Assembly (NCBI GenBank): GCA_002867475.1
Contig: PKTL01000043.1
Span: 16,192-80,191 of the forward strand
Source: Candidatus Woesearchaeota archaeon
GTDB lineage: Archaea; Nanobdellota; Nanobdellia; Woesearchaeales; BM511
Direction of reading: 5' to 3'
DNA: 64,000 nt
The notes below the pieces were generated by a model. It did not search any database. It was not told the DNA's origin and was given only the letters and a program-made list of their open reading frames with translations. How positions within the stretch are numbered: position 1 is the first letter of the stretch; every line of letters begins with the position of its first letter. Made by a program: the position numbers and the translations under genes. Below are positions 1 to 64,000 of this stretch, one piece after another.

Positions 1-3000
1 ATCATCTGCGATATGCATTTGAGGATTATAAAAAGATTTAGAAAACTCATCAATAGATTCTTCACCTATTTGACTTCTAAAAGTATAGTCTTTAGCAATA
101 GCATTTTTTAACTCATCCATAGACATTTTTTTCCCATAATAACTTTCAGCCTTTGCAAACATGTCTAACATGAAAGGTTCATTTACAATTACATGATTAT
201 TAGTCTCTCTTATATAAAGGCCTCTTCTACCATCCTCAAAATTAGATTTCATTACAAATTTAATCTCTCCATAATCTGAAGAAAGACCATATCTAAATTG
301 TGCCCCTCTACTTATAGGATCCTCCTTAAAAGATTTTATAACTCCCGAATCAAAAATTGCATTAATACTAGTTATAGGTGCATTATGAGTCCATTGCAAA
401 TCAACAAATTCTCCCCGTACATCTTGACCTGTAGTAATCTTATCTTGTACCCTTCCATATTCAGGGTTTTCAGAATTACGAACAACCCTTCCAAGATCTT
501 GTGTATCGACTAGTTCTTCTGTTACAGATAATGAAAATGAATCTGTTATTCCTGGTTCAATATTAACAACCACATCAGAAACTGAATCTGAAGTTTCTAA
601 GAAAATTTCAGAAGGAGAAGGAGTATCGTCCAACACCCTGGATCCTGGAAGAATCAAATCTTGGTCAGGAACTGAATGAATAGCAATAGAAAGTGAAGGA
701 TTAGTATCTACCAAATCATCTGCAGCGGTTATCAATCCTTGAGATAAAGAGATTTTCTCTGCTTCTTCTAAAGCTTCAGTAATTTGACTAGAGAGCACAA
801 AATTTTCTTCATCTAAAGATCTAGTAGGTGATACAACCAATGTAGAGGATTCAGCATTTCGTATCAGTATACCCTCATCCATTTCAATTATGGCATCACC
901 ATCAGCTTGAGCAACCAATTGTCTATACCCTGAATCATCTGAAGCTCTTAATACAGGAGATATACTTCCATCAGAATGCCTAAAAACTGCCTCAACGGAA
1001 TCTACTACCAAATCATCTACAGATTCTCTAACCGCTTTTTTAGCACCGCCACCACCTGTTAATACATCTCCAATAACACCTAAACTTGGATGTATAAAAT
1101 CACCACCTATACCTACACCAGCTTCAAAACCAAATCTTGCACCTGAAATGCTTACAACACCATCGGTTGTTATTAATCCTTCAGATGTACTTAATAATTT
1201 CATATCATCTAATTTGCTTAAAACATTTGATGAATAGCTACCTAATTTTTGAAGACCTAATTTTGAAACTGCTGAAGTCGCTTTCGATGCTAATCCAGAA
1301 TACTGCAAACCTTTGATTCCTAACTTTGCAACACCACTGACAAAGATACCACCACCAACCATCTCACCGATAAAATTTGCAGAAGTATCACCAAAATTAT
1401 CAAGTGAAGAATCACTCCAATCAAAAAAATCAGTTCCTACCATGTCATCATATTCAGCTTTTGCAACAGGATCATTCTCCATTACCAAAGCATACATTTG
1501 AGCAGCATCATTATAATAACCTTGTTCTCTAAAATTTCTTGCTTGTGCCAAAAAAAGGTCATTTTGTATCTCTCCACTAAAACCTAGATTGGATTGCACC
1601 AATTCTTCTACTTTCAATTGAGTATTTAATGTAGGGTTTTGATAAAACATTGTACTAAGTTCATTTCGAGTCATATCTCTTTGAGAATCAGAATCATCCT
1701 CGTTTGTTCTTTCAACAGATAATCTATCTGCAAATTCTGGAAATTGATCTGCTAAACTACCTTCACCATTTTCAATAATATTATAAACATCAGTCATTGT
1801 TGATGCTTCACCTTTTTTTATCAAATCTTTGGCAATATCTAATACGACACCTGTAACCTGAGTTTCATAATCTAATCTTTCATTATCTCTTCCAACTGAT
1901 GTTTTATACCACTGCCAAGGGTTTAGCACACTATAACCTGCTTCGATAAGTGTCTGCCAACCTTCTCTAGCATTTTTCCCAGTATATTCCAATTCGCCTG
2001 ACATTGTCTTTTCATAATATTTCATCCAAGGATGTTTATCTCTAGTAGCTTCATCATAAACCCCTAATTGTTCTAATGCCCCTTCTAGAATGGCAAGTTT
2101 TGCTGCTTTATTTTGCTCTAGAAAATTTTGTGCAACTTTATTTTGTTCAGGAGTTCCTTTTCCTAAGACTGATTCATATAATTTAACTGCGCCAACAAAA
2201 TTACCTGAGATAAGCTCTAATGAAGCTAATTTAAAATTAATAGTTGGATTATCTGAAATTTCAGAAAATCTTTCAAGATCCTCTTTTAGAACATTAAAAT
2301 TAAGTTGACCATTTTCAGTATTTCTCATTACTAAAGCTTCAATTATTAAATCTTCATTAGAGATCTTATCACCATAACTTTCTTTTACAATCCTTGGGTC
2401 CATCAATAAAGCTTTATCCTCTCCTTTAACAAAAGCAATAGACCTCATATTTTTACCATCAACCTCTAGATTAACAGAACTGACAATACCTCCTGTATCA
2501 CCTAATTGAATCACAAAATCATCAAAAGAATCAATAAAATGATCCCCAGTGGCTCCAAAAATTTTATTTATTTCATCTAGATTAGAAATGACAACATCAT
2601 CCTCTTTAGATATTAACATAGGAAATTCTAGTATTTCTTTATTTAAACTTAAATCATTTACACTATACCCATCAAATTTTTTAGCAAAAGTTGCAATATC
2701 CCCTTTCTCATCTGCATCAATATATATTTGTTCTACTTCATTGAATGCTCTTATTAAAGTTGAAGAATCTACTAAACCTTCATAAGTATAAGTAGAAGCC
2801 TCAACATCACATTTGCCATAAACCTGATCAAAATTATCACTGTGTAAAACTAATGAACCTATTTCAAACTTGGAGGGATCTAATTTTTTAGTTTTAGAAT
2901 AATCTTCTAAAAATTTAGAATGTTCTATTAAGAATTCTGAAGAATCTTCAATTGATTCCTTAGATTTGGAACTAAACTCTCCTTGTGATGTTGAAAATTG

Positions 3001-4461
3001 ACCAAAGGCCATGAAATCATCACCATATTGAACTAAACCATTAAATTCTCCAAGATTATTTATATCTGTAGACCCATAAGGAGTTATAGCTAAAGGTCTT
3101 CCAATACTATTTGCTTTAAAATTTTTACTTAAATCTACAAAAGTAGAATCATAATCTTTAGTGCTTTTAAGCAAAACCGATCCTTTATCTGTATATATAA
3201 AATCACCTTCTACTGTTTTGGTTGTTACTTTCAATTCTCCAGACTTTAATTTATTCAACAGTTCCGTATTTTGTGCTGAAGTCCCACCGAATTCACCTAA
3301 ACCTAAAGATTCATATGCCTCTTTTCTTGCTTGATAATTATCTTGTCCGGTTCCATATCCTAATTCAGTAAATGTATCAGAAGCACTTGAACCAATAAGA
3401 TTAGAATTAAGTGTTCCTTTTATTGATATCTTTGAATCAATCCCAAAAATTTGAGTATCACTTATTGTTAATGATTGTTCTGATCTAAAATCTATCACTT
3501 CATGATCTGGACCAAAAGTTATTGTTCCTTTTACTATATCTCCAATATCTGTTTCAAAATCAATAGGAGTAAGAATACTTAATGAATTACCATTATCATG
3601 AACTGTTATATCTCCTTGAGATTCATCAATCTCAGCGATTCCATATTTTGAAACCATAACTACTTTTGATCCGGCTGTTAATTGATAATCATCATACTGA
3701 TTATCTGGCAGTTCTAAACCTACACGTAAATCGCCAATTTGTGTTATTCTTGAAAATGTTCCATCTAATTTCACATTTGCATTTGCGATTTCTGCCCCAT
3801 CTTTTAGCCATAATTTTCCACTATCATCAATCCCATCAACAATCCCATCATTAATATTGAATGAACCAGTTATATCTATACCACCCTCTTCTTCAGATAA
3901 TCCTTTTCCTATAGAAATTTCACCAGATTCTTTATCGAAACTGCCTATTTTAGTATTTTCAGAAGCAACGATATAACCTCCTTTTTGACCAAACCAGGTA
4001 GTTACTGCATCAGGATTATTATTCAAAAATGTTGCATCTTTATCAAGCTGTGTATCGACTGAATCTAAAACAGCAGACTCCATCATTAGATCAATATTTG
4101 CATCAACTGCTCTTTTCAAATCTTCAGATTCTAATTTACTTGAATAAGCAGGATTTTTACTAAGTGCTTTTGCTAAGTCAATATCTGTCAATTCTTCTGC
4201 AAGACCTTCACTAGATTCTAACAACATTCCCAAATCTTCAGAAGATATATCCTCAGCATATTTAGCAAGATCAACGCTACTAATCTGAGATAATTGATCT
4301 ACATTTGCATTATCTATAACATGCATAGGATCAGTGGTAAAAACCATCTGCAATTGAGAAGGATCACTCAAGCTACAATCACTGACTACTTCAGGGCATT
4401 CAGCATAGATTAAACTAGTTGAAAGTGTCAGTAATAATATGAGCATGATTACTTTTTTCAT
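1..4461 (-). CDS. Very large secreted protein, partial (C-terminus lies beyond window start); paralog of 6328..8640 product
   Basis: Continuous minus-strand reading frame from ATG (rc of 4459-4461) to the window edge, >1480 codons. The ORF track misses it because there is no stop in the window. N-terminal signal peptide MKKVIMLILLLTLSTSLIYA followed by an ECPxxxxDC motif. ATGA overlap with the upstream gene. Shares N-terminal motifs (DLxKALxS, FLNNNxxAxxxWFxxKGG, SFDKES) with the 770-aa paralog. Confidence 0.7.
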   Translation of the reverse strand, partial: MKKVIMLILLLTLSTSLIYAECPEVVSDCSLSDPSQLQMVFTTDPMHVIDNANVDQLSQISSVDLAKYAEDISSEDLGMLLESSEGLAEELTDIDLAKALSKNPAYSSKLESEDLKRAVDANIDLMMESAVLDSVDTQLDKDATFLNNNPDAVTTWFGQKGGYIVASENTKIGSFDKESGEISIGKGLSEEEGGIDITGSFNINDGIVDGIDDSGKLWLKDGAEIANANVKLDGTFSRITQIGDLRVGLELPDNQYDDYQLTAGSKVVMVSKYGIAEIDESQGDITVHDNGNSLSILTPIDFETDIGDIVKGTITFGPDHEVIDFRSEQSLTISDTQIFGIDSKISIKGTLNSNLIGSSASDTFTELGYGTGQDNYQARKEAYESLGLGEFGGTSAQNTELLNKLKSGELKVTTKTVEGDFIYTDKGSVLLKSTKDYDSTFVDLSKNFKANSIGRPLAITPYGSTDINNLGEFNGLVQYGDDFMAFGQFSTSQGEFSSKSKESIEDSSEFLIEHSKFLEDYSKTKKLDPSKFEIGSLVLHSDNFDQVYGKCDVEASTYTYEGLVDSSTLIRAFNEVEQIYIDADEKGDIATFAKKFDGYSVNDLSLNKEILEFPMLISKEDDVVISNLDEINKIFGATGDHFIDSFDDFVIQLGDTGGIVSSVNLEVDGKNMRSIAFVKGEDKALLMDPRIVKESYGDKISNEDLIIEALVMRNTENGQLNFNVLKEDLERFSEISDNPTINFKLASLELISGNFVGAVKLYESVLGKGTPEQNKVAQNFLEQNKAAKLAILEGALEQLGVYDEATRDKHPWMKYYEKTMSGELEYTGKNAREGWQTLIEAGYSVLNPWQWYKTSVGRDNERLDYETQVTGVVLDIAKDLIKKGEASTMTDVYNIIENGEGSLADQFPEFADRLSVERTNEDDSDSQRDMTRNELSTMFYQNPTLNTQLKVEELVQSNLGFSGEIQNDLFLAQARNFREQGYYNDAAQMYALVMENDPVAKAEYDDMVGTDFFDWSDSSLDNFGDTSANFIGEMVGGGIFVSGVAKLGIKGLQYSGLASKATSAVSKLGLQKLGSYSSNVLSKLDDMKLLSTSEGLITTDGVVSISGARFGFEAGVGIGGDFIHPSLGVIGDVLTGGGGAKKAVRESVDDLVVDSVEAVFRHSDGSISPVLRASDDSGYRQLVAQADGDAIIEMDEGILIRNAESSTLVVSPTRSLDEENFVLSSQITEALEEAEKISLSQGLITAADDLVDTNPSLSIAIHSVPDQDLILPGSRVLDDTPSPSEIFLETSDSVSDVVVNIEPGITDSFSLSVTEELVDTQDLGRVVRNSENPEYGRVQDKITTGQDVRGEFVDLQWTHNAPITSINAIFDSGVIKSFKEDPISRGAQFRYGLSSDYGEIKFVMKSNFEDGRRGLYIRETNNHVIVNEPFMLDMFAKAESYYGKKMSMDELKNAIAKDYTFRSQIGEESIDEFSKSFYNPQMHIADD

Positions 4462-5534
4462 TGTGGGATAAATGTTACCTCTCTGCAATGCTTGTCTCGT
4501 TGGTCATATGCACAAAATTCTATTGTTTTCTCTTCAGAAGTTCTTGCAGTATATGAAACCATTCCTGTAATTGGATTGACAAATACGTTTCTCTCTTCAG
4601 TGTAATAATTTATCATATCACCATCATAATCTGTTGCGTTTAAGTAAAAAGTGAAAGGTTCGTTTATTCCAACTACATGATCTGGAATGAATTCTAGTCT
4701 TGGTGCACTATTCACTTTCTTGTTTATTGCTAGATTGAATATTAAAGGCACTTCATATTCATCATATTCTGAAATTATTGAGATGACATAATCTGTTCCT
4801 GAATAAGGATTTAAGATTATCTTTTCATCAAATGATGTGAGTAGTTCAAAGCTTAATTCTTGTGAAAGGCTTCCATCTCCAAGAAGATCTTCTGCTTGTT
4901 CATCTTCTATACCAAAACCGGATAAGTATTCTTGCGATATTAGTTCATCAACTTTTATGCTTGTTTTTATCTCATCTGCTGCACCAAGTATTTTTAAGAT
5001 GTTTATAGGTACTTTAAAGCTGTATTCTTCAACCAACAAGTTAGAATTGTCCCTTTCTAAGGATATTGGATAATTAAGGTCTACCCTCACATTTTTATAT
5101 TCGAAATTAACTGAAGCTTTTGGCTCACCATAAACTATATCATTAACGGCGAATAGATCCGATCTTTTTACACATAAAGATATCGTATCTTCAACAAACT
5201 TTCCTAATTCAGATTCCATGAATTCTACGTTTGGACTAGTATCTATACCATCATAAATGTGATAAGCTACAGGGTTGTTTATGACTAGAAATATGTCTGA
5301 ATAATCATAGATAAATCCACCTCTATTTGCAAGCAAATAAATTCCTGGAACTGATACATCCTCAATGCACCTTTCCACATATTCCTCCACTATTCCTTTT
5401 GTAAGGATAGTGTTAGATATATCTAGTTGATCAATATCAACATCATCTTTCATAAGGTAGTAGAATGAGATAACTCCTAGTATCAATATACCTATTATTA
5501 TGAATACTGTCACCTGTCCCTTCTTATTCATCAT
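4458..5534 (-). CDS. Class III signal peptide (archaeal type IV pilin-like) protein, 358 aa
   Basis: N-terminus MMNKKGQVTVFIIIGILILGVISF: basic residues, then KG|Q, then a hydrophobic helix, as in archaeal prepilin-peptidase substrates. Its stop TGA overlaps the ATG of the downstream secreted-protein gene (ATGA). Paralog of 8637..9677. Confidence 0.6.
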   Translation of the reverse strand: MMNKKGQVTVFIIIGILILGVISFYYLMKDDVDIDQLDISNTILTKGIVEEYVERCIEDVSVPGIYLLANRGGFIYDYSDIFLVINNPVAYHIYDGIDTSPNVEFMESELGKFVEDTISLCVKRSDLFAVNDIVYGEPKASVNFEYKNVRVDLNYPISLERDNSNLLVEEYSFKVPINILKILGAADEIKTSIKVDELISQEYLSGFGIEDEQAEDLLGDGSLSQELSFELLTSFDEKIILNPYSGTDYVISIISEYDEYEVPLIFNLAINKKVNSAPRLEFIPDHVVGINEPFTFYLNATDYDGDMINYYTEERNVFVNPITGMVSYTARTSEEKTIEFCAYDQRDKHCREVTFIPQ

Positions 5535-5550
5535 TGTTTTAAGTAACTAG

Positions 5551-5576
5551 ATACTATATAAAGTTTAAGAAAAAGA
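5551..5576 (-). promoter_or_regulatory. BRE/TATA promoter for the pilin-like gene (leaderless); 26 nt identical to 9700..9725
   Basis: ATACTATATAAAGTTTAAGAAAAAGA on the + strand; rc gives AAACTTTATATAGT with the TATA box about 22-29 nt upstream of the ATG at 5534. Identical copy upstream of the paralogous gene. Confidence 0.55.
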
Positions 5577-5655
5577 GAGATAATTCATTTATTTATTACT
5601 TATTAGTGACTACAAAAACGAAAGCTTTATATAGTAATAGATATTATGATAAGAT

Positions 5656-6327
5656 ATGGATAGAAGAACTTTTTTAAAAAATCTTGGACTTGCTACTGCA
5701 AGCTTAACCATGCCAAAAACAGCGTTAGCTTCATTAGAAGATACAATAAAATACCTAGATGGAACAAGAGAAAGAAAAATTGGTAACACCTTAAAAGTAC
5801 AAAAAGCATATGAACTTTCAAATGAAAAAGGACTATCCTTACTAGTTGATAAAACAAACTATTCCCTACAAGTATTATCAAAAGGTAAAGTTATCCATGA
5901 ATATCCTATTGAACTTGGTTTTGATCCGAAAAATGATAAAGAAGTTGAAGGAGATGGAAGAACTCCTGAAGGACATTTTTTCATCTGCAAAAAAAATCCT
6001 TATAGTAATTTCCATAAATCACTTGGAATAAGCTATCCAAACCTAGAAGATGTTGAAAGAGGATTACATGAAGGATTAATCACTCAAAAAGAAGCAGATT
6101 CTATTGAATACCAGATAAAAAATGAGATGCAACCTTTATGGAAAACAGCACTTGGTGGTGAAGTTATGATTCACGGAAGTGGCTCAGGAAAAACACCTAA
6201 TCAAGGTGGAAGAAACTGGACATGGGGCTGTATATCGTTAGCTGATAACCATATCGATGAAGTATATGATATATCAAAAGTAGGAACACCTTTAATCATC
6301 GTGAAAAACAATCCTTATCTTAGATAA
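5656..6327 (+). CDS. L,D-transpeptidase (YkuD/ErfK catalytic domain) with Tat-type signal peptide
   Basis: N-terminus MDRRTFLKNLGLATASL matches the (S/T)RRxFLK twin-arginine consensus. C-terminus has MIHGSGSGKTPNQGGRNWTWGCISLADN, a His...Cys catalytic pair with YkuD-like spacing and context. Confidence 0.65.
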   Translation: MDRRTFLKNLGLATASLTMPKTALASLEDTIKYLDGTRERKIGNTLKVQKAYELSNEKGLSLLVDKTNYSLQVLSKGKVIHEYPIELGFDPKNDKEVEGDGRTPEGHFFICKKNPYSNFHKSLGISYPNLEDVERGLHEGLITQKEADSIEYQIKNEMQPLWKTALGGEVMIHGSGSGKTPNQGGRNWTWGCISLADNHIDEVYDISKVGTPLIIVKNNPYLR

Positions 6328-8640
6328 TTACCATTCATCTAATTCAGTGTTTGTTGCAACAGAATTAGTTTCTGCATAAATTCTTTCACTTTCAACAAAA
6401 TTTAATTCTACCCCCTTAATTTTTTCTGCTGAATAATATTTCCAAACACCACTCTCATCCTTATAATAATAAGCCATCCTTTGACCTTCATTCTTACCAT
6501 TTTCCATATTATATCTCCATCCTGTAGAATCTTGAGATTTTCCTAGCCAAGAATTTTTTTTAGATTCTTTAATGACTAAATCACCCATAGCTTTATAACC
6601 TTCTCGTTGAAGAACATCAACATTAACTATTTTTCCAACAACAGGATCCCTACCTGGAGCTACAGTTTCCCAACCAGCAATTAATCTAACATTAGGATAG
6701 GCCTTTTCCATAGTAGAAACAAATTTTTCAGCAGTTTGAAATTCAGGATTTGCATTATCTGTATATCTAAATTCACCATAATGAGAAGTTTGAGAATTAT
6801 CATAATATTGAGAATAGACCAAAGAATCACCATTTGCTACTTTTTCTCTTAAATATTCAGGATCCATAACTGTATGACAAGCACTAAAAGTTACAACTTC
6901 AATATTGGGATTTCTAGGCAAAGATTCAAAAGAGATAGTTTCTGCAAATTGATTAAATATACCATTTTGTCCGGTATAATGATGTCCTGAAAAAGACAAA
7001 ATTGTAGCATCAGTAGTTGCTAATTTTTGAAATAGTTCAGGATCACCATTTTGTACTGAATCATAATACATTGAAGAAGGAATAATTCGCTGAATAGTTT
7101 CCCCAACATTTGTAAATTCTGGATTTCCAGTTAATTGAAAAACACCATTTACTTCTGAAGGTTTTGAAGGATAATTTCCACAATTACCTTTTTCTTGACA
7201 AGAAGAACAAATAAAAAATTCTCCATCAATAAGGTTTATTGTATGCGCACCTTCTAAAGAAGTCTCAACCTGATCAAAATTAAAATCATAACGTATATCA
7301 GGAGTAATTTCAGTCATTATTCCTTCAATAATAATAGGATTATTAGGATCTGCAGAAAAAATCAAATGAGAGTTATCTGTATTTAAATTAATTATACTTT
7401 CATCGGTTATTTCATCAATATCAATATCTACTAAATTATCTAAATTGACAATCTCCATATTATTATCTACGCTTTTAACAAAAATTGTTCCTTTTTCTTT
7501 AGTATGGGAAATACATGAAACTTGAGAATTTTCACAATAATTAACAGAAGAATAATCATCTAGATTTTCATAATAACATAATCCATTTTCACAAATTTGA
7601 GCTGGTTCCAATATAGGCTGTGAATCTACATAATAATATGTCTCCTCTTCCGCATTAAAAAAAAATGATTTTTCACCATCAAAATAGGGCATAAATTTAG
7701 TATTTTCACCAATTATAAAATCCTCATCATCATAGATAACCTTTCCTGAAAATTCGAAAGAAACTTCATTATTAGATTTATCAAAAACTATAAGATTTTC
7801 TCCTTCAAAAGTTTTTTTATTACCCTCAAGATCAACATTGAGAAATCCACCTTCCATCGTACTATATCTTTTATCTATATCTTGAATCTCCCCATTAATT
7901 ATATTTACATTAGTATTTTGAGAATTTGAAATATCTGTGACGCCACCAACGACTACCACATCACCATTTTCATTTATACCGATATTGCCTGAAGAAATTT
8001 CTGTACCTGTAATCAATATTAATCTTCCTTCACTTGTAATTTGAGCCCCCGGATGATCATTTATATTAAAAGTGGTAGATTCAGAACCTCCTGTTTTAAC
8101 AATGTTTGACTCCTTATCAAAACTTGAAATAGAAGCACCATTTTGAGGAATTATACCTCCTTTTGTTTCAAACCAAGAGGCTAACGCTTCATGATTATTA
8201 TTTAAAATAAAAGTATTTCCATTACTAACTTCATCATCAATCTTACTCAACACCACAGGATTACCAATTAAACCAGCCGCATCTGATTCAAGCGCTTTAG
8301 ATAAATCATCAGAATCCAACTTATTAACAGAGTCAGGCTTTGCTAAAATACACGCACTTAATTTTTCTGGAGTCATACCATTATACTTTGCAAGCTCCGG
8401 CCTTTGTAATAATACTTCGCCTATCTCATCAGGAAAATCACTTGCAAAATCACTAAGCGTAGAACTATCCAAACCCATTAAATCATTAACACTCACCCTT
8501 TCATCACTAGGACTCAAATCACCTGACTGTAAACCAATCAACCGATCACTTTGACTTGAATAATCACAATCAGGAGGACAATCAGCAAAAACAAAATTAC
8601 ATAATAATAAAATCATAATAAATAAAACTATTTTTTTCAT
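6328..8640 (-). CDS. Large secreted protein, 770 aa, paralog of the partial gene at 1..4461
   Basis: Signal peptide MKKIVLFIMILLLCNFVFA followed by DCPPDC. Shared motifs with the paralog. ATGA overlap with the upstream pilin-like gene. C-terminal region carries a candidate Cys/His pair (FSGHHYTG ... VVTFSACHT). Confidence 0.7.
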   Translation of the reverse strand: MKKIVLFIMILLLCNFVFADCPPDCDYSSQSDRLIGLQSGDLSPSDERVSVNDLMGLDSSTLSDFASDFPDEIGEVLLQRPELAKYNGMTPEKLSACILAKPDSVNKLDSDDLSKALESDAAGLIGNPVVLSKIDDEVSNGNTFILNNNHEALASWFETKGGIIPQNGASISSFDKESNIVKTGGSESTTFNINDHPGAQITSEGRLILITGTEISSGNIGINENGDVVVVGGVTDISNSQNTNVNIINGEIQDIDKRYSTMEGGFLNVDLEGNKKTFEGENLIVFDKSNNEVSFEFSGKVIYDDEDFIIGENTKFMPYFDGEKSFFFNAEEETYYYVDSQPILEPAQICENGLCYYENLDDYSSVNYCENSQVSCISHTKEKGTIFVKSVDNNMEIVNLDNLVDIDIDEITDESIINLNTDNSHLIFSADPNNPIIIEGIMTEITPDIRYDFNFDQVETSLEGAHTINLIDGEFFICSSCQEKGNCGNYPSKPSEVNGVFQLTGNPEFTNVGETIQRIIPSSMYYDSVQNGDPELFQKLATTDATILSFSGHHYTGQNGIFNQFAETISFESLPRNPNIEVVTFSACHTVMDPEYLREKVANGDSLVYSQYYDNSQTSHYGEFRYTDNANPEFQTAEKFVSTMEKAYPNVRLIAGWETVAPGRDPVVGKIVNVDVLQREGYKAMGDLVIKESKKNSWLGKSQDSTGWRYNMENGKNEGQRMAYYYKDESGVWKYYSAEKIKGVELNFVESERIYAETNSVATNTELDEW

Positions 8641-9677
8641 ATTGCATCACCAGATTTATTAAAAGTTATAAAACTTATATCTTCTCTACCTAAATCATCT
8701 CTAATTTTAATTATATATGAACTAATTCCATAGTCTAAAATCGAAGTATTAAAATAGATGATACCTTGATTTTCATCAATATTAAATTTTTCAGAATTAT
8801 CATAGAATTTTAGATTGTTACCAGAAGCAGTAACTTTAAAATCAAATATTAGATTATTTTCAATATTAAAAATATCTGTATCAACAATTAGAGGATGATT
8901 CTCTTCAATTAATTGATTCCAATACATATAATCCCATTGATAATAAGTAGCATAATTATACCTAAAATCATCTTGATTAGGAATTGTAAAATTAAATGAA
9001 AATAATACTTCAGAAAAACCTTTATGAATAATATTGAAAGTATAATTATATTTCATAGAATTGATAAGGATATTACCAAAAATTATTTCATTAGGATATT
9101 TTTCCTGTTCATCTATTATATTGGAGATTATATCATATTTTTCTTTGAAACTATTATCAACTACTGCATCATACTTTGTTCGTTTTATTATAGTGTCATC
9201 TTTGATTAATTCCAGATATAGTTCTAGGTCTGCTTCTATATTTTTTTGATTTATGTTTGCATCGACATCTTTTAGTTCATATTGCAAGATTGAGACCTTA
9301 TCCTTAAAGGAGTTATAATCATCTATGCAATTTTCTAGATTATAATACACATATTTATTCAATTCACCTTCAATTATTTCTATTGAAGGGATCTTTTTTT
9401 CACCATCCCAATAATATGCAACTTTCATATTTTCAAAATCTATATAATCTAATTGAAGGTCATAATAACCCCCTCTTAATGCTAGATATCTTATCCCCTC
9501 ATCTATTGTTTTTGAAAGACATAATTTTGTAAACTGATCAATCTCTTCAAAAACTTCAACTTGTCCTGTTTCTTCAAAAGAATCAGATTCTTTTTTTGTT
9601 AGAATCAGAAAAGAAACCGCTATAACTATCAATATACCTATTATTATGAATATTGTTACTTGACCTTTTCTTCCCAC
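8637..9677 (-). CDS. Class III signal peptide (type IV pilin-like) protein, 346 aa
   Basis: N-terminus MGRKGQVTIFIIIGILIVIAVSF (KG|Q plus hydrophobic helix); paralog of 4458..5534. Confidence 0.6.
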   Translation of the reverse strand: MGRKGQVTIFIIIGILIVIAVSFLILTKKESDSFEETGQVEVFEEIDQFTKLCLSKTIDEGIRYLALRGGYYDLQLDYIDFENMKVAYYWDGEKKIPSIEIIEGELNKYVYYNLENCIDDYNSFKDKVSILQYELKDVDANINQKNIEADLELYLELIKDDTIIKRTKYDAVVDNSFKEKYDIISNIIDEQEKYPNEIIFGNILINSMKYNYTFNIIHKGFSEVLFSFNFTIPNQDDFRYNYATYYQWDYMYWNQLIEENHPLIVDTDIFNIENNLIFDFKVTASGNNLKFYDNSEKFNIDENQGIIYFNTSILDYGISSYIIKIRDDLGREDISFITFNKSGDAI

Positions 9678-9699
9678 TTTATACTAAATTTAGAATTTA

Positions 9700-9725
9700 A
9701 TACTATATAAAGTTTAAGAAAAAGA
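9700..9725 (-). promoter_or_regulatory. BRE/TATA promoter for the second pilin-like gene; identical 26-mer
   Basis: ATACTATATAAAGTTTAAGAAAAAGA, identical to 5551..5576; TATA about 28-35 nt upstream of the start at 9677. Confidence 0.55.
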
Positions 9726-10025
9726 TTAATGAAATAACTTCTCATATTTTTCAAGTTGTCTCTTTGATAATTTATATATTATGTCATGATGCTCATAATC
9801 TACGAAATGAATAGTTCCATCATCTCCAAAGAAGAGTATAACATAAGAATTGTTAACATGTGCTCGTTTAAATCTTTTTAATTTATATTTCAAATTTTTG
9901 TAATGATTAATATCTTCAGAACATATTATTTCATCAATTTTATTCATAAGATTTTTTAATTCTTGGCCTCTAAGCTTACTAACTTTCTTTTCAAAATCTG
10001 GAGAAGTTTTAGCTTTTCTTTTCAT
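9726..10025 (-). CDS. RelE/ParE-family toxin
   Basis: C-terminal KRFKRAHVNNSYVILFFGDDGTIHFVDYEHHDIIYK resembles the RelE/ParE core (Rxxxx YRiiY ... hRkdiY). One-nt overlap with the upstream antitoxin gene. Confidence 0.55.
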   Translation of the reverse strand: MKRKAKTSPDFEKKVSKLRGQELKNLMNKIDEIICSEDINHYKNLKYKLKRFKRAHVNNSYVILFFGDDGTIHFVDYEHHDIIYKLSKRQLEKYEKLFH

Positions 10026-10324
10026 TATTTGAGATCGGCTTTTTTTCTCATTTTATCAAGAAATTTTTTTGAATCTTCAACGCTACTAAAAGTGTTTACT
10101 TCTTTGCTATTAAGCAAAAAATTAGCATATTCTTCTCTAACTTCTAAATCATCAAATATTTTATCTCTTAAAGCCTCTCGAATAAGTTCTTGGATACTCA
10201 TATAACCTTTTTCTTCTGCATATTTTTTTGCAAGACCAAAAAAATTATCTTGAAATTTAAGATTTACTTGCGTAACCATAGTATCTTGAGATATCTTAAG
10301 ATATTTAAAACTTGTGTTTACCAT
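10025..10324 (-). CDS. Ribbon-helix-helix (CopG-like) antitoxin
   Basis: VNLKFQDNFFGLAKKYAEEKGYMSIQELIREALRDKIF: beta-strand followed by two helices, as in RHH antitoxins. Located immediately upstream of the RelE-like gene. Confidence 0.5.
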   Translation of the reverse strand: MVNTSFKYLKISQDTMVTQVNLKFQDNFFGLAKKYAEEKGYMSIQELIREALRDKIFDDLEVREEYANFLLNSKEVNTFSSVEDSKKFLDKMRKKADLK

Positions 10325-10366
10325 ACTCTAAAATAAAAATATTTAATTTAAAAATCTCACGTGAAA

Positions 10367-10376
10367 ATGTCCAGTG
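10367..10376. promoter_or_regulatory. Copy of the recurring intergenic motif ATGTCCAGTG (context GTGAAAATGTCCAGTGAAAAAA)
   Basis: Seen directly in the sequence. Related copies at 28077, 40144, 40161, 56411 and 56461; all are intergenic. Confidence 0.5.
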
Positions 10377-10443
10377 AAAAAAAGATGTAAAAATAGATCA
10401 TCTCATTAAATTTTAAAAAAAATTAAACATGAACCTAAAAGAA

Positions 10444-10839
10444 TTATTTTTTCTTTTTTCTTTTAGCAATTTCTTGCTGTTCTGTCAATAGTTGAATCTT
10501 GTTTGGGTCTTTCTTGATCTCTTTAACTATGCTTGCTGGACCTATTATTGTTAATCCTTGTCTGTTTCCTAGAAGTTTGCTTGCGAGTGCAAGCTTCATT
10601 TTTTCCATGCCTGTAGCGTTTGATCCTTGTGGGTCTACTACTGCTAGTTCTATTCCTTTGAATTCGTCATCGATCTCTTCCATGGTTGTCTTGATAAGTT
10701 CTGCTTCTTCTTCTTTTTCAAGTCTTCCTTCTAGAAGAACTATCTTATTTTCCTTTGCAACCTTGAGTAGTTTTTTTATCCTGCCTATACTGCTTAGGCC
10801 TTCGATTGCAGCGTATGGTACGAATTCAAGTGTTAACAT
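10444..10839 (-). CDS. Conserved archaeal protein (DUF2073-like), partner of the adjacent GTPase
   Basis: 131 aa; conserved synteny with a small GTPase in archaea (recalled). GGAGG RBS 6-11 nt upstream of the start. Confidence 0.35.
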   Translation of the reverse strand: MLTLEFVPYAAIEGLSSIGRIKKLLKVAKENKIVLLEGRLEKEEEAELIKTTMEEIDDEFKGIELAVVDPQGSNATGMEKMKLALASKLLGNRQGLTIIGPASIVKEIKKDPNKIQLLTEQQEIAKRKKKK

Positions 10840-10903
10840 GCTAAAAAACCTCCTGTTTTTGGCATGCTAAAAATTTTGATTTTTATCATATTAATATCCT
10901 CTT

Positions 10904-11533
10904 TTAAGCAGATTTTACCAGTTCCTCATAAAAGTCTTCAATGTTTGTGCCTTGTTTTGCACTTATTCCGACTACTTTGTATTGAGGGAATGCTTCCTCC
11001 ACTTTTTTTATGTCAGCTTTTTTCAGGTCTACCTTGTTTGCAAGTATTATTACTGGTATATCTCTTGCTTGAAGGTTTCCTATGATTGTTATATTTACTT
11101 GACTGTATGGATCTTTTGTTGCGTCTAATACAACCACCACTACTTCCATGTCATCTAGCCATTTTATTGAATCGATTATTCCTTTTGTCGCTTCTTTTGC
11201 TCTAGCTTTTGCTTCGTCTTCTTTCATTCCAGCTTTTAAGAAATCTTCATAATCGATTCTTGTTGCGATTCCAGGGGTATCTACTAAGTTAAATGTGAGT
11301 TCTTTTCCTTTAGATTTTATTACTACTTGCTCTTTTACTTGGATCTCTCTTGTTTCATGTGCCATGCTTGATACACTACCCATTTCTTCTCCAAGCCAAT
11401 CTTGACAAATCCTGTTTGCTAAAGTAGTTTTCCCTCCATTTGGAGGCCCATATAGACCTATCTTAAAATTCTTTTTCTTCTTGAAAAACCCACCGAAAAT
11501 TCCGTTCATTACGGATTTTAACTTCTTAATCAT
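10904..11533 (-). CDS. Small GTP-binding protein (MMR_HSR1/Era-like family)
   Basis: G1 GPPNGGKTT, G3 DTPG, G4 NKVD. Confidence 0.7.
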   Translation of the reverse strand: MIKKLKSVMNGIFGGFFKKKKNFKIGLYGPPNGGKTTLANRICQDWLGEEMGSVSSMAHETREIQVKEQVVIKSKGKELTFNLVDTPGIATRIDYEDFLKAGMKEDEAKARAKEATKGIIDSIKWLDDMEVVVVVLDATKDPYSQVNITIIGNLQARDIPVIILANKVDLKKADIKKVEEAFPQYKVVGISAKQGTNIEDFYEELVKSA

Positions 11534-11555
11534 ATGAGAATTAATGGTTAATGAC

Positions 11556-11567
11556 TACTATATAAAG
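11556..11567 (-). promoter_or_regulatory. TATA box/promoter of the GTPase gene (ACTATATAAAG)
   Basis: Same ACTATATAAAG core as the pilin-gene promoters, 26-33 nt upstream of the start at 11533. Confidence 0.4.
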
Positions 11568-11639
11568 ATTACTATTTAATCTTATACAAAAGCGTTTAGA
11601 ATAAATATTTTTATATATTTAATCAAGATTCCTGTTAAG

Positions 11640-11900
11640 ATGAAACCAACAGATTTATACCATTCTGTTATTCAAGTTGATACGTTGATTTCTAGAATGG
11701 ATCAAAAAGAAACAAATAATATTGCAAGACTATTGGAAAAAGGCAATATACAAGATATTTTAGATGTCAATTTGAAACTAAAAGACCTATTTGGAAAATA
11801 TGTTTCACATTATAATGAGGGCGATAGATTAATTCAAGTTATAAGTGAAACACATTATAGTGCCGCTATGAATGCTCTTGATAGAAAAATGTATCAATAA
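11640..11900 (+). CDS. Hypothetical protein, 86 aa
   Basis: ORF only; no recognisable motif. Confidence 0.3.
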   Translation: MKPTDLYHSVIQVDTLISRMDQKETNNIARLLEKGNIQDILDVNLKLKDLFGKYVSHYNEGDRLIQVISETHYSAAMNALDRKMYQ

Positions 11901-11976
11901 TTCTTATTGGAATATTTTTGTCAATAGTTTATTTAAAAGAAATATACATTCTTGTCTAGAAACGTGAAAACGGGGC

Positions 11977-12318
11977 GTGATAAATATGAATGCAGGATAT
12001 GATTTTGATACACAAAGCGATAGAGATTTTGGAAGAATTCTTAGTCTATTAAGAAAAGGTGAAACTTTTAATACCACATTACAAGATGCTAATTTTTTGA
12101 TTGGCGAACTTGAAGAACTTGTTTCCGTAGTGCCTTTAGAAAACAAGACTCAATTATATCAAGTGAATGTTACATTTAAAGAATATGAAACTTTACTTAC
12201 AAGTTATGAAACTGTGAAAGATATGGAAATAAGAGCAGTATATGGAGCAGGAAATATGAGAAAAGATCCTGATTTTACTAGATGGTCTGCTGTTGATGTC
12301 CCTAAATTATATGATTAA
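11977..12318 (+). CDS. Hypothetical protein (~110 aa; ATG at 11986 more likely than GTG at 11977)
   Basis: ORF only. Confidence 0.3.
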   Translation: MINMNAGYDFDTQSDRDFGRILSLLRKGETFNTTLQDANFLIGELEELVSVVPLENKTQLYQVNVTFKEYETLLTSYETVKDMEIRAVYGAGNMRKDPDFTRWSAVDVPKLYD

Positions 12319-12676
12319 GATGAAAATGGAAAACTCAAATTTGATAGATAAAATAAATGGATTAGAAGTTGATGAGTTAGAGATTTTGGCTTCGGCATTT
12401 GTCAAAGGAAAACATTTTGACCTAGAACTTGCTAGAGTTAAGATAAGAAAACCTCATAATGGTTCTAAAGATTATGCTAGTGTTCTTGAAAATCTTTTGC
12501 CAGATAATATAAGAAGAACTGATGATGGAAAAGAAAATTATAGGATGATTATGAAATCAGATGTATATCTTGGACTAAGAAATCTATTGATTAATGAATA
12601 TGATAAGCATCCAGATTCTCACTTATTAGGACTTCCAGATATGAATAAAGATTATGAAAGATATTATAATGCTTGA
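12293..12676 (+). CDS. Hypothetical protein (~120 aa)
   Basis: ORF only; start ambiguous (several in-frame Met). Confidence 0.3.
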   Translation: MMSLNYMIKMKMENSNLIDKINGLEVDELEILASAFVKGKHFDLELARVKIRKPHNGSKDYASVLENLLPDNIRRTDDGKENYRMIMKSDVYLGLRNLLINEYDKHPDSHLLGLPDMNKDYERYYNA

Positions 12677-13060
12677 TCAGATTATTATCTGTAGTTTCAA
12701 TTCTTGTAATTGATTTCTTTCTTTTAGATTTTGTATATCTTCTTTAGTAAGTAACGAACGTGCATAAGCCATAGAATGTTCTATATTGAACATATCACTA
12801 AAAACCAATTTTTCTAAAGACTTTTGAGTTTCATCTTTTAAATTTATAGCACGAATATATTCTTCTCCACTTATAGGTATTCGTTTATATGAATTAATGA
12901 TTTGTTCATCAGGTAAATATCCTATTTGAACAGCGTAAGCTTGGTCTTTATGTACAAGATATGCTTTTCTGTGTCTTAAATTATTAATATGAGAATCTGG
13001 AGCATCTTCTATTGTAAATAGTTCATCTTCTACAAACATAGAATTTATTGTTTCAATCAT
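12677..13060 (-). CDS. Hypothetical protein, 127 aa
   Basis: ORF only. Confidence 0.3.
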   Translation of the reverse strand: MIETINSMFVEDELFTIEDAPDSHINNLRHRKAYLVHKDQAYAVQIGYLPDEQIINSYKRIPISGEEYIRAINLKDETQKSLEKLVFSDMFNIEHSMAYARSLLTKEDIQNLKERNQLQELKLQIII

Positions 13061-13094
13061 GACTCTTTTAGAATAATAACAATTATTTAAACTT

Positions 13095-14024
13095 TTAGAA
13101 TTTTTTCATCAATTCTAATTTTAAGGTTTCACCAATTGGTTCGCCTTTGAAGTAATCGACCTTTGCACAAATGCTTATCTTGTCTGCTAGTGCTCTTGCT
13201 GCTTTTCCTTTATCTTTTCTTGGTACGCCTGTAACTATTGGATGGTTTATTATGAAACCATGCTTTGGAGGTTTTGAACCGCTTTTTATATGCCTAAAAA
13301 GCGCTGTTTCTGCACCTAGAAGCTGTATTGTTCCTGCAGGCATTAAGCTTAGTTGTCTAACGCTTCCTGCAAAGGTTATTAGTTTTGAACCTATCATTGT
13401 GCCTACTATTTCATAAACGTTTGGTGCATGTCGTTTCATTAAGGTTTCAAGATATTTCTCTTTAGCTTTCTTTTCATCGAATAATTCTTTTACTTGTTTT
13501 GCTAATTTTATTATCTCTTCAACATCAGATTTTTTTAGGCTTGCACCCATTGATTCAGTTATTTTTAATTCTGAAAAAAGTTCATCTTTTGTTTTTATTG
13601 ATACCGCTTTACTAAATCCTTCATTGTCACCTATCTTGTTTGATATTTCTGGCGCGTATAAACTGTGCCATTCCCTTAATCTTTTTGAAAGCGTATTATT
13701 TACTTTTTCTAAGTCTTCAATGAGCCCTACTGTTTGTATTATTAGATTATCATCACTTACTGATTCTCTAATATTTTTCTTTGTATTTTTAGTGTCAAAA
13801 TCTTTGAATTTTTTAGCATCATTTTTTAATATTTGAAGTATCTTTTTCAATTGGTCATTCGTTGGTTCTTCACCAGAAAACTTTTTCTTTATTGAATCAA
13901 TTCCTTTAGTTACTAATTCTTCCTGTTCTTTTTTAGAGAATTCTCTTGAATCTATCAAGAATAGTTTCCCATTTTTTTCTTCGAACAAATATTCTCCTAT
14001 TATATTAACAAAACTTATTTTCAT
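13095..14024 (-). CDS. nop5: Nop5 (Nop56/58 homolog), C/D box sRNP scaffold, short form
   Basis: C-terminal Nop domain LLGAETALFRHIKSGSKPPKHGFIINHPIV plus a coiled-coil middle region. Confidence 0.75.
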   Translation of the reverse strand: MKISFVNIIGEYLFEEKNGKLFLIDSREFSKKEQEELVTKGIDSIKKKFSGEEPTNDQLKKILQILKNDAKKFKDFDTKNTKKNIRESVSDDNLIIQTVGLIEDLEKVNNTLSKRLREWHSLYAPEISNKIGDNEGFSKAVSIKTKDELFSELKITESMGASLKKSDVEEIIKLAKQVKELFDEKKAKEKYLETLMKRHAPNVYEIVGTMIGSKLITFAGSVRQLSLMPAGTIQLLGAETALFRHIKSGSKPPKHGFIINHPIVTGVPRKDKGKAARALADKISICAKVDYFKGEPIGETLKLELMKKF

Positions 14025-14211
14025 AAAGAGAAGTTTATTGACACTATTTATAAAACTTTACACTGAAGTTTTATGCCCAAATCTGCCCAGATTCAAAAAA
14101 AGAATTTGTTTGTATAAAAGTAACTGTGTCACTTTTAAAAAGCATTATGAAATTTGCTTGCGATTTTTATTTACGGCAATGTTTATAAACAACCCAGAAT
14201 TTCTATTAGGT

Positions 14212-15327
14212 ATGTCAGATAAGCTAAGAATGAGTGCTAAGGATAGGCATAAGTTGAAGAGTTTCTTAAAAGAGATTTCTCAAATTAAAGGTAGAGGTAC
14301 CGAACTTGTTAGCGTTTACGTTCCTGCAGGTTATGATTTGAATAAGATTGTTGCTCACTTGCAAGATGAACAAGGTACTGCAACCAATATCAAAAGTAAG
14401 CAGACTAGAGATAATGTTATAGCTTCACTTGAAAAAATGATCCAGCACTTGAAGCTTTATGATAAGACTCCCGAGAATGGACTTGTTGTCTTTGCAGCAA
14501 ACACTGCTGAGCGTGAAGGTCAACAAGATTACAAAGCTTGGAGCTATATCCCTGTAATCCCTATGAATCAAAGGCTTTACAGATGCGATAAGGAGTTTGT
14601 TCTTGAACCATTAGAAGAGCTTGCTAGTGATGAGAGCATCTATGGTCTTGTTGTTATGGATAAAAGAGAAGGTAACATCGCTCTGTTAAAAGGTAAAACC
14701 ATTGTTCCACTTACGAATGCTCAAAGCGCTGTTCCTGGAAAGCATAAGACTGGTGGTCAGTCTGCTCAAAGGTTTGAAAGATTAAGAGATCTTGCTAGTT
14801 TAGAGTTCTATAAAAGAATTGCAGATCACATGCAGACTAATTTTTTGGATATGATAACTGAATTGAAAGGTATTATTATTGGGGGCCCTGGTCATTCCAA
14901 ATATGATTTTGCTGAAGGAAATGTTATCAATGATCAATTGAAAAGAAAAATTATTGGTATTAAAGACCTTAGTTATACTGGAGAGTTTGGACTTCAGGAA
15001 TTAGTTGAGAAAAGTGAGGATTTGCTTGCTTCTGAAGAGATCATGGGTGAGAAAAGGATTATGGGTGAATTCTTTGAAAAACTATCAAAAAATGATAAGA
15101 TTGTTGCTTATGGAGTAAAAGAAGTTAAAGCTGCTCTTGAGATGGGCGCTGTTGAAAAGCTTCTTCTTAGTGAAACTTTGGATGATTCAACAATCGAAGA
15201 ATTTGAGAAGATCAATGAGCAATATGGTGGTGAAACACATTTTATAAGTACTGAGACTAGAGAAGGTGTTCAATTGAAAGATCTTGGTAAAATGGGTGCA
15301 ATCCTCAGATACCCTTTACAAGGATAA
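14212..15327 (+). CDS. prf1: Peptide chain release factor aRF1
   Basis: TATNIKS (NIKS motif) and KHKTGGQSAQRFERLR (GGQ motif). Start chosen at ATG 14212 (MSDKLRMS...) rather than the upstream alternative start. Confidence 0.9.
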   Translation: MSDKLRMSAKDRHKLKSFLKEISQIKGRGTELVSVYVPAGYDLNKIVAHLQDEQGTATNIKSKQTRDNVIASLEKMIQHLKLYDKTPENGLVVFAANTAEREGQQDYKAWSYIPVIPMNQRLYRCDKEFVLEPLEELASDESIYGLVVMDKREGNIALLKGKTIVPLTNAQSAVPGKHKTGGQSAQRFERLRDLASLEFYKRIADHMQTNFLDMITELKGIIIGGPGHSKYDFAEGNVINDQLKRKIIGIKDLSYTGEFGLQELVEKSEDLLASEEIMGEKRIMGEFFEKLSKNDKIVAYGVKEVKAALEMGAVEKLLLSETLDDSTIEEFEKINEQYGGETHFISTETREGVQLKDLGKMGAILRYPLQG

Positions 15328-15358
15328 CATTATAAATAATCTTTATCAAACAATTCTT

Positions 15359-16024
15359 ATGAGTGTTGATTTTTTATGTAAAGCATATGTTGGGCTTCTT
15401 GAAAGAGAACCAATCTATGAATTGAAAGTTCGTTATAGTAAAGCTTTTGAACCTTACAATGCTAATGTCAAATATACACGACGCGAAATGGTCTTTTCCC
15501 TTAGCCATCTTTGGAAAGATACTAGCGTTGAGATAAAGATTGGACTTATACAGTTCTTGCTTTCTAAAGTGTTCAAGACTAAACGTAAGACTTTGAACAT
15601 GGATTTATATGAGATATTTTTGAAAAATGTTCATATTGGTATTGAAAAGGATAAGATTGATCCTTTGTTGAAGTCTGTTTTCGATAAGATGAATGATATG
15701 TATTTTGCTGGAATGCTTGACATGCCTAACCTTGTTTGGGGTGGAAGAAATCTCTCAAAACTGGGGTCATACACATATAGTTCTGATACTATCATGATTA
15801 GTGACGTTTTAAGAAAGGATTCTATGTTACTTGAATATGTCATGTATCATGAGATGCTCCATAAGAAGCTTAAATTTAACCGTAGTAAGACTGGAACAAA
15901 AACTTTCCATCACACAAAAGAGTTCAAAGAGCTCGAAGCTAAGTTCTATGATAAAGATGCTGAACAGAAACTAAAGATTTTCTTACGAAAACAAAAGCTG
16001 AAAAGAGCTTTCTTCCTCGATTAA
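15359..16024 (+). CDS. Zinc metallopeptidase-like protein (DUF45/YgjP/SprT-like, HExxH)
   Basis: EYVMYHEMLHKKLKFNRSKTGTKTFHHTKEFKELEAKF fits the HExxH...H...F pattern of the DUF45 family. Confidence 0.5.
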   Translation: MSVDFLCKAYVGLLEREPIYELKVRYSKAFEPYNANVKYTRREMVFSLSHLWKDTSVEIKIGLIQFLLSKVFKTKRKTLNMDLYEIFLKNVHIGIEKDKIDPLLKSVFDKMNDMYFAGMLDMPNLVWGGRNLSKLGSYTYSSDTIMISDVLRKDSMLLEYVMYHEMLHKKLKFNRSKTGTKTFHHTKEFKELEAKFYDKDAEQKLKIFLRKQKLKRAFFLD

Positions 16025-16093
16025 GTTGAATACCACTAATAAGTGACAAAAAAGGAAACATTTATAAAGGAAAGAGGGTTTCGAATTAGTAAT

Positions 16094-17143
16094 ATGAGCA
16101 AATTAGAAGCAAGATTAGCCTCCATCGAAATTGGGCTTGAAAGTGAAGATTATAATAGAGTGATTGAGGATCTTAACAAAATAAAAAAAGAAAATCCAGA
16201 TTATCCACTTGAAAAAGAAGGTTATTTAATAGATTTTTATATGGGTCAAGCAATTTTTAGAAAAGAAATTAGTTCTAAAACCAAACCTAAACAACTAGAA
16301 AAAGCAAGACAACATCTCAAAAAATCTTTAGAATCAATTTCAACTTTTGCAGACGGACATTTAATGCAAGCTTATAATTCAATGGTATTAGGACAAATCC
16401 TAAATTCTGAATTTTATAGATTAGAATCCAAATATGAATTTCAAGAAGCATTAAAAATAAATCCTTTTCTTCAAAATGAAGTATCTCCAAAAATTTCAGC
16501 ACTTAATCAAAGTATTAAACAAGATTATGATATAACAATTTGTGCCAATAATGAAGAAGTGATTTTAGAATTGATGATAGAATTTGAAAAATTTCCTTGG
16601 ATAAAAATTGAATATGGAGATATAACTACTCAAAAAGCAGATGCGATTGTGAGTCCAGCTAATAGTTTCGGTTTTATGGATGGAGGATTAGATCATACAT
16701 TGAGTGAATATTTTGGTTGGGATCTTCAAGAAAAACTTCAAAAAATTATTAAAGAAAAACATCATGGAGAATTATTGGTTGGAAAAGCAGAAATACTCGA
16801 AACTGGAAATGAAGAAGTTCCATATCTAATTTCAGCACCGACAATGAGAGTTCCGATGGAAATTAAAGATAGTATGAACCCCTATTTAGCTACTCGTGCA
16901 GTATTTATTGCACTTGAAAAATTCAATTCTGAAGAAAAAAGAATAAATAGTGTTTTAATACCTTCTATGGGAACAGGCATAGGTAAAGTTCCTTATGATA
17001 TCTCAGCAAGACAAATGAGAGCTGCATATGAAGATATACTTCTTAATCAAAATAAGTTCCCTCAAGATTTTGCAGATGCTCAACATAAAAATAAAGTATT
17101 ATCAATGGACCACTTTTATCAATTATATAAAGGACAATATTAA
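16094..17143 (+). CDS. Macro domain (ADP-ribose binding/processing) protein with N-terminal TPR-like helical domain
   Basis: YGDITTQKADAIVSPANSFGFMDGGLDHTLSEYFG ... SAPTMRV ... IPSMGTGIGKVPYD: canonical macro-domain motifs in the C-terminal half. Confidence 0.7.
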   Translation: MSKLEARLASIEIGLESEDYNRVIEDLNKIKKENPDYPLEKEGYLIDFYMGQAIFRKEISSKTKPKQLEKARQHLKKSLESISTFADGHLMQAYNSMVLGQILNSEFYRLESKYEFQEALKINPFLQNEVSPKISALNQSIKQDYDITICANNEEVILELMIEFEKFPWIKIEYGDITTQKADAIVSPANSFGFMDGGLDHTLSEYFGWDLQEKLQKIIKEKHHGELLVGKAEILETGNEEVPYLISAPTMRVPMEIKDSMNPYLATRAVFIALEKFNSEEKRINSVLIPSMGTGIGKVPYDISARQMRAAYEDILLNQNKFPQDFADAQHKNKVLSMDHFYQLYKGQY

Positions 17144-18003
17144 GCAACCAAATCAAATACTGCTTCTTCTAAACATTCTGGGTGAAAATAATGCTCTTTA
17201 CCAAAATTTCCCGTCCCTCTTATAATTGCTTTTTTACCATGAGATTCAACTTTTTTATTATCAGTTAAAAGTGAAGAATGTCTGTTTAACCACTTTTCTG
17301 TTTCACCCATTTCAAAACTATCAAGTAAATCAACATCAAAAGGTTTAAAATCTTCTAAAGATCTTTTAGAAAAAGAAACTTTTACTATATGGAGTTTAGG
17401 AATTTCAATACCTTCATTTTTACATCTGTCTGTAATTAATTTTTTATATTTTCTTGCATGTTTGATATCATCAAATGAATATAGACCAGGACCAAAATGA
17501 GCTTTAGTAGGAGTTATTGGCCAAGTACCTTTACCATGAACAATCCTATTTACACCTTCTTTATCTTGAACTGTATAAAAACTTATAAGCTTAATTCCTA
17601 ATTCTTTTACTTGTTTATGAGTCATCCCTCTTATTAATCTTATATCTTGAATATCTTGTTTTAACAAACTATTCAATTCAAAAAGAATTTTTTCTCCTAA
17701 TTCAAGTTTATCTTTAGGAACATTTTGATTTAAATTTTTTAATTTCATTATCAAATCCAAATCATCTTTCAATTGAGCAGCAAGAAAATTTATTTTATTG
17801 TACAAATTATTATTACCTTTAACTAACCTATGTAACTTTCTAATTGTCCTAATCAATTGCAAATCTAATTCCTCAAGATCTTTAAGACCTTTTAATTTAG
17901 AATCCTTCCAAATCCATTTTTCAGATAAAAATTTTGTTGATTTTCCTAAATCAGAAATGAGTTCATCTAATTCTTCTAATAATTTTTTTCTAAACAAACC
18001 CAT
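17140..18003 (-). CDS. Hypothetical protein, N-terminal coiled coil; C-terminal domain with possible ART-like R/S/E residues
   Basis: ORF convergent with and overlapping the end of the macro gene. Residues NRIVHG ... VSFS ... GETE have spacing reminiscent of R-S-E ADP-ribosyltransferases (weak). Confidence 0.3.
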   Translation of the reverse strand: MGLFRKKLLEELDELISDLGKSTKFLSEKWIWKDSKLKGLKDLEELDLQLIRTIRKLHRLVKGNNNLYNKINFLAAQLKDDLDLIMKLKNLNQNVPKDKLELGEKILFELNSLLKQDIQDIRLIRGMTHKQVKELGIKLISFYTVQDKEGVNRIVHGKGTWPITPTKAHFGPGLYSFDDIKHARKYKKLITDRCKNEGIEIPKLHIVKVSFSKRSLEDFKPFDVDLLDSFEMGETEKWLNRHSSLLTDNKKVESHGKKAIIRGTGNFGKEHYFHPECLEEAVFDLVA

Positions 18004-18159
18004 AAAATATTTATTTAAAATTAAATATTTAAAACTATCGAAAATAAAAATCTAAAACCTCCTGTTTTACCAAATATAACAAGCATGGAAAAGTTTATAA
18101 ATAAACCTCGTCCCCCAAAAGAATATTAATTATTAATATATATTTAATTGGTGATATTC

Positions 18160-18561
18160 ATGGAAGGAGAAATCAAACTTACAAGCATCGGACACTTAAA
18201 GAAAGGCAACTATGTTGTTATAGATGGTGTTGCATGCGTCGTTAAAGATACACAAACTTCAAGACCTGGAAAGCACGGTCACGCTAAGGTTAGGCTTTCA
18301 GCTACAGGAATTCTTGATGGAAAATTAAAAGTTATTGTTATGCCAGGTCATGATAATATTGAAACACCAGTTATTGACAAAAGAACTGCTCAAGTATTAT
18401 CCATTGCAGGAAAAATGGCAAACATCATGGATGGCGAAACATATGAAACTTTCGACATTGAAATTCCTGAAGAACTAAAGGATGAAGTTGTTGAAGGTGT
18501 TTCAGTACTTTACTGGGTAATCCTAAAAGACAAAGTAATAAAGCAGGTTAAGAACGATTAA
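18160..18561 (+). CDS. eif5a: Translation initiation factor 5A (aIF-5A)
   Basis: Hypusine loop TSRPGKHGHAKVRL. Confidence 0.85.
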   Translation: MEGEIKLTSIGHLKKGNYVVIDGVACVVKDTQTSRPGKHGHAKVRLSATGILDGKLKVIVMPGHDNIETPVIDKRTAQVLSIAGKMANIMDGETYETFDIEIPEELKDEVVEGVSVLYWVILKDKVIKQVKND

Positions 18562-18572
18562 GAGGATTTAAA

Positions 18573-18734
18573 ATGGCAAAATTCGCAGAAGCTGACGCAA
18601 GACTTTTCAAAAACATTTTTGTATGCAGAAAATGCAAGAACAAGGTTAGGGCACCTAACATGAAAGTTCTAGCTGGAAAAGTTAAATGCAGAACATGCAA
18701 TGGGAAAGCTTTACGGACTGTTCGTAAAAAATGA
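18573..18734 (+). CDS. rpl40e: 50S ribosomal protein L40e (53 aa; absent from the ORF track)
   Basis: Translation MAKFAEADARLFKNIFVCRKCKNKVRAPNMKVLAGKVKCRTCNGKALRTVRKK, a C4 zinc ribbon typical of L40e. AAGAGGA RBS upstream. Confidence 0.7.
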   Translation: MAKFAEADARLFKNIFVCRKCKNKVRAPNMKVLAGKVKCRTCNGKALRTVRKK

Positions 18735-19921
18735 TCATTGATGGATTTACTAGCGTGCTTATCAAATATTGGCACGTATTTTTATTCTATATTTCACTTA
18801 TAATCTTATTATATCTTAACAGGAATAAATTTGAGATGCAAGGAAGGTTTGTTTTCTTGTACAAGACCAAATTTGGTTTGAAATTGATGGATTCTATTGC
18901 TGAAAAATATAATAGAACCGTGAAATTTCTTGGAACTATTGGAATATATGTAGGCTACATCGGTTTCTTGTTCATAACTTATGCTTTGCTCATGACATTT
19001 TATAATGTTTTGAAAAAACCTGATACTGTTGCTATAAGTCCAGTACTTCCTGGAGTTCCAATTGCTGGTACAAATCTTATATTTCCTTTGATTACAGGTT
19101 GGATAGCGCTTTTAATAATAATAATTGTTCATGAGTTTTCCCATGGAGTTGTTGCTAGAGCTTACAAGCAAAAGATCCTTTCAAGTGGTATCGCTTTTTT
19201 TGGTCCTATAATGGGTGCTTTTGTTGAACCTGATGAGAAACAGATATCTAAGCAAAATAAAAAAGTTCAGAATTCTATCTATGCAGCTGGACCTTTTTCA
19301 AATATTTTGTTGACTTTGGTTGCAGCATTATTGCTTTTTTTTGTTGTGAGTCCTATCTCTGCATCTATCAGCAGTGTTGATGGTCTTGATATAGGTCCCA
19401 TACCTGATCTTCCTGCTGAAGAAGCTGGACTTATTGAAAATTCGTTACTTACCAAGATAAATGATGTTGATATAAGAGAAAATGTTTCTTTGTTTTATGA
19501 GGTAACTAGTGACCTTTCACCAGGTGATGTTGTCAAGCTTGAAACAAGTAGTGGAACTTATGAATTTGCTACAACTTCAAATCCTGCTAATGAATCCATG
19601 GCTTATATGGGAATCTACATTCATGATATTGTAAGATCTGGGAACACTTTTGAATTGAACATATTATATATTATTTTGACTTGGTTTTCAAGCCTTCTTT
19701 TCTGGGTTGGTTTCATCAGCATAAATATCGGCCTTATCAATCTTTACCCGATCTATATTACCGATGGTGCTAGGATGCTAAAGACTCTTCTTGATGACAA
19801 GATGGAAGACAAGAAAAGAGCTGAGACTTTCTGGATCAAGATAAATAATTTCGCAGTTCTTATACTTCTTGGTATAATATTTTTGCAGGTTGGAAATTTC
19901 TTTCTTGGTTTTTTTGCATAA
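18731..19921 (+). CDS. Site-2 protease (M50 family membrane metalloprotease) with PDZ-like domain
   Basis: HEFSHG (HExxH) in a TM helix and an NLYPIYITDG (LDG-type) motif. Confidence 0.75.
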   Translation: MIIDGFTSVLIKYWHVFLFYISLIILLYLNRNKFEMQGRFVFLYKTKFGLKLMDSIAEKYNRTVKFLGTIGIYVGYIGFLFITYALLMTFYNVLKKPDTVAISPVLPGVPIAGTNLIFPLITGWIALLIIIIVHEFSHGVVARAYKQKILSSGIAFFGPIMGAFVEPDEKQISKQNKKVQNSIYAAGPFSNILLTLVAALLLFFVVSPISASISSVDGLDIGPIPDLPAEEAGLIENSLLTKINDVDIRENVSLFYEVTSDLSPGDVVKLETSSGTYEFATTSNPANESMAYMGIYIHDIVRSGNTFELNILYIILTWFSSLLFWVGFISINIGLINLYPIYITDGARMLKTLLDDKMEDKKRAETFWIKINNFAVLILLGIIFLQVGNFFLGFFA

Positions 19922-19952
19922 GTTTAAATAAAAAAATAGCTTTTTGTTTAAT

Positions 19953-20621
19953 ATGGTTGAAAACGCAATACTGAAAAAAACCTTAAAGATCGAATTTTGG
20001 ATAAGTATTTTTGTAAGGCTTAGTATATTAGGGGTTTTGATTCCTTCAATCATTGAGAAGCAGTACATGCTTGTTTTCGCAGCTAGTTCAATGCTCATAA
20101 TCTCATTTGTTCCTTCAATTATAGGAAAAAGATATCAGTTGGTCTTACCACCTGAATTTGAGATTATTGTGAGCTTGTTTTTATATGCCACTTTTATACT
20201 TGGTGAGATGAAAAGCTATTACTTTACGTATTGGTGGTGGGATATCCTTCTTCATAGCTTTAGCGCATTCATCCTTGGTTTGATTGGCTTTGTGATATTA
20301 TACACATTCCATTACGTTGAGAAAATTAATTTAAGCCCTATAATTGCTGCAATATTTAGTTTCAATTTTGCTGTAACCCTTGGAGTTATGTGGGAAATAT
20401 TTGAGTTTGCAGCTGATCAGTTCTTAGGATTGAACATGAAAAAAAGCGGTATAATGGATACAATGACTGACTTGATAGTTGATTCTATTGGTGCTTTGAT
20501 TGGTGCAGTCATGGGTTACTTCTATCTTAAAGGAGGAGACTCATTAATAATAAAAAGAATTGTTGAGAAATTTGTTAGACAAAATTTCAATAGGAAAAGA
20601 AAGATAACTTTTAGTCTTTAA
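19953..20621 (+). CDS. Polytopic membrane protein of unknown function
   Basis: Multiple hydrophobic helices (WWDILLHSFSAF ... WEIFEF). Confidence 0.4.
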   Translation: MVENAILKKTLKIEFWISIFVRLSILGVLIPSIIEKQYMLVFAASSMLIISFVPSIIGKRYQLVLPPEFEIIVSLFLYATFILGEMKSYYFTYWWWDILLHSFSAFILGLIGFVILYTFHYVEKINLSPIIAAIFSFNFAVTLGVMWEIFEFAADQFLGLNMKKSGIMDTMTDLIVDSIGALIGAVMGYFYLKGGDSLIIKRIVEKFVRQNFNRKRKITFSL

Positions 20622-20643
20622 TTAAAAAATATATAATAAATAA

Positions 20644-21183
20644 TTATTTAGGTTTGTATTTGCTTTTTTCAGCTTTATCGCTGATTATTGCAGAATTGCC
20701 TGTTGGGTCTTCGATTGTTATTGTTATTGAGTCGTTTCCCCACATAATGTTTTGGATTTTCTTAAGCATGTTTTTTGCTTTTTTTCTTTCGTCCTTATCT
20801 TCAGAATTGTCCCTTGCAGTTTCCAATTGATGCTTTACCCTATTGAAGATCCCTTCAATATTTGTTACGTATCCATTGCTTGCTGGGCCTGGCTCGATTG
20901 TCATTATCCTTGGGATCTTTATTGTTGCATCCCCAGATTTCACAACTCTTACTTTCATATCTTCTTCAGAATCTATCTTGAAAGTAAATTTTACAGGTTC
21001 ATCACTGCTTTCAGTTTCCACATCTGCTTTATGATATTTACAGTTTGAACAATTCATGCTAAATAAATACACCATTCCAAAATATGGAACTTCTCTTTCA
21101 TCTTCCATAAGGGTAAGATTATTAGTACCGCACATCGGACAAGGTTGCCCTTCAAGCATTGCTGGACCTGTTTCTTCTGCCAT
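20644..21183 (-). CDS. ZPR1-type zinc finger protein
   Basis: CPMCG ... VPYFG ... CSNCKY arrangement. Confidence 0.6.
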   Translation of the reverse strand: MAEETGPAMLEGQPCPMCGTNNLTLMEDEREVPYFGMVYLFSMNCSNCKYHKADVETESSDEPVKFTFKIDSEEDMKVRVVKSGDATIKIPRIMTIEPGPASNGYVTNIEGIFNRVKHQLETARDNSEDKDERKKAKNMLKKIQNIMWGNDSITITIEDPTGNSAIISDKAEKSKYKPK

Positions 21184-21273
21184 GTAATCTTTTAAGAATT
21201 AAGTGTTTATAAGGATTTGTTTTTTAAAAAATATATACTTGTAAATCGATATAAAAAAATATTAAAAAAAAAA

Positions 21274-21480
21274 TTATTCACTGTCTTCTTCATCAGCTTC
21301 TTCGCCGTCATCATATTCAGCTAGGATCTGTTGAAGTTTATCAGCATATTCTTCTTCAGTAAAAACATTTTTCTCGATTAATAACTCAATCAATGCGTCT
21401 ACTTTGTCATGTGCACCGTAAACCATTTCTTCAACTGTAAGAAGCTCTTCTTCTGTAACGTTTTGTTCTTCGTTTGTCAT
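21274..21480 (-). CDS. Small acidic hypothetical protein, 68 aa
   Basis: ORF only. Confidence 0.3.
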   Translation of the reverse strand: MTNEEQNVTEEELLTVEEMVYGAHDKVDALIELLIEKNVFTEEEYADKLQQILAEYDDGEEADEEDSE

Positions 21481-21641
21481 GTGATATCACCCTCCGTTTT
21501 GGATTTATTTTAGGATTGAGACCTTGTTTTTAAATCTTCGCATTAAAACAGGCAACAAGTAATTGATGCCGATTAGAGTAATGAAGTTAATTATAAATCT
21601 TACTCTAAAAATTTATATACTGGATATACATCCTTCTCGTT

Positions 21642-22208
21642 ATGGACATTTTAACAAAAGAGGAATTCATGCTTCAAAAAGAAGCATTCATGGCTGACTT
21701 AGAAGATGGAGAACTATTCATCTACCCAACCGACACAATATATGGCATTGGTTGTGATGCTACTAATGAGATAGCTGTATATAACCTTAGAAATATTAAG
21801 AAGATTCCAACAAGGCCTGTGTCGATTATTGCTCCTTCAAAAGAGTGGATTAAAGAACATTTTGAAGTTAATGACAAGGCTTCTGAATGGATCGATAAGC
21901 TTCCAGGACCTTACACTTTAGTTCTGAAATGCAAGAATGGTTGCATGCCTAGCAATATAAGCGATACAGGTAGTATTGGTGTTCGAATTCCTGATCATTG
22001 GATAAGCTCATTTGTTTCTGAATTTGGAAAACCTATTGTTACTACTAGTGCTAACATAACAGGTAAAAGTTTCATGACAAACATTGATGATTTAGATACT
22101 AGTATAAAGAAAAAAACCTTGTTCTTCATTGATGAAGGAGATATTCAAGGCAAGCCTAGCGATATCATTTTCTTGGATAAAAATAAAGTTGAAATAAAAG
22201 AAAGATAG
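21642..22208 (+). CDS. tsaC: L-threonylcarbamoyladenylate synthase (TsaC/YrdC/Sua5 family)
   Basis: IYPTDTIYGIGCDA motif. Confidence 0.8.
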   Translation: MDILTKEEFMLQKEAFMADLEDGELFIYPTDTIYGIGCDATNEIAVYNLRNIKKIPTRPVSIIAPSKEWIKEHFEVNDKASEWIDKLPGPYTLVLKCKNGCMPSNISDTGSIGVRIPDHWISSFVSEFGKPIVTTSANITGKSFMTNIDDLDTSIKKKTLFFIDEGDIQGKPSDIIFLDKNKVEIKER

Positions 22209-22236
22209 ATAAACTGAATTGATTTCTTTTAGTTTT

Positions 22237-23094
22237 ATGAGTTGGTTATTTTTTGGACTTGGAAATGCGATTTTCAAAACGCTTGAAGATTTAACTTTGA
22301 AAAAAGCAAGTTTTGAAGAAGACCCAATATTTTTACTATTTGTTTTACATACCATAAATGTTGTTTTGCTAATTATACCTTTATTTCTTTTTGGAATACC
22401 TTCTTTTAATAGCAAATTTATTTTTGCGGTTTTTATTAATTCAATAATCTATCTTGCTACGGGGATAATGTATGTTAAAGCAATTAAAATTTCTGAGATA
22501 AGCTTAATAGCTCCTATACTTTCTTTTGTCCCTTTATTTCTACTGATTACTTCCCCATTGATTCTTGGAGAGTTTCCAAATCCTATTAGTCTTATAGGCG
22601 TTATATTGATTGTTGCTGGGACTTATATAATAAATATGAATTCTAAAAAAGATTTTATGGATCCTTTAACTTCTATTTTTAGGCATAAAGGAACAAGGCT
22701 TGTTTTGTTTGTGACTATCTTATGGTCTTTTGCTGCAAATTTTGATAAGATGGCAATAGTAAATTCAAATCCTTTTTTTTATCTGGTTATTGTTAACTTG
22801 TTACAAACAATTTACTTGCTTCCAATAATCATTCTATCAAAGAAAAAGATAAGCAATAAAACAAATATCAAGTGGATCCTTTTAGCTGGCCTTTTTGGAA
22901 CATTGATGATCTTGAGCGCGATGTATGCCATTCAATTGACACTAGTTGCATATGTGGTTTCAGTGAAAAGATTGAGTATCATATTAACAGTTATTGTTGG
23001 AAGCTTATTATTCAAAGAACATGACTTGAAAAAAAGATCACTTGGCTCAGTAATAATGGTCATTGGTGCGATATTGATTGGATTAAACTCATAA
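22237..23094 (+). CDS. EamA/DMT-family transporter
   Basis: About 10 TM helices in two repeats. Confidence 0.5.
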   Translation: MSWLFFGLGNAIFKTLEDLTLKKASFEEDPIFLLFVLHTINVVLLIIPLFLFGIPSFNSKFIFAVFINSIIYLATGIMYVKAIKISEISLIAPILSFVPLFLLITSPLILGEFPNPISLIGVILIVAGTYIINMNSKKDFMDPLTSIFRHKGTRLVLFVTILWSFAANFDKMAIVNSNPFFYLVIVNLLQTIYLLPIIILSKKKISNKTNIKWILLAGLFGTLMILSAMYAIQLTLVAYVVSVKRLSIILTVIVGSLLFKEHDLKKRSLGSVIMVIGAILIGLNS

Positions 23095-23129
23095 AAGGTT
23101 TTATATAGTCTTTTTCATTAATTTTCATA

Positions 23130-23933
23130 ATGCTTGAAGTCAGTAAGGTTTATTGGAAAGAGGCTTTTGCTTATAGGGCTCAGTATTATTTTACATTACT
23201 TCTTAATCCTTTAAGGTTTCTTGTAATGATCTTTGTTTGGGGTGCTATCTATTCGCAAAATAGTATTGATGCCATCCAAGGATATTCATATGAAAACCTC
23301 ATAACCTATTTTATCCTTACAAATATATCTTTTACACTTATTTATAATCAAGTGACTGAGAAGATGGAAGAGTATAATAAGAAAGGTGATTTTATGGTTT
23401 TCATGATTAAACCTTGGAGTTTCTTCAAGCTTAGTCTTGTTATGACAATATCTAAAAGAATTTTTGCAATATTTGCAGAGATTTTACCTTTGCTTATCAT
23501 ACTCTTACTATTTTTCAAAGATTATTTTATCTTTGGTAATTTACCCCTGTATATTGTGTCTATAGGTCTTGCTTTCTTGATATCTTATCTTTTGGCAATG
23601 ATTATTGGTGCATTTGCTTTTTGGATGGTAAGCATTAGAAGCTTGACTTGGCTTTTGAATTTTATAATGAGCATCTTTGCAGGGTTGTATGTTCCTATCA
23701 CTTTTTTTCCTGGTGCTCTTGTTAGAGTTCTTGATCTTCTTCCTTTCAAGTATATGATATTTGTTCCTATAAATATATATCTTGGAAAGATTCCTATTTC
23801 AATAGAGAATGGTTTTTTTGGAAGCGTTTGGCATAGTTTGTCTATACAGATTTTTTGGTGTTTAGCGCTGTATTTTATCGTTGTGGTTTTTTGGAAGATT
23901 AGCCTTAAAAAGTTTGGAGGTGTTGGAGCATGA
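23130..23933 (+). CDS. ABC-2 family transporter permease
   Basis: Polytopic membrane protein upstream of an ABC ATPase, overlapping the next gene. Confidence 0.55.
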   Translation: MLEVSKVYWKEAFAYRAQYYFTLLLNPLRFLVMIFVWGAIYSQNSIDAIQGYSYENLITYFILTNISFTLIYNQVTEKMEEYNKKGDFMVFMIKPWSFFKLSLVMTISKRIFAIFAEILPLLIILLLFFKDYFIFGNLPLYIVSIGLAFLISYLLAMIIGAFAFWMVSIRSLTWLLNFIMSIFAGLYVPITFFPGALVRVLDLLPFKYMIFVPINIYLGKIPISIENGFFGSVWHSLSIQIFWCLALYFIVVVFWKISLKKFGGVGA

Positions 23934-24706
23934 GCAATCTTGTTACATGGTTCAAGTATATCAGATCAAGCTTTTTGATAAGGATGGCTTACAGAGGTGA
24001 ATTCTTGATAAGTTTGGTTTCCATGTTTGCACTTGAAATGGTAGGACCTCTTTTTGCATATACTATTTACTTGAATTCTCCAGGTTTTGCTGGTTGGACA
24101 TTTTATCAGATCATACTACTTCAAGGAATACTTTTGTTTATCAAAGGTTTTAGTTATGTTCATTTTTTTGGGATAGTTTGGAACAGCAACATCAGTATTT
24201 GGAGAGGTACTTTGGATTTCATATTCTTGAAACCTAGAAATTTATTGTTGACTTTTATTTTTAGCTCATATGATGTTGAGGATAATGCTAAAATGCTTGG
24301 TGGAATAGCACTTATTGGATTTGCACTTTATCATATTGAATTCACTTTTACAAAGATTCTTCTTATGATTTATTTGATAATTTTAGGAATAGTGTTATTT
24401 TTTGCATTTGCACTTTTGTTCAGTGCTTTTATCATAAGGTTTATTCAGACTTGGAGATTGTATGAGTTTCTTGAGATAATTCTTATGATTGCTCAGTACC
24501 CAAATAAGATCTATCCTCAATATGTTTCAGTGATATTTACTTCTATCATTCCTTTGTTTGTCGCAGGGGTTTTCCCTGCAGAAGCTTTGATTGGTAGTGT
24601 TGTGCCTAATGTTTTATTAATGACTTTTTCGGTAGTTTTTATATTTTCAATTAGTTTATATACTTGGTTTAATGTATTAAAGCATTATTCAAGCGCAGGT
24701 GGATGA
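23930..24706 (+). CDS. ABC-2 family transporter permease (second subunit)
   Basis: Polytopic; ATGA-type overlaps on both sides. Confidence 0.55.
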   Translation: MSNLVTWFKYIRSSFLIRMAYRGEFLISLVSMFALEMVGPLFAYTIYLNSPGFAGWTFYQIILLQGILLFIKGFSYVHFFGIVWNSNISIWRGTLDFIFLKPRNLLLTFIFSSYDVEDNAKMLGGIALIGFALYHIEFTFTKILLMIYLIILGIVLFFAFALLFSAFIIRFIQTWRLYEFLEIILMIAQYPNKIYPQYVSVIFTSIIPLFVAGVFPAEALIGSVVPNVLLMTFSVVFIFSISLYTWFNVLKHYSSAGG

Positions 24707-25689
24707 TGGAAAAGATTATTATTGTTGAAAGATTGAAAAAAGAATTTAAGAGTTTCAATAGAAGTGAGTCTTTTGTTGAAGCTTTGAAATCTTTGGTTAA
24801 GCGTGATTACAAAGTTACTAAAGCTGTTGATGATATCAGTTTTTCTATTTCTAAGGGAGAAATTGTCGGTTTTCTTGGTCCTAATGGTGCGGGTAAAAGT
24901 ACAACTATCAAGATGCTTTCAGGAATCGTTTATGCTGACTCAGGAAATATTGAAGTTTTAGGTTTCAATCCGTGGAAGGAAAGGATAAAGTATGTTGGTA
25001 ATATTGGCGTTATATTTGGTCAGAAATCTCAGCTTTTTTGGGACTTACCACCTATTGATGCATTTTACATGAATAAAGAGATATATAATATTGATAAGAA
25101 AATCTTTGATGATACTCTTGAGTATTTTGTCAGATTGCTTGATCTTTTTGAGATCATGAAAAAGCCGACTAGGCAGCTTAGCCTTGGTGAGCGTATGAAG
25201 TGCGAGTTTGTAATGAGCATGCTTCATAGACCTAAAGTGGTTTTTTTAGATGAACCAACAATTGGTTTGGATGTCTTTGCTAAAGAGACTATACGTAAGT
25301 TCATCAAAGATATGAATAAGAAGTTTGGAACAACTTTTATAGTTACAAGTCATGACCTAGAAGATATTGAAAACCTTTGTGATAGAGTTATCATTATCAA
25401 CCATGGAAAAATAGTGTTCGATGATGATGTTTCAAAATTAGTTGTTAAAGACAAAAAGTACATCACTGTCAAGTTTTATGAAAAAATTGATTTTGATAAG
25501 TTGAGTAAGGTTAAAGAGATTAAGATTCTTGATAGAATTTCTGAGCATTCTGTAAGACTTGAAGCCAATGTGAAAAAGATCTATGTTGATGAATTAATAA
25601 AAAAGATTCGAATGGGTAAAAGGATTGAAGATTTAGAAATATCTAATCCTCCTATAACTGAAATAATAAAGAAATTATATAAGGATTGA
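24703..25689 (+). CDS. ABC transporter ATP-binding protein
   Basis: Walker A GPNGAGKST, ABC signature LSLGERMKC, Walker B VVFLDEPTIGLD. Confidence 0.85.
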   Translation: MMEKIIIVERLKKEFKSFNRSESFVEALKSLVKRDYKVTKAVDDISFSISKGEIVGFLGPNGAGKSTTIKMLSGIVYADSGNIEVLGFNPWKERIKYVGNIGVIFGQKSQLFWDLPPIDAFYMNKEIYNIDKKIFDDTLEYFVRLLDLFEIMKKPTRQLSLGERMKCEFVMSMLHRPKVVFLDEPTIGLDVFAKETIRKFIKDMNKKFGTTFIVTSHDLEDIENLCDRVIIINHGKIVFDDDVSKLVVKDKKYITVKFYEKIDFDKLSKVKEIKILDRISEHSVRLEANVKKIYVDELIKKIRMGKRIEDLEISNPPITEIIKKLYKD

Positions 25690-27117
25690 TTATCCTTTTA
25701 TTACACCTAACGGTTTGACTTTTGCTACAAGTTTTCCTATTCCTGCTTCGTGTGAAACTTTCACCACTTCGTCAATATCTTTGTATGCTTCTGGTGCTTC
25801 TTCAACTATTCCTTTTTTAGATGCTGACTTAATATGAATATTATGTGATTCTAGTTCCTTTACTACTTCGTCTGCTTGCATGCTTTTCATCGCTTGGAAC
25901 CTGCTCATCTTTCGCCCTGCTCCATGAGCTGTTGAACCGAATGATTCTTCCATTGCTTTTTCTGTTCCTACTAGTATATAGCTTGATGTTCCCATTGAAC
26001 CTGGCAATAGTATTGGTTGTCCTGTTGGTTTATAGTCTTCTGGGAGTTCAGGTCTGTTTGGTGCGAATGCTCTTGTTGCTCCTTTCCTATGGACTATAAG
26101 TTCCTTTTCTTCTCCGTTTATAGTATGCTTTTCTAGTTTTGCGATGTTATGTGCTACATCATAGACTGTCTTTAAAGTTGCTTCTTTTCCAAATACTTCT
26201 TCAAAACTTTTTCTTACATTGTGTGCTATGATATGTCTGTTTGCCCATGCAAAGTTTGCAGCACCAATCATTGCACTGTAATAATCCTGGCCGAGTTTTG
26301 AACTGAATGGTGCGTAGATAAGATCTTTTTCTGGAAGTTCTTCTATTATATTTGGATACTCGTCTTCCATCTTTCTTAAGTAGTCACTGCATACTTGGTG
26401 ACCTAAGCCTCTACTTCCGCAGTGTATCATTACAACGATCTGGTTCTTTTCTTTTATTCCGAAAACACTTGCTTTTTCTTTATCGTAAATTTCATCTACT
26501 ATCTGCACTTCTAAGAAATGGTTTCCTGCACCTAGTGTTCCTAGTTGCCTTCTTCCTCTTCCTTTGCATTTCATTGAAATCAGTTTTGGGTCGCACCCAG
26601 GCATTGATCCTTCTTCTTCAGAGTGTTTTAAGTCGTCTTCGTTTCCAAAGCCTTGTTCGACTGCCCATCTCGCACCGTTTTTTAGGACTGCGTCTACTTC
26701 GTCGTCTGACAGTTTCATCTCTGATTCGCTGCCTACGCCTGACGGTACATTTTTGAAAAGTGATTCTAGTAAAGGTTCTATTTTTGGTTCTACTTCTTCT
26801 TTTGTTAGATTTGTTGCTAGAAGTCTTACTCCACAATTTATGTCAAAACCGATTCCGCCTGGAGTTATAATTCCTTCTTCTTTGTCGAAAGCTGCCACTC
26901 CACCTATGGAGAAACCGTAGCCCTTATGTGAGTCGGACATCATGATACTTGCTTTCTGTATTCCAGGTAATTTACTTACATTTATTCCTTGAGCTAGCGC
27001 TCCATCCGCTTCTATAGCATCTATTAATTTATCTGACGCGAACACTTTTACAGGGACATTCATATCCTCTTCTTTTTCTACAGTATACATTGAATCAGTG
27101 GTTTTTTCTAGTTTCAT
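25690..27117 (-). CDS. rtcB: RNA-splicing ligase RtcB
   Basis: GSMGTSSYIL and STAHGAGRKMSR motifs; 475 aa. Confidence 0.9.
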   Translation of the reverse strand: MKLEKTTDSMYTVEKEEDMNVPVKVFASDKLIDAIEADGALAQGINVSKLPGIQKASIMMSDSHKGYGFSIGGVAAFDKEEGIITPGGIGFDINCGVRLLATNLTKEEVEPKIEPLLESLFKNVPSGVGSESEMKLSDDEVDAVLKNGARWAVEQGFGNEDDLKHSEEEGSMPGCDPKLISMKCKGRGRRQLGTLGAGNHFLEVQIVDEIYDKEKASVFGIKEKNQIVVMIHCGSRGLGHQVCSDYLRKMEDEYPNIIEELPEKDLIYAPFSSKLGQDYYSAMIGAANFAWANRHIIAHNVRKSFEEVFGKEATLKTVYDVAHNIAKLEKHTINGEEKELIVHRKGATRAFAPNRPELPEDYKPTGQPILLPGSMGTSSYILVGTEKAMEESFGSTAHGAGRKMSRFQAMKSMQADEVVKELESHNIHIKSASKKGIVEEAPEAYKDIDEVVKVSHEAGIGKLVAKVKPLGVIKG

Positions 27118-27165
27118 AGTTTTCTTGGATTTAATTTTTCTTTAAAAAGATTATGTATAATTAAT

Positions 27166-28034
27166 TTATTTTAGAATTTTCTTCTTTTTCATATCAAGAT
27201 TATTATTTTTAGACATTACTGTTCTTCCTATTCTTTTTTCTATACTTTTTCTTGTTTCATTTGCTACTTCTCCACCTTCTTTAGCAGATTCGTTACATTC
27301 ATCAAAACCTTGAGAATCATTTTCTATTGTTATATCAGTTGTAGCTTTTTCACCAACCATAGTTAGTATCAATTCCCAATCATTCACACATGAAGACTAT
27401 AAGTCTTCAGTGCACAGAAGAATACTAATTCTTCTTGTGTGTGATCTCTTAAGTTCTGCTTTTTTAATTTTTTAAAATCCTTATATTCTCCAACAGTTTT
27501 ACCAAATGTTGCTTTACTAATTTCATTTGTCAATATTGCGAATTCATTTTCGTTTTTTACATCTCTATTTTTCCATTCGTCGGTTAATTCTTGTCTTATT
27601 ACAATACCTCTTAATCTTTTATCTATCCACTCTTTTGGATATCCTTTTAATTCATAATATTCTTTGATTCTATCTTGACCCAATTCAGGATTTTCTATCT
27701 CTTGTATTCTTTCATAACCTGTTTTAGCTAACCATTGTTTGAAAGGTTCAGCTTTTTTTGAAGGAATCGATTGAATTATACGAAAAAGATTCTTTGTATT
27801 TGCACAATCAGTAAAATAAGATTTTCCATCTGAAGAAGATAATTTCAGTTGTACCCAAATTGGGGACAACTCAAGCACTTTAAATTCTCTATCTTTAACT
27901 TTTCCCCAATATTGTCTTGGCTTGGGACTTTCAGTTAAAACTTCAACAACATCAACTATTGAGAAATACCATTCATCATTGAACCAAATCCTTCTAATGT
28001 TCTTATCTTGGAAAACTATTATTTTATCATTCAT
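27166..28034 (-). pseudogene. DinD-like Bro-N (KilA-N superfamily) gene split into 216-aa and 73-aa pieces
   Basis: N-terminal Bro-N domain (IRRIWFNDEWYFSIVDVVEVL); C-terminal ILTNEISKATFG ... NLRDH, then a stop. The remainder (ELILTMVGEKATTD ... GGEVANETRK ... VMSKNN) continues in another frame with a 4-nt overlap. Hairpin gaagactATAagtcttc at the junction. Confidence 0.5.
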
Positions 28035-28076
28035 AGATTATTATAAACTCTTTTTATTTAAATACTCTATGTGGCT

Positions 28077-28086
28077 ATGTCCAGTG
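28077..28086. promoter_or_regulatory. Copy of the ATGTCCAGTG motif in the divergent intergenic region
   Basis: Seen directly in the sequence. Confidence 0.45.
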
Positions 28087-28230
28087 TTTAACATATAATT
28101 AACTCCTTAGTGGTAACAAAATCGAAAGATTTATATACTCATCCACATTAAACAATATATTAAATATGGCAAGTTTTATAAAAGAAAAACACTGTATTTA
28201 GTAAAAACTAATATTCACAAGGTGATAGAT

Positions 28231-29037
28231 ATGAAGAAAAAACTAGTTACTTTAGCAGCAATCACAGCTTTTGGTGCTACACCAGCTGTTGCTTTAGATC
28301 AAGAAGAAATCGACGCAATGTTTTCTGCTCCTAACGCTCCAAAACAAGAAGAAGTTATGGGAATAGCACAAAAAGGCGGACTTATAGACATCGTAACAAA
28401 AGATAATAAGATTCTAAGATTCAATGATGAATGGACAACTCTACAAGATGCAAATGGAGGAGATTATCACACTCTTGGTGCAACAGGAGTTACAAGAACA
28501 AAAAAGACCTCATTCTCAGATCCTGAAGATGTATTCACAGTAAGTGATTATGGACTTGACCAATCAAAAGTTGATGAAAACGGACAACTATCCCTTTTTG
28601 CTTCATACCTTATTGATGGACCTGCAAAGATTGATGGAATATCCGCAGCTACCAATCCTAGAAAAGATGGATATGATTTTTTAGTATTATCAGAAGGTAA
28701 CCTATACGAATCAAACATGGTTGATGGAGTACTAGTTGTTGACACAACACCAGTTGACAGTATTGACGCAGCAGTTGTTGGTTTTGACAACATGAACGGC
28801 GGAAAAAGAGCAACAGTCACAAACAATGATTACACACTGACTAAAGAAAAAGACGGCAGAGTTATCTTTGAAAGAAGCACAGACCTACAACCAGGAGAAA
28901 CAGAATATCCAATAATCATCGCACCAGGAGAAGCTTGCAGTCTTGACTTGATTGCAGCAGGAGAACAAGCATGCCAAGATGGATATGTTTGCAAAGCAAA
29001 TGATTATCCAATAAAATACAACTGCTTATTAGAATAA
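28231..29037 (+). CDS. Secreted protein with C-terminal 4-Cys module
   Basis: AGGTGA RBS; signal peptide MKKKLVTLAAITAFGATPAVA; C-terminus GEACSLDLIAAGEQACQDGYVCKANDYPIKYNCLLE. Confidence 0.6.
   Translation: MKKKLVTLAAITAFGATPAVALDQEEIDAMFSAPNAPKQEEVMGIAQKGGLIDIVTKDNKILRFNDEWTTLQDANGGDYHTLGATGVTRTKKTSFSDPEDVFTVSDYGLDQSKVDENGQLSLFASYLIDGPAKIDGISAATNPRKDGYDFLVLSEGNLYESNMVDGVLVVDTTPVDSIDAAVVGFDNMNGGKRATVTNNDYTLTKEKDGRVIFERSTDLQPGETEYPIIIAPGEACSLDLIAAGEQACQDGYVCKANDYPIKYNCLLE
28981..29037 (+). repeat. 57-nt exact direct repeat (copy 1) encoding GYVCKANDYPIKYNCLLE plus stop
   Basis: Identical to 29231..29287. Confidence 0.9.
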
Positions 29038-29068
29038 AAATATGAAACAATTTTGGAGGAAACACGAA

Positions 29069-29287
29069 ATGAAATTTTTTGCAATATTTATGTTAATACT
29101 TAGCTTTTTAGCTAGTTTTTTTGGACCAGTAGATTCACCAACAGGAGAGGTTATAGTTAATCCAGAACCTGCACCTATTGAAGCTGGAGAAATCTGTGAC
29201 CCAAATGACTCAAATCAAATTTGTGAAGAAGGATATGTTTGCAAAGCAAATGATTATCCAATAAAATACAACTGCTTATTAGAATAA
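29069..29287 (+). CDS. Small secreted cysteine-rich protein (~72 aa) sharing the C-terminal module
   Basis: GGAGG RBS 10 nt upstream of ATG 29069; signal/TM MKFFAIFMLILSFLASFFG; C-terminus EICDPNDSNQICEEGYVCKANDYPIKYNCLLE. Confidence 0.55.
   Translation: MKFFAIFMLILSFLASFFGPVDSPTGEVIVNPEPAPIEAGEICDPNDSNQICEEGYVCKANDYPIKYNCLLE
29231..29287 (+). repeat. 57-nt exact direct repeat (copy 2)
   Basis: Identical to 28981..29037. Confidence 0.9.
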
Positions 29288-29369
29288 TTACTTATCTAAT
29301 AAGTATTTTTTCTTTATTTTACTTATCATAATCGATATTTTTATATATTATTACTTATTTAATAAGTAT
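29288..29369 (+). promoter_or_regulatory. Three phased TTACTTAT-containing sites; two are full palindromes (TTACTTATCTAATAAGTAT, TTACTTATTTAATAAGTAT). Candidate operator
   Basis: Sites at 29288, 29319 and 29351, spaced 31-32 nt; the last ends 3 nt before the ATG of the HTH gene. Confidence 0.45.
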
Positions 29370-29371
29370 TT

Positions 29372-29668
29372 ATGACTGGTCAAGGAGATGATATTAGAGA
29401 TAAATTCAATTCTTTAGTTAGTAATCTCCAAAAATTAGGGTTTTCTTTTGATGAAATACTTTCCATGATGAGTTCTGATTTTGAATCTGATAAAACCCTT
29501 ATTCCCTTAGAAGTATTTCGAACCCGAGACCTTGGAGCGCTTGAAAGCTTAACTGTTTTTCTAAAAGAGAAAAAGGACATGAAATTCTCTGAAATAGGCA
29601 AAGCCTTGGAAAGAGATCAAAGAACTATCTGGACAACATACAATAAAGCAAAGAAGAAACTAGAATGA
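29372..29668 (+). CDS. Sigma-70 region 4-like / LuxR-type HTH DNA-binding protein
   Basis: IPLEVFRTRDLGALESLTVFLKEKKDMKFSEIGKALERDQRTIWTTYNKAKKKLE matches the sigma70_r4 pattern; ATGA overlap with the giant gene. Confidence 0.55.
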   Translation: MTGQGDDIRDKFNSLVSNLQKLGFSFDEILSMMSSDFESDKTLIPLEVFRTRDLGALESLTVFLKEKKDMKFSEIGKALERDQRTIWTTYNKAKKKLE

Positions 29669-32600
29669 GAACCAATAAAACCATAATCAAAATATTGATG
29701 ATTCTTCTAGTTAGTGTTATCTTTTCTCAAATAGGTTTGAGTTTTAATTTCAATTGCACTTCAGATAGTGTTCTAACAGAATTTAGTGGATCTGACACTG
29801 TGAATTGGATTATTGAAAATGATACTATATGTGAAAATGTATACATTGAACTTTCAAGAAATATTACAATAAGTACAAATGGAAGATTAGAATTTAGAAA
29901 TGTAACACTTGACATGAATGTTTTAGGAAATGATGGAAATATAGGAATAGAAGTTGAACCAAATAGCAATGGAATATTCATTTATGATTCAAGAATTCAA
30001 AGTATGACAGCTAATAATTATTTCTGGATTGTGAATCAAAGTTTTATAATGGATAGAACTAATGTAAGTAATTGTGGATATGCAATACCTAGCAATAACC
30101 CTGGAATAAATTTATTTTATGGAAATTCAAAAATTAATAATTCTAAAATAAATGAAGGTTTCATCAATTTATATATTAATTCAGAAAATAATACTATTGA
30201 GAATACACAAATATCAGATTCGAATTATTATCCAATCTTCTTTGCAACATCCAATAATAAAATAATAAATTCAAACATTACTAATGGAACAAGAGGTATT
30301 TATTTTGATTCTAATGTAAATAACATTACTATTAATAAAATAATTATAAAAGATATTTCTAGTTCCGCATATTATCTTGAATTCACTAATAATGACCAAA
30401 TATTAATTAATAATTCTATAATTAATATTACAAGTATAAATCATGGAATTTATGACTCGGCAAATACTTTAAAATTAACAATTATAAATTCGAAAATTGA
30501 TAATAATTTTGATAAAAAAAGTATCACAATAGATAACGAATTTTCAAATATTAAAATATATAATTCTACTATTGATAAAAATAAAATTACCATAACAGGA
30601 ACTCAAGCCAATATCACATTCAAGGAATATGTTAATTTTCATGTTAATGGATCTGATGGAGCTGATTATTTGAATGATGTTGTTGTGAAGTTATATGATA
30701 ATAGCACTAATTCATACGGACCAACAGCAAATTATACATTAACAACTGGAACACCCTATGATCCAGGTTACACTGCGATGCTTACAGTTATAGATATGAT
30801 AATGTATAATGGATATAACACCTCATACAGCCCATACAATGTTACATTCAACAAAACAGGTTATAAGTTCTATTGGAACAATAGTTATTTCTTCAACAAA
30901 TCAGAAACGCATTACGTAACCCTTGACCCAATAACACCTCTAACATGTGAGGGATTATTTTCTGATAATGGAAATGTTATAATCACTGAAGACTTAACTT
31001 GTGAAAACTTAACAATAATAGCACAAAACGTTACAGTCAACAACAGTGCAAGGTTGATATTGAAAAACACCACGCTAATAATAAATGAAACAGCCATAGG
31101 ACATCCATCAATAATCAATATAACAAATGAAGCAGCAGGTATTGAATTACAAAACAGTACGATAAAAGGTCTTAATGATAATGATTATGATTTTATATCT
31201 TATTCAAATACATTAATAAATCATAGTTTAATAAAAGATGTTGGCAGTTCAACAACTATAAATGGATTACATATATACACAAATAATGCGATTATCATAA
31301 ATTCTAGATTTGAAAATAATTATGAAGACCTAGTATTAAAAGGAGATAACTTTACATTAGAAAATCTTGAACTCATAAACTCATACAATAACGGAATAAG
31401 AATTGGAGCTGATTCATTTAATCCTTTAACAAATAGTAAATTCAAAAATATAAGTATAAATAGTTCAGGAAAAGGAATAATAATACAGGATAATTCAAAT
31501 AATCATTATTTTGAAAAATTATTTATAACAAATGATGAAATTGACACAGGAGAGGTATTAATATCCTTAAACAAAGCATATAATTTAACTTTTAATGATT
31601 CAATTTTTAACATATCACAATCTACTGGAAGCAGTGCATTTTCTATTGATTTTAATTCTGCTAATTTTACATTAATAAATTCAAAAATCTATAATCTTGG
31701 AGAAAGTGCAACCGAAATAAAACTCATTGGAAATTCATTTATTAATATAATAAACTCTTCTTTTGATAGATCAAAGATAGAATATGTTTCTTTCACAGGG
31801 AATATCTCTTTCTATGAATATATTAAATTTAAGATATATAATGACAGTGTCTATACAGAGGCGTTATTTGATGTTAACCTAACCTTGAAAGACAACATAT
31901 CCAAAAATGAAAAATATAATCTTACAACTGATGAAAGTGGTTACACAAACACCATTTTAGTTCTTGATGGAGTTGGAAACAGCTCATATGATGGAGTGCA
32001 TTATAATTATGCATACAGCCCTTATAATATAACCTTTGAAAAGGAAGGTTACATTACTAAAAACTTAACTTTCTACCTTAATGAATCAACAACTTTTGAA
32101 GCTAACATATCAATGATAGCTGAACCATCTTCAGATTACATTTTAGTGGAACTGATCAATCCTATAACTATAAGTGAGAACAAGACACCTACAGTTACGT
32201 TCAAGGTTAATGGGAGCATGACAGGATACTTTAATTGCTCATTAAGAACAAATATCACAGGTCATGATTATGAATATAATGAAAGTGTGGTAAATAATAC
32301 TCCTACAAGCCTAACCTTTGCTACTGACTTACCTACAGGATCCCATAAGTATTGGGTTAACTGCTCAAATAATGAGATAAATAATGTTTCAAATAACATA
32401 ACATTATTGATTGTTGAAGAGAACCCTTCAATAAACTTGTTAAGCCCAAAAAATAATAACGTAACAACAAATACTAGCCAAATATTCACTTTTAATTTCA
32501 CAGATACTTATTCAAGTACGGCAAACTGTTCGCTTATAATAAACGGATCCATATACAGGTATAACAGCACTGTTTTGAACAACACACCAACAGATATAAA

Positions 32601-35600
32601 CCAGGAATTAAGTATTGGAAACTATAACTGGACTATTAACTGTACAGACATATATGGTAATATTGGAAGCGATGATGGAAGAAACCTGACAATAGAAGCG
32701 TTAGATCAAACAGGACCAACACCGATAACCTATTCACCAACAACTGGCACAAGTAGAGAATATGATAAATACAGGCAAGATTATTTCAATGTTACATGGA
32801 CAGATATTAGTGGAATAGAAAATGTAAGAATCTATAATAATTTTTCAAATGGAATATGGAATAATTATGAAGTTTCTAACATCAGCAACTCATATTATTA
32901 TAATACCACTAATATCAAACCAGGAAGATATGCTTGGTATATGAATGCAAGTGATACAGAAGGAAACTCGAACTGGACAGGATACATAGATTATATAATA
33001 ACAAAAAGCACAAACGATCAATTGATATTAACAATAAATGGAACAGAATCAAGCACCCCATTTTTGCAAAGAAAAACTTCTCTTTGGATAAATGGTTCAA
33101 GCAATAACCAAGACATAGGATTGACACTTTTTGTAGATTATGAAAATTTGAGCTATGGAATAAATGTCAGCAACTTTTATTTTTTCAATGAATCAGGATT
33201 GAAGATTGTTAATTTAACAATGGATGCAAATGATAGATTTGAAATAACGAATAAAGTTCTTACAGTCCAAGTTAATGACACTATCCCTCCAGCAAAGATA
33301 AATAATCTTCAAGCAACCCACATAACTTATGATATGATAAACTGGACATGGACACTTCCATCAGGAGAGGATGATATCAATAAGGCTGAAGTTTGGATAG
33401 ATGGAGAGCTAGTTGAAAACATAACGAACCCTTATGGACAAACCTATTTCGATTACTCAACCACTCAAAACACACTTGTTAATATTAGTGTTAGACTAGT
33501 GGATGATTATAATAATACTGGCGAAGAATTTAATACGTCTAATAGGACATTAAGGATAAATTATGCTCCAACAACATACTTAGAAAAACCAGATAACAAC
33601 ACCCAGATAAATAATAGTTTGAGTGTTACTTTCAATTTCACAGCATATGATGAGCTTCCCATCTATTTAAATTGCTCATTAAAAGTTATGGATAATATAG
33701 ATAGTAATATAACAATCTTTAACTTATCAGCCTATAGCGGAACACCTAGAATCTATACAAATAGTTCAATATTTTCATATAATCATTCATACTCTTGGTC
33801 TGTGAACTGTACAGATGGTGAATATTATAATATCTCAGACACATATTATTTCAACATAGCAGACACTTTACCTCCTGCAAAGATAAATAATCTTACTAAC
33901 TTAACTGGAGACAGTTGGATATATATCACTTGGTACAATCCTTCTACTGATTTCAATCACACAGAAGTTTGGTTTAATGATTCATATTATGACACTTTTA
34001 ATGACACATATCAAACCTTAAACATTACAGGATTGGATGACAATACAATTTATAATTTTAACATCACAGCGTATGACATATATAATAATGGTAACACAAC
34101 ATTGTTTAATATAACTACTGAAGTTGGGGATTATTCTGCCCCCTATATCAACTATCCTCAAATGCCTGAAAGTGGAACAATAACAAATAATGAAAGCGTG
34201 ATTTTCAATATCACTGCAAGTGATGATTCAGGAGGAACAATATCCTGTAATCTTACAATATATAATTCATCATCAACCATGATTGAATCCCAAACATTGA
34301 ACATATTAAGCGGCACATATGGATCAACAACTGTAAATCTTCCTGATGGAGAATATCATTGGAATTTTACCTGTGTTGATTATGATAGCAATCAAGCAAA
34401 TAGCACAACCTACCTATTGACTGTTGATACAACTCCACCATTTTATAGCGACCTATGGAATAATACTGATGGAGGATCAACATTTAATGAATCATATGAT
34501 TATCTTTTCAAGATCAGATGGAATGATACGATTACAGAAATTACAAATGTTTGGTTCGAAAACAACTTAACAAATAATCCTCTAGTAAATAGCACACCTT
34601 CACAAAATGGAAACTTATACACATATTCACCATCTACACCTCTTAAGCCAGGAACATATGCATATAAATGGTATGCAAGAGACAATGCAAATAATTTCAA
34701 TAATACAGAACTATTCACATTCACAATCAATAAAGCTGAACCAGCCTTAATGCTAAAATTAGATGGATCAGAACAGAACATCACTTATCTTGAAAGAAAG
34801 GATAACGTGACAGTTTATGCAATGATCACTAAGCCTAGCACAGAAACAATAACTGTGACATTACAGAACAGCTCAGGAACTTTTAGCATAGATCAATATA
34901 CAACCTTGCAATTTAATGAAGTAGGAATCTCAAACATCACTGCATCTTTTGAAGGAAACGAAAATTACACATCAAAAAACATAACGTATTATGTGAATGT
35001 TTCTGATAATGTAGGGCCTGAAGATGTGGTTATAGATCAAACAGTTATTACTACTTCTTATTTTTTCATACAATGGAATGATTCAACATCTGATGATTTC
35101 AATCATACAGAAGTATTGATAGATAATATTAATTATGACCATGGAGCTGATACTTTTATTAACCTTAATACTCCATCAGAGACAGAATATGAAGTGCTTA
35201 TAAGACATTTTGATATATATGGAAATAATGGTTCATGGACAAATATCACAATAACTACATTATCAAACATTCCAAGTATAGAATTATTATATCCAACAGA
35301 TTATTTGCTCATAAGCAACATGAAATCTGTTAATCTAACATTCAATGTCACAGATGAATCAGATTATGTTAATTGCACAGCTTATATTTATGGAAGAACT
35401 AATACATCCTTCTCAAAAACATATAACAATCTCTACACACAGGTTGGAACCCCTTATACTTTCAATACAGGAGAAATATTAGAATATAACAATACCTATA
35501 ATTGGTCAGTAAATTGTAGCGATCCTTACAATTACAGTGTTTCAAACACCCAAGCTTTTGGTATTATAGATACAAATCCTCCAATAATATCAAACATCAA

Positions 35601-38600
35601 CATCTATAACATAACAGATTCCAGCGCGATAATCAATTGGACAACAAACGAACCTTCAAACTATAGCATTGAACTAAAAGACATTCCAAGAATAGACTTT
35701 TCAACACTTGATACAACTCATGCTAGACTGATAGAAGGATTATCACCTTCAACATATTATGATATCAACATAACAGCATGTGACCTATATAATAATTGCA
35801 TAAAAGATGATTCAAAAAATCTGACAACAACCAATTTCGTATATGATATTTCAGTATCTTTGATCAACCCAATAGCTGATGCTTGGATACCCTATAACAA
35901 CAACATAACTTTTAATTTTTCAGTGAATGGAAATGTTGAGATAATGAGCTGTAACCTATCTATTGATGATAACAGAAGCGAATACTTCAACAAGATAAAT
36001 ACAACAATAGAAAATTATAGTACAACCTTCTACAATCTAGAATTTAAATACCATAATTGGAGCGTTACCTGCAATCATTCTGATAATGTATGGAGCGATA
36101 TTAGATATTTCAACCTAACAAACGATTACGATAACGACACTTATAATATTGGAACAGGAACAAATGAAGACTGTGATGATACAAACCCAAATATACACCC
36201 AGGAGTTGCAGATAACACAGATGATAATATAGATAACGATTGTGATGGAGACATTGATGAAGATTATAGTCCACCAAGTTCTAGTGGAGGAGGAAGCGTA
36301 AGTTTGCCTCCTGAAGAAGAAATTATTGAAGAAGAACCAAAAAATGAAACCGTTGAAGAAATAATAAATGAAACAATTGAGATAACTGAAGAGATTCCAG
36401 GAATAATAAATGAGACAAATGAGACTTCTGTTTGGGATTTCATAAATGAAAGCATAAATTTGTTCAATGAAACAGATATACCTGAAGAGATAAATGAAAC
36501 TGTTGAAGAAATCAAAAATGAAACAATTGAAGAAATCATAAATGAAACAATAGTAATAGAAAATGATGATAACTCAACAGATACTGATGATGAGTTGGTT
36601 GAGAAAAATGAATCGATATTTGAACTTCCTTCAAAACTTGATCTTGAAACTCCAAAAAAGGAAGCTGAAACACCTGATGAGAAAAAGGAGAAATCCACTA
36701 GTTCAGGAATAACTGGAATAACTGATAGGATAGGTGTAAAAAAGGAATATTACCATAAAGAAAATAATACTGTCATAAATTTCACGATAAAAAATAAAGG
36801 TATAGTGCCTTACAAAAAACTTGGCATTTTCATAAATATACCAAAATTCATAGCTGAAAGCACTGATAAGATGATAGGTAATTTCTATATAATCAGAAAA
36901 GATCCACAGATAGCTTATGTTTTCACAAATTTTAGCGGAAAAACATCAAAGACTATAGAGTTTCAAATAAAAGACAGACTTCTTAGTGATGAAGAGATTG
37001 AAAAGATCACATACTATACTAATTCAGAGATATCAAAGGAATATGTAGATTCCTTGAAAAAGAAAGCAAACGAGACGTACGATGCTATTAAGATTAAAAA
37101 AGAGATAATCCAATATGATGATAAGACAGAGTTCACAATAGAGCTTGAACCTATAAACGAGACAGAGAACGTCACATTATATTTGGATATTCCTAAATGC
37201 TTAGCTGAAAAGATCGAAGAGATAGAATTCGAACTAGAAGATTATGAGATCCTTGATGATGACCCTTTAATAGCATTTAATTTTGCAACCCTAACTGACA
37301 CTAAAACCTTGAATTTTGAAGTGTTAAAAGCAATCGACCCAGATTGCTGGGAGCTAGTAAAAACCACACCGATCGCTGAAAAGATAAAAGATAAGATAAT
37401 TGTAAAAGATGAGAAAAGCATGTTCTTCTCTATTGGCATCCTTCTTTTTGTACTCTTATCTACACTATCATTCAACTATTTGCAAATGCAAAGCAAGAAA
37501 AAGCATGGTAAAGGAATATTAGAAAAACTTGAATTTGGAATGGTCGAAATAATCTTAATACTAATAATAACTCTTAACATAATGGATTTCTTCAAGCTTC
37601 TAAATCCGGATCTTGATTTTGCAAAAAAGATTCTTTCATGGTCTCTTCTTGGAATACTTCTATATGAAGCAAGGCTTGAAAAAATATTTTATGGCACTGA
37701 AAGAAGATTTGAAACCTTACTTTTAATTATCGCTAATTTCTTCATGTTCTCAAGAGTGTTTGTTGATGTAGTCTTTGTATTATATAATGAGATTGTTGAG
37801 AAAAGGCTTGATTCATATGTTATTCACCTATATCAATTCGTGATTGACTTTGAACTTTCCCACCCTGGATTAATTGTAAGCATCGGAAGCATCATAGGAT
37901 TTAGTATGTTAATAATCCTTTCCTTCCTTGATGTTTTCAAAAATGTGAAGAAACCGAGCCTGCTTGAAGTACTGCATGTTGATGGAAAACCGAAAGGAAT
38001 AGGACAAGGTATCAAGAGATTCCTTATAAGTATGATGCTTTACTTGACATTTTTCATAGTGTTCTTCAATTTCTTCATGGAATGGCTTGCTATAAGTGTT
38101 GATGCTGCATTGATGGTTGTTGCAATAGTAGTATATGGAATAAGGTTTATAGTTAAGCAATATCATCATTACCATGAGGATCATATAATAAACAAGATAG
38201 GTAATATAGGTGAAGAATTTTATGAACAGTTCATAAATCTTTTCAAGTACAAGCACACAGTTTTCTTTGGCCTTGCTGGAATACTTGTACTTCACTTAAT
38301 AGTTGATATTGGAAATTTCATAATGCCTTTCATATTCAATTTTGAAGACATGATGTATTTCATACAAAGCGGAGTACCACACTTAAGCCTTCTTCATATA
38401 CTGATGAATCTTTATAGCCAAGATATATTAGCAAACATTGTCATAACCCTAAATTATTTGCTAAATATAAGTTTCATAATAATGATTTTGATATTCCCAG
38501 CATACATCTGGTATGACACATATAAGAATCATATAATAAATTTTAGAAGGTGGATCGTCGCATTTTTTTACATCGCAGTATCTAACTATCTAATCTCCCC

Positions 38601-39204
38601 TCTAGTGAAACTATCAAGCATAAGCAATGCTGACATATTAGGTGTTGATCTAATATTCAAGTCAAGCGTTACAGGCGATCCTTTGATGACACTACTAATA
38701 AGCATAGGTGTTGGAATAGTTGCATTTATCCTATCTTATAATCTTATATTGAAAACAGTGATAAAACTCATTGGATTTATTCCCGTATTAATATTTATAA
38801 TGATATATGTCACTTATTATGTGAATAGTTGGATAAGCAATCTTTTCCCACAGATTGTTGCTGCTGTTGCTAGTGCTACTTTGATCAATCTTTTCCTAGG
38901 AATACTTATGAGCTTCTTCATGACTGCGATAGTCATATTCTACATAGGTTCATTCATATATTTCATAAAACTCATATACACTCAATGGTTCGTGAAAAAA
39001 TATGCTTTTGCACACCTTGCAAAAAAATACAAGGATGTTATAAAAGAGCACTGCAAGACAGATCAAGATAAGCAAGTGATCTATAAAGCGATAAAATACA
39101 TTGAGTATATGAGGAAAAGAGAAGTGTCTGACCTTGAGATTGAAGAAACTTTAGCAAATAAAGGTATGAAAGAAGAAGTGATAAAGGACATCATATACCT
39201 ATAA
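29665..39204 (+). CDS. Giant (3179 aa) membrane-anchored surface protein: signal peptide, parallel beta-helix (PbH1) repeats, FN3-like domains, Cys-rich D/C motif, acidic NET repeats, C-terminal polytopic membrane domain
   Basis: Uninterrupted 9.5 kb ORF. N-terminus MRTNKTIIKILMILLVSVIFSQIGLSF. NxxIxNN-type beta-helix repeats (NSKINNSKINEGFINLYINSENNTIENTQISDS ... NGIRIGADS ... GKGIIIQDNSNN). Numerous N-x-S/T sequons. FN3-like PPAKINNL ... WTWTLP segments. DCDDTNPNIHPGVADNTDDNIDNDCDGDIDED at nt 36169-36267. EEIINETIE repeats. About 12 or more TM helices from nt ~37420. Confidence 0.85.
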   Translation: MRTNKTIIKILMILLVSVIFSQIGLSFNFNCTSDSVLTEFSGSDTVNWIIENDTICENVYIELSRNITISTNGRLEFRNVTLDMNVLGNDGNIGIEVEPNSNGIFIYDSRIQSMTANNYFWIVNQSFIMDRTNVSNCGYAIPSNNPGINLFYGNSKINNSKINEGFINLYINSENNTIENTQISDSNYYPIFFATSNNKIINSNITNGTRGIYFDSNVNNITINKIIIKDISSSAYYLEFTNNDQILINNSIINITSINHGIYDSANTLKLTIINSKIDNNFDKKSITIDNEFSNIKIYNSTIDKNKITITGTQANITFKEYVNFHVNGSDGADYLNDVVVKLYDNSTNSYGPTANYTLTTGTPYDPGYTAMLTVIDMIMYNGYNTSYSPYNVTFNKTGYKFYWNNSYFFNKSETHYVTLDPITPLTCEGLFSDNGNVIITEDLTCENLTIIAQNVTVNNSARLILKNTTLIINETAIGHPSIINITNEAAGIELQNSTIKGLNDNDYDFISYSNTLINHSLIKDVGSSTTINGLHIYTNNAIIINSRFENNYEDLVLKGDNFTLENLELINSYNNGIRIGADSFNPLTNSKFKNISINSSGKGIIIQDNSNNHYFEKLFITNDEIDTGEVLISLNKAYNLTFNDSIFNISQSTGSSAFSIDFNSANFTLINSKIYNLGESATEIKLIGNSFINIINSSFDRSKIEYVSFTGNISFYEYIKFKIYNDSVYTEALFDVNLTLKDNISKNEKYNLTTDESGYTNTILVLDGVGNSSYDGVHYNYAYSPYNITFEKEGYITKNLTFYLNESTTFEANISMIAEPSSDYILVELINPITISENKTPTVTFKVNGSMTGYFNCSLRTNITGHDYEYNESVVNNTPTSLTFATDLPTGSHKYWVNCSNNEINNVSNNITLLIVEENPSINLLSPKNNNVTTNTSQIFTFNFTDTYSSTANCSLIINGSIYRYNSTVLNNTPTDINQELSIGNYNWTINCTDIYGNIGSDDGRNLTIEALDQTGPTPITYSPTTGTSREYDKYRQDYFNVTWTDISGIENVRIYNNFSNGIWNNYEVSNISNSYYYNTTNIKPGRYAWYMNASDTEGNSNWTGYIDYIITKSTNDQLILTINGTESSTPFLQRKTSLWINGSSNNQDIGLTLFVDYENLSYGINVSNFYFFNESGLKIVNLTMDANDRFEITNKVLTVQVNDTIPPAKINNLQATHITYDMINWTWTLPSGEDDINKAEVWIDGELVENITNPYGQTYFDYSTTQNTLVNISVRLVDDYNNTGEEFNTSNRTLRINYAPTTYLEKPDNNTQINNSLSVTFNFTAYDELPIYLNCSLKVMDNIDSNITIFNLSAYSGTPRIYTNSSIFSYNHSYSWSVNCTDGEYYNISDTYYFNIADTLPPAKINNLTNLTGDSWIYITWYNPSTDFNHTEVWFNDSYYDTFNDTYQTLNITGLDDNTIYNFNITAYDIYNNGNTTLFNITTEVGDYSAPYINYPQMPESGTITNNESVIFNITASDDSGGTISCNLTIYNSSSTMIESQTLNILSGTYGSTTVNLPDGEYHWNFTCVDYDSNQANSTTYLLTVDTTPPFYSDLWNNTDGGSTFNESYDYLFKIRWNDTITEITNVWFENNLTNNPLVNSTPSQNGNLYTYSPSTPLKPGTYAYKWYARDNANNFNNTELFTFTINKAEPALMLKLDGSEQNITYLERKDNVTVYAMITKPSTETITVTLQNSSGTFSIDQYTTLQFNEVGISNITASFEGNENYTSKNITYYVNVSDNVGPEDVVIDQTVITTSYFFIQWNDSTSDDFNHTEVLIDNINYDHGADTFINLNTPSETEYEVLIRHFDIYGNNGSWTNITITTLSNIPSIELLYPTDYLLISNMKSVNLTFNVTDESDYVNCTAYIYGRTNTSFSKTYNNLYTQVGTPYTFNTGEILEYNNTYNWSVNCSDPYNYSVSNTQAFGIIDTNPPIISNINIYNITDSSAIINWTTNEPSNYSIELKDIPRIDFSTLDTTHARLIEGLSPSTYYDINITACDLYNNCIKDDSKNLTTTNFVYDISVSLINPIADAWIPYNNNITFNFSVNGNVEIMSCNLSIDDNRSEYFNKINTTIENYSTTFYNLEFKYHNWSVTCNHSDNVWSDIRYFNLTNDYDNDTYNIGTGTNEDCDDTNPNIHPGVADNTDDNIDNDCDGDIDEDYSPPSSSGGGSVSLPPEEEIIEEEPKNETVEEIINETIEITEEIPGIINETNETSVWDFINESINLFNETDIPEEINETVEEIKNETIEEIINETIVIENDDNSTDTDDELVEKNESIFELPSKLDLETPKKEAETPDEKKEKSTSSGITGITDRIGVKKEYYHKENNTVINFTIKNKGIVPYKKLGIFINIPKFIAESTDKMIGNFYIIRKDPQIAYVFTNFSGKTSKTIEFQIKDRLLSDEEIEKITYYTNSEISKEYVDSLKKKANETYDAIKIKKEIIQYDDKTEFTIELEPINETENVTLYLDIPKCLAEKIEEIEFELEDYEILDDDPLIAFNFATLTDTKTLNFEVLKAIDPDCWELVKTTPIAEKIKDKIIVKDEKSMFFSIGILLFVLLSTLSFNYLQMQSKKKHGKGILEKLEFGMVEIILILIITLNIMDFFKLLNPDLDFAKKILSWSLLGILLYEARLEKIFYGTERRFETLLLIIANFFMFSRVFVDVVFVLYNEIVEKRLDSYVIHLYQFVIDFELSHPGLIVSIGSIIGFSMLIILSFLDVFKNVKKPSLLEVLHVDGKPKGIGQGIKRFLISMMLYLTFFIVFFNFFMEWLAISVDAALMVVAIVVYGIRFIVKQYHHYHEDHIINKIGNIGEEFYEQFINLFKYKHTVFFGLAGILVLHLIVDIGNFIMPFIFNFEDMMYFIQSGVPHLSLLHILMNLYSQDILANIVITLNYLLNISFIIMILIFPAYIWYDTYKNHIINFRRWIVAFFYIAVSNYLISPLVKLSSISNADILGVDLIFKSSVTGDPLMTLLISIGVGIVAFILSYNLILKTVIKLIGFIPVLIFIMIYVTYYVNSWISNLFPQIVAAVASATLINLFLGILMSFFMTAIVIFYIGSFIYFIKLIYTQWFVKKYAFAHLAKKYKDVIKEHCKTDQDKQVIYKAIKYIEYMRKREVSDLEIEETLANKGMKEEVIKDIIYL

Positions 39205-40101
39205 ATCTAATTTATTTAACATATTGAAAGTTTCTTTATCAAATCTAGAAAAAGCAAACCACTTCTTTCCAAGATCTTTAAGTGATGCTCCAAAATGAAA
39301 CACTTCTTTTTCATCTATGATTAAAAACCTATCATGTGAATCTTTAAATTCCTTAATTTCTATATTTGGATTTTGAGAATTATATTTTTTTAGGTCAAGA
39401 ATTAATTTCTTTGTTAAATTTTTTGTTAAAATAGTTGCTTTAACATTTTTATCTCTTTTACTTAAAATAGTTAAAACAGAATCATCAATGTAATTATCTA
39501 TTAATATTATTGATTTATTAGCACTTCTAATAATATCAGATACTAATTTATATGCATCAAAAATTTCTCCATCATAAAATATTCATTTATTTAAATTAAT
39601 ATTATTATTTTCTAATTTACTAAATATTTCCTTAAAATTTTTATCATGAATCAATTGCTTTGATTCAATATGATCTAATCTATTATTAATATTAAAATTA
39701 TTTGATATGATTTTTCTTAATTCTACAAAAGTATCTATTATTTGAAGACTTACAGTTATTGCAACTTTACTTCTTAAAACAGAAGAAAGCATAGCAACAC
39801 CTTGTTCTGTAAAAACATAAGGAAGAGAACCACCCAACTGCTGGTTAGAAGGTATCGCAAAATGCGATACCTTTTCTTTTGTGATCACAGATTGTGACCT
39901 TAAATTTTCAATTTCTTCTAAAGTTAATTGAAACATAAATCTTGAAGGAAACCTTTCAATATTTCTTTTTACTTGTTCTCTAATACGGATGGGTTTTACT
40001 TGATATAATTCTGCTAAATCCTTATCAAACATTACTTGTTTTCCCCTTATTTTATAAATTTTATTTTTTATATTATTCTCTAATATGATTTCATTAATCA
40101 T
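39199..40101 (-). pseudogene. ORF6N-domain (KilA-N superfamily) gene interrupted by an in-frame TGA at 39583-39585
   Basis: N-terminal part KIRGKQVMFDKDLAELYQVKPIRIREQVKRNIERFPSRFMFQLT ... GGSLPYVFTEQGVAMLSSVLRS is an ORF6N domain. After the TGA the same frame stays open for 127 codons with no start codon (IFYDGEIFDAYKL ... HDRFLIIDEKEVFHFGASLKDLGKKWFAFS), resembling the usual C-terminal region of this family. Confidence 0.55.
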
Positions 40102-40143
40102 ATGATTTTACAAGAAACCTTGTTTAAAAGCCTCACTTGAGAA

Positions 40144-40170
40144 TGTCCACTGATATTTTTTGTCCAGTGG
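40144..40170. promoter_or_regulatory. Two copies of the TGTCCA(C/G)TG motif forming an 8-bp inverted repeat (GTCCACTG ... CAGTGGAC)
   Basis: GAATGTCCACTGATATTTTTTGTCCAGTGGAC; a further partial copy TCCAGTG at 40202-40208. Confidence 0.5.
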
Positions 40171-40216
40171 ACGTCTGAATTATTTCATAATTCATGAAAG
40201 TTCCAGTGTCTAGTGA

Positions 40217-40615
40217 CTATAAATCCATGACCATTATCACATGATCATCTGCATATTCGAAGTCATTATAAGTTATTGCTTTTATGTGCCCATGGGTTTC
40301 GTAGTTCTTGTATGAATCGCCAACTACTGTTGCTTTCACATTATTATCTTTTACTTCAATGCTTAAAACTTTATTCAATACGAAATCTTCAACGTCATGA
40401 TAATATAATAGTTCATCAAGAAAATCATATAGTAAGCCTCGTAGATTCTTTGCTTCAACTTCAATAGATATCTCTTTTACTGGTTTAACCTCTTTAGGAT
40501 TCACGATTATTCCAAACATTGCATATGCACAGTTCTCAAACTTCTCAGAGTCATTTCTTCCATATGCTTTGAACTTTGCGTCAGCAGTATGAGTCAAGTA
40601 TTCATATCTCATCAA
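40217..40615 (-). CDS. Archease (RtcB cofactor)
   Basis: YEYLTHTADAKFKAYG and HGHIKAITY motifs; 132 aa. Confidence 0.8.
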   Translation of the reverse strand: MMRYEYLTHTADAKFKAYGRNDSEKFENCAYAMFGIIVNPKEVKPVKEISIEVEAKNLRGLLYDFLDELLYYHDVEDFVLNKVLSIEVKDNNVKATVVGDSYKNYETHGHIKAITYNDFEYADDHVIMVMDL

Positions 40616-40721
40616 TAAAAGAAAAAGAGAACCTTATTTAAAAAATATTGGATTGTGTATTTCTTATTTTTCTCAATAAATACAGAAATCTTTATAAAAA
40701 CAAATTGGAAACTTAATCTTC

Positions 40722-41282
40722 ATGGAAGAGATAATCAATAAATCCAAGGAATTATTTCTAAAAAACATTTCAGATTTTGATTCAGACCCTTTCAATCTCA
40801 AGTCTCATATAATTGAGCTTGAGAAATGGGCTTTGTATATGCACAAAAAATACCCTGATTTTGATCTTGAGATAGTAAGACTTGGAATATATCTGCATGA
40901 TATAGGTCATTATCCATTGCAGGATGAGGATCATGCGGTAATCAGTGAGAAAAAGGCTAGGATCTTTTTAGAAGATGAGAAGTATCCAAAGCTTGATGAA
41001 GTTCTTCATTGCGTTAGAAGTCATAGATGTAAAGATGTTATGCCTGATTCTTATGAGGCTAAGGTTTTAGCTTTTATTGATTCCGCGTCTCACATGACTG
41101 ATTCAATGTATCTGGATATAGCTAAGAAGCAAAAAGAGGTTGAAGGATATTATGACGTTTTTGGAAAGATTGATAGAGATTTTAGAGATCTTGCTCATTT
41201 TCCTGAAGTGAAAGAAGAATTGAAAGAGCTTCATGATGCTTGGAAGATTCTTCTTAAGGCTTATAACAAAATTGATATATAA
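40722..41282 (+). CDS. HD-domain phosphohydrolase
   Basis: YLHDIGH (H..HD) motif. Confidence 0.6.
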   Translation: MEEIINKSKELFLKNISDFDSDPFNLKSHIIELEKWALYMHKKYPDFDLEIVRLGIYLHDIGHYPLQDEDHAVISEKKARIFLEDEKYPKLDEVLHCVRSHRCKDVMPDSYEAKVLAFIDSASHMTDSMYLDIAKKQKEVEGYYDVFGKIDRDFRDLAHFPEVKEELKELHDAWKILLKAYNKIDI

Positions 41283-41314
41283 CAAAAAAAAGAAAAAAAT
41301 ATTTTTTTATATAT

Positions 41315-41566
41315 TTAGATTAGCATCATGAAAGAACTATACTTTTGATTCTTATTTTTATCATAATTTCTGTTTTCTTCATTTCCAATAGGATACAAAG
41401 AATTTTTTGAAATTGTTACATTTCTAGAATATCTAGGGTCAGGTATTTTTAGCTGTTCGATCAAGCTTATTGGAAGTTGTCCTTCTATATTTGAATTTAC
41501 GAATTCATCTTGATATGTACTTTTTACTTTTTTGTCTATTGTTTCATTCATTTTTATTTGCCTCAT
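41315..41566 (-). CDS. Hypothetical protein, 83 aa
   Basis: ORF only. Confidence 0.25.
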   Translation of the reverse strand: MRQIKMNETIDKKVKSTYQDEFVNSNIEGQLPISLIEQLKIPDPRYSRNVTISKNSLYPIGNEENRNYDKNKNQKYSSFMMLI

Positions 41567-41639
41567 TTAAGTTTATTTTTTATTAGAAAATTAGATTTTG
41601 ATCAAGTCCAATTTTTAAGATTTGGTTAATGTCGTGCTC

Positions 41640-41741
41640 TTATAGTAAGATGAGAAGGAGTAAGAGATTTAGAAATAAGATATTATTGAAAATAGTTTTT
41701 TTGTTTTCTTGTTTTTTGCTTGTTTTTGTTTTGTAATTCAT
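41640..41741 (-). CDS. Possible small membrane protein (33 aa) with strong RBS
   Basis: AGGAGG 10 nt upstream of the ATG; MNYKTKTSKKQENKKTIFNNILFLNLLLLLILL (basic N-terminus, hydrophobic C-terminus). Confidence 0.25.
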   Translation of the reverse strand: MNYKTKTSKKQENKKTIFNNILFLNLLLLLILL

Positions 41742-41935
41742 TTTTTTATTTCCTCCTATAGATTATTTTTAAAAAATGTGCGTGTTAGCTTTTGATCGCT
41801 AACTTAGAGTAAGAGCAGTAGAACTAAGAGAAATGATAATTGGATTGTTTTAGTTCTAAAAAATATCATAATAATATTAATGCATTAATGATTTATAAAG
41901 ATAACTAAAAATGATCAAAACTCAATATCTTATTA

Positions 41936-42424
41936 TCATATTGAAACTTTTTTAAGGTTTGAAATAAAATTATCAATTTTTTTCCAATCTCTAAGGTCAT
42001 TATATTTTGAATAATCTAAAGGTGTTCCTTCCTTTTCATTGATTTTTCGAACAATAAATTTTTCTATAAAATTCATTTTTGAATTCTTTGTAAAGTCAAA
42101 TACTGGACCAAAAGCAGCTTTTGCAATAAATTTTTTCCCAATTGGATCTATATATTCAGATATTGCTTTTTTTTCATCTCTATAAGCCTCACCACAAGTA
42201 ACAAATATTGCAATATTTTTAAAATCATTTTCTAAGAATTTTCTGCTTTTTTTAGTGATCCTTCCAATCTTTATTCCAGCTCCGAAAACAACCAAGTCAT
42301 AATTCTCAACATTAGGATTTTCTTTTTCTATATTGATTACATCTGCTTTGAGTTTTTTCGCTATATACTTAGAAACTTCTTCACAATTCCCATATCGCGA
42401 TGCGTGTGCAATTAATATTTTCAT
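41936..42424 (-). CDS. Flavodoxin-like domain protein
   Basis: MKILIAHASRYGN N-terminus and overall flavodoxin-like pattern. Confidence 0.5.
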   Translation of the reverse strand: MKILIAHASRYGNCEEVSKYIAKKLKADVINIEKENPNVENYDLVVFGAGIKIGRITKKSRKFLENDFKNIAIFVTCGEAYRDEKKAISEYIDPIGKKFIAKAAFGPVFDFTKNSKMNFIEKFIVRKINEKEGTPLDYSKYNDLRDWKKIDNFISNLKKVSI

Positions 42425-42472
42425 AATAGATTATTATAATTAAATTATTTAAAAAATTTTTCTTAAAAAAAG

Positions 42473-43576
42473 CTACAATTCTTCAATCTCTATTGGAAAC
42501 GCATCCTTTGTTGGATACTCTTCAATTATGTATGCCTTGTATTTCTTTTTCTTTAGTTCATCAAGATGTTTCTTCAATATTTTTGGAGTTGTAATAACCC
42601 TTGCAAAATCCTCATCTAAAAATAGCTTTTTTTCTTTCACTCCAAGTGAGACCATTAAATCATAGATTTTTTTGGCTTTTTCTATATCGCTTTTTGTGAC
42701 TTTTTTATGTTGAAGCTCCTTGAAATACACTGCGCCTCGAATAAGCATTCCTTCTCTTGTTAACTTATCTGTTTTTAGCTTGACATTTTTTGCTCTTTTC
42801 TTTATACGTTTTGCAAGCTGATGAGAATCTTTCAATTTTGCTGTACAAAAATGAACATTAGAAATACCTAACTTATTTGCATATTCCATTATTTCAAGAG
42901 CAGTTTCTTTAGATCCTTTAACTGCATAACTAACATCATCAATGGTTTCATATTCTTTTCCAGTTTTGCTAAAACTATTATCTGCAACTTCTAATTCGTT
43001 AAGATTCAAGTAATCAATGTATTTACTAGTTTTATCAAGTAATTTTTTTATCTTTTCAAGGTCTTTTGGTATTGCAGGTATCTCAATGACTATTTTCCAA
43101 TCATAAATGCTTGCTAGTTTTAGCCTTTCCCATTGGGTTTCCTTATTGAAGTCTGGGTGGAATCTTATCTCATCAAGGCCTGCTTCATATAATTTATTTA
43201 GATAGTCCTTATTTACTAGATCAAGGCTTGTGTACAAGTGTATATGAAATTTTTTTCCAAAAGTATCTTTTAGTAATTTAATGTAATCAGCAGTTCTTTG
43301 AATTGTCACTAAAGGATCGCCTCCAGTAATCCCCACACCTTTACTACCACATAATTTTATTTCAGAAATAACATCTTTCTCATTTTTTATTTCCCACTCA
43401 TTGATGTAGGTTACATCCTTATCCTTTTTAGCATCGCTTATTGGACAATATGTGCATCTTCTTGGACATAGCCCTGTTATGAAAAATACTGATTTTTCTC
43501 CTTTTACGCATTGTTTACAACCATTTGACAATTTCCCTGTTTTTAGACTATCAAATCCTGTTTTTTTTATTCGCAT
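42473..43576 (-). CDS. Radical SAM enzyme
   Basis: CPRRCTYCP (CxxxCxxC) and GITGGDP motifs. Confidence 0.7.
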   Translation of the reverse strand: MRIKKTGFDSLKTGKLSNGCKQCVKGEKSVFFITGLCPRRCTYCPISDAKKDKDVTYINEWEIKNEKDVISEIKLCGSKGVGITGGDPLVTIQRTADYIKLLKDTFGKKFHIHLYTSLDLVNKDYLNKLYEAGLDEIRFHPDFNKETQWERLKLASIYDWKIVIEIPAIPKDLEKIKKLLDKTSKYIDYLNLNELEVADNSFSKTGKEYETIDDVSYAVKGSKETALEIMEYANKLGISNVHFCTAKLKDSHQLAKRIKKRAKNVKLKTDKLTREGMLIRGAVYFKELQHKKVTKSDIEKAKKIYDLMVSLGVKEKKLFLDEDFARVITTPKILKKHLDELKKKKYKAYIIEEYPTKDAFPIEIEEL

Positions 43577-43604
43577 AAAGAAAAAGAAAAAGTAGTGGTT
43601 TAAA

Positions 43605-44120
43605 TTAGTATTGTTTTAGTAGGTTTGGCACTGCAGAACCTATTGCGCCAGCCATAGTTATTATAACCACTGCTTTCATAGTATTATGAAAATCACCCAC
43701 TCTTTCATTTATATTCAATAGGTATACAAGTATCAATGCTATAGATAAGCTTATTACATATAATGTCACAAGCCTTTTTGTCAAGAATTGTCCAAAAGGC
43801 CTTAATCTTTTATCTTCAACCCTACTATATCCTATAAAGTATATTTCTGCTACAAGTATTAAGAATGTGAAAGCAATTATTGCTTCAATATGAAAAGTGT
43901 TTAAGCTTATTGCTGTATCGACTAAACCCCCTTTAAGTGCAAAAGTTAAGCTTATTATCAAAGCACCAAAAAACGCGTTGATTATATCACGCCTACTAAA
44001 ATGACTTGGTCGTTTGTCAAGAAGCTTGCTTCGCATAAATGCAAGGTTTTCCTTTACTTCCTCAAGCTCTTTTTCTTCTTTTTCTATCTCTTTAATTACT
44101 GATTTCTTCTGTTTCTTCAT
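43605..44120 (-). CDS. Membrane protein of unknown function
   Basis: Charged coiled N-terminus followed by 4 TM helices. Confidence 0.35.
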   Translation of the reverse strand: MKKQKKSVIKEIEKEEKELEEVKENLAFMRSKLLDKRPSHFSRRDIINAFFGALIISLTFALKGGLVDTAISLNTFHIEAIIAFTFLILVAEIYFIGYSRVEDKRLRPFGQFLTKRLVTLYVISLSIALILVYLLNINERVGDFHNTMKAVVIITMAGAIGSAVPNLLKQY

Positions 44121-44122
44121 CT

Positions 44123-44419
44123 TTAATAGGGTATGACTTGTACTTTTGGTTCATCACTGTTTTCTTCTGATAATTCAGGTTTTTCTTCATCTGAACTTGC
44201 TTGTTCGATCGTTGATGAAGGATTATCATCAGAAAAGATACTAAACATATCATTATTATCAGCATGAGAGTCAACAGATGCACTAGAGGCTGAATCTGAG
44301 AACATATCGACAAATCCCGAATCTGAAGAATTATCCTCACCTATTATCTTCTGTAAAAATTTGATTATTTCCCTTATATGTTCTGGAGAATCCTTATCAG
44401 TATCTATTCTTATCTGCAT
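44123..44419 (-). CDS. Acidic Ser/Asp-rich hypothetical protein
   Basis: ORF only. Confidence 0.3.
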   Translation of the reverse strand: MQIRIDTDKDSPEHIREIIKFLQKIIGEDNSSDSGFVDMFSDSASSASVDSHADNNDMFSIFSDDNPSSTIEQASSDEEKPELSEENSDEPKVQVIPY

Positions 44420-44546
44420 ACTTTAATTCCTTGTTTTTTTCTTTATAAAACTTTTGATAAATGAGATAAAACAACGACTTGAAAACAACAAACTTTAAAT
44501 AAAGGCGATAATTGCTATTTTTATTAAATAATATTAAGGTGGGAAA

Positions 44547-44960
44547 ATGAGTATAATCGCATTCAATTTTACAAAAATCTCAGCAGAGAAGAAACAAGCA
44601 AAGAAAGCAAGCAAGATTGAGATCCAAAACAATGTAGCGATCAAAGAGATCGGTGAACCAGGATTGAACCTTGCATCAGGAGATAATGTTGCAGTAAAGG
44701 TCGAGTTTGAATTTGAGACAAAGTTCGAACCTGAAATGGGAAACATAGTTATCGCTGGAAATCTTATCTCTCTTGAGAAAAAAGACGCAGGTGAGAAGCT
44801 ATTAAATGGATGGAAAGACGGTAAAAAGGTTGATGCAGAATTGATGAAACCTATAATGAATTCTATCCTTGCAAAGGCAAATGTCCAAGCATTAATAATG
44901 AGTAGAGACGTTAATCTGCCTTCGCCAATACAACTTCCTAAAGTCACTATTAAAAAATAG
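44547..44960 (+). CDS. Hypothetical protein, 137 aa
   Basis: AAGGTGGG RBS; ORF only. Confidence 0.4.
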   Translation: MSIIAFNFTKISAEKKQAKKASKIEIQNNVAIKEIGEPGLNLASGDNVAVKVEFEFETKFEPEMGNIVIAGNLISLEKKDAGEKLLNGWKDGKKVDAELMKPIMNSILAKANVQALIMSRDVNLPSPIQLPKVTIKK

Positions 44961-45026
44961 GTGATTTTTTCTTTTTTTTAGTAACATTTATCTATAACAT
45001 ATAATTTACATTTAGCAGGTGTTGAA

Positions 45027-47534
45027 ATGAGTCAAGAATTAAAACTAAAAGTTGTTGAAGCGATACAGGATGACCTGTATAAAGGAATCGTAAGGATAGA
45101 TATCAATTATATGCAGCAAATTGGTGTGCGTCCTGGAGACATAGTAGAGATTATAGGGCAGAAAACAACTGTTGCAATTGTTGACAGAGCATACCCTGGA
45201 GATATGGGACTAAACATTGTTAGAATGGATGGTCTTATCAGACGTAATGCAAAAACAGGTATCGGCGAATTTGTAAGAGTAAAACCAATAACTGTTAAAG
45301 AAGCAAAAAAGATTACTATTGCCCCTGCTAAAAAAGGCATCATGATAAAAGCGTCACCCGACATATTCAAGCAAGCTTTGATTGGAAGACCCGTATGTAA
45401 AGAGGATCTAATAAGTCTTGGCGGAACGAAAAGAAGAAGGCAAAATTTTGACAACCCTATGTTTGATGATGTTTTCAATATGCTTGATGAAAGCTTGATG
45501 AGTTTTGGTCTTGGTGACCTAAAATTTATTGTTGTTGATGTTAAGCCTGATGAACCTGTTATGATAACACAGAATACTGAGATGATATTCAACCCTGAAG
45601 CTGTAGAGCTAAAAGAGCAGAAAGTTATGGAAGTTACCTATGAAGATATAGGTGGCTTGGAAGAAGAAGTAAAAAAAGTTAGAGAAATGGTTGAGCTTCC
45701 TCTTAAAAGACCTGAAGTTTTTGAAAGGCTTGGGATTGACGCACCAAAAGGAGTATTACTACATGGACCTCCTGGAACTGGAAAAACCCTACTTGCAAAA
45801 GCTGTAGCTAATGAAACTAACAGTAATTTTATTCTTATTAACGGGCCAGAAATCATGAGTAAATATTATGGTCAATCAGAAGAGAATTTGAGAAAAAAGT
45901 TTGAAGAGGCTGAAAAGAACGCTCCAAGCATCATATTCATAGATGAGATTGATGCTATCGCATCAAAAAGAGAAGAAAGCAAGGGAGAGGTTGAAAGAAG
46001 GGTTGTGGCACAGCTTCTTGCGATTATGGATGGACTAAAATCCAGAGGAAGAGTTGTTGTTATGGCTGCAACAAACATACCAAACTCACTCGACCCAGCA
46101 CTAAGAAGACCTGGAAGGTTCGATAGAGAAATAGAGATAGGCGTTCCTAGTAAAGAAGGAAGAGAAAGCATACTTAAAATCCACACCAGAAACATGCCAA
46201 TATACACACCTTATGATAGTCTTAATGAAATGGATAAAAAAGTAAATGAAGATATCAAAGATTTCTTGAAATACACAATAAATCTATATAAGGATAAGCA
46301 AAAATTTACTCAAAAAGATCTTGAATCAAGCATAAATAAATACTTAAAAGACCATCCTGAAAAAAATGATGTAGCTAAAGATTTTGATATGATTGAAATA
46401 AAAAAAATTATTGATAACATGACATCTAATCCTAACATTGTCAATCTAAATGGTATAGCTAGCATAACCCATGGTTTTGTAGGTGCAGATTTAAGTGCTT
46501 TAAGTAAGGAAGCTGCTATGATACTTCTTAGACGTATACAACCAGACCTGAAATTGAATGAGGATAGTGATAAACCACTTCCTAAAGAAGTTCTGGATAA
46601 GATAAAAATAACTCAAAAAGATTTCATAGAATCACTAAAAGTTGTTAGACCTAGTGCTTTAAGAGAAGTATTGATTGAAGTTCCTAATATAAAATGGAAA
46701 GATATTGGAGGACTTGAAAAAGCAAAGCAAGAACTTGTTGAAAGTGTTGAATGGCCTTTCAAGAACCCTGAAGTTTTTAATAGGCTTGGTGTAAAACCAC
46801 CAAAAGGTATACTTCTTTATGGACCACCTGGAACAGGTAAGACTCTTCTAGCAAAAGCTGTAGCAAATGAAAGCGAAGCTAATTTCATAAGCGTTAAAGG
46901 ACCTGAGATGCTTAGTAAATGGGTTGGTGAATCTGAAAAAGCAGTAAGGGAAATATTCAAGAAAGCTAGACAAGCTAGTCCAACAATCATATTCTTTGAT
47001 GAAATTGATAGTATTGCACCAAGAAGAGGAAGCAGTAGCGATTCGAATGTTACTGAAAGAGTTGTGAATCAATTATTGACTGAAATTGATGGTTTGGAAG
47101 CATTGCATGACATTGTTATAATTGCTGCAACAAATAGGCCAGATATTGTTGACACAGCACTCCTTAGACCTGGCAGGTTTGATAGGATAGTTCTTGTAAC
47201 TGCACCTGATGAGAAAGCAAGAAAAGACATATTCAAAGTACACACCAAAGGAATGAAGATAGCAAAAGATGTGAACATTGAAGAGCTTGCCATCAAGACC
47301 CATGGTTATGTCGGTGCTGATATTGAAGCGATATGTAGAGAAGCAGCGCTTCTGACACTACGTGATAACATGGAAGCTAAAGAAGTTACTATGGAATATT
47401 TCGAAAAAGCTATAGAAAAAGTTGCTCCAAGCGTGTCAGATGATGTTGAAAAAGCATATGAAGAACTTCAAAAACAATTTAGTAGCGCTAAAGGAAAAGA
47501 GATGAAAGATCAAAAGCCAAGTTATTATGGCTAA
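45027..47534 (+). CDS. cdc48: CDC48/VCP-like AAA+ ATPase (two AAA domains) with ~70-aa insertion in the D1 lid
   Basis: N-domain plus two copies of [20 protein letters not shown] Walker A, DEID Walker B and RPGRFDR arginine finger. Confidence 0.9.
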
Positions 47535-47549
47535 AATTATTTTTTTATT

Positions 47550-47897
47550 TTATTGTTCTATTGGATTAAAACTATAATCCATCAATACCCCATTATATAT
47601 TATCTGTTTTTTGTCAGTAAGAGAATTTCTTAAAACATCAATTTGTCCTTTTAACGAAACATAATCACATATTTTTGAGATATCAACACCATATTTATCT
47701 CCTTGATTTATCATAATCTCAACTTCTTTAAGGACAGTTCCTAATTCACCTTCAGTTAAGGACCTGTTTCTTTTATAGGAATTCCTAGCAGAAGAAATAT
47801 ATGCTTCAAAAACAGCATCTGCGTTTCCTTCTACTTCAAAGAGCTCGTTATTTACTATCCGTTCAAGCAATACTCCACCATAACTAGCTTTTTTCAT
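47550..47897 (-). CDS. Hypothetical protein, 115 aa
   Basis: ORF only. Confidence 0.3.
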   Translation of the reverse strand: MKKASYGGVLLERIVNNELFEVEGNADAVFEAYISSARNSYKRNRSLTEGELGTVLKEVEIMINQGDKYGVDISKICDYVSLKGQIDVLRNSLTDKKQIIYNGVLMDYSFNPIEQ

Positions 47898-47971
47898 AAT
47901 TATTTTAAAGTAAATACATCTATTTAAAGATATATGATAATTTTATAAATAAGAATCTCTTATCATCCTAC

Positions 47972-48730
47972 ATGGTTAAGCTAAAAGATATTGTTGACTA
48001 CCTTGATGGTGAATTGGATATAAAGAGTTTTGAAGATTCTTCAAATAATGGATTACAAGTTGAAACAAAAAAACCTATAAAAAAAATAGGTTTTGCAGTC
48101 GATGGTTGCTTGGAAGTATTTGAGAAAGCAAAAGAGAAATCTTGCGATCTAGTTATTGTTCACCATGGTATTAGTTGGAATGATTCATTGAAGCATATCA
48201 CAAATATGAATTATAGTCGGCTTAGTTATCTCATAAAAAATGATATAGGGCTTTATGGTTGCCATCTTCCTCTTGACGCGCATAGCAAGTATGGTAATAA
48301 TATAACTATGGGCAAATTATTAGGTTTGAAAAAGCTCAAGAAATTTGGTGATTATCATGGCATTCCTATTGGTTATGGAGGAGAACTGGAAAAAAAGTTA
48401 AGTATTGATAAGTTTGCAAAGCTTGTTGAGAATAAGCTTGATACTATAATCAGGATAGTTGGCCATGGAAAGGATGATATCAAAAAAGTTGCGATAGTCT
48501 CAGGTGGTGGAAGCAGTTCACTCAATGAAGCGATAAGAAATGATTATGATGTATTGATTGTTGGCGAAGCACCACATAATAAATATCATGAAAGTAAGGA
48601 AGGAAATATCAATCTTGTTCTTGCAGGACATTATAATACTGAAGTTTTTGGTGTCAAAGCACTTATGCCTGTTCTTGAAAAGAAGTTCAAGGTAAAGACT
48701 GAATTCATCGATGTCCCTACTGGTTTTTGA
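47972..48730 (+). CDS. NIF3-family dinuclear metal centre protein (GTP cyclohydrolase 1 type 2 homolog)
   Basis: VIVHHGISW ... GCHLPLDAH ... GNN ... AGHYNTE motifs. Confidence 0.7.
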   Translation: MVKLKDIVDYLDGELDIKSFEDSSNNGLQVETKKPIKKIGFAVDGCLEVFEKAKEKSCDLVIVHHGISWNDSLKHITNMNYSRLSYLIKNDIGLYGCHLPLDAHSKYGNNITMGKLLGLKKLKKFGDYHGIPIGYGGELEKKLSIDKFAKLVENKLDTIIRIVGHGKDDIKKVAIVSGGGSSSLNEAIRNDYDVLIVGEAPHNKYHESKEGNINLVLAGHYNTEVFGVKALMPVLEKKFKVKTEFIDVPTGF

Positions 48731-48780
48731 AAAGATTTTTATACCTCTAAATAAATTAAACAATTAGAGGTGGTATTTTA

Positions 48781-49008
48781 ATGTATGAGGCGAATGATTA
48801 TTTAGATTCTATGGGAGTTTGTTTATTTAGCTTGTATAGTACAGCTTATGATAATAATCTAAAGAATGTTGGGTGTGGTGCTTGTGAAAGTGAAAACCCA
48901 CAAAATAGATGTTATCTGTATCAAAAGATAAAGAGTAACATAAAATTGCTTAATTTAGAACCTAAAGAAGGTCTTGAATGGATAATTAAAAAACAAGAAG
49001 CTGCATAA
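48781..49008 (+). CDS. Hypothetical small protein
   Basis: ORF only. Confidence 0.2.
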   Translation: MYEANDYLDSMGVCLFSLYSTAYDNNLKNVGCGACESENPQNRCYLYQKIKSNIKLLNLEPKEGLEWIIKKQEAA

Positions 49009-49052
49009 AATTTTTCATAAGATTTTTATATGAATCATATTCAATTAATGTT

Positions 49053-49487
49053 ATGTATGAACGAAAAAAAGTAATTTGGGAAACTTTAATCTTAATCTCA
49101 GTAGTTCTTGTTATAACTTTATTAATATTAGAATTCTTTGTTGATTTAACACATTATGAAGGATATATTTTATGGTTTGAAGGAGTAATTTTTGGAATAT
49201 TTCTTAGTGATTTAATTATACTTTATCGAAGAAGTAAAAATTATAAAGATTTTTTAAAAAAAAATTGGCTTGATATTATTGCTACAATTCCTTTAGGGCA
49301 AGCTTTTAGACTTGCAAAATTCATTAGATTTTTTAAAATATTAAAAACTTTAAAAATTTTTAAAAGTATTAAATTATTAAAAGCACTTGAATCTGTAAGA
49401 CTTGTTCATGTTGACAGAATATTGAAAATTTTCTCAAAAAAAGATAGATCTATGCCAGCTCCGAATTCTAACGAAAAAAGAAATTAA
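49053..49487 (+). CDS. Small membrane protein with S4-like periodically basic helix (ion-channel voltage-sensor-like fragment)
   Basis: RLAKFIRFFKILKTLKIFKSIKLLK: a basic residue at every third position. Confidence 0.35.
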   Translation: MYERKKVIWETLILISVVLVITLLILEFFVDLTHYEGYILWFEGVIFGIFLSDLIILYRRSKNYKDFLKKNWLDIIATIPLGQAFRLAKFIRFFKILKTLKIFKSIKLLKALESVRLVHVDRILKIFSKKDRSMPAPNSNEKRN

Positions 49488-49644
49488 GTATGAAAATTTG
49501 TATGCAAACTTTATACTAACTGTAAGTCAGTCTAAATTTGTAAAGTTGCTTACGTAAGTTTTATACAAAAAGAGTCTAATAGGACTCTAGGCATAAAATT
49601 TACAGAAGGCAAATTTTATAAATAAATCTTTATTTATTTGAACT

Positions 49645-50937
49645 ATGTCAAAGCAATATGATTATGGTGATAAAATAAAGGTTCTTACTGATTCAAAGGA
49701 GATTGTAGGAACAAGCCTCCCAAGACCCGAAATTCTTGATGAAAACATCCTAGTATTGAAACTTGAAAATGGGTATAATATAGGTATTGATAAGAAAAAA
49801 ATCAAAAAAGTTGAAGTATTAGAAAAATATAAAGCTAAAACTATAAAAAATAAGACTATCAGTCACAAAAAAGGTTTGCCAACAGTTTCAATTATTAGTG
49901 CTGGTGGTACGATCAGTAGTAAAATTGATTATAAGACTGGTGGAACAGTAGCTGATTACACTGCAGAAGATTTTATGGATATGATTCCAGAGATTCAAGA
50001 TATAGCAAATGTTAAAGCAGTGAAATGCCTTAATGTTATGAGCGAAGATATGAATGAATCAGATTGGAAAACAATTGCTAAGTCAATTGAAAAAGAATTA
50101 GAAACAGCAGAGGGGATTGTTCTTAGTCAAGGAACAGACACACTTCATTATACTTCAGCGATTTTAAGTTTTTATTTCAAAGATGTTAAAAAACCCATTA
50201 TTTTAACAGCTGCTCAACGTAGCATTGATAGAGGAAGCAGTGATGCATTTATGAACTTAGCATGTGCTACTAATGCCGCTGCTAATTTTGAAGGAGCAGG
50301 AGTTTTTGTTTGTATGCATGCAAATAGTAGTGATGATTTTTGTCAACTTATTAGAGGAACTAAAGTTAGAAAGATGCATACTAGTAGAAGAGATGCATTT
50401 AGACCTATTAATTCAAGCCCTGTTGCTGAAATTTACACAGATAAAATTAATATTTTAGATAAGGATTTTACTAAAAAAGATTTAAAAAATAAAACAAAAA
50501 CTAGTATTTCTTTTGAGGAAAAAGTTGGACTTTTATACATCCAACCATTAATTGATCCTAAAATTGTTGATTTCTATGTTAAAGAAGGTTACAAAGGTTT
50601 AGTTATTAGCGCAACAGCCCTAGGACATGTTCCAAGCGAGGGTAAAAATAATTTGATTACAGCTTTAGAAAAAGCTAAGAAAAAAGGATTAACAATTGTT
50701 GTTGCAAGTCAAACTCTTTATGGTTCAACTAATGAATTTGTTTATGCAAATCTTAGAAAATTAAGTGTTGCATTAAATCTTATTTTTGCTAAAGATATGA
50801 GTCCTGAAACTAGCCTTGTTAAACTTGGTTGGATCCTTGGACAAACAAATGATGAAAATGAAATTAAAGAGATGTTTGAAACTAATTATGCATATGAATA
50901 TAATGACAAGATTAGTGAGGATGAATTTCTAAATTAG
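49645..50937 (+). CDS. gatD: Glutamyl-tRNA(Gln) amidotransferase subunit D
   Basis: N-terminal GatD domain plus asparaginase-like ISAGGTISS and GTDTL motifs; adjacent gatE. Confidence 0.85.
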   Translation: MSKQYDYGDKIKVLTDSKEIVGTSLPRPEILDENILVLKLENGYNIGIDKKKIKKVEVLEKYKAKTIKNKTISHKKGLPTVSIISAGGTISSKIDYKTGGTVADYTAEDFMDMIPEIQDIANVKAVKCLNVMSEDMNESDWKTIAKSIEKELETAEGIVLSQGTDTLHYTSAILSFYFKDVKKPIILTAAQRSIDRGSSDAFMNLACATNAAANFEGAGVFVCMHANSSDDFCQLIRGTKVRKMHTSRRDAFRPINSSPVAEIYTDKINILDKDFTKKDLKNKTKTSISFEEKVGLLYIQPLIDPKIVDFYVKEGYKGLVISATALGHVPSEGKNNLITALEKAKKKGLTIVVASQTLYGSTNEFVYANLRKLSVALNLIFAKDMSPETSLVKLGWILGQTNDENEIKEMFETNYAYEYNDKISEDEFLN

Positions 50938-50946
50938 GTGGATTAA

Positions 50947-52743
50947 ATGAGTAAGAAACAAGAAATAGATTATGAAAAAATTGGCCTTATTTGTGGTTTA
51001 GAAATCCACCAGCAACTTGACACTAATAAATTATTTTGTAACTGTCCAAGCATTATTCGTGATGATAAACCAGACGTTGAAGTCAGACGTAGATTAAAAG
51101 CAGTTATTGGAGAAGATGGACATATTGATAAAGCAGCTCTTGCAGCAGCTAATAGAGATAAATTTTATGATTATCAAGGTTACACTGATTCAACTTGCTT
51201 AATCGAGTTTGATGAACAACCCCCTGAAACTATGAATAAAAATGCGTTAGAGGTTGTTTTACAAGTTAGTAAAATGATTAATGCAGAAATAGTTGATGAA
51301 ATTCAGGTTATGAGAAAAACCGTTGTTGATGGAAGTAACACTAGTGGATTTCAAAGAACTAGCCTTGTTGGTCAATATGGTTACTTAACTGTTAATAATA
51401 AAAGAATTGGAGTTCCAACTATTTGTATAGAAGAAGATAGTGCTAAAATAGTTTCAAGAAATAAAAATTATGATGTTTATAATTTAAGTAGGCTTGGAAT
51501 TCCTTTAATCGAATTAGCAACAGATCCCGACATAAATCATCCCGAAGAAGCAAAAGAAGTTGCTTCAATGATTGGAATGATCCTTAGAAGTACTGGGAAA
51601 GTTAAAAGAGGCCTTGGAACGATCAGGCAAGATGTAAATGTAAGTATCAAAGGTGGTCTTAGGGTTGAGATAAAAGGTGCTCAAGATTTAAAGATGATAC
51701 CTACCTTAATAGATAATGAGATTATTAGGCAAAAATATTGTATCAATTTCAAGACTCCAAAAACAAGTGATCTAATTGATGTAAGTAAAACATTGGAAAA
51801 ATGTGAATCTAAAGTGATAAGATCCGCACTTGATAACAAAGGTGTTGTTCTTGCAATAAAGATTGAAGGATTCAATGGGAAACTTGGCGAGCATATAAGT
51901 CCAGGAAAAAGATTAGGTTCTGAACTTTCGGATTATGCAAAAGGCCATGCTGGAGTTAAAGGACTTTTCCATAGCGATGAACTTCCAAAATATGGCATCA
52001 CTGAAAAAGAGGTTGAAAGCATAAAGAAAAAGCTTGTTTGCAAAAAAGATGATGCATTCATAATAATAGGAGATAATGAGGAAGTTTCTAAAAGAGCTTT
52101 GAAGTCTGTTAAGGACAGGTTTAAGAATATTTTGACTAAAGAGGTCAGGAAAGCAAATGAGGATGGTACAACAAGTTATATGAGACCCATGCCTGGCGCT
52201 GCGAGAATGTATCCTGAAACTGATTGCGTGCCCATAAAACCTAATGTGAAAGATATCAAGCTTCCTGAACTTATATCTGATAAGATATTAAGATTTGAAA
52301 AGGATTACAAGATTAGCAAGGATCTAGCAAGCCAGCTTGCAAAACAAAGTATTGACTTTGATGATTATACTAAAAGATTTAAGGATCTTACACCAAGTTA
52401 TATTGCAGACAATTTGATAAACACACCTAAATTATTAAAGACTAGATATAAGCTGAATCTAGATATATTTAGCCATATTGATGAATTATTCCTAAAGGTT
52501 GAGGAAGGCGTCATTCCAAAAGATAGCATAACTGATATACTTTTAGATATCGGGTCTGGGAAAAAGATTGATTTCAATAATTATGCAATGATGAGTGATG
52601 ATGACATATCTAAAGTTATAAAAGAGGTTATTGCTTCTAATAAAGGAGCTCCCATGGGTGCTTTAATGGGTGAAGCTATGAAGCGACTTAAAGGTAAAGC
52701 TGAAGGTAAAAAGATAAGCGAAATATTAAGGAAATTAATGTAA
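50947..52743 (+). CDS. gatE: Glutamyl-tRNA(Gln) amidotransferase subunit E
   Basis: GLEIHQQL ... CNCP N-terminal GatB/E motif; 598 aa. Confidence 0.85.
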   Translation: MSKKQEIDYEKIGLICGLEIHQQLDTNKLFCNCPSIIRDDKPDVEVRRRLKAVIGEDGHIDKAALAAANRDKFYDYQGYTDSTCLIEFDEQPPETMNKNALEVVLQVSKMINAEIVDEIQVMRKTVVDGSNTSGFQRTSLVGQYGYLTVNNKRIGVPTICIEEDSAKIVSRNKNYDVYNLSRLGIPLIELATDPDINHPEEAKEVASMIGMILRSTGKVKRGLGTIRQDVNVSIKGGLRVEIKGAQDLKMIPTLIDNEIIRQKYCINFKTPKTSDLIDVSKTLEKCESKVIRSALDNKGVVLAIKIEGFNGKLGEHISPGKRLGSELSDYAKGHAGVKGLFHSDELPKYGITEKEVESIKKKLVCKKDDAFIIIGDNEEVSKRALKSVKDRFKNILTKEVRKANEDGTTSYMRPMPGAARMYPETDCVPIKPNVKDIKLPELISDKILRFEKDYKISKDLASQLAKQSIDFDDYTKRFKDLTPSYIADNLINTPKLLKTRYKLNLDIFSHIDELFLKVEEGVIPKDSITDILLDIGSGKKIDFNNYAMMSDDDISKVIKEVIASNKGAPMGALMGEAMKRLKGKAEGKKISEILRKLM

Positions 52744-52745
52744 AA

Positions 52746-53378
52746 ATGAATAATTTAATAGTTTCAATAATAGTTACAGTTGTTTCTTTACCTCTTATTT
52801 TCTTTGCATTTTGGAAGCTTTGGTTCTTAAGAAATCCTAAAAGAGTCATCCCTAAAGGAAATAATTTAATATGTCCTGCTGATGGAAAAGTTATAGATGT
52901 AATCCCTTTCAATAAGAAAGAAATTGTTTTCAATAAGGGCAATAAAAGAATTTTTGGTCAAATTAGAACACTTACAAAAGATATTGCAGATGAAGGTTTC
53001 ATGATTAGCATTTTCATGAGCCCATTTAATGTTCATTACAACAGAGCTCCTATTTCTGGAAAGATCAAAAGCGTTATCCATAAACCTGGAAAGCTTTTAG
53101 CAGTTAACACCATCAATGCAGGTCTTGTTAATGAGAAAACTGAAACGATAATTGAGAATAAAGATCTTAAGATCAAAGTTATCCAAATCGCTGGTTTTCT
53201 TGCTAGAAGAATAGAAACTTTTGTACAGTCAAATGACAATGTCAAGAAAGGGGATGTTTATGGACTCATCAATCTTGGAAGCCAGGTTAGCATAATAATT
53301 ACAAAAAATGTAAATGTTCTTGTTAAGAAAGGTGAAAAGGTAAAGGCTGGAGAAACAATACTTGGTGAATTGAAATGA
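52746..53378 (+). CDS. psd: Phosphatidylserine (archaetidylserine) decarboxylase proenzyme
   Basis: FMSPFNVHYNRAPISG and LGSQ self-cleavage-type motifs; N-terminal TM. Confidence 0.7.
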   Translation: MNNLIVSIIVTVVSLPLIFFAFWKLWFLRNPKRVIPKGNNLICPADGKVIDVIPFNKKEIVFNKGNKRIFGQIRTLTKDIADEGFMISIFMSPFNVHYNRAPISGKIKSVIHKPGKLLAVNTINAGLVNEKTETIIENKDLKIKVIQIAGFLARRIETFVQSNDNVKKGDVYGLINLGSQVSIIITKNVNVLVKKGEKVKAGETILGELK

Positions 53379-53869
53379 GATTAAAACTTGCTGATTATTT
53401 CACTTATGGAAACCTAATATCTGGACTACTTAGCATATATTTTTCTATAAATAACAGTTTTACACTCGCAGCGATTTCTATATTGGTTGGAGTTTTCTTT
53501 GATTATATTGATGGTAAGGTTGCTAGGATGAGAAAAGAGGAAAGCGAGCTTGGTGCTCAACTTGACAGTTTTGCTGATGCAATAACTTTTGGTGTTAGTA
53601 TTGCAGTTCTTTTACATATTAGATTTCAAAGCACATATTTAGATATTGTATTATTGTTTTTTGTTTGTGCAGGAATATACCGTCTCGCAAGATTCAATAT
53701 GAAAAAAGACTCAAAACCTACAAAATATTTTGAAGGAACTCCTATAACAATCAATGGAATAGTATTTCCTTTAGTTATAATATTCTACCCAAACATTTAT
53801 CTAATAGAAGTCTTATTGATAGTATTATCAGCCACTATGGTTAGTAAGCTGAAGATAAAACATTGGTGA
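53375..53869 (+). CDS. pssA: CDP-alcohol phosphatidyltransferase (archaetidylserine synthase-like)
   Basis: DYIDGKVARMRKEESELGAQLDSFAD matches the DxxDGxxAR ... G ... D ... D motif. Confidence 0.75.
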   Translation: MRLKLADYFTYGNLISGLLSIYFSINNSFTLAAISILVGVFFDYIDGKVARMRKEESELGAQLDSFADAITFGVSIAVLLHIRFQSTYLDIVLLFFVCAGIYRLARFNMKKDSKPTKYFEGTPITINGIVFPLVIIFYPNIYLIEVLLIVLSATMVSKLKIKHW

Positions 53870-53875
53870 ATTAAT

Positions 53876-54412
53876 TTGATTGATGAAATATTAGGTCTTT
53901 TGTATCTGCTTATCCCTGCTTATTTTGCAAATATGGCTCCAGTATTTTTCAAAAGATTGGATTTCTTGAATTACCCTATTGATTTTGGTAAAAAGATCAG
54001 AAAGAAAAGAATATTTGGTAAAAATAAGACTTTTAGAGGTCTTTTTTTTGGAATGATTCTAGCAATGTTAGTCTTTTACATCCAAAAGATCTTTTTTCTA
54101 GAAGGATTTGTAAGCTTTTCATTGATAGATTACAGCCTTTATAGTGTTTGGTTTGGTGCTGTTATAGGACTAGTCACTATATTGGGTGATGCTATTGAAA
54201 GCTTTTTCAAAAGACAGCTTGGGAAAAAACCTGGGAAGCCTTGGGTTCCTTTTGATCAATTAGATTTCGTGATCACTAATTTCATATTTTTTGCATTCTT
54301 TATAGATATCAGCATCTTGTCTTATTTGATCGCTGCAATAATAATAACATTATGTGATATGATAATACAATACACAGGTTATAAGCTTAAACTAAAAGAG
54401 GATTTCTTATGA
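53876..54412 (+). CDS. carS: CDP-archaeol synthase
   Basis: LIPAYFAN ... KTFRG ... FKRQLG ... PFDQLD motifs; TTG start. Confidence 0.7.
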   Translation: MIDEILGLLYLLIPAYFANMAPVFFKRLDFLNYPIDFGKKIRKKRIFGKNKTFRGLFFGMILAMLVFYIQKIFFLEGFVSFSLIDYSLYSVWFGAVIGLVTILGDAIESFFKRQLGKKPGKPWVPFDQLDFVITNFIFFAFFIDISILSYLIAAIIITLCDMIIQYTGYKLKLKEDFL

Positions 54413-55050
54413 AAAAAGCTATAATCACAGGAGCCTCAAGTGGATTAGGATTAGAAATTGGGAATTTACTAAAAAATGATTCTTTTGAGGTTATTAATAT
54501 TTCTAGAAAAGATTCACCTTTTAATGACATTAAATGTGATCTTAGCTTAGATACAATGATTGGTGATGTAATTGAAAAAATCAAAAAAGAACATGATAAA
54601 TTTGATGTGATAATTCTTAATTCTGGTATAATGCCTTTAGCAAAAATAGGTCAAACAAATTTTGATATTGATAATCTTTTTAAGATAAATGTTACTGGTG
54701 CAATAAAGATCATTGATGGTTTATTAGATCTGATTAAGAAAAATGGAGCAGACATAATAATAGTTGGTTCTACTGCTGCAAAACAAGGGTATGATGAACA
54801 TGGAATATACTGTGCCACAAAACATGCACTTGATGGTTACATCAAATCCTTGCAAGCAGAACTGAAAGAAGAAAAGGTCAGAGTTATTGGTTTTCATCCT
54901 GGAGGATTCAATTCTAATCTTAGAGGAGGTATAGTAAAAGAAGGTTATATGGATCCTAGGGAATTAGCAAAATTGATAATCCAATTGATCAATCTTCCTA
55001 AAGTTATGGAAGTTTCAGACATTGTTATTACACGTAAAAAAAATTATTAA
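54409..55050 (+). CDS. Short-chain dehydrogenase/reductase
   Basis: TGASSGLG Rossmann motif and YCATKHAL (YxxxK). Confidence 0.75.
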   Translation: MKKAIITGASSGLGLEIGNLLKNDSFEVINISRKDSPFNDIKCDLSLDTMIGDVIEKIKKEHDKFDVIILNSGIMPLAKIGQTNFDIDNLFKINVTGAIKIIDGLLDLIKKNGADIIIVGSTAAKQGYDEHGIYCATKHALDGYIKSLQAELKEEKVRVIGFHPGGFNSNLRGGIVKEGYMDPRELAKLIIQLINLPKVMEVSDIVITRKKNY

Positions 55051-55051
55051 A

Positions 55052-56101
55052 TTATAATTTTATCTTGAAAAAATTTCTCTTATTTTCAAAAAGTGTCTTG
55101 AACTTGAAACTTTTATAGAATAAAAATATCATCCCGATTAGGCCTATCGTTACGTCCCTAGATCTTATAAGGAAACTTAATGCGTAAGCTTTTCCTACAT
55201 CTATCTTTAAAAAATTAAATATGCTTGCTTGTGATATCTCTAAAACTCCAAGGGCTGCAGGGATAGGAATAAGATATGCAAGACCTACAACAGTTATTAT
55301 AAGGAAAAGTTCATAAAAACCTGCATCATACCCTAACATTAGAAGAGCTACCTTAAATTCTGCAAACATGAGCAACCAAAGTATCGCACTTATAATCACA
55401 GATACCTTAAATTCAAATGTATGCTTATTATAGAAATTATATATGTTATCTCTTATAGTTTTAAGCTCCCTTACATAGTTCTTCAAATATTTCAAATCTT
55501 TTATCCTATCAAAAAATATGTTCAAAAAAACTCCTTTCTTTATCATCAGATAATATGCTGTAACTATCAAAAATAGCAATAAGGATATTATGAAAAATAA
55601 AAACTTATTATGTATAGTTGTTAAAAGCAATATTAAGCTTCCAGTAACTGCAAAAAAGGAGTTCATACCCATCTCCATACTTTTATCAATCAATACTGTT
55701 GATATTCCTTTTGGAAAAGGCATATCATAACGTTTTAACATCAATGCCCTTATAGGTTCACCTCCAACGTGCGCTGTCGGAGTGAAATAATTCAGACTAT
55801 AACCTATCGTCCTATAAACCCATAGTTTTGTAAATGGTATTTTTTGACCATGAGCAGAAATTATTATCTTCCACCTCAACACAAGAAATAACTGAATCAA
55901 CAAACTTATACCCAGATATGCTGAAAACAATATCAATGATGTATATATAAAGTTCTGAAAAATAGTTATTAATCCTTTATTTGTATATAGGAGAATAACT
56001 GTAAATAAGCCAATTAGTACAGATAAGAGTATCAACCATTTTTGAGTTTTAAATCGTTCAGCATATGCCAATTTTGACTTCTTTTTTGCAAAAAGTTCCA
56101 T
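55052..56101 (-). CDS. UPF0104/MprF-type (lysylphosphatidylglycerol synthase TM region, flippase-like) membrane protein
   Basis: Polytopic; GYSLNYFTPTAHVGGEPIRALML motif. Confidence 0.55.
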   Translation of the reverse strand: MELFAKKKSKLAYAERFKTQKWLILLSVLIGLFTVILLYTNKGLITIFQNFIYTSLILFSAYLGISLLIQLFLVLRWKIIISAHGQKIPFTKLWVYRTIGYSLNYFTPTAHVGGEPIRALMLKRYDMPFPKGISTVLIDKSMEMGMNSFFAVTGSLILLLTTIHNKFLFFIISLLLFLIVTAYYLMIKKGVFLNIFFDRIKDLKYLKNYVRELKTIRDNIYNFYNKHTFEFKVSVIISAILWLLMFAEFKVALLMLGYDAGFYELFLIITVVGLAYLIPIPAALGVLEISQASIFNFLKIDVGKAYALSFLIRSRDVTIGLIGMIFLFYKSFKFKTLFENKRNFFKIKL

Positions 56102-56124
56102 TATACTTGTTTAGGTCCAATCAT

Positions 56125-56364
56125 TTATAAAATATTTGCTTGTGATTTAAATTCAAATTCCAGATTTAGATTTAAATTTTCATTATATAATCTTAATGCT
56201 AAATGATCAAAACTTTTTTCTACATCTTTCAATATTATGAACTCTTGGTCTAATAAGTCAAGCAATCTTCTTTTCACATCATATTTTAGCCATAAGACTT
56301 CTCTTATGTATTGTTTTTCTTCTAGATATCTGTTTGCAATCTTTATTATCTTCAAACATATCAC
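56125..56364 (-). CDS. Hypothetical protein, 79 aa
   Basis: ORF only. Confidence 0.3.
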   Translation of the reverse strand: MICLKIIKIANRYLEEKQYIREVLWLKYDVKRRLLDLLDQEFIILKDVEKSFDHLALRLYNENLNLNLEFEFKSQANIL

Positions 56365-56410
56365 CTCTATAAAATATTAGAACATATTAGTTTAAAAGAG
56401 TGATTTGAGA

Positions 56411-56470
56411 ATGTCCAGTGAGAAAATAGTTAGTAATATTATAATATATAATATTAAGGATTGTCCAGTG
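56411..56470. promoter_or_regulatory. Two copies of the ATGTCCAGTG motif (GAGAATGTCCAGTGAGAAAA and GGATTGTCCAGTGAATCAG) in a divergent intergenic region
   Basis: Seen directly at 56411-56420 and 56461-56470. Confidence 0.5.
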
Positions 56471-56511
56471 AATCAGTTAATTATTTAAAAGCATGAATCA
56501 AATATCTCATT

Positions 56512-57453
56512 ATGGCTTATGATTTAATAACTGTTGGAAGTGCAACTTTTGATGTGTTTGCAAAAACAGATAATGAGACTATAGAGATTCATTCGAGAAG
56601 CGGTGATGAAAAACTTATAGCTTACCCTCTTGGCACTAAGATATTGATGAAAGACCTTGAATTCCATGTTGGAGGCGGTGGGACAAATACTGCTGTTGCT
56701 GCTTCGAGATTAGGGTTAAAGACTGGATATCTTGGAAATGTTGGAAAAGACACTAATGGAGATCAAGTAATATCTCTTTTGAAAAAAGAAAAAGTTGATT
56801 TTTTGGGTACAAGAACAAACGACCTGACAAATTATAGTATAATTCTTGATTCATTTGATGAGGATAGAACAATACTTGTTCATAAGGGAGCTAGTCAAAA
56901 GTTTGATTTTGATAAGATTCCAAAATCAAGATTGAAAACTAAATGGTTCTACCTTTGTGCAATGGTGGATAAAGGTTTCAAGCAGTTAGAAAAGATAAGC
57001 GAATATGCTAATAAAAATAATATAAGTGTCGCATTTAATCCTAGCAGCTATATTGCAAGCAAAGGAAAAAGATATCTTTCAAAAATCTTGAAAAATACTG
57101 ATCTATTGATCCTTAACCTTGAAGAAGCTAAGATGATCTGTGGGAATGACTCAAAAAAAGAACTTACAAAAGAGCTTAAGAAACTTGGCCCTAAAAATAT
57201 TATAATAACTGATGGTAAAGATAAAATAGGTGTTCTTTATGAGGATAATTATTTGGAGATCCTTCCAAAAAAAGTGAAAAGTAAAGAAACTACCGGCGCA
57301 GGAGATTCTTTTGGATCCACACTTGTTAGTGGATTGATAATGAGTAAAGACATCAAAACTTCAATCAATATGGCATTGAAGAATAGTGCTTCAGTTATAA
57401 TGAATATCGGAGCAAAAAAAGGATTATTAACAAAAAAAGAATTGATTAGATAA
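56512..57453 (+). CDS. PfkB-family carbohydrate/nucleoside kinase
   Basis: GGGGTNTAVAASRLG and TTGAGDSFGS motifs. Confidence 0.75.
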   Translation: MAYDLITVGSATFDVFAKTDNETIEIHSRSGDEKLIAYPLGTKILMKDLEFHVGGGGTNTAVAASRLGLKTGYLGNVGKDTNGDQVISLLKKEKVDFLGTRTNDLTNYSIILDSFDEDRTILVHKGASQKFDFDKIPKSRLKTKWFYLCAMVDKGFKQLEKISEYANKNNISVAFNPSSYIASKGKRYLSKILKNTDLLILNLEEAKMICGNDSKKELTKELKKLGPKNIIITDGKDKIGVLYEDNYLEILPKKVKSKETTGAGDSFGSTLVSGLIMSKDIKTSINMALKNSASVIMNIGAKKGLLTKKELIR

Positions 57454-57531
57454 AAAGTTATTTTAACATGGCTCATAAATTTTATATAGTAGAACTAAAA
57501 ACCCAATATTTAACATTAGGTGATTTAATTA

Positions 57532-57690
57532 ATGATGCAGTATGATATGACTCTTTGCAATAAGGAGCCAAAAAAAGAAGTGAACCTTGATGATGAAAAG
57601 ATAAGACTCAGTGAGAATCTTAGCTATGTTTTTAGAATGTTTCTTGCATCTATGCTTTTTATTGCATTCATTCTTTCCATTTCATCCTAA
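57532..57690 (+). CDS. Possible small tail-anchored membrane protein (52 aa)
   Basis: AGGTGA RBS; hydrophobic C-terminus RMFLASMLFIAFILSISS. Confidence 0.3.
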   Translation: MMQYDMTLCNKEPKKEVNLDDEKIRLSENLSYVFRMFLASMLFIAFILSISS

Positions 57691-57731
57691 TTATAGTTAA
57701 TTATATAAATCTTTGAATTTGTTGATTCTGT

Positions 57732-58646
57732 ATGTTAAAGACTAACTTATTCTTGCAAAAAAATGCTAAAGCTAAAGGGTATGCTGTTCCAGCATTCAAT
57801 ATCAATAATCTTGAGATCACTAAAGCAGTGATTAATACTGCCTCGAAAATGAAAAGCCCTGTAATTTTACAGACTAGCGAAGGTGCTATAAAATATGCTG
57901 GAATGAAAAATCTTATATCTCTTGCAAAAAATGCTGAAGATGAAAATAGGATTCCTTTATCATTGCATCTTGATCATGGACAGGATTTTGATGTGATTAG
58001 AAAATGTATAAAACTTGGTTATTCAAGTGTGATGTTTGATGGGTCTCATATGGAATTTAAGGATAATGTAAAAAACACAAAAAAAGTTGTTAATTTGGCT
58101 CACAAAAAAGGTATCAGTGTTGAAGGAGAGCTTGGTGTCTTAGCAGGAATTGAAGAAAACATAAAGTCTAAAAATCATATATATACTGATCCCGATCAAG
58201 CAAAAGAGTTTACTCTTAAAACAGGAGTTGATACTCTTGCTATTGCTATTGGTACTAGCCACGGAGCATATAAGTTCAGTGGTGAATCAAAACTTGATAT
58301 AAAAAGATTGAAAGAGATCGAAAAAAAAGTTAAAACCCCTCTTGTTCTTCATGGTGCTAGTGGGGTGCCTGAAGAATTGAAAAAAAAGCTTTTAGGCACA
58401 GGATTGAATATTGGTAAGGCTAAAGGAGTGTCAGATCAAGAAATAAGAAAGGCTGTAAAAGCTGGTATAACCAAAGTTAATATAGATACTGATTTGAGGC
58501 TTGCTTTCACTTATGGACTGAGAAATTTCATAAAAAAGAATAATGAAGATTTTGATCCTAGAAAGATAATGAAACCTGCTATGGATGAGATTGAAAAAGT
58601 TGTTGAGGCCAAGATCAAAGTGCTTGGCTCAAATAGAAGGTATTGA
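57732..58646 (+). CDS. fba: Class II fructose-bisphosphate aldolase
   Basis: LHLDHG, GELG and VLHGASG motifs. Confidence 0.85.
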   Translation: MLKTNLFLQKNAKAKGYAVPAFNINNLEITKAVINTASKMKSPVILQTSEGAIKYAGMKNLISLAKNAEDENRIPLSLHLDHGQDFDVIRKCIKLGYSSVMFDGSHMEFKDNVKNTKKVVNLAHKKGISVEGELGVLAGIEENIKSKNHIYTDPDQAKEFTLKTGVDTLAIAIGTSHGAYKFSGESKLDIKRLKEIEKKVKTPLVLHGASGVPEELKKKLLGTGLNIGKAKGVSDQEIRKAVKAGITKVNIDTDLRLAFTYGLRNFIKKNNEDFDPRKIMKPAMDEIEKVVEAKIKVLGSNRRY

Positions 58647-58648
58647 TA

Positions 58649-60555
58649 TGGGATCTATAATTCAGTTTGATAAGATTGATGAAAACTTGAAAGAAGTTTT
58701 TGGTGAAAAAGCATATAATCTTGCTAGTGCAAGAAAGTATGCTAATATCCCTAATGGTTTTGTGCTTAATGATGAGATTATGAGAAGATTTCTTGATCAT
58801 AATGGTTTGATTAGTTTAATAGGAAGGTATCTTGATAATCTTATGGTTGATAATGAGAATATAATCCCTATTGTAAATGCTATTCAAAAAGCGATAATAA
58901 GTGGTAATTTTCCAAGTGATATAAAAGAAGATATTTCTGAATTTTATGAAAGTTTGTCGCATACTTCTATTCATGGTGCTAAAGATTTTCTAAAAAATGA
59001 TTCTTTACCATTAGTATGTATAAGAAATGGTGTTTATTCTGATAATGATAGTATTTATCAGCTTAACATAAAAGGGATGGATAACCTTCTGAATAACATA
59101 AAAATAATTTTTGCATCAAATTATACTAGTCAAAAGATTATCAAAAGAAAGGATGAGAATGAAGACCTTATTGAAAATGGGATAAATCCTGTGATCATCC
59201 AGAAGATGATTGGCGTCCAAAGAAGCGGAATATCTTATTCATATAATCCCAATATTAATGTTTCAAATGAATGTGTTATAAAAGCTATGTTTGGTCTTGG
59301 TATAGGTAAGGATGATAGAAAATTATCTTTCGATGAATACATCATTGATAAGGACTATGAGATTATTGGTTCAAAAATCGCTAAACAGGATTATGCTTAT
59401 GAGAAGGATCTTGAAAGTGATAAGACTGTAAAATATTCTCTTGATGAGAATGCTGCAATGCAGAAATTAAGTGAAAGCATGATAAAAGAAGTTGCTCAAA
59501 CAACAAGGAAACTAAAAAGAATATTTGATAGAGAAGTTATTTTAGAATTTGGTTTTTTGAAAAACACATTAATCTTGTTTGATATCAAACCCCAAGAAAT
59601 CATGTTAAAAGAACCTCAAAATATTGATGAAGATAAAGTTATAATACCTGAGAATAGAATTGAAGATATTAATGTAACCGAAACTATAGAGATTGTTGAT
59701 ATTGAACCTAATGATAGTAAGGATATAGGGTTTGAGATCGAAGAAGATATCAAAGAATATCCTGAAGAAATATTTGTAGAGGAAAAACGAGATGAAGAGG
59801 ATACTATTGAAGAGATTTTAACTCTTGATGATCTAGAATCAGATGAAGTTGTTCCAATCATTGAAGAAGAAGTAATTATTGAAAAAGATGATGATTCAGA
59901 TGTATATATCTCAAATATTGATGAACTCCAATCAGATGAAAATGAGGATGATATTGTTGATATTTATGAAGAAAATATAGAAAATATTGAAGATGAATCT
60001 AAAGATAGTGAATTCGGTTATAATTTTATAGATGATAATGATAATGAGAAGATAATTGCTGAAGAGCAAGAGATTGAAAAAATATTTGATGAAGAGATTG
60101 AACATGTTGAAACTGATAAAGAGAATTTGGTTGATGACTATAAGAATATAGGGATACCTGAAGTTTCGAAGGTTGAAGAAGAAGATGCTGATGAACCTAA
60201 AAAGGAGAATATCTTATTTTCTAAAGAAAAAGATAATGAAGAAGTAATAGAGGGTGATAATGACTTTTTTGAAAATCTAAATGAGGATGATAATAAAAAC
60301 AATTTCATCTTTGATAATTCAAATAATGAAAAAGAAGAATTATTAGATTACCCTGAAAAAAACATATTTGATAATGGAATAAATGAAGAATCTAATCTAT
60401 TTGAAACTGCTGGTGAAGAGTTGAGTATAGAAAAAGATGCTGATGAAAAAACTGAAAGTGATGATGATTTTTTTAGTAGAATAGAAGTTGAAGATGATGG
60501 AGATTTCATCTTTGATAATTCAGATAATGAAAAGAAAAAAGAAGAAGATTTCTGA
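58649..60555 (+). CDS. PEP-utilising-enzyme N-terminal (PPDK_N-like ATP-grasp) domain protein with ~330-aa acidic repetitive C-terminal tail
   Basis: FGEKAYNLASARKYANIPNGFVL matches the PPDK_N start. The tail contains repeated DDDFFSRIEVEDDGDFIFDNSDNEK / DNDFFENLNEDDNKNNFIFDNSNNEK units. Confidence 0.55.
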
Positions 60556-61455
60556 TTATTTTTTTAATACTATTATATTTTTACTAAGAGTACTATGAAG
60601 ATATATCTCATATCTGGTTTCTATTTTCCAGTTGCCAAAAAGTATTTTTTTATCCATATAAGAAGGTATACCTACAACCATGACATCACAAAGATCATAA
60701 TATTTTTCAAAAAAATTTTTGTACAATGATTTTAAGTTTTCAGTTATTTTCGTATTTTTCCCATAAGGCAGATCGGTTACTACAACATCAAACTTATCAC
60801 CATTTTTCAATGCGTCTTTTTTTGATAGATCATATTTTTTTATATTGTAATAATGAAGATTTACCTTTGCTTTTTTTAAGGTTATTTCATCTATATCAAA
60901 TCCGATAATATCATAATTCATGAGACCTGCTTCTACAAGGATTCCTCCGGTTCCACAAAAAGGGTCACACAATTTTCCATCGATCTTCCCTGTCAAATTT
61001 ATCATCGCCATAGCTATTCTAGGGTTTAAACTTGTCGGAGACATTTCAGGTTTTAAATGTGGAAGCCTTTTCTTCCAATCTGTTGATATTTTAGTTTCAA
61101 GCTTACAAATAAAGGTTTCATCTCCTTTTTTTATTATTTCGATTTCTGTTTTTGGATTTTTTAGATCCACAGAAGGATTATTTACCATGTTCCAAATGAT
61201 TTTCGCATACTTTTTTTCATCTTCTTTTTTTCCTGTCACCTTAAATGGAGATATTATTATTTTATCCCACTCGATTTCTTGTTCCAGAACTTGATATACT
61301 TTTTTTGTTAAAGATAGCCTATTAGAAAAATTAAGCGTGGTTTCAAATATCAATATATCTTCAATAATCATATGTTTTTTTGGTTTGTAGAGATTCAGTA
61401 CTTCATCTTTTGAAAGATCAAGGTTCTCTTTTGAAAGCAAAAATAATTTTTTCAT
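60556..61455 (-). CDS. THUMP-domain tRNA (guanine-N2) methyltransferase (Trm11/Trm-G10-like)
   Basis: DPFCGTGGILVEAG (SAM binding) and DLPYG motifs. Confidence 0.65.
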   Translation of the reverse strand: MKKLFLLSKENLDLSKDEVLNLYKPKKHMIIEDILIFETTLNFSNRLSLTKKVYQVLEQEIEWDKIIISPFKVTGKKEDEKKYAKIIWNMVNNPSVDLKNPKTEIEIIKKGDETFICKLETKISTDWKKRLPHLKPEMSPTSLNPRIAMAMINLTGKIDGKLCDPFCGTGGILVEAGLMNYDIIGFDIDEITLKKAKVNLHYYNIKKYDLSKKDALKNGDKFDVVVTDLPYGKNTKITENLKSLYKNFFEKYYDLCDVMVVGIPSYMDKKILFGNWKIETRYEIYLHSTLSKNIIVLKK

Positions 61456-61494
61456 AGGATTAAGTTTTTAAATCATATTAATAATGCTTTTGTT

Positions 61495-61842
61495 ATGAAA
61501 AGAAAACCAGGTAGACCAAAAGGCAGTCCAATCAGACAAAATATTATTGAGATACTTTATTTTATGGGTGAAGGTTATGGGTATGAGATCCATAAAATCT
61601 ATAATGAGCTTTTTGATCCTGTAACCCAGGAAAGCATATATTATAACCTTAAACGTGGAGTCAATAATAATGAATTCATCCTTAAAGAGATAAAGATTGA
61701 AAAGGGTGAATTTAGTTGGGGTCAAACTGCTGAAAAATATATTTATGTTCTTGGTCCTCAAGCAAACGCTAGAATACTCAATGAAATAAAAGAATTCTTT
61801 GATACACGAAGAGACAAAGAATCTCTTGTGCACAAAAGTTGA
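61495..61842 (+). CDS. PadR-like winged-helix regulator with N-terminal AT-hook (KRKPGRPKG)
   Basis: IIEILYFMGEGYGYEIHKIYNELFDPVTQESIYYNLKRG fits the PadR pattern. Confidence 0.45.
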   Translation: MKRKPGRPKGSPIRQNIIEILYFMGEGYGYEIHKIYNELFDPVTQESIYYNLKRGVNNNEFILKEIKIEKGEFSWGQTAEKYIYVLGPQANARILNEIKEFFDTRRDKESLVHKS

Positions 61843-61873
61843 AAATTTTTAGTGAAAGAAAAAAGAAAGCTAA

Positions 61874-62566
61874 TTATTTTACCTTCTTGAAAAGACCTAT
61901 CAATGCAATTAATTCTCGTTTACTTGGTGCTGCTTTCAATATTACCCTTTTCAATGCTTTATATGCAGTGTTTCTTTTAGTATCTGTTGTAAACTCTAGA
62001 TTATTAAGGGCATCATTTATTGTCTTATCAAGCACTTCCTTCTCTTTTCCTGTAGGCTCAGTGAAATGGCTTATTATATCATCTTTTTGAAATACCTTGC
62101 TTGCTTCATAACTTACTATGCTTACCGCATGGCTTAAGTTTAAAGCAGGATTTTCTTTATTTGTAGGTATGGTTACAACAATATCAGTCAATTCTAGCTC
62201 TTCATTTTTCAATCCATGGTCTTCTCTACCAAAAATAAATGCAACATTTTTCTTTTTAGATTCCTTCAATCTTTTTGCTATATCTACAGAGCTTATGCTT
62301 GTTCTAAGGATATTGTAGTTTGTACCTATAACTCCTGTCGTCGCGATTGAAAGTTCAAAATCTTTTATGAAATCCAATTTTTTTTCAACTTTAGCTTCTT
62401 TTAGTACATTTTTTGCATGGCAACTTCTGTCAAGGGCTTCTTTATTTAAATGATCTGCTTTGGGATTTACAAGAATAAGATTACCAAAACCAAAATTATT
62501 CATTGCACGAGCTACGGCTCCGATGTTTCCTGAATTTTGTGGTTCAACAAGTATTACTGTAACCAT
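61874..62566 (-). CDS. SpoU/TrmH-family (SPOUT) RNA 2'-O-methyltransferase
   Basis: ILVEPQNSGNIGAVARAMNNFGF N-terminal motif. Confidence 0.7.
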   Translation of the reverse strand: MVTVILVEPQNSGNIGAVARAMNNFGFGNLILVNPKADHLNKEALDRSCHAKNVLKEAKVEKKLDFIKDFELSIATTGVIGTNYNILRTSISSVDIAKRLKESKKKNVAFIFGREDHGLKNEELELTDIVVTIPTNKENPALNLSHAVSIVSYEASKVFQKDDIISHFTEPTGKEKEVLDKTINDALNNLEFTTDTKRNTAYKALKRVILKAAPSKRELIALIGLFKKVK

Positions 62567-62648
62567 AGAAGCTGAAAATTAATATTTAATTAAAAAACTA
62601 TCTAAAAAAATAAGATAAAAAAAATAAAAAAAATAAAATAATAAATAT

Positions 62649-63818
62649 TTATTCCAATGCAGCTTTTAGCTCTTCTACCTTATCTTTTGCTTCCCATGTG
62701 AAGTCTGGATCTTCACGTCCAAAATGGCCATAAGCAGCAGTTTTTTGATAGATTGGTCTTTTAAGCTTTAAATGACTTATAAGTGCTGCTGGTTTTACTG
62801 GAAATACTTTCGGTATGACTTCAATAAGCTTATCTTCACTGACTTTTCCTGTATCAAAAGTGTTTACATTGATGCTTACTGGTTCTGGATATCCTATAGC
62901 ATATGCAAGTTGTACTTCGCATTTATCTGCGAATCCAGCTGCGACAATGTTTTTTGCTATATATCTTGCTGCATATGCTGCGCTTCGGTCAACTTTTGAT
63001 GGATCTTTTCCTGAGAATGCTCCCCCTCCGTGTCTACCCATCCCACCATAAGTGTCCACTATTATCTTTCGCCCTGTAAGTCCTGCGTCTGCATATGGAC
63101 CACCTTTTACAAAAGTTCCTGTAGGGTTGACGTGATATACACAATCTTCACTTAACCATTTCCCACAAACAGGTTTTATGACATTTTCTATAATATCTTT
63201 TTTTATCTGTTCATGTTTGATTCCTTCATCATGCTGATTTGAGATTACTACTGTTGTTACTTTTTGAGGTTTTCCTTGATCATATTCAACTGTTACTTGG
63301 CTTTTTCCATCTGGGCCAAGGTATGGGAGAACTCCAGTTTTTCTTATTTCAGCTAATTTTTCGGTTAGTTTATGTGCAAGACTTATTGGGAGAGGCATAA
63401 GTTCGGGTGTTTCGTTTGTTGCATATCCAAACATCATTCCCTGATCCCCTGCGCCTTGCTCTTCTGTGTCTTTTCCTTCTGCTGCTGCTTCGTTTACTCC
63501 TTGAGCAATATCTGGTGATTGTTCTTCAATATGAGATAGAACTGCACATGAGTCATAGTCGATTCCATGGCTTGGTTTTGTATAACCTATAAATTTTAAT
63601 GTTTCACGTGCTATCTTTGGGAAATCAACATAACCTTTTGTTGTGATTTCTCCTGCTAGAAGAACCATTCCAGTCTTTGTTGCTGTTTCACACGCAACTC
63701 TTGATTCTGGATCTTGCCTTAAACATTCGTCAAGTACTCCGTCTGAGATCATATCGCAAATCTTGTCTGGGTGTCCTTCTGTCACGCTTTCGCTTGTGAA
63801 TAAATATTTTCCTTTCAT
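62649..63818 (-). CDS. metK: S-adenosylmethionine synthetase, bacterial/eukaryotic MetK type
   Basis: [28 protein letters not shown] and [19 protein letters not shown] motifs; strong AGAGGGGG RBS. Confidence 0.9.
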
Positions 63819-64000
63819 TTTTTACCCCCTCTTTAATTCGAGTTTTTATATATTTGAGAATTAAAGGTTCTTTTATATATTGTATTGAATGTTTTATTCT
63901 CATAGGAATATTATTTATCAGAAAATCACTGATTAAATAAAATGTTTATATATTAAAAAAATATTCTTAATTTTACCGACTTGAAATAAGATTTAATTCA

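Follow-up and report, generated by a model that had tools for sequence, protein, structure and literature searches.

A Tat-signal YkuD-fold protein of bacterial ancestry in a Woesearchaeota archaeon, a candidate editor of bacterial stem peptides

What use would an archaeon that is presumed to be murein-free have for a protein with the fold of a bacterial cell-wall enzyme, apparently tagged for export? The gene that raises this question lies at 5656-6327 on the plus strand of a 64-kb stretch of contig PKTL01000043.1 (this whole stretch is referred to as the window) and encodes 223 aa. The carrier is a DPANN archaeon of the Woesearchaeota. The reading developed here, held with moderate confidence, is that the product is an exported enzyme that edits the stem peptides of bacterial peptidoglycan, and that its gene was acquired horizontally and is now native to its archaeal host.

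An archaeal gene with a putative archaeal-type promoter

The original prediction placed this gene in an archaeal genome, and this was borne out both by the markers encoded within the window (Nop5, aRF1, aIF5A, RtcB, archease, CDC48, GatD/GatE, CDP-archaeol synthase and OapB) and by the NCBI assignment of an identical protein (PLW80282.1, locus tag C0585_03115) to 'Candidatus Woesearchaeota archaeon'. The gene and the element upstream of it are as follows.

5656-6327 including the stop codon, plus strand: gene for the Tat-signal YkuD-fold protein, 223 aa, with an ATG start
5620-5633, plus strand: putative promoter, read from the sequence as a purine-rich, BRE-like GAAAGC and then the TATA box TTTATATA (5626-5633)

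The TATA box starts 30 nt before the ATG, and this layout implies a probably leaderless mRNA. The BRE-like and TATA elements together would constitute a promoter of archaeal type, and 17 of the 50 window genes have a TTTAWATA-type box that begins 27-34 nt ahead of the start codon. The same box is found at -30 in a related copy on contig L094, and at -32 of an internal ATG on L095, a second archaeal contig that carries a relative of the gene.

The gene is native to the archaeal contig, since gene order is identical across three independent assemblies (JGI, Logan and ENA) with archaeal markers on the same contig, its GC content (0.329, against a window gene mean of 0.314) and typical codon usage fit the host, and the archaeal TATA box is present at -30. 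That the sequence comes from a metagenome-assembled genome, and that the protein is a singleton above 54% identity among 15 billion proteins, would be in keeping with an artefact, whether contamination by bacteria, chimerism in the assembly or a functionless relic in decay. This is very improbable. Contamination and chimeric assembly are rejected by the agreement of the three assemblies, by the host-like composition and promoter, and by the related gene in the same layout on the second archaeal contig, which also encodes ribosomal proteins L19e and L32e and SecY; a relic is opposed by an open reading frame that is intact and retains the conserved residues. The artefact explanation is effectively refuted.

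Predicted export signal, fold and probable chemistry

Within the gene, the following parts can be distinguished.

5656-5730, plus strand: predicted twin-arginine signal peptide, residues 1-25, with RRTFLK at 5662-5679
5731-5838, plus strand: linker, residues 26-61, where the AF2 model has one long helix (22-58) at pLDDT 50-70, which is low confidence
5839-6300, plus strand: YkuD catalytic domain, residues 62-215 (Pfam, AF2, Foldseek)
6043-6150, plus strand: largely helical insertion of about 36 residues, 130-165 (alignments; AF2 helices 130-138 and 144-155)
6172-6174, plus strand: codon of the catalytic His173 (in IHG), invariant in 65 sequences
6178-6216, plus strand: subclade-specific His-Cys loop SGSGKTPNQGGRN, residues 175-187 (alignments; pLDDT low at 179-182)
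6229-6231, plus strand: codon of the catalytic Cys192 (in W-T-W-G-C-I-S), invariant in 65 sequences

Residues 2-8 read DRRTFLK and are followed by a hydrophobic stretch, NLGLATASLTMP (the h-region), by Lys21 in the c-region and by A23-L24-A25 before S26, with cleavage predicted by eye, from the AxA rule, after Ala25. The sequence features of a Tat substrate are found: an n-region of the form [S/T/D/N]-R-R-x-F-L-K, an h-region of moderate hydrophobicity and, at its end, a cleavage site of AxA type. The motif is unlikely to have arisen by chance, as RRxFL[KRQ] occurs once in the six reading frames of the 64-kb window, solely at this N-terminus. It is also kept in both other low-GC relatives at 34-44% identity, P0231 (NRRDFLK) and P0266 (NRRHFLK), the latter on a clearly archaeal contig, so that the twin-arginine motif first noticed by inspection can be taken as real, whereas the high-GC relatives have lipoprotein-type signals rather than RRxFLK. 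TatA and TatC were found neither among the window ORFs that reach 100 aa, with no TatA-like small ORF in the window either, nor in the flanks, followed for up to about 9 kb either way, nor in the 20.7 kb of L095. The signal peptide points to probable export through the Tat pathway.

The remainder of the protein is dominated by a single domain. Pfam YkuD (PF03734) matches residues 62-215 over profile positions 4-146 of 146 (E = 1.8e-17; 64.7 bits, where the gathering score is 23.4), the AF2 model has an overall pLDDT of 84 and exceeds 90 over most of the domain, and Foldseek against the PDB gave 78 matches at E<=1e-3, the top 50 listed being all YkuD-fold; the YkuD domain that had been proposed from the letters was recovered in each of these ways. 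The putative active site fared equally well. The segments IHGSG (residues 172-176) and WGCISL (residues 190-195) contain His173 and Cys192, which are separated by 18 residues, align with the IHG...GC segment of the solved YkuD enzymes DpaA, Pgp2 and Bd1075, and fall inside the matched segment 121-163 of B. subtilis YkuD. As 19 of 19 invariant columns are kept, along with 36 of the 41 columns in which 64 homologues agree to 90% or more, function is apparently retained. The protein ends 8 residues after the domain, with no second domain and no peptidoglycan-binding module.

Two local features set the domain apart. The insertion at 130-165, placed between the SYPN motif and IHG, has no counterpart in E. 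coli DpaA or in the members from Rhodobacteraceae; to judge from YcbB and Tlde1a, it may form a lid over the active site. In the His-Cys loop, Asn187 stands where 64 of 64 aligned homologues have Asp and is shared across the subclade described below; this Asp-to-Asn change could alter or weaken activity.

The protein had been labelled an L,D-transpeptidase, and this part of the original prediction is probably wrong, because the nearest characterised relatives are hydrolases and the Arg expected two residues past the catalytic Cys is Ser. A PDB search with the single sequence gave no match, but the family profile did, with DpaA (8ikr) best at 8e-11, then Bd1075, Pgp2 and Csd6. The N-terminal half of the domain (GD..TPEG...SYPN) aligns to these same four in the family profile, whereas the profile match to B. 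subtilis YkuD and the Ldts is restricted to the C-terminal His-Cys segment of about 40 residues. Among 65 family members compared with NCBIfam, all 65 were matched by DpaA/YafK with the best E-value, and 21 weakly matched LDT models as well; many family members are also named 'YafK' in source annotations (JGI). The window protein is nonetheless far from the DpaA/LdtF/YafK equivalog NF040599, at 22.9 bits against 365 and over residues 19-138 only.

Structure comparison gives a similar picture. The top three Foldseek matches are Csd6 (H. pylori, 4xzz), Pgp2 (C. jejuni, 6xj6/6xj7) and Bd1075 (Bdellovibrio, 7o21), with E-values of 5e-8 to 2e-7, TM-scores of about 0.46-0.48 (normalised to 223 aa) and identities of 21-22%. 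B. subtilis YkuD and the mycobacterial Ldts come after them, and the E-values of hydrolases and transpeptidases are under tenfold apart. Both halves of the Csd6, Pgp2 and Bd1075 domain match the profile, and the three share the GC[IV][AV] context without Arg. An LD-carboxypeptidase type agrees with the lack of this Arg and with the closest structures (Foldseek ranks 1-4, 6 and 8), but Csd6, Pgp2 and Bd1075 carry an extra C-terminal NTF2-like domain, and a second domain is absent from the window protein.

The conserved Arg at Cys+2 is found in LDTs with transpeptidase activity, and DpaA-like enzymes and LD-carboxypeptidases are without it (PMC8263019). In the window protein this residue is Ser194, where the family consensus is Ala. 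Measured against the strict L,D-transpeptidase motif, H-x(16-19)-[S/T]-H-G-C-h-R with Arg two residues past Cys, the sequence reads H173-x18-C192 and T-W-G-C-I-S, with Trp in place of His and Ser in place of Arg. The rule is not absolute, as Asn takes the place of Arg in LdtMt2 of M. tuberculosis, which is a true transpeptidase. The canonical enzymes B. subtilis YkuD (1y7m), E. faecium Ldtfm, LdtMt1/2 and E. coli YcbB share with the window protein the fold and a catalytic His-x(n)-Cys, but have S/T-H-G-C-x-R where it has T-W-G-C-I-S.

A genuine L,D-transpeptidase, forming 3-3 cross-links or exchanging or attaching D-amino acids or proteins on bacterial peptidoglycan, appears unlikely when all of this is weighed. 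It would accord with the name of the family in Pfam, with a His/Cys pair that is intact, and with a His-Cys spacing of 18 residues that is near the canonical HXX14-17[S/T]HGCh, and the helical insertion may form a cap like the subdomains tied to transpeptidase activity in YcbB and Tlde1a (PMC9638812). The weak LDT matches of 21 of the 65 members, and the occurrence of carboxypeptidase and exchange activities together in Tlde1a, lean the same way. Such an enzyme might stiffen or otherwise modify the wall of a host, and Bdellovibrio modifies the wall of its prey in a comparable manner. These points are opposed by the altered [S/T]HGC-x-R motif and by relatives that are hydrolases by sequence, curated HMM and fold, of which the best-matching solved protein, DpaA, has no transpeptidase activity in vitro (PMC8263019). 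Hydrolase rather than transpeptidase chemistry is accordingly the more plausible assignment from these comparisons.

Among the hydrolases, E. coli DpaA (LdtF/YafK), an mDAP-protein amidase, has in common with the window protein the YkuD fold, the Cys/His pair, the lack of Arg at Cys+2 and the N-terminal half (K..R.L.L, GD..PEG, (F/Y)PN). It differs in having a His-Cys gap of 8 residues rather than 18 and in being without the 36-residue insertion; the window protein is, moreover, Tat-tagged, and its host is presumably without Lpp and murein, while the DpaA substrate, Lpp-mDAP, is confined to some proteobacteria (PMC8263019).

Bacterial ancestry and the neighbouring cassettes

Horizontal acquisition of the gene from bacteria, as originally suggested, is well supported, because the wider family is essentially all bacterial. 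Family searches found 5829 clusters and, at E<=1e-3, 10074 representatives, and among the 120 clusters listed the source names are bacterial except for the query; in GTDB species genomes the best 80 of at least 595 relatives are all bacterial. Many of the bacterial relatives, among the clusters listed, carry SH3_3, unlike the window protein. The gene nests among bacterial sequences (in NJ trees only), is linked to archaeal core genes, and is no artefact, as set out above. Gene neighbourhoods of 80 bacterial homologues contained no conserved operon; their neighbours (n=104) include 12 second YkuD genes, 8 CAP, 2 PBP4-type S13 peptidases and 1 Ddl.

The signature subclade comprises the window gene, the second archaeal contig (L095, with P0266), a short low-GC fragment and a high-GC group of bacterial appearance that nests inside it. 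On L095, the Tat motif, the promoter layout and the neighbouring gene pair are the same as in the window. In the high-GC members the cassette is absent and the gene lies between sucCD and ackA. An orphan transfer into a single lineage was considered and was dropped once P0231, and then P0266 on its archaeal contig, turned up. An integron-cassette origin was likewise considered for the L094 copy and appears doubtful, the flanking palindromes being, by eye, not obviously attC core sites.

The genes on either side of the YkuD gene in the window form two cassettes.

1-4461, minus strand: first 1487 codons (N-terminal part) of the second gene of cassette A, which encodes a secreted giant of 3014 aa and runs past the window start
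4458-5534, minus strand: 358-aa protein (MNKKGQVTVFIIIGILILG), first gene of cassette A, divergent from the YkuD gene
6328-8640, minus strand: 770-aa protein with a Sec-type signal peptide, convergent with the YkuD gene, its stop abutting the YkuD stop with no spacer
8637-9677, minus strand: 346-aa protein starting MGRKGQVTIFIIIGILIV, first gene of cassette B, with a homologue beside YkuD on L095

That these cassettes are duplicates, as had been proposed, is borne out by the paralogy of the 358-aa and 346-aa proteins (30% identity over 165 aa, E 2e-11) and by an N-terminal domain of about 220 aa common to the 770-aa and 3014-aa proteins (31% identity, E 2e-17). The 358-aa gene has its own TTTATATA box at 5555-5562 on the minus strand. 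From its [KR]G|Q motif, the 346-aa protein probably bears a class III (type IV pilin-like) signal, and its homologue on L095, of 245 aa, occupies the same position beside the YkuD gene. Proteins of the KGQVT-FIIIG type number two in the 64-kb window and one in the 20.7 kb of L095, all of them in YkuD-adjacent cassettes, and the convergent layout of the cassette is equal in both places. Although signal peptides are present, the cassette proteins have no Pfam match even at E<=0.1 and no meaningful PDB match. Their description as adhesin-like, made from the letters, gained no support from these searches. A lytic-transglycosylase (SLT) domain was sought in the 3014-aa and 3179-aa giants and none was detected. 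The AF2 model of the 358-aa pilin-like protein, made from a two-sequence alignment, has a pLDDT of 44.5, too low to be of use.

Conservation of the genes for the pilin-like protein and the large secreted protein beside the YkuD gene suggests that the enzyme may work with a cell-surface contact apparatus. The same linkage, kept in two archaeal contigs and convergent in both, could instead mean that the enzyme serves the archaeon's own envelope, where the pilin-like and giant surface proteins encoded next to it would be processed, cross-linked or released at a peptide bond resembling the ancestral substrate. The subclade loop and the Asp-to-Asn change near the active site may reflect an altered specificity of this kind, and YkuD enzymes both attach and detach proteins (LdtA-C, DpaA; PMC8263019). 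The explanation nonetheless seems rather unlikely: the chemistry requires an L,D bond at a diamino acid, the high-GC members of the subclade manage without the cassette, and the synteny may be mere shared ancestry. It also counts against an own-envelope role that we know of no YkuD enzyme with a substrate other than peptidoglycan.

Candidate substrate and implications for DPANN archaea

Under the preferred reading, that of an exported editor of bacterial stem peptides, the precursor would be exported folded, probably through the Tat pathway, its signal peptide would be cut after Ala25, and the mature enzyme would be set free on the outside of the archaeal cell, either at its surface or further away. 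With His173 as its activator, Cys192 would then attack the L-centre carbonyl of the position-3 diamino acid in a bacterial stem peptide, yielding a thioester that water, and not a second stem peptide, would resolve. The outcome would be the trimming of tetrapeptides to tripeptides, an L,D-carboxypeptidase activity as in Csd6, Pgp2 and Bd1075, and/or the freeing of proteins tethered at position 3, an amidase activity as in E. coli DpaA. On its own, L,D-carboxypeptidase activity does not cause lysis.

Since the archaeon presumably has no murein, the likely substrate is the wall of neighbouring or host bacteria; both this bacterial target and the biological role are, at present, inferred. Pseudomurein of methanogen partners was considered as a target and set aside; the pseudomurein peptide is all-L and has no L,D bond.

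The same hydrolase chemistry could also act on detrital muropeptides and wall debris, providing D-Ala or peptides to a dependent archaeon. DPANN genomes are metabolically reduced and reliant on salvage (PMC9723730, PMC8204110), the lack of a wall-binding module fits soluble substrates, and 21 family members weakly resemble the recycling carboxypeptidase ElsL. Each stem would, however, yield little, at one D-Ala apiece, and what adjoins the YkuD gene is no gene for peptide or muropeptide uptake or downstream catabolism, its linkage being to surface and contact proteins instead. Scavenging is for these reasons considered improbable, and action on the walls of living bacteria is preferred.

Known enzymes provide precedents for parts of such a role. 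Csd6, Pgp2 and Bd1075 shape the wall of the cell that produces them, whereas Tlde1a, a T6SS effector of Salmonella whose LD-transpeptidase fold is altered, is a precedent for use against the peptidoglycan of other cells. It has LD-carboxypeptidase and exchange activities, is antibacterial, has Csd6 as its closest structure and possesses an inserted capping subdomain (PMC9638812). Tlde1a lacks a signal peptide, is delivered by the T6SS and comes with a cognate immunity protein, while the window protein is Tat-tagged; Tlde1a was not among the top 50 Foldseek matches.

Among archaea, Woesearchaeota and Pacearchaeota encode extracellular lytic transglycosylases (PMC8204110; PMC9723730), and peptidoglycan hydrolases of archaea kill bacteria; of the ones that bear signal peptides, about a third use Tat (PMC12352652). 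The giant GH23 proteins of Woesearchaeota and Pacearchaeota and Woldo/Danwoldo of Halogranum are likewise bacterial-type wall enzymes in murein-free organisms, extracellular, often Tat- or Sec-tagged, and read as tools for interacting with or killing bacteria. They are, however, glycosidases, or zoocin-, amidase- or glucosaminidase-type enzymes with wall-binding modules, whereas the window protein is of YkuD type and has no such module. A YkuD-type enzyme in archaea is not mentioned in the main text of PMC12352652 or PMC9723730, nor elsewhere in the literature searched. The finding is one more bacterial cell-wall enzyme in DPANN archaea and not a new kind of system. It also illustrates how, in the DpaA/Csd6-like branch, the name 'L,D-transpeptidase' used by Pfam claims too much about activity.

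A wider interpretation is offered tentatively, as possible but still doubtful. The subclade may represent a small DPANN lineage of Tat-exported stem-peptide editors, linked to the cassette since before the two archaeal carriers diverged, and part of a contact apparatus for attaching to and breaching bacterial, probably diderm, hosts; by analogy with DpaA, breaching might possibly proceed by cutting the tethers between outer membrane and peptidoglycan. If true, this would point directly, at the level of genes, to bacteria as hosts of DPANN archaea, and would also imply repeated exchange of the enzyme between archaea and bacteria, as the high-GC, bacterial-looking group nests inside the subclade. 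The prediction of stem-peptide editing is itself readily testable, the mature protein being a small single domain.

Among Woesearchaeota and Pacearchaeota, whose hosts and ways of life are for the most part obscure, the main genomic hint that some associate with bacteria rather than with archaea has so far been the giant lytic-transglycosylase proteins. For every known relative of the window protein, the point of attack is the L,D bond at position 3 of the murein stem peptide, and because archaeal envelopes are not, to our knowledge, known to contain that bond, an exported YkuD enzyme would be a second and independent hint of bacterial association, with a chemistry unlike that of the transglycosylases.

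Archaeal setting of the YkuD gene

The archaeal window encodes an intact YkuD domain with its Cys/His pair, preceded by a canonical Tat signal and set in an archaeal promoter context:

5656-6327, plus strand: YkuD gene, ATG start, 223 codons

The window also carries the archaeal genes Nop5, aRF1, aIF5A, RtcB, archease, CDC48, GatD/GatE, CDP-archaeol synthase and OapB. The protein is identical to NCBI PLW80282.1 (locus tag C0585_03115, "Candidatus Woesearchaeota archaeon"), and the gene order giant protein/358-aa/YkuD/770-aa/346-aa is reproduced by three independent assemblies (JGI 3300007102, Logan SRR5894287, and ENA ERZ794998), running on in the longest of these to OapB, Nop5, and aRF1. With a GC content of 0.329, the gene lies 0.4 SD off the mean of the 51 window genes and ranks 36th of 51 in codon-usage distance from the pool; its bacterial homologues have GC contents of 0.37 to 0.77 (median 0.56). 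An archaeal TATA box, TTTATATA, with GAAAGC before it, begins exactly 30 nt 5' of the ATG, and the same kind of box begins 27-34 nt 5' of the start codon in 17 of 50 window genes, a spacing that indicates leaderless transcription. Contamination, chimerism, and a recent unexpressed insertion are ruled out by the three assemblies, the host-like GC and codon usage, and the TATA box at -30, and the YkuD gene truly belongs to the archaeal genome.

The N-terminus reads MDRRTFLKNLGLATASLTMPKTALA followed by SLED, with predicted cleavage at the AxA site between them. Its n-region fits the twin-arginine consensus, its h-region is moderately hydrophobic, and its c-region has a lysine. A six-frame scan of the 64-kb window finds the pattern RRxFL[KRQ] only once, at the start of this protein, in agreement with the Tat signal originally predicted. 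The predicted YkuD domain was likewise recovered, Pfam PF03734 matching residues 62-215 across the entire profile (64.7 bits, gathering score 23.4; E = 1.8e-17), and IHGSG and WGCISL lie where first read, at residues 172-176 and 190-195. Of the columns in an alignment of 64 homologues, the protein keeps all 19 that are invariant and 36 of 41 that are conserved at ≥90%, so it has been under purifying selection. Its AF2 model is confident, with a mean pLDDT of 84 (domain >90), and is weak only over the signal, linker, and the loop at residues 179-182.

Family ancestry and the signature subclade

Judged by its matches, the family at large is bacterial and has many members. A family profile built from the first hits retrieved 5829 clusters at E ≤ 1e-5 from a set of 5.8 billion proteins, and in an exhaustive search 10074 representatives at E ≤ 1e-3 (1547 at 1e-30); all source names among the matches listed are bacterial, the query's own excepted. 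Among GTDB genomes, taken at one per species, at least 595 relatives were counted, and the top 80 of these are all bacterial (Armatimonadota, Acidobacteriota, Bacillota, Desulfobacterota, Planctomycetota, and Rhodobacteraceae), which bears out the bacterial ancestry proposed originally. Most bacterial members have lipoprotein- or Sec-type signals or membrane anchors at their N-termini, and many carry SH3_3 wall-binding domains. Six contigs of the IMG/VR viral collection (L088-L093) encode wider-family members 35-38% identical to the window protein; these may belong to phages or to host DNA bordering a prophage. MetK, a bacterial-type S-adenosylmethionine synthetase with three Pfam domains (62649-63818, minus strand), and a class II fructose-bisphosphate aldolase (57732-58646, plus strand) are further bacterial-type genes on the archaeal contig.

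A first impression of the window protein as an isolated long branch was overturned when the exhaustive search returned P0231, the closest full-length relative (44% identity over the whole length):

L094:833-1552 (Logan SRR10424207 contig): P0231 gene, low GC (0.29-0.36); region described, 603-1687

A re-search with both proteins yielded P0266, on archaeal contig L095, and the high-GC relatives P0303, P0315, P0370, and P0371. All seven share the loop HGxG[ST]G[KR]xxNxxGxNWTxGC, in which an Asn replaces the Asp that is invariant elsewhere in the family, and form one clade in neighbor-joining trees on about 154 columns (77% bootstrap). The Asp187-to-Asn change and an extra loop may alter specificity.

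The P0266 contig (32 kb, 27.8% GC) is clearly archaeal and encodes ribosomal proteins L19e, L32e, S5, S8, L6, and L30 with SecY and prefoldin. The true start of P0266 is evidently the internal MMNRRHFLK, 32 nt 5' of which lies TTTATATA; its 5' flank (GATAAGATGATG) is recognisably homologous to that of the window gene. P0231, on a 1.7-kb fragment, has the Tat motif NRRDFLK and an archaeal-style TTTATATA box at -30. Its gene is bounded by a perfect 27-nt inverted hairpin pair (L094:603-629 and 1661-1687), has around it a second palindrome, GGTTCAATC...GATTGAACC, in three copies (at 666, 756, and 1537), and adjoins a 48%-GC FkpA-type (FKBP_N + FKBP_C) gene. The locus resembles a small mobile cassette but may instead be a chimeric contig; integrons are known from archaea (PMC9668308).

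The high-GC group, at about 60% GC and with lipoprotein-type signals, has its YkuD gene flanked by sucCD and ackA; the contigs look bacterial, with UvrD, IS21, and AbiGi among their other genes. P0266 groups with this set at 99% bootstrap, so the gene has probably crossed between archaea and bacteria, in one direction or the other, more than once within the subclade. In every high-GC relative, the gene before YkuD encodes a small His-rich lipoprotein (L098:7560-7928; L099:8075-8425) that starts MTRKEFLK and has the motifs HTHT, GGHTHTF, and HFHNF; it may be a metal-binding partner or inhibitor, and none is present at the archaeal YkuD loci.

Neighbouring cassettes and mobile-element-like genes

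Two minus-strand gene pairs bracket the YkuD gene, each with a protein of about 350 aa followed by a large signal-peptide protein. The smaller proteins, which start M(N/G)(K/R)KGQVT(V/I)FIIIGIL, are paralogues (30% identity, E 2e-11), and the 770-aa and 3014-aa proteins have an N-terminal domain in common (31% identity, E 2e-17), so that their description as duplicated cassettes holds. The cassette linkage of the YkuD gene is conserved: in both the window and L095 it converges stop-to-stop on a large Sec-signal protein gene preceded by a KGQVTIFIIIG protein, the latter being homologous between the two (29% identity over 199 aa). Such proteins are rare: the 64-kb window has two and 20.7 kb of L095 a single one, all three inside cassettes; comparison of the large proteins of the window and L095 cassettes detected no similarity. 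In our reading, the KGQ motif would be a class III (type IV pilin-like) signal, which points to a possible surface contact module. In the C-terminal region of the 770-aa protein (6328-8640, minus strand), FSGHHYTG ... VTFSACHTV at about residues 545-595 presents a His...Cys pair in strand-like contexts that is visually reminiscent of caspase- or clostripain-like peptidases; Pfam and PDB searches gave this region no support.

Cassette B adjoins two overlapping 99-aa ORFs (9726-10025 and 10025-10324, both minus strand) that resemble a toxin-antitoxin module, the second looking like a ribbon-helix-helix/antitoxin-type protein. The motif TGGACATNNNCA occurs five times in the window, where 0.42 would be expected and none of 100 shuffles gave as many as five. 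Four copies lie directly 5' of TTTAAA-type TATA boxes; these four and a giant-protein gene are placed as follows:

10362-10373, minus strand: TGGACATNNNCA copy
28072-28083, minus strand: TGGACATNNNCA copy
40138-40149, minus strand: TGGACATNNNCA copy
56406-56417, minus strand: TGGACATNNNCA copy
29665-39204, plus strand: 3179-aa secreted giant protein, with a MopE-type metal-binding motif and a weak fn3 match only

The genes behind the motif are the second 99-aa ORF, a Bro-N gene (27384-28034, minus strand), an ORF6N gene (39583-40101, minus strand), and a small ORF near 56360, and it may be a shared operator for mobile-element-like DNA-binding genes. Bro-N and ORF6N genes, typical of phages and mobile elements, also bracket the 3179-aa giant, which has no sequence relationship with the cassette proteins of 770 and 3014 aa.

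Enzyme type, proposed action, and meaning

The protein belongs to the YkuD superfamily, and the "transpeptidase" label of the original prediction is probably wrong. Against PDB sequences, the family profile best matches E. coli DpaA/YafK (8ikr, 8e-11), then Bd1075, Pgp2, and Csd6, and thereafter B. subtilis YkuD and classical Ldts. DpaA, Bd1075, Pgp2, and Csd6 align through the N-terminal half of the domain (GD..TPEG...SYPN), and the matched stretch reported for YkuD and the classical Ldts spans the His-Cys segment only. Foldseek also ranks Bd1075, Pgp2, and Csd6 on top, by a small margin over YkuD and LdtMt1. The DpaA/YafK model is the sole NCBIfam match of the protein and is matched, with the best E-values, by all 65 family members. 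DpaA is an amidase that releases Braun's lipoprotein from meso-diaminopimelate and showed no transpeptidase activity in vitro, and Csd6, Pgp2, and Bd1075 are L,D-carboxypeptidases; an Arg at catalytic Cys+2 is present in LDTs with transpeptidase activity and absent from DpaA and the carboxypeptidases (PMC8263019). The window protein has Ser at this position (family consensus Ala), and so departs in its motif from strict L,D-transpeptidases; it differs from DpaA in scoring 22.9 bits against the equivalog cut-off of 365, with all 65 members far below, and from Csd6-type enzymes in lacking their second domain. The protein is best seen as an uncharacterised subfamily lying on the hydrolase side of the YkuD fold, a hydrolase being probable, not certain, because the Arg rule has exceptions such as LdtMt2, with Asn at Cys+2.

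RRxFLK is kept by all three low-GC members (34-53% identity) while the remaining N-terminal region has diverged, and the bacterial-looking relatives have a signal of another type, which argues that the motif is functional in the low-GC members' hosts. Export would probably be through Tat, with cleavage after Ala25; no Tat genes were found in the window or in the flanking DNA examined. Cys192, with His173 as its activator, would attack the L-centre carbonyl at residue 3 of a murein stem peptide and become acylated, and water would resolve the acyl-enzyme, giving tripeptide stems and/or freeing proteins once tethered to residue 3. As the archaeon presumably has no murein, the substrate would have to be bacterial murein.

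Small-genome Woesearchaeota and Pacearchaeota encode lytic-transglycosylase proteins that are extracellular and can reach about 3000 aa, and these have been taken as a hint of bacterial hosts or prey (PMC8204110; PMC9723730; PMC10936187). Secreted archaeal peptidoglycan hydrolases kill bacteria, and 35% of those bearing signal peptides use Tat (PMC12352652). The T6SS toxin Tlde1a, which acts against bacteria, is an LD-carboxypeptidase/exchange enzyme of the YkuD fold (PMC9638812). A role on a host wall is plausible but unproven. The literature searched mentions YkuD-type enzymes neither in DPANN nor among the anti-bacterial arsenals of archaea, and the finding therefore opens no new theme but extends a known one by a new enzyme class.

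Follow-up and report, generated by a model that had tools for sequence, protein, structure and literature searches.

The SOS box is a palindrome, CTGT-N8-ACAG, that is bound by a LexA dimer, and the yeast G1/S elements MCB (ACGCGT) and SCB are bound by APSES factors, which are derived from KilA-N. In archaea, the upstream activator sites of Ptr2 (Methanocaldococcus) and TFB-RF1 (Pyrococcus) lie at about -40 to -60, adjoining the TATA box and the TFB-recognition element (BRE), which measures 6-7 bp. In Sulfolobales, the damage-responsive element 5'-ANTTTC-3' is bound by Orc1-2 and is required for induction (PMC6061795, PMC5817253); through this promoter element, Sulfolobus Orc1-2 controls damage-response genes, and it regulates its own gene (PMC6061795). 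The euryarchaeal ORB consensus is GTTCCAGTGGAAAC (PMC1868953). Pyrococcus ORBs read TTTCCACTGGAA, and the TTCC and GAA blocks are perfectly conserved in the ORB and mini-ORB repeats of this genus (PMC1904270).

We analysed a stretch of 64,000 nt from a Candidatus Woesearchaeota archaeon, hereafter the window. Its sequence suggests that a motif recurring there is probably the core of a ~30-bp cis-regulatory module of Woesearchaeota (DPANN) promoters, which would serve a putative regulator of a replication- and repair-linked regulon that selfish elements have adopted. The same sequence precedes replication, repair and selfish-DNA genes in many uncultivated Woesearchaeota and would therefore mark a co-regulated gene set, of which we found no published description.

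Copies of the motif in the window

A sequence-only reading had proposed that a GC-rich motif recurs in this window, exclusively between genes. The recurrence is real and exceeds chance: the 9-mer TGTCCAGTG (CACTGGACA on the minus strand) has five exact copies against 0.25 expected (10368, 28078, 40161, 56412 and 56462), and none of 100 shuffles contained five or more. All five share a single orientation and every copy does lie between ORFs. Two variants with one mismatch were also detected, CAGTGGACA at 40144 and CACTAGACA at 40207. The 13-mer under which the motif had been presented occurs exactly only at 56409 and, with up to two mismatches, five times against 1.34 expected; therefore, the real unit is a 9-10-mer. 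An 8-bp inverted repeat (40145-40152 and 40165-40172) and a 50-nt direct repeat (56412 and 56462) were likewise found as described. The motif makes sense on the other strand than the one on which it had been read.

On the minus strand, four copies share the same layout: CA[C/G]TGGACAT, 13 nt, and a TATA box (WTTTAAA), followed at 21-26 nt by the start codon of a gene on the minus strand. The pattern CASTGGACA-N14-WTTTAAA is present four times in the window against 0.02 expected. When the window was scanned with a weight matrix, these four sites (A to D) scored 28-45 and every other position remained below 8, the top score in 20 shuffles also being 8. The copies are scattered across 46 kb, each at a promoter, and the similarity among them stops within ~30 bp.

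Site A (10347..10376, minus strand, score 44.7) presents the full element, CACTGGACAT-TTT-CACGTGA-GA-TTTTTAAA. Its core (10368-10376), CACGTGA box (10357-10363) and TATA box (10347-10354) are followed 22 nt downstream by an ATG (10324), which opens a minus-strand operon (9726..10324) of an RHH antitoxin-like gene (10025-10324; a weak DUF6290 match, under the Pfam cut-off) and a YafQ/RelE-family toxin gene (9726-10025). Site B (28057..28086, minus strand, score 33.0) reads CACTGGACAT-AGC-CACATAG-AG-TATTTAAA, with the core at 28078-28086, the TATA box at 28057-28064 and an ATG 22 nt downstream at 28034. The gene behind it (27166..28034, minus strand) encodes a Bro-N protein (Bro-N domain E 1e-11) and is split into ORFs of 216 and 73 aa, the homologues being single proteins of 270-300 aa. 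Some of these homologues are labelled DinD in the JGI annotation; the site B protein itself was rejected as a DinD equivalog, with only a partial C-terminal match to NCBIfam NF008573 (23.7 bits against a cut-off of 242 bits).

Additional copies were found upstream of the remaining two sites. The proximal copy of site C (40123..40152, minus strand, score 33.1) reads CAGTGGACAT-TCT-CAAGTGA-GG-CTTTTAAA, with its core at 40144-40152 and TATA box at 40123-40130, and an ATG (40101) 21 nt downstream opens the gene of an ORF6N-domain protein (39583..40101, minus strand, E 6e-33). A second core, CACTGGACA (40161..40169, minus strand), lies 17 bp upstream of the proximal one in the same orientation, and core spacings of 15-21 bp are also found in other genomes. 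Directly past the archease stop codon are two further degenerate and mutually overlapping copies, CACTAGACA and CACTGGAAC (40200..40215, minus strand); the variant CACTAGACA is the core in functional position at another locus (L069). At site D, the proximal copy (56391..56420, minus strand, score 28.5) reads CACTGGACAT-TCT-CAAATCA-CT-CTTTTAAA, with the core at 56412-56420 and the TATA box at 56391-56398, followed 26 nt downstream by GGTGAT and a GTG start codon (56364). Its distal core CACTGGACA (56462..56470, minus strand) stands in the same orientation as the proximal one, 50 bp farther upstream. Two minus-strand genes follow (55052..56364): the product of the first (56125-56364) has 79 aa and matches a winged helix weakly, and that of the second (55052-56101) is an LPG_synthase_TM membrane protein. 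A link to DNA metabolism is not obvious for two of the four units of the window, namely this pair and the toxin-antitoxin pair. At the gathering threshold, Rfam gave no match in the window and none downstream of the motif in 20 loci. The neighbours of the sites include types often borne by mobile elements (Bro-N, ORF6N, toxin-antitoxin), and direct repeats of the same orientation flank the 28-40 kb segment.

The element in other genomes and the genes behind it

On the coding strand of the downstream gene, the full consensus is (CACTGGA)CACTGGACAT-nnn-CACGTGA-nn-TATTTAAA. A 20-base pattern was found at 67 loci of one-genome-per-species archaeal and bacterial genomes, compared with ~9 chance matches by our own estimate, made without a tool. 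About 63 of these loci carry the labels Woesearchaeota, Nanoarchaeota, plain "archaeon" or "uncultured Methanosarcinales" MAGs. The perfect consensus was present at 31 metagenome loci. In public genomes and metagenomes alike, almost all loci belong to Woesearchaeota/Nanoarchaeota and the orientation toward a gene is constant. Positions that the search pattern did not constrain are nonetheless conserved (C15 in 49/67, G16 in 44/67, T22 in 60/67 and A23 in 56/67), as is CACTGGA upstream. The element was absent from the 2.9 million viral contigs scanned.

The TATA box (TATTTAAA or TTTTAAAY) stands at a fixed 13-14 nt past the core, and the distance to the start codon shows a sharp peak at 21-23 nt (22 of 85 sites). 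For comparison, 104 ordinary promoters of the same DNA present only an A-rich BRE and TTTAWA, with nothing at -24 to -7. The fixed TATA register, the peak of start distances and the pattern also seen in ordinary promoters are those of a BRE/TATA core promoter. Extra cores in the same orientation accompany 41 of 90 sites, 23 of them with a spacing of 7 bp upstream and ten with 15-21 bp; inverted copies were found at only two of the 90.

Genes selected by protein, and thus independently of the motif, were used for footprinting. The element precedes MCM in four of the five lineages selected in this way, and motif searches added two more cases. Its position in the gene order is constant, behind the TBP gene, which is the immediate upstream neighbour of MCM in all five loci. 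In these upstream regions only the motif and the TATA box are conserved, the flanks having diverged. The Bro-N gene presents the element, or a variant with one mismatch, at the same position in 3/3 lineages. At both genes, therefore, the site has been kept before orthologues whose flanks diverged, as is expected of a regulon site. Of the three interpretations that had been offered for the motif, the operator fits this conservation and the fixed register to the TATA box and start codon. Against a regulon, the element was not found before the PolD operon and canonical orc1 (L105-L108), nor before MCM in L107. A short Orc1/Cdc6 paralogue carries it upstream in L008 and L112 and lacks it in two of four lineages (L109/L110 and L111).

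The wider gene sets come from exact-pattern searches and are thus ascertained on the motif. They include replication genes (MCM, twice; Orc1/Cdc6; ribonucleotide reductase), repair genes (NreA and the helicases and nucleases UvrB, XPD, Hef, Lhr and, twice, a Cas4-like one), N6_N4 methylases, Bro-N proteins and toxin-antitoxin components. Homing-endonuclease genes constitute the largest class: LAGLIDADG_3 genes lie behind 15/68 and 9/26 sites, and HNH_repeat genes are also found. Such genes, themselves mobile (insertions in L108 and L113), stand behind roughly one third of the sites or more, so part of the spread is due to mobility rather than to selection on host regulation.

Competing explanations and a proposed mechanism

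This mobility raises the question of whether the element is simply a part of homing-endonuclease or other selfish cassettes, scattered by their movement, with the copies before host genes as leftovers that share no regulation. In addition to the dominance of LAGLIDADG/HNH genes, their leaders are conserved among them, and in L108 a motif-leader-HNH unit separates MCM from the gene that is its immediate downstream neighbour in L105-L107. The LAGLIDADG proteins retain their catalytic acidic residues and are thus probably active and mobile. In L113, an HNH_repeat gene occupies the same position beside MCM, but its upstream region yielded no motif core. Against scattering stand the MCM element in one syntenic place despite diverged flanks and its retention at the Bro-N gene; the four copies of the window have nothing in common beyond ~30 bp and no adjoining endonuclease gene, and the viral contigs lack the element. 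We therefore consider this explanation improbable. It is extremely improbable that the motif is a recombination or attachment site or the boundary of a genomic island, as had been suggested for the copies at 28077 and 40144 on either side of the rtcB-archease genes. The direct repeats around the 28-40 kb segment and the mobile-type neighbours would fit such a boundary, but each copy is accounted for as the promoter element of its adjoining minus-strand gene (Bro-N and ORF6N for these two), and elsewhere the element precedes orthologues in different contexts, including Bro-N genes with other neighbours. The window proteins that were scanned include no integrase, the window lacks tRNA genes, at least five copies share one orientation, and neither inverted ends nor target duplications were seen. 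A remnant of a small repeat family, the last of the interpretations offered, finds no more support than the recombination site: similarity ends at ~30 bp, paired inverted ends are absent and inverted copies are nearly so. A mobile-element end, attachment site or MITE was rejected because the copies have only ~30 bp in common and are not paired, the window lacks tRNA genes and the viral contigs gave no match.

Two other explanations concern the protein that reads the element. A specialised TFB or TBP variant might recognise it directly, as an alternative class of promoter with an extended core and no separate regulator. The strictly fixed TATA register, the CACGTGA box at the place of the BRE and the TBP gene immediately before MCM are consistent with this. 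Nevertheless, 13-24 bp separate the invariant core from the TATA box downstream, which, judging by the size of the BRE, is past the reach of the TFB helix-turn-helix, and the extra cores at variable distances (7, 15-21 and 40-86 bp) are typical of a separate DNA-binding protein, which makes this explanation very unlikely. Alternatively, the element might be ORB-like and be recognised by an Orc1/Cdc6 paralogue that regulates transcription, which would give a name to the regulator of the proposed module. The sequence CCACTGGA / CCAGTG is common to the core, the euryarchaeal consensus and the Pyrococcus ORBs, Sulfolobus Orc1-2 offers a precedent as an autoregulated, promoter-bound damage-response regulator (PMC6061795), and a short paralogue (~355 aa, 2093 homologues) occurs widely in Woesearchaeota, with the motif upstream in the two lineages mentioned above. 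However, the motif lacks the TTCC and GAA blocks of the Pyrococcus ORB and mini-ORB (PMC1904270), two of four lineages lack it before the paralogue, and no Cdc6 winged-helix domain was detected in the latter. Genuine ORBs, of the type TTTCCAnnGGAAA, precede canonical orc1 in L105-L108 and are unlike the motif, and ORB matches in the window do not cluster (3 against 4.0 expected). An Orc1 paralogue as the regulator is thus improbable. The motif was also rejected as an ORB as such, both by sequence (no TTC or GAA at the positions flanking the core) and by setting (no orc1 among the proteins scanned near the sites and no ORB cluster in the window).

We favour a cis-regulatory module read by a dedicated regulator. 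The start codon follows 21-23 nt past the TATA box in putatively leaderless genes and ~45-50 nt past it in genes with a GGTGAT ribosome-binding site. If transcription starts ~22 nt past the TATA box, the CACTGGACAT core would lie at about -52 to -43 and the CACGTGA box at about -39 to -33, over the BRE. A putative sequence-specific DNA-binding protein would bind CAC[T/G][G/T]GA-type units head-to-tail (the core, any extra cores farther upstream and the box overlapping the BRE) and would thereby control the assembly of TBP and TFB. We slightly prefer repression with derepression because the proximal unit overlies the BRE, next to a near-perfect TATA box, but the upstream core could almost equally well serve activation. 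The regulon would comprise a replication and repair class (MCM, the short Orc1/Cdc6 paralogue, ribonucleotide reductase, UvrB, XPD, Hef, Lhr, the Cas4-like nuclease, NreA and the Bro-N protein) and a class of selfish or defence adopters (free-standing LAGLIDADG and HNH homing endonucleases, toxin-antitoxin pairs, and DNA methylases or restriction-type genes). In the window, the module would drive four minus-strand transcription units. Judging by the gene content, the signal is likely replication or DNA damage. It is conceivable, although rather unlikely, that the module serves as operator in a response to replication stress or DNA damage (or in an S-phase programme) throughout this lineage, a counterpart of bacterial SOS. 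Its master regulator would then be a conserved DNA-binding protein from within the regulon, Bro-N, ORF6N or the short Orc1, and selfish genes would have captured its operator. If so, free-standing homing endonucleases and toxin-antitoxin modules would be expressed just when the cell can offer DNA repair and sister copies.

Comparison with known systems

The element resembles ORB and mini-ORB sites in its CCAGTG / CCACTGGA core, its asymmetry and its multiple direct copies. It differs from them in lacking the TTCC...GAA dyad and the G-string and in not being clustered at an AT-rich unwinding region beside orc1, and the true ORBs of these organisms are different sequences. The Ptr2 and TFB-RF1 sites resemble it in position, as these also lie just upstream of the BRE and TATA box, where recruitment of TBP or TFB can be helped. 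Those sites are, however, species-specific and serve few promoters, whereas the present element is near-invariant across many genomes of an entire uncultivated lineage and many promoters per genome.

Like the present element, the Sulfolobales ANTTTC element is short and conserved in archaeal promoters, there those of DNA-damage-response genes, and its regulon also mixes repair and DNA-transaction genes and includes the gene of the regulator itself (PMC6061795, PMC5817253). It is nonetheless a hexanucleotide of another sequence, compared with a bipartite element of ~20 bp here, and the lineages differ (Sulfolobales and DPANN), as do the gene sets, since homing endonucleases dominate the present one. 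The element was rejected as a Sulfolobales site because its conserved positions contain no ANTTTC.

As in yeast, with MCB and SCB, replication and repair genes (MCM, Cdc6, ribonucleotide reductase) have an upstream element in common, and the putative regulon counts the KilA-N-related Bro-N and ORF6N proteins among its members; we regard this as no more than an analogy. Some copies of the element read CACGCGTAAG (L106), but the usual box here is CACGTG, compared with ACGCGT in the yeast MCB. The SOS/LexA regulon is strikingly parallel in gene content, with uvrB, an XPD/DinG-type helicase, ribonucleotide reductase, a protein annotated as DinD-like and a DinJ/YafQ-type toxin-antitoxin pair. The SOS box is palindromic, whereas the present element is asymmetric, occurs as direct repeats and belongs to an archaeal TATA/BRE promoter; it was rejected as an SOS box for this asymmetry and the virtual absence of inverted copies (2/90 sites). 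In both the SOS system and the proposed regulon, the genes of mobile elements have adopted the operator, and the operator overlaps core promoter elements.

Copies of the motif in the window

The sequence-only reading had described a recurring GC-rich motif lying between genes. The repetition is real: the 9-mer TGTCCAGTG is the common unit, with exact copies at 10368, 28078, 40161, 56412 and 56462. These five copies, all on one strand, compare with 0.25 expected, and none of 100 shuffles reached five. Single-mismatch variants lie at 40144 and 40207. The 13-mer originally used to name the motif has just one exact copy in the window; it is the 9-mer within it that holds. Each copy does fall between ORFs, and both the 8-bp inverted repeat (40145-40172) and the 50-nt direct repeat (56412/56462) are present as described. 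The window has a G+C content of ~30%, and its counterpart at JGI is a metagenome contig.

It is the minus-strand reading of the motif that makes sense; the core then reads CACTGGACA(T). Four copies share the layout CA[C/G]TGGACAT, 13 nt, WTTTAAA (0.02 expected in the window), and a minus-strand start codon follows the TATA-like box by 21-26 nt at all four sites. Site A (10347-10376, minus strand) serves an RHH antitoxin-like gene and a YafQ/RelE-family toxin, site B (28057-28086, minus) a Bro-N protein, site C (40123-40152, minus) an ORF6N protein, and site D (56391-56420, minus) a 79-aa protein with a weak winged-helix match and an LPG_synthase_TM membrane protein. Additional cores are found 17 bp upstream at site C, with degenerate copies beyond, and 50 bp upstream at site D. 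With a weight matrix derived from related sites, sites A-D scored 28-45 and the rest of the window 8 or less, 8 being the top score in 20 shuffles. The element is absent from housekeeping genes in the window (eRF1, RtcB, archease and SAM synthetase) and from the CDC48-type ATPase and GatD genes, seen in the matching JGI contig.

The Bro-N gene (27166-28034, minus strand) is broken into ORFs of 216 and 73 aa, and its homologues at 65-82% identity are single proteins of 270-300 aa; a frameshift, a stop codon or an error in assembly accounts for the split. Most of the supposed rtcB-archease island, from the ~28-kb to the ~40-kb copy, is occupied by a 3179-aa ORF (29665-39204, plus strand), whose sole recorded match is a weak one to Cu-binding_MopE.

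The element in other genomes

We searched a collection holding one genome per species with a 20-base pattern, CASTGGACATNNNCANNTNANNNNTTTAAA, for which we estimated ~9 chance matches. This yielded 67 loci (numbered with the prefix L, as are loci found by protein), of which ~63 were labelled Woesearchaeota, Nanoarchaeota, plain 'archaeon' or 'uncultured Methanosarcinales' MAGs. L007 and L036 look like chance matches. Metagenomes added 31 loci with the perfect consensus. No cultured isolate was the source of any Woesearchaeota sequence encountered in this analysis. Two contigs of 'bacterial' MAGs, L011 (labelled Armatimonadota) and L066 (Desantisbacteria), have typical Woesearchaeal-type sequence and motif promoters, and many 'uncultured Methanosarcinales' loci (e.g., L002, L016, L018 and L019) also carry Woesearchaeal motif promoters. 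Several of these oddly labelled contigs also hold LAGLIDADG genes with a shared leader. The labels of all these loci probably reflect mis-binning or misclassification, and the motif can flag contigs that are apparently mis-binned or mislabelled.

Positions left free by the search pattern were conserved nonetheless, namely a central C-A-C-G-T-G-A and a TA ahead of TTTAAA, and CACTGGA often stood immediately upstream of the core. This conservation outside the fixed positions gives the consensus (CACTGGA)CACTGGACAT-nnn-CACGTGA-nn-TATTTAAA. Sequence variants of the motif include CACTGGACA, CACTAGACA and CACAGGACA. Across 528 kb of motif-bearing DNA we counted 97 copies of the 9-mer; of these, 29 fell outside the full pattern, and nearly every one either accompanied a promoter site, in tandem or more distally, or had the usual layout with a variant TATA box. 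At 41 of 90 non-redundant sites, another core pointing the same way was present within 120 nt, with an offset of 7 bp in 23 and of 15-21 bp in 10; just two copies were inverted. The distance from TATA box to first start codon peaked at 21-23 nt (22 of 85 sites), and a second group of start codons was found 45-50 nt away, behind GGTGAT. Ordinary promoters from the same DNA (n = 104) showed an A-rich TFB-recognition element (BRE) and TTTAWA, and nothing more, which indicates that the 19 bp from the core through CACGTG are specific to the element. The CACGTGA box and the BRE position overlap.

As a motif-independent test, homologues were looked up by protein for Bro-N, MCM and a short Orc1 paralogue. 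More than 8000 Bro-N homologues were found; the best were 75-82% identical, and those with labels among them were Woesearchaeota or Nanoarchaeota. L073 has two Bro-N copies in tandem with a full element before each, and the equivalent position ahead of the TATA box of the Bro-N gene is occupied by CACTAGACAT in L069 and CACAGGACAA in L072. The called start of one L073 paralogue (L073:10001) falls within the promoter element (ATGAAGTTTATAAAG); its true start is the ATG 22 nt past the TATA box, an example of how the motif can correct gene starts. For MCM, the element followed a conserved TBP gene in four of the five lineages looked up, and conservation in the upstream alignment was limited to CCACTGGACAT and the TATA box. 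The short Orc1 paralogue had the element in two of four lineages (present in L008 and L112, absent in L109/L110 and L111).

Genes and leaders behind the element

Pfam scans of 68 and 26 downstream proteins, supplemented by individual checks, identified LAGLIDADG proteins as the biggest class (LAGLIDADG_3 in 15 of the 68 and 9 of the 26, with other LAGLIDADG families besides). HNH_repeat proteins and several toxin-antitoxin components were also found, as were Bro-N proteins (the window, L012, L046, L064, L073 and L081). Replication is represented by MCM (L002, L103), an Orc1/Cdc6 paralogue (L008) and ribonucleotide reductase (L050); repair by UvrB (L054), XPD (L026), Hef (L010), Lhr (L024), Cas4-like nucleases (L040, L058) and NreA (L112); and DNA modification or restriction by methylases (L033, L052, L094) and an Mrr-type nuclease domain (L063). 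By a rough count, proteins acting on DNA make up at least half of the set. The LAGLIDADG proteins mostly retain the catalytic acidic residues at both positions and, judged from their sequences, look like active endonucleases. Five genomes (L004, L029, L030, L048 and L067) have a conserved ~100-aa family (…EKKFSTGxIxATVWKN…RRYxDKxGxW…) behind the motif; it matched nothing in Pfam, NCBIfam or PDB sequences, and its pattern may resemble that of PC4-like single-strand DNA binders.

Two conserved leaders follow the motif promoter. LAGLIDADG genes share one of ~45 nt, AAATCATTTACRYAGTTTCAAC...GGTGATTT-ATG (L005, L015, L018, L020, L028, L035, L045, L049, L053, L060, L076, L090 and L098), and at these loci a leader-like second block, oriented alike, precedes the motif by ~70 nt. 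Pairing of the leader's 5' end into a hairpin that masks the ribosome-binding site was rejected, as the prediction is weak (-1.4 kcal/mol) and lacks covariation. The other leader, GAAAAAGAGAAYACGCAAAACTGCCAAAT, precedes LAGLIDADG, HNH_repeat and unannotated genes (L003, L027, L051, L052:6714, L061, L068, L074, L082, L092, L108:12066 and L113:4609) and matched no Rfam family.

A Woesearchaeal replication cluster (about 9200-21800) is conserved in L105-L108 and L113, in the order TBP, MCM, OB-fold gene, SpoIIM, eIF5-like gene, PolD DP2 and DP1, and Orc1. In L105-L107 the OB-fold gene comes straight after MCM, whereas L108 (12262-13212) and L113 (12195-13526) have an HNH_repeat gene separating the two, and the L108 copy has its own motif promoter upstream. 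These HNH_repeat genes look like mobile insertions or cassettes, at least one of them carrying the motif promoter. Upstream of orc1 in the cluster are TTTCCAnnGGAAA-type origin recognition boxes (ORBs) and an AT-rich stretch, likely a replication origin.

Interpretation and known systems

The sequences show the motif to be conserved, to keep one orientation towards the promoter it accompanies and to mark only some of the genes. In our judgement it is, with good probability, a promoter-linked regulatory element. Among the options first proposed, the operator is supported. The island-boundary and recombination-site options were not supported. A replication origin was considered because the cumulative GC skew has its minimum at ~10000-14000, beside the gene of origin-associated protein B (OapB; 10444-10839), which adjoins site A. 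It was rejected, as there is no orc1 gene nearby and no ORB cluster in the window; the turn in skew is probably due to genes switching orientation. A viral origin was rejected, as viral contigs scanned for the perfect consensus gave no match. Neither can the copies be read as plus-strand leaderless mini-ORFs (ATGTCCAGTG...), as the peptides are not conserved and two copies are directed at a convergent gene, into its 3' end. A small RNA was rejected too: tRNA genes and Rfam matches are absent across the window, and Rfam gave no match beside the motif in 20 related loci. A C/D-box RNA would lack its C box.

For the regulatory element, transcription would start ~22 nt past the TATA box; relative to this start, the CACGTGA box would span about -39 to -33 and the core about -52 to -43. 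CAC[T/G][G/T]GA-type units may be bound head-to-tail by a sequence-specific protein that modulates TBP/TFB assembly. Repression with derepression is slightly favoured because CACGTGA overlaps the BRE next to a near-perfect TATA box; that the element acts as an upstream activator site is almost equally likely. Gene content behind the element suggests replication or DNA damage as the signal, and a regulon linked to replication and repair seems somewhat likelier than one that is not. Candidate regulators, all on circumstantial grounds, are the Bro-N and ORF6N proteins, small winged-helix proteins, the short paralogue of Orc1 and a TrmB-like gene close to the origin cluster. The TrmB-family gene (L105-L107) was rejected, since its upstream region lacks the motif and the window encodes no homologue, as was an autoregulated Orc1 paralogue, with the motif upstream in just two of four lineages. 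A domesticated LAGLIDADG protein was rejected given its mostly intact catalytic residues.

To our knowledge, archaeal DNA-damage and cell-cycle regulons have been characterised for just a few model species. Full-text literature searches found no description of the motif, and literature searches found no published work on gene regulation or regulons in DPANN archaea. A near-invariant 20-30-bp promoter element puts a regulon prediction at hand for an uncultivated lineage, and it can serve as bait to identify the regulator and as a marker for co-expression in metatranscriptomes. Our results also suggest that a replication/repair promoter of the host is tapped by toxin-antitoxin genes and by free-standing homing endonucleases, a testable idea on the timing of selfish-element expression.

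The nearest archaeal precedent is the damage-responsive element of Sulfolobus, ANTTTC, which is bound by Orc1-2 (PMC6061795, PMC5817253) and differs from this element in sequence, size and lineage. The bacterial SOS regulon is parallel in gene set but has an operator of another type; the window Bro-N protein fails the NCBIfam DinD equivalog (23.7 bits, cut-off 242), so 'DinD' is merely an annotation label. ORBs share CCAGTG / CCACTGGA with the core, but the core lacks their TTCC and GAA blocks (PMC1868953, PMC1904270), and these organisms' own ORBs, upstream of orc1 in L105-L108, are unlike the motif. The element is a fresh instance of a familiar type, a promoter-proximal regulatory site defining a regulon; what stands out is that it is nearly invariant in many genomes from a lineage of uncultivated archaea and that homing endonucleases have adopted it.

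Follow-up and report, generated by a model that had tools for sequence, protein, structure and literature searches.

A putative two-gene operon of a Woesearchaeon encodes exported proteins with a shared, apparently gene-converted four-cysteine C-terminal module

The DNA analysed here, a stretch of 64,000 nucleotides from a Candidatus Woesearchaeota archaeon that is referred to as the window, carries two adjacent genes for proteins with predicted export signals on its plus strand. The first of them (28231..29037, +, locus tag C0585_03260) has an ATG start and the Shine-Dalgarno sequence AAGGTGAT, and encodes an exported protein of 268 aa that is identical to P0001. This 27-kDa, beta-rich large protein is built from an orphan body rich in beta structure, followed by a Pro/Gly linker and, at the C-terminus, a module with four cysteines. 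It has no family in Pfam, NCBIfam, PHROG or PADLOC, and Pfam and PDB profile searches with its body returned nothing. The dN/dS of 0.31 against the ortholog at L001 argues that this is a real coding gene. Its N-terminus (28231..28299, +) reads as a Sec-type signal peptide, MKKKLVTLAAITAFGATPAVA followed by LDQ, with a KKK n-region, a 12-residue h-region and an AxA site. The A-x-A-LDQ motif is kept in four of five homologs, the exception being P0005 with AQA-ADF, and we infer cleavage between AVA and LDQ. The module of the large protein, defined with alignments A3 and A5, spans 28927..29034 (+), reads GEACSLDLIAAGEQACQDGYVCKANDYPIKYNCLLE, and is the best-modelled part of the AF2 model, in which the body has a pLDDT of 41.

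The second, small gene (29069..29287, +) encodes a mini-protein of 72 aa that begins with a hydrophobic export signal or anchor and continues with a DSPTGEV motif, a Pro-rich linker and a four-cysteine module of its own (29186..29284, +; GEICDPNDSNQICEEGYVCKANDYPIKYNCLLE; Cys43, Cys52, Cys58 and Cys69), for which a beta-hairpin is predicted at residues 56-61 and 66-71. The gap between the large and the small gene is only 31 nt, which argues that the two form one operon. The small gene has its own ribosome-binding site GGAGG (29055..29059, +) nine nucleotides upstream. The intergenic region and this site are conserved in L001, and in L004 the small gene likewise has a GGAGG in front of it. The hydrophobic stretch at the N-terminus holds 16-17 residues without a clear AxA site, and a conserved FG[GP][VI]D motif comes after it; the mature peptide is strongly acidic (11 D/E against 2 K by sequence count). 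Homologs of the small protein are P0003 and P0004, and the N-terminal 28 codons have a dN/dS of 0.09 against L001. It had been proposed from the letters that the small protein is related to the tail of the large one, and alignment A6 supports this, as the small protein aligns with the counterpart of the last ~50 residues of the large protein. The stretch shared by both holds a D-x2-[PT]-G-[EDG]-[VT] motif, the Pro-rich linker and the module. Hence, the small gene seems to be an ancient, partial paralogue of the large gene's tail, equipped with an export signal of its own.

The 3' ends of the two genes are the same. Positions 28981..29037 (+, large gene, encoding GYVCKANDYPIKYNCLLE plus the stop) and 29231..29287 (+, small gene) are identical at 57 of 57 nt, stop codon included, and a longer match of 62 nt with one mismatch links 28976-29037 to 29226-29287, the copies lying 250 nt apart. 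A search allowing up to 3 mismatches found only these two copies in the 64-kb window, against 0.00 expected in 100 shuffles, and no further ORF within the window ends in a comparable four-cysteine tail. Upstream of the identical tract both modules diverge, including a 3-residue indel in loop 1, and only the beta-hairpin half of the module is homogenised between the two genes. These data bear out most of what the sequence-only reading had described, namely two adjacent ORFs of 268 and ~72 aa with secretion signals (28231-29037 and 29069-29287) and 57-nt 3' ends that are identical below differing upstream sequences. Its four-cysteine tails also stand, but the spacing that it gave does not: the large protein ends in C-x11-C-x5-C-x10-C-LLE and the small one in C-x8-C-x5-C-x10-C-LLE, so that the second cysteine is followed by x2-GYVC and not by x4-GYVC.

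Downstream of the pair, a palindrome TACTTATCTAATAAGTA followed by a T-run (29289..29320, +) can form a terminator-like hairpin together with the final codons of the small gene. The fold z-score for 29210-29320 is -3.9, and the two-gene operon probably ends at this hairpin. The palindrome occurs a second time as TACTTATTTAATAAGTA (29352..29368, +), directly 5' of the start of an HTH gene, where it is likely an operator. The window holds two such sites only, against 0.01 expected, and the second copy is conserved in L001 and L004. The HTH gene (29372..29668, +) encodes a weakly sigma-70 region-4-like protein of 98 aa, whose ortholog in L004 is 62% identical, and its stop overlaps the start of a giant gene (29665..39204, +). 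The product of the latter is a surface protein of 3179 aa with a signal peptide, many Ig/fn3-like repeats, a MopE-type motif and, at the C-terminus, a polytopic membrane domain; in L004 an orthologous giant ORF of 2806 aa takes the same position. Its Ig/fn3-like repeats carry many paired cysteines and N-glycosylation sequons, and these cysteines make extracellular disulfides plausible here, even though the habitat is probably anoxic. A copy of the shared module was looked for in the giant protein and none was found. The gene pair adjoins the HTH and giant genes at both loci that are long enough to show synteny. Thus, the earlier placement of both genes directly upstream of an HTH-giant operon is confirmed, and the synteny extends to a distant Woesearchaeon (L004).

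The large-protein family is very rare, with 5 members in a search library that represents about 15 billion proteins. A metagenome scan with the large protein gave no further loci, genome scans yielded no contig other than that of L004, which was already known, and a word-indexed protein search returned known members only. Likewise, nothing was found in a viral scan or by phage tblastn, whereas a metagenome scan based on the HTH protein gave two loci with other surface proteins and no gene pair. In the literature, no description of the gene pair or the module in DPANN archaea was found.

Flanking genes could be read at three loci: the window, L001 (a strain with a 70%-identical large protein) and L004 (a Woesearchaeon with a 32%-identical one). 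At 3/3 of them the large and the small protein carry near-identical C-terminal modules, and the module sequence differs in each genome. In L001 both proteins share GSVCYSDSECLSNSCTDKNLYDGIDKKTCD, with a match of ~95 nt that holds 2 differences, both synonymous. In L004, where the small gene comes first and the large one second, the two proteins have GAECTVD[E/A]DCLSNSCVYTFDPTTGDPGYFCN in common, with a match of ~105 nt and 1 difference. Differences inside the identity tracts are mostly synonymous (T/C, C/T and A/C), and the tracts stop where the paralogous homology stops, at the stop codon or ~10 nt beyond. The identical tract of the window covers 18 codons, in which 0 of about 9.7 synonymous sites differ; the corresponding values at the other two loci are 2/16.3 and 0-1/21.5. 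Between the window and L001, the orthologous dS reaches 0.57 in the body of the large protein and 0.36 in the N-terminus of the small one. Gene conversion had been among the suggestions made on the basis of the 57-nt identity, and this proposal is strengthened by the contrast of 0/~9.7 synonymous differences with a sister-strain dS of 0.36-0.57 and by the recurrence of within-genome identity at two other loci. Judged from these comparisons, recurrent gene conversion between both genes keeps the module nucleotide-identical within a genome.

Between genomes the picture is reversed. The flanks of the window and L001 are 92-96% identical, the large body is 60-88% identical, and the modules fall to 32-54% per 50-column window, which is about the level of unrelated sequence. 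Divergence covers the operon of the large and the small gene together with its promoter, and the flanks on both sides are conserved. The alignments thus present the operon as a fast-diverging block, of which the module is replaced outright. As a point against a functional reading of the match, gene conversion together with allelic replacement of the whole operon could yield matched pairs without selection for matching.

Two classes of module can be told apart, class A with C-x8/11-C-x5-C-x10/14-C and class B with C-x5-C-x4-C-x13/15-C. The modules of the window belong to class A, and A-A module identity is 44%. The bodies of P0001 and P0002 are 74% identical and those of P0006 and P0007 40%, and each of these pairs sets a class-A against a class-B module. 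The two classes are ancient, and their distribution is discordant with the body phylogeny. Taken with the matched pairs, this discordance points to concerted evolution by gene conversion and to an exchange of modules between lineages. As the usable loci are three and the large homologs five, the 'always matched' rule and the A/B discordance rest on few observations.

The fold of the module was approached through structure prediction. In the AF2 model of the small protein the module has a pLDDT of 85-93, and its top Foldseek matches in the PDB are ICK toxins (TM-score normalised to target 0.65-0.74, rmsd 2.1-2.7 A), with cystine-knot spider toxins among the best. Foldseek probabilities reach 0.96, but the E-values of 0.2-1, usual for mini-proteins, are not significant. 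Other matches are CBM1 (ranks 20 and 39) and the colipase/Dickkopf/Draxin/omega-atracotoxin group (ranks 10, 42 and 45), and a BFVD search gave nothing useful. No family reached the Pfam gathering threshold. For two class-A modules CBM_1 was the sole Pfam match, with E-values of 0.016 (the module of the large protein) and 0.038, whereas neither the small protein of the window nor the class-B modules matched it. Class B has sub-threshold Pfam matches to omega-atracotoxin and colipase (E 0.01-0.02; PDB profile E 1-9). The confident model and its likeness to cystine-stabilised mini-proteins are consistent with the earlier suggestion of a disulfide-stabilised module.

A true knottin is ruled out, since knottins have three disulfides and six cysteines spaced C-x3-7-C-x3-8-C-x0-7-C-x1-4-C-x4-13-C (PMC4942781) and all eight modules have only four cysteines. 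With only four, the module is knottin-like at most and fits a two-disulfide beta-hairpin (DDH) better. The DDH consensus, reportedly given by Wang et al. in 2000 as C-x5-19-C-x2-[G/P]-x2-C-x6-19-C, fits class A, both in the large protein of the window (C-x11-C-QDGYV-C-x10-C) and in the small one (C-x8-C-EEGYV-C-x10-C), and it fits P0006 as well (C-x11-C-HEGYS-C-x14-C). Class B lacks the G/P at the position and is no strict DDH fit. The module is most likely a DDH-type hairpin, knottin-like and with two putative disulfides; the DDH fold is defined by the connectivity C1-C3 and C2-C4 (PMC11891777). As in DDH-type toxins, the module has four cysteines, and the strands of its predicted beta-hairpin would carry C3 and C4. 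Unlike those toxins, the module is archaeal and acidic and, instead of being a free venom peptide, forms the C-terminus of larger exported proteins, and class B is without the G/P position. Single-domain DDH peptides had been regarded as limited to arachnids, plus one sea-star case (PMC11891777), and no knottins had been found in Archaea as of 2017 according to the KNOTTIN database (PMC5753296). If the fold prediction holds, the DDH/knottin-like, CBM1-like mini-protein fold class would extend to Archaea.

The module also resembles CBM1 (PF00734), essentially a fungal family, in having about 36 aa and four cysteines. The cysteine spacing is nearly the same (C-x10-C-x5-C-x9-C-x1 in CBM1 and C-x11-C-x5-C-x10-C-x3 here), and the module is likewise joined to a larger secreted protein by a Pro-rich linker and also occurs nearly alone. 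CBM1 binds crystalline cellulose with a flat face of three aromatic residues. Several tyrosines stand on the hairpin of the module, with Tyr56, Tyr63 and Tyr67 in or beside its predicted strands. However, the conserved CGG and QC motifs of CBM1 are absent and there is no glycoside hydrolase context. Membership in CBM1 is not established, as the scores of 15.5 and 14.3 bits remain below the gathering score of 20.6 bits. Class B shares the local motif G-x-x-C-x5-C-x-S/G-x-x-C with colipase, Dickkopf, Draxin and omega-atracotoxin in weak matches; those domains differ in having 5-6 disulfides or a true knot, and all matches are non-significant.

Other systems resemble the pair in their architecture. 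The same small module on several exported proteins, presumably to bring them to one target, is also found with the dockerins of cellulosomal enzymes, with CBM1 across fungal cellulases and with cell-wall-binding repeats, and the homogenisation of shared modules by recombination is a known process. Unlike the dockerin and CBM1 sets, there are only two genes here, one partner consists of hardly more than the module, identity reaches synonymous sites, and the module, of two ancient classes, is swapped wholesale between strains. The sequence-only reading had held that the tail is not a PGF-CTERM anchor, and the results agree. A PGF-CTERM signal consists of a C-terminal signature motif, a hydrophobic transmembrane helix and a basic tail. 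The archaeosortase-type anchor was rejected here, as the tail ending in GYVCKANDYPIKYNCLLE is polar and acidic, has no hydrophobic helix and gave no NCBIfam sorting-signal match. A DGR was also rejected, for a scan of the neighbouring genes showed no RT, the mismatches are not restricted to adenines, and each copy is the coding end of a gene that is translated separately.

Taken together, the locus is read as a two-gene operon for predicted exported proteins that share a C-terminal four-cysteine mini-domain of ~30-40 residues. The module would be a two-disulfide, knottin-like DDH hairpin that shares its fold class with CBM1, colipase/Dickkopf and spider toxins, and may serve as a strain-variable extracellular binding or recognition module that directs the 27-kDa beta-rich protein and the mini-protein to one common target. 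Identity inside each genome combined with complete difference between related genomes is what one would expect of a strain-specific tag for surface recognition or binding. Candidates for the target are structures on the surface of the host or partner cell and the giant surface protein that the archaeon itself encodes nearby. The most likely role is that of an extracellular binding module which varies between strains and acts alongside the HTH regulator and the giant surface protein, and we consider it probable that the pair is exported with a gene-converted, strain-variable, DDH-type binding module for a common target. DPANN archaea live attached to other cells, and to our knowledge the molecules that decide the attachment partner are almost unknown. 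The operon offers a compact, testable candidate for partner specificity. The candidate module is tiny, Cys-rich, identical on two exported proteins within a genome, swapped between even closely related strains, and genetically linked to a giant surface protein and a regulator. It also provides a clean case of concerted evolution, in which gene conversion acts on a segment of ~60-105 nt in a very small genome, and its ~33 residues bring chemical synthesis, the mapping of disulfides and screens for binding within reach.

The alternative that survives best is neutral concerted evolution, in which the small gene would be a tandem partial duplicate, conversion would homogenise the alignable parts, differences among strains would come from replacement of the entire operon, and the matching of the tails would be functionless. 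The limits of the identity tracts, which coincide with the end of paralogous homology, agree with it, as does the divergent block of operon and promoter, through which one recombination event could import both modules; homogenisation of half a module only, as seen in the window, is also in its favour. Nevertheless, the small gene is old and maintained, being present at 32% identity, in another gene order, with its own RBS and a low N-terminal dN/dS. Moreover, the pairs are matched at all three loci despite two classes that are discordant with the body phylogeny, and the tract differences are mostly synonymous. We regard the neutral reading as unlikely, if worth serious attention.

A far-reaching version of the binding reading would see in the module the first knottin-like (DDH) domain family in Archaea and a polymorphic recognition determinant of a DPANN symbiont, with two ancient classes and many alleles kept by balancing or diversifying selection, and with the membrane-proximal mini-protein and the secreted beta-rich protein having to share an allele through homotypic docking or the same strain-specific host receptor. 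If true, the operon, attached to the system of the giant surface protein, would determine host range or self/non-self specificity; as a whole this version is doubtful.

Homotypic docking by itself, in which a membrane-anchored small protein would show its module on a Pro-rich stalk and tether the large protein module to module, non-covalently or by disulfide exchange, seems quite improbable. Such tethering implies that both modules must co-vary, in line with the pairs matched in 3/3 genomes, and the N-terminus of the small protein, with its uncleaved look (no clear AxA before FG[GP][VI]D) beside the canonical AxA of the large protein, would suit an anchor. Yet no precedent was found for homodimerising DDH or CBM1-like modules, and in the window the partners do not agree over the first half of the module.

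Still less can be said for a cassette reservoir, in which one gene would donate tail sequence to the other and thereby switch the exposed C-terminus in the style of pilE/pilS or an orphan CT. As in CDI/Rhs and pilE/pilS, a conserved N-terminal part is combined with a replaceable, recombining C-terminal cassette and a second copy nearby, and recombination between both genes is evident. However, the second copy here is a complete, independently translated gene with predicted export and the same cassette; as a single, (nearly) identical alternative it offers no diversity to switch to, and, unlike silent cassettes, it possesses an RBS, a start codon and a conserved export signal on which purifying selection acts. 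Family scans of the neighbourhood found neither a toxin domain nor an immunity-like gene. An orphan CT cassette of a polymorphic toxin was rejected on these grounds, and the reservoir is very improbable.

A secreted toxin, antimicrobial or signalling peptide, that is, a small knottin-like effector on a host membrane protein with the large protein as a related carrier, has hardly any likelihood. The product is small and Cys-rich with predicted export, and its best structural matches are ion-channel toxins, but its strong acidity sets it apart from cationic AMPs and from most channel toxins, the fold class serves diverse functions (the matches also include CBM1, colipase and Dickkopf), and the same tail on a 27-kDa protein is left unexplained.

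The last alternatives, a nucleic-acid element (RNA structure, sRNA target or protein-binding site) or an assembly artefact behind the identity, are effectively refuted, since, despite the stable hairpin (z -3.9) of the small-gene 3' end with the downstream palindrome, the 57-nt tract alone folds with a non-significant z of -1.5 and has no Rfam match, the unrelated nucleotides of the other two genomes still encode in-frame four-cysteine modules, and the repeat is shorter than typical reads, has unique flanks and recurs in an independent assembly. The latter (L002) is a separately assembled JGI contig of the same population with 3 SNPs in 20.2 kb and the same 57-nt repeat, and the assemblies of two other organisms (L001 and L004) have the same arrangement with other sequences. 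The sequence-only reading had named an artefact and a lack of conservation in relatives as what would speak against it; the repeat is present in L002, and matched modules recur at L001 and L004.

Against the main reading, the pair in the window is matched only in part. Loop 1 has 11 residues in one module and 8 in the other, and the D44Y polymorphism sits there, in the first half of the module. As the two modules of the window differ in this half, complete identity is not required.

The last 57 nucleotides of two adjacent open reading frames, at 28981-29037 and 29231-29287, are the same at 57/57 positions including the stop codon, as the sequence-only reading had noticed. The repeat lengthens to 62 nt with one mismatch, its copies are 250 nt apart, and only these two are present in the 64 kb when three mismatches are allowed, where shuffled sequence is expected to hold none. 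The first copy closes the large gene (28231-29037), which has the ribosome-binding site AAGGTGAT and encodes 268 aa with the signal peptide MKKKLVTLAAITAFGATPAVA followed by LDQ; this protein is an exact match to the NCBI entry 'hypothetical protein C0585_03260 [Candidatus Woesearchaeota archaeon]'. The second closes the small gene (29069-29287), which has GGAGG nine nt upstream and encodes 72 aa with a hydrophobic N-terminus. The four-Cys tail described earlier stands, but its spacing needs a small correction, namely C-x11-C-x5-C-x10-C-LLE in the large and C-x8-C-x5-C-x10-C-LLE in the small protein. The two modules diverge 5' of GYVC, with an indel, and no other open reading frame of the window was found to end in a tail of the same sort. 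The repeat is not peculiar to one assembly, because it recurs in L002, a separately assembled JGI contig (54.6 kb) of the same population, and the suspicion of an assembly artefact can be set aside. The window and L002 differ by only three SNPs over 20.2 kb (20439, 29198, and 30566), all of which are nonsynonymous: they change a DUF2238 protein (K166Q), loop 1 of the small-protein module (D44Y), and the giant surface protein (S301Y).

The family of large and small proteins is extremely rare. Among 5.8 billion proteins, a word-indexed search yielded just one homolog per protein, P0002 (258 aa, 70% identical) and P0004 (70 aa), whose genes neighbour each other on a 1.46-kb JGI contig of a sister strain (L001). 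An exhaustive HMMER profile search of 1.84 billion cluster representatives added three large proteins (P0005, P0006, and P0007; E 1e-22 to 1e-16), further metagenome, genome, and viral scans gave no additional homologs, and there were no matches at threshold for these proteins in Pfam, NCBIfam, PHROG, or PADLOC. The matching of modules as a phenomenon is conserved across three genomes. For example, the large and small proteins of L001 share one ending (GSVCYSDSECLSNSCTDKNLYDGIDKKTCD), with a match of ~95 nt and two differences, both synonymous, and in sequence this module bears no relation to that of the window. Similarly, the P0005 locus, on a 16.1-kb contig (L004, also L006) of 'Candidatus Woesearchaeota archaeon isolate DPANNHV_H2.bin.12', has a small gene (70-75 aa) directly upstream of the large gene; the pair shares GAECTVD[A/E]DCLSNSCVYTFDPTTGDPGYFCN, and the match runs for ~105 nt with one difference, the identity continuing ~10 nt beyond the stop. 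Modules are thus matched at all three loci with readable context (the contigs of P0006 and P0007 being too short for neighbours), with a different module sequence in every one, and the doubt raised earlier, that relatives might show no conservation, falls away.

The large-gene bodies of the window and L001 have diverged with dS 0.57, dN 0.18, and omega 0.31, and the first 28 codons of the small genes with dS 0.36 and omega 0.09; hence, both genes are real and under purifying selection. The large protein of L004 is 32-34% identical to that of the window, and as the small gene is present there too, the duplication is older than a divergence that saturates synonymous sites. Against an ortholog dS of 0.36-0.57, the modules within a genome differ at 0 of 9.7 synonymous sites in the window, 2 of 16.3 in L001, and 0-1 of 21.5 in L004, and the probability of so few differences at saturation is ~1e-5 to 1e-11 per locus. 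Such low divergence is explained only by recurrent gene conversion or very recent re-duplication, much as had been proposed from the repeat itself. Gene conversion acts between the large and small genes, and the identity tracts end with the end of paralogous homology, reaching the stop codon or running a few bases past it. As an evolutionary mechanism it is ordinary; the object on which it acts is not.

Alignment of the window with L001 gives 92-96% identity in the flanks (Bro-N gene side and HTH gene side), 60-88% over the whole large and small operon including its promoter, and 32-54% per 50-column window in the module segments, which is about the level of unrelated sequence. Two types of Cys spacing are found among the five large proteins. 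Class A (C-x11-C-x5-C-x10/14-C, motif ..LI..GEQ.C.[DE]GY.CK) includes the window protein (P0001) and P0006, the modules of which are 44% identical, and class B (C-x5-C-x4-C-x13-15-C, motif C..D..C.S..C) includes P0002, P0005, and P0007. The proteins paired by body identity, P0001/P0002 (74%) and P0006/P0007 (40%), are in both cases A versus B; hence, either an old polymorphism crosses lineages or recombinational exchange has occurred at least twice. These comparisons show that the module has been replaced between strains, its two classes being discordant with the body phylogeny.

Alignment beyond the module suggests that the small gene is an old partial paralogue of the large gene, corresponding to the 3' end of the latter, and that it later gained an export signal of its own. 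Upstream of the module, FFGPVDSPTGEV pairs with FERSTDLQPGET in the window, IDMPTGGV lies opposite IDKKTGDV in L004, and a Pro-rich linker comes next in both proteins. So short a resemblance is no more than suggestive, yet it is present in all three genomes, in line with the earlier idea that the small protein is related to the large tail. The small-protein N-terminus, which may be a cleaved signal or a membrane anchor, is a hydrophobic stretch of 16-17 residues without a clear AxA site, and this segment is common to the window and L004.

AF2 modelled the large protein poorly (pLDDT 41 overall), with an all-beta body and the module modelled best. The small protein (8-sequence alignment) reached pLDDT 85-93 over residues 31-72, with a predicted beta-hairpin (56-61 and 66-71) bearing Cys58 and Cys69. 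Foldseek matches of this model in the PDB are almost all cystine-stabilised mini-proteins, led by spider inhibitor cystine knot toxins (6xyh, psalmotoxin 4fz1_D, and J-atracotoxin 1dl0; target-normalised TM-score 0.65-0.74, rmsd 2.1-2.7 Å, probability up to 0.96, E-values 0.2-1) and likewise including Dickkopf, colipase, and CBM1-containing entries. Sequence searches point the same way, though below threshold, with Draxin and Dickkopf appearing in a PDB profile search at E above 1. The sole Pfam match of two class-A modules is CBM_1 (E 0.016 and 0.038; 15.5 and 14.3 bits, below the gathering score of 20.6), and the class-B modules match omega-atracotoxin and colipase below threshold. [quoted passage not shown] 2000. 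A true knottin is ruled out by the four Cys. The module is probably a two-disulfide, knottin-like binding domain, and the many paired Cys in the giant protein's repeats suggest that the organism uses extracellular disulfides. Single-domain DDH peptides were held to be arachnid-only before the sea-star case (PMC11891777), and the KNOTTIN database reports no knottins in Archaea (PMC5753296).

We infer that the module would supply the large and small proteins with one common, strain-specific target. The main rival is a neutral one, in which conversion together with the replacement of whole operons yields the matching as a by-product; homogenisation is incomplete in the window, where loop 1 differs, and full module identity is therefore not essential. 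More specific readings than a common target are homotypic docking, in which the mini-protein is anchored in the membrane and the secreted large protein docks to it; a cassette reservoir; and a toxin-like peptide. A cationic toxin or antimicrobial peptide is at odds with the strongly acidic composition of the peptide. The finding is genuine, and no prior description was found in the libraries and literature searched. It resembles small disulfide-rich binding modules and the concerted evolution of shared targeting domains, and what deserves note is a rare archaeal module, predicted to be knottin-like, that is kept alike on both members of a large/mini protein pair, is swapped between strains, and sits beside a DPANN giant surface protein.

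The pair lies directly upstream of the operon of HTH and giant genes, as read earlier, and this synteny is conserved, L004 keeping the order pair, palindromes, HTH gene, and giant gene. After the small gene, a palindrome with a T-run (29289-29320) could pair with the final codons of that gene into a terminator-like hairpin (z -3.9); the 57-nt tract by itself has no significant fold, and there is no Rfam match. The window holds exactly two copies of the perfect palindrome TACTTAT-N3-ATAAGTA (29289-29305 and 29352-29368, 63 bp apart; 0.01 expected by chance), both of them between the small and HTH genes, the second directly against the start codon of the HTH gene. Since the palindromes are kept in the sister strain (L001 1272-1294 and 1365-1387) and in the distant Woesearchaeon (L004 ~6355-6375 and 6417-6433), they are probably the operator and autoregulatory site of the HTH protein. 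The HTH gene (29372-29668, 98 aa) follows directly, its stop overlapping the giant-gene start (ATGA). The giant gene (29665-39204, + strand) encodes 3179 aa with a signal peptide, a long polytopic C-terminal membrane domain, a MopE-type metal-binding motif (one, at residues 2169-2199), and many Ig/fn3-like repeats that carry paired Cys and dense N-x-S/T sequons. The ORF of its L004 ortholog is 2806 aa long, and only 2509 aa of it were annotated by the source gene caller.

RtcB (25690-27117, - strand) and archease (40217-40615, - strand) are functional partners, and the ~13-kb block between them holds a split Bro-N gene, the large/small pair, the HTH and giant genes, and an ORF6N anti-repressor-like gene (PADLOC PDC-S05). 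With Bro-N and ORF6N (KilA-N-type) genes as its borders, the block is suggestive of an island that is variable or mobile. Neither a reverse transcriptase nor a recombinase is among the genes near the pair. A Bro-N gene is close upstream of the pair in both the window and L004. In the window, its products of 73 aa (27166-27387) and 216 aa (27384-28034), both on the - strand, jointly span one ~280-aa profile (positions 204-273 and 2-214 of PADLOC PDC-S13; phrog_15286 is matched likewise), and hence a frameshift or stop divides the gene. L002 is called with an identical split.

P0006 (L003 672-1619) has two successive signal-peptide-like segments at the N-terminus, both with an A-x-A/LDQ-like site behind them, a pattern suggestive of internal duplication. 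Upstream of its gene, an ORF (L003 53-286) ends in a PEP-CTERM-like tail (PIPSTILLLGTGLSVLVGFNRRK), which would be unexpected in an archaeon and makes the taxonomic origin of this contig uncertain. Homologs of the HTH protein (conserved ...RD[QY][RK]TIWT.YN[KR]...) lie beside other signal-peptide-bearing surface protein genes on unrelated metagenome contigs (L007 3248-3550 and L008 3965-4222), and proteins of this family may regulate operons for DPANN surface proteins in general. In L004 (4138-5078), the stretch from the Bro-N gene to the small/large pair holds a nucleotidyltransferase (NTP_transf_2/Polbeta) gene that overlaps a gene of 136 aa, the product of which has no Pfam match; both are absent from the window, and the arrangement looks like a toxin-antitoxin pair.
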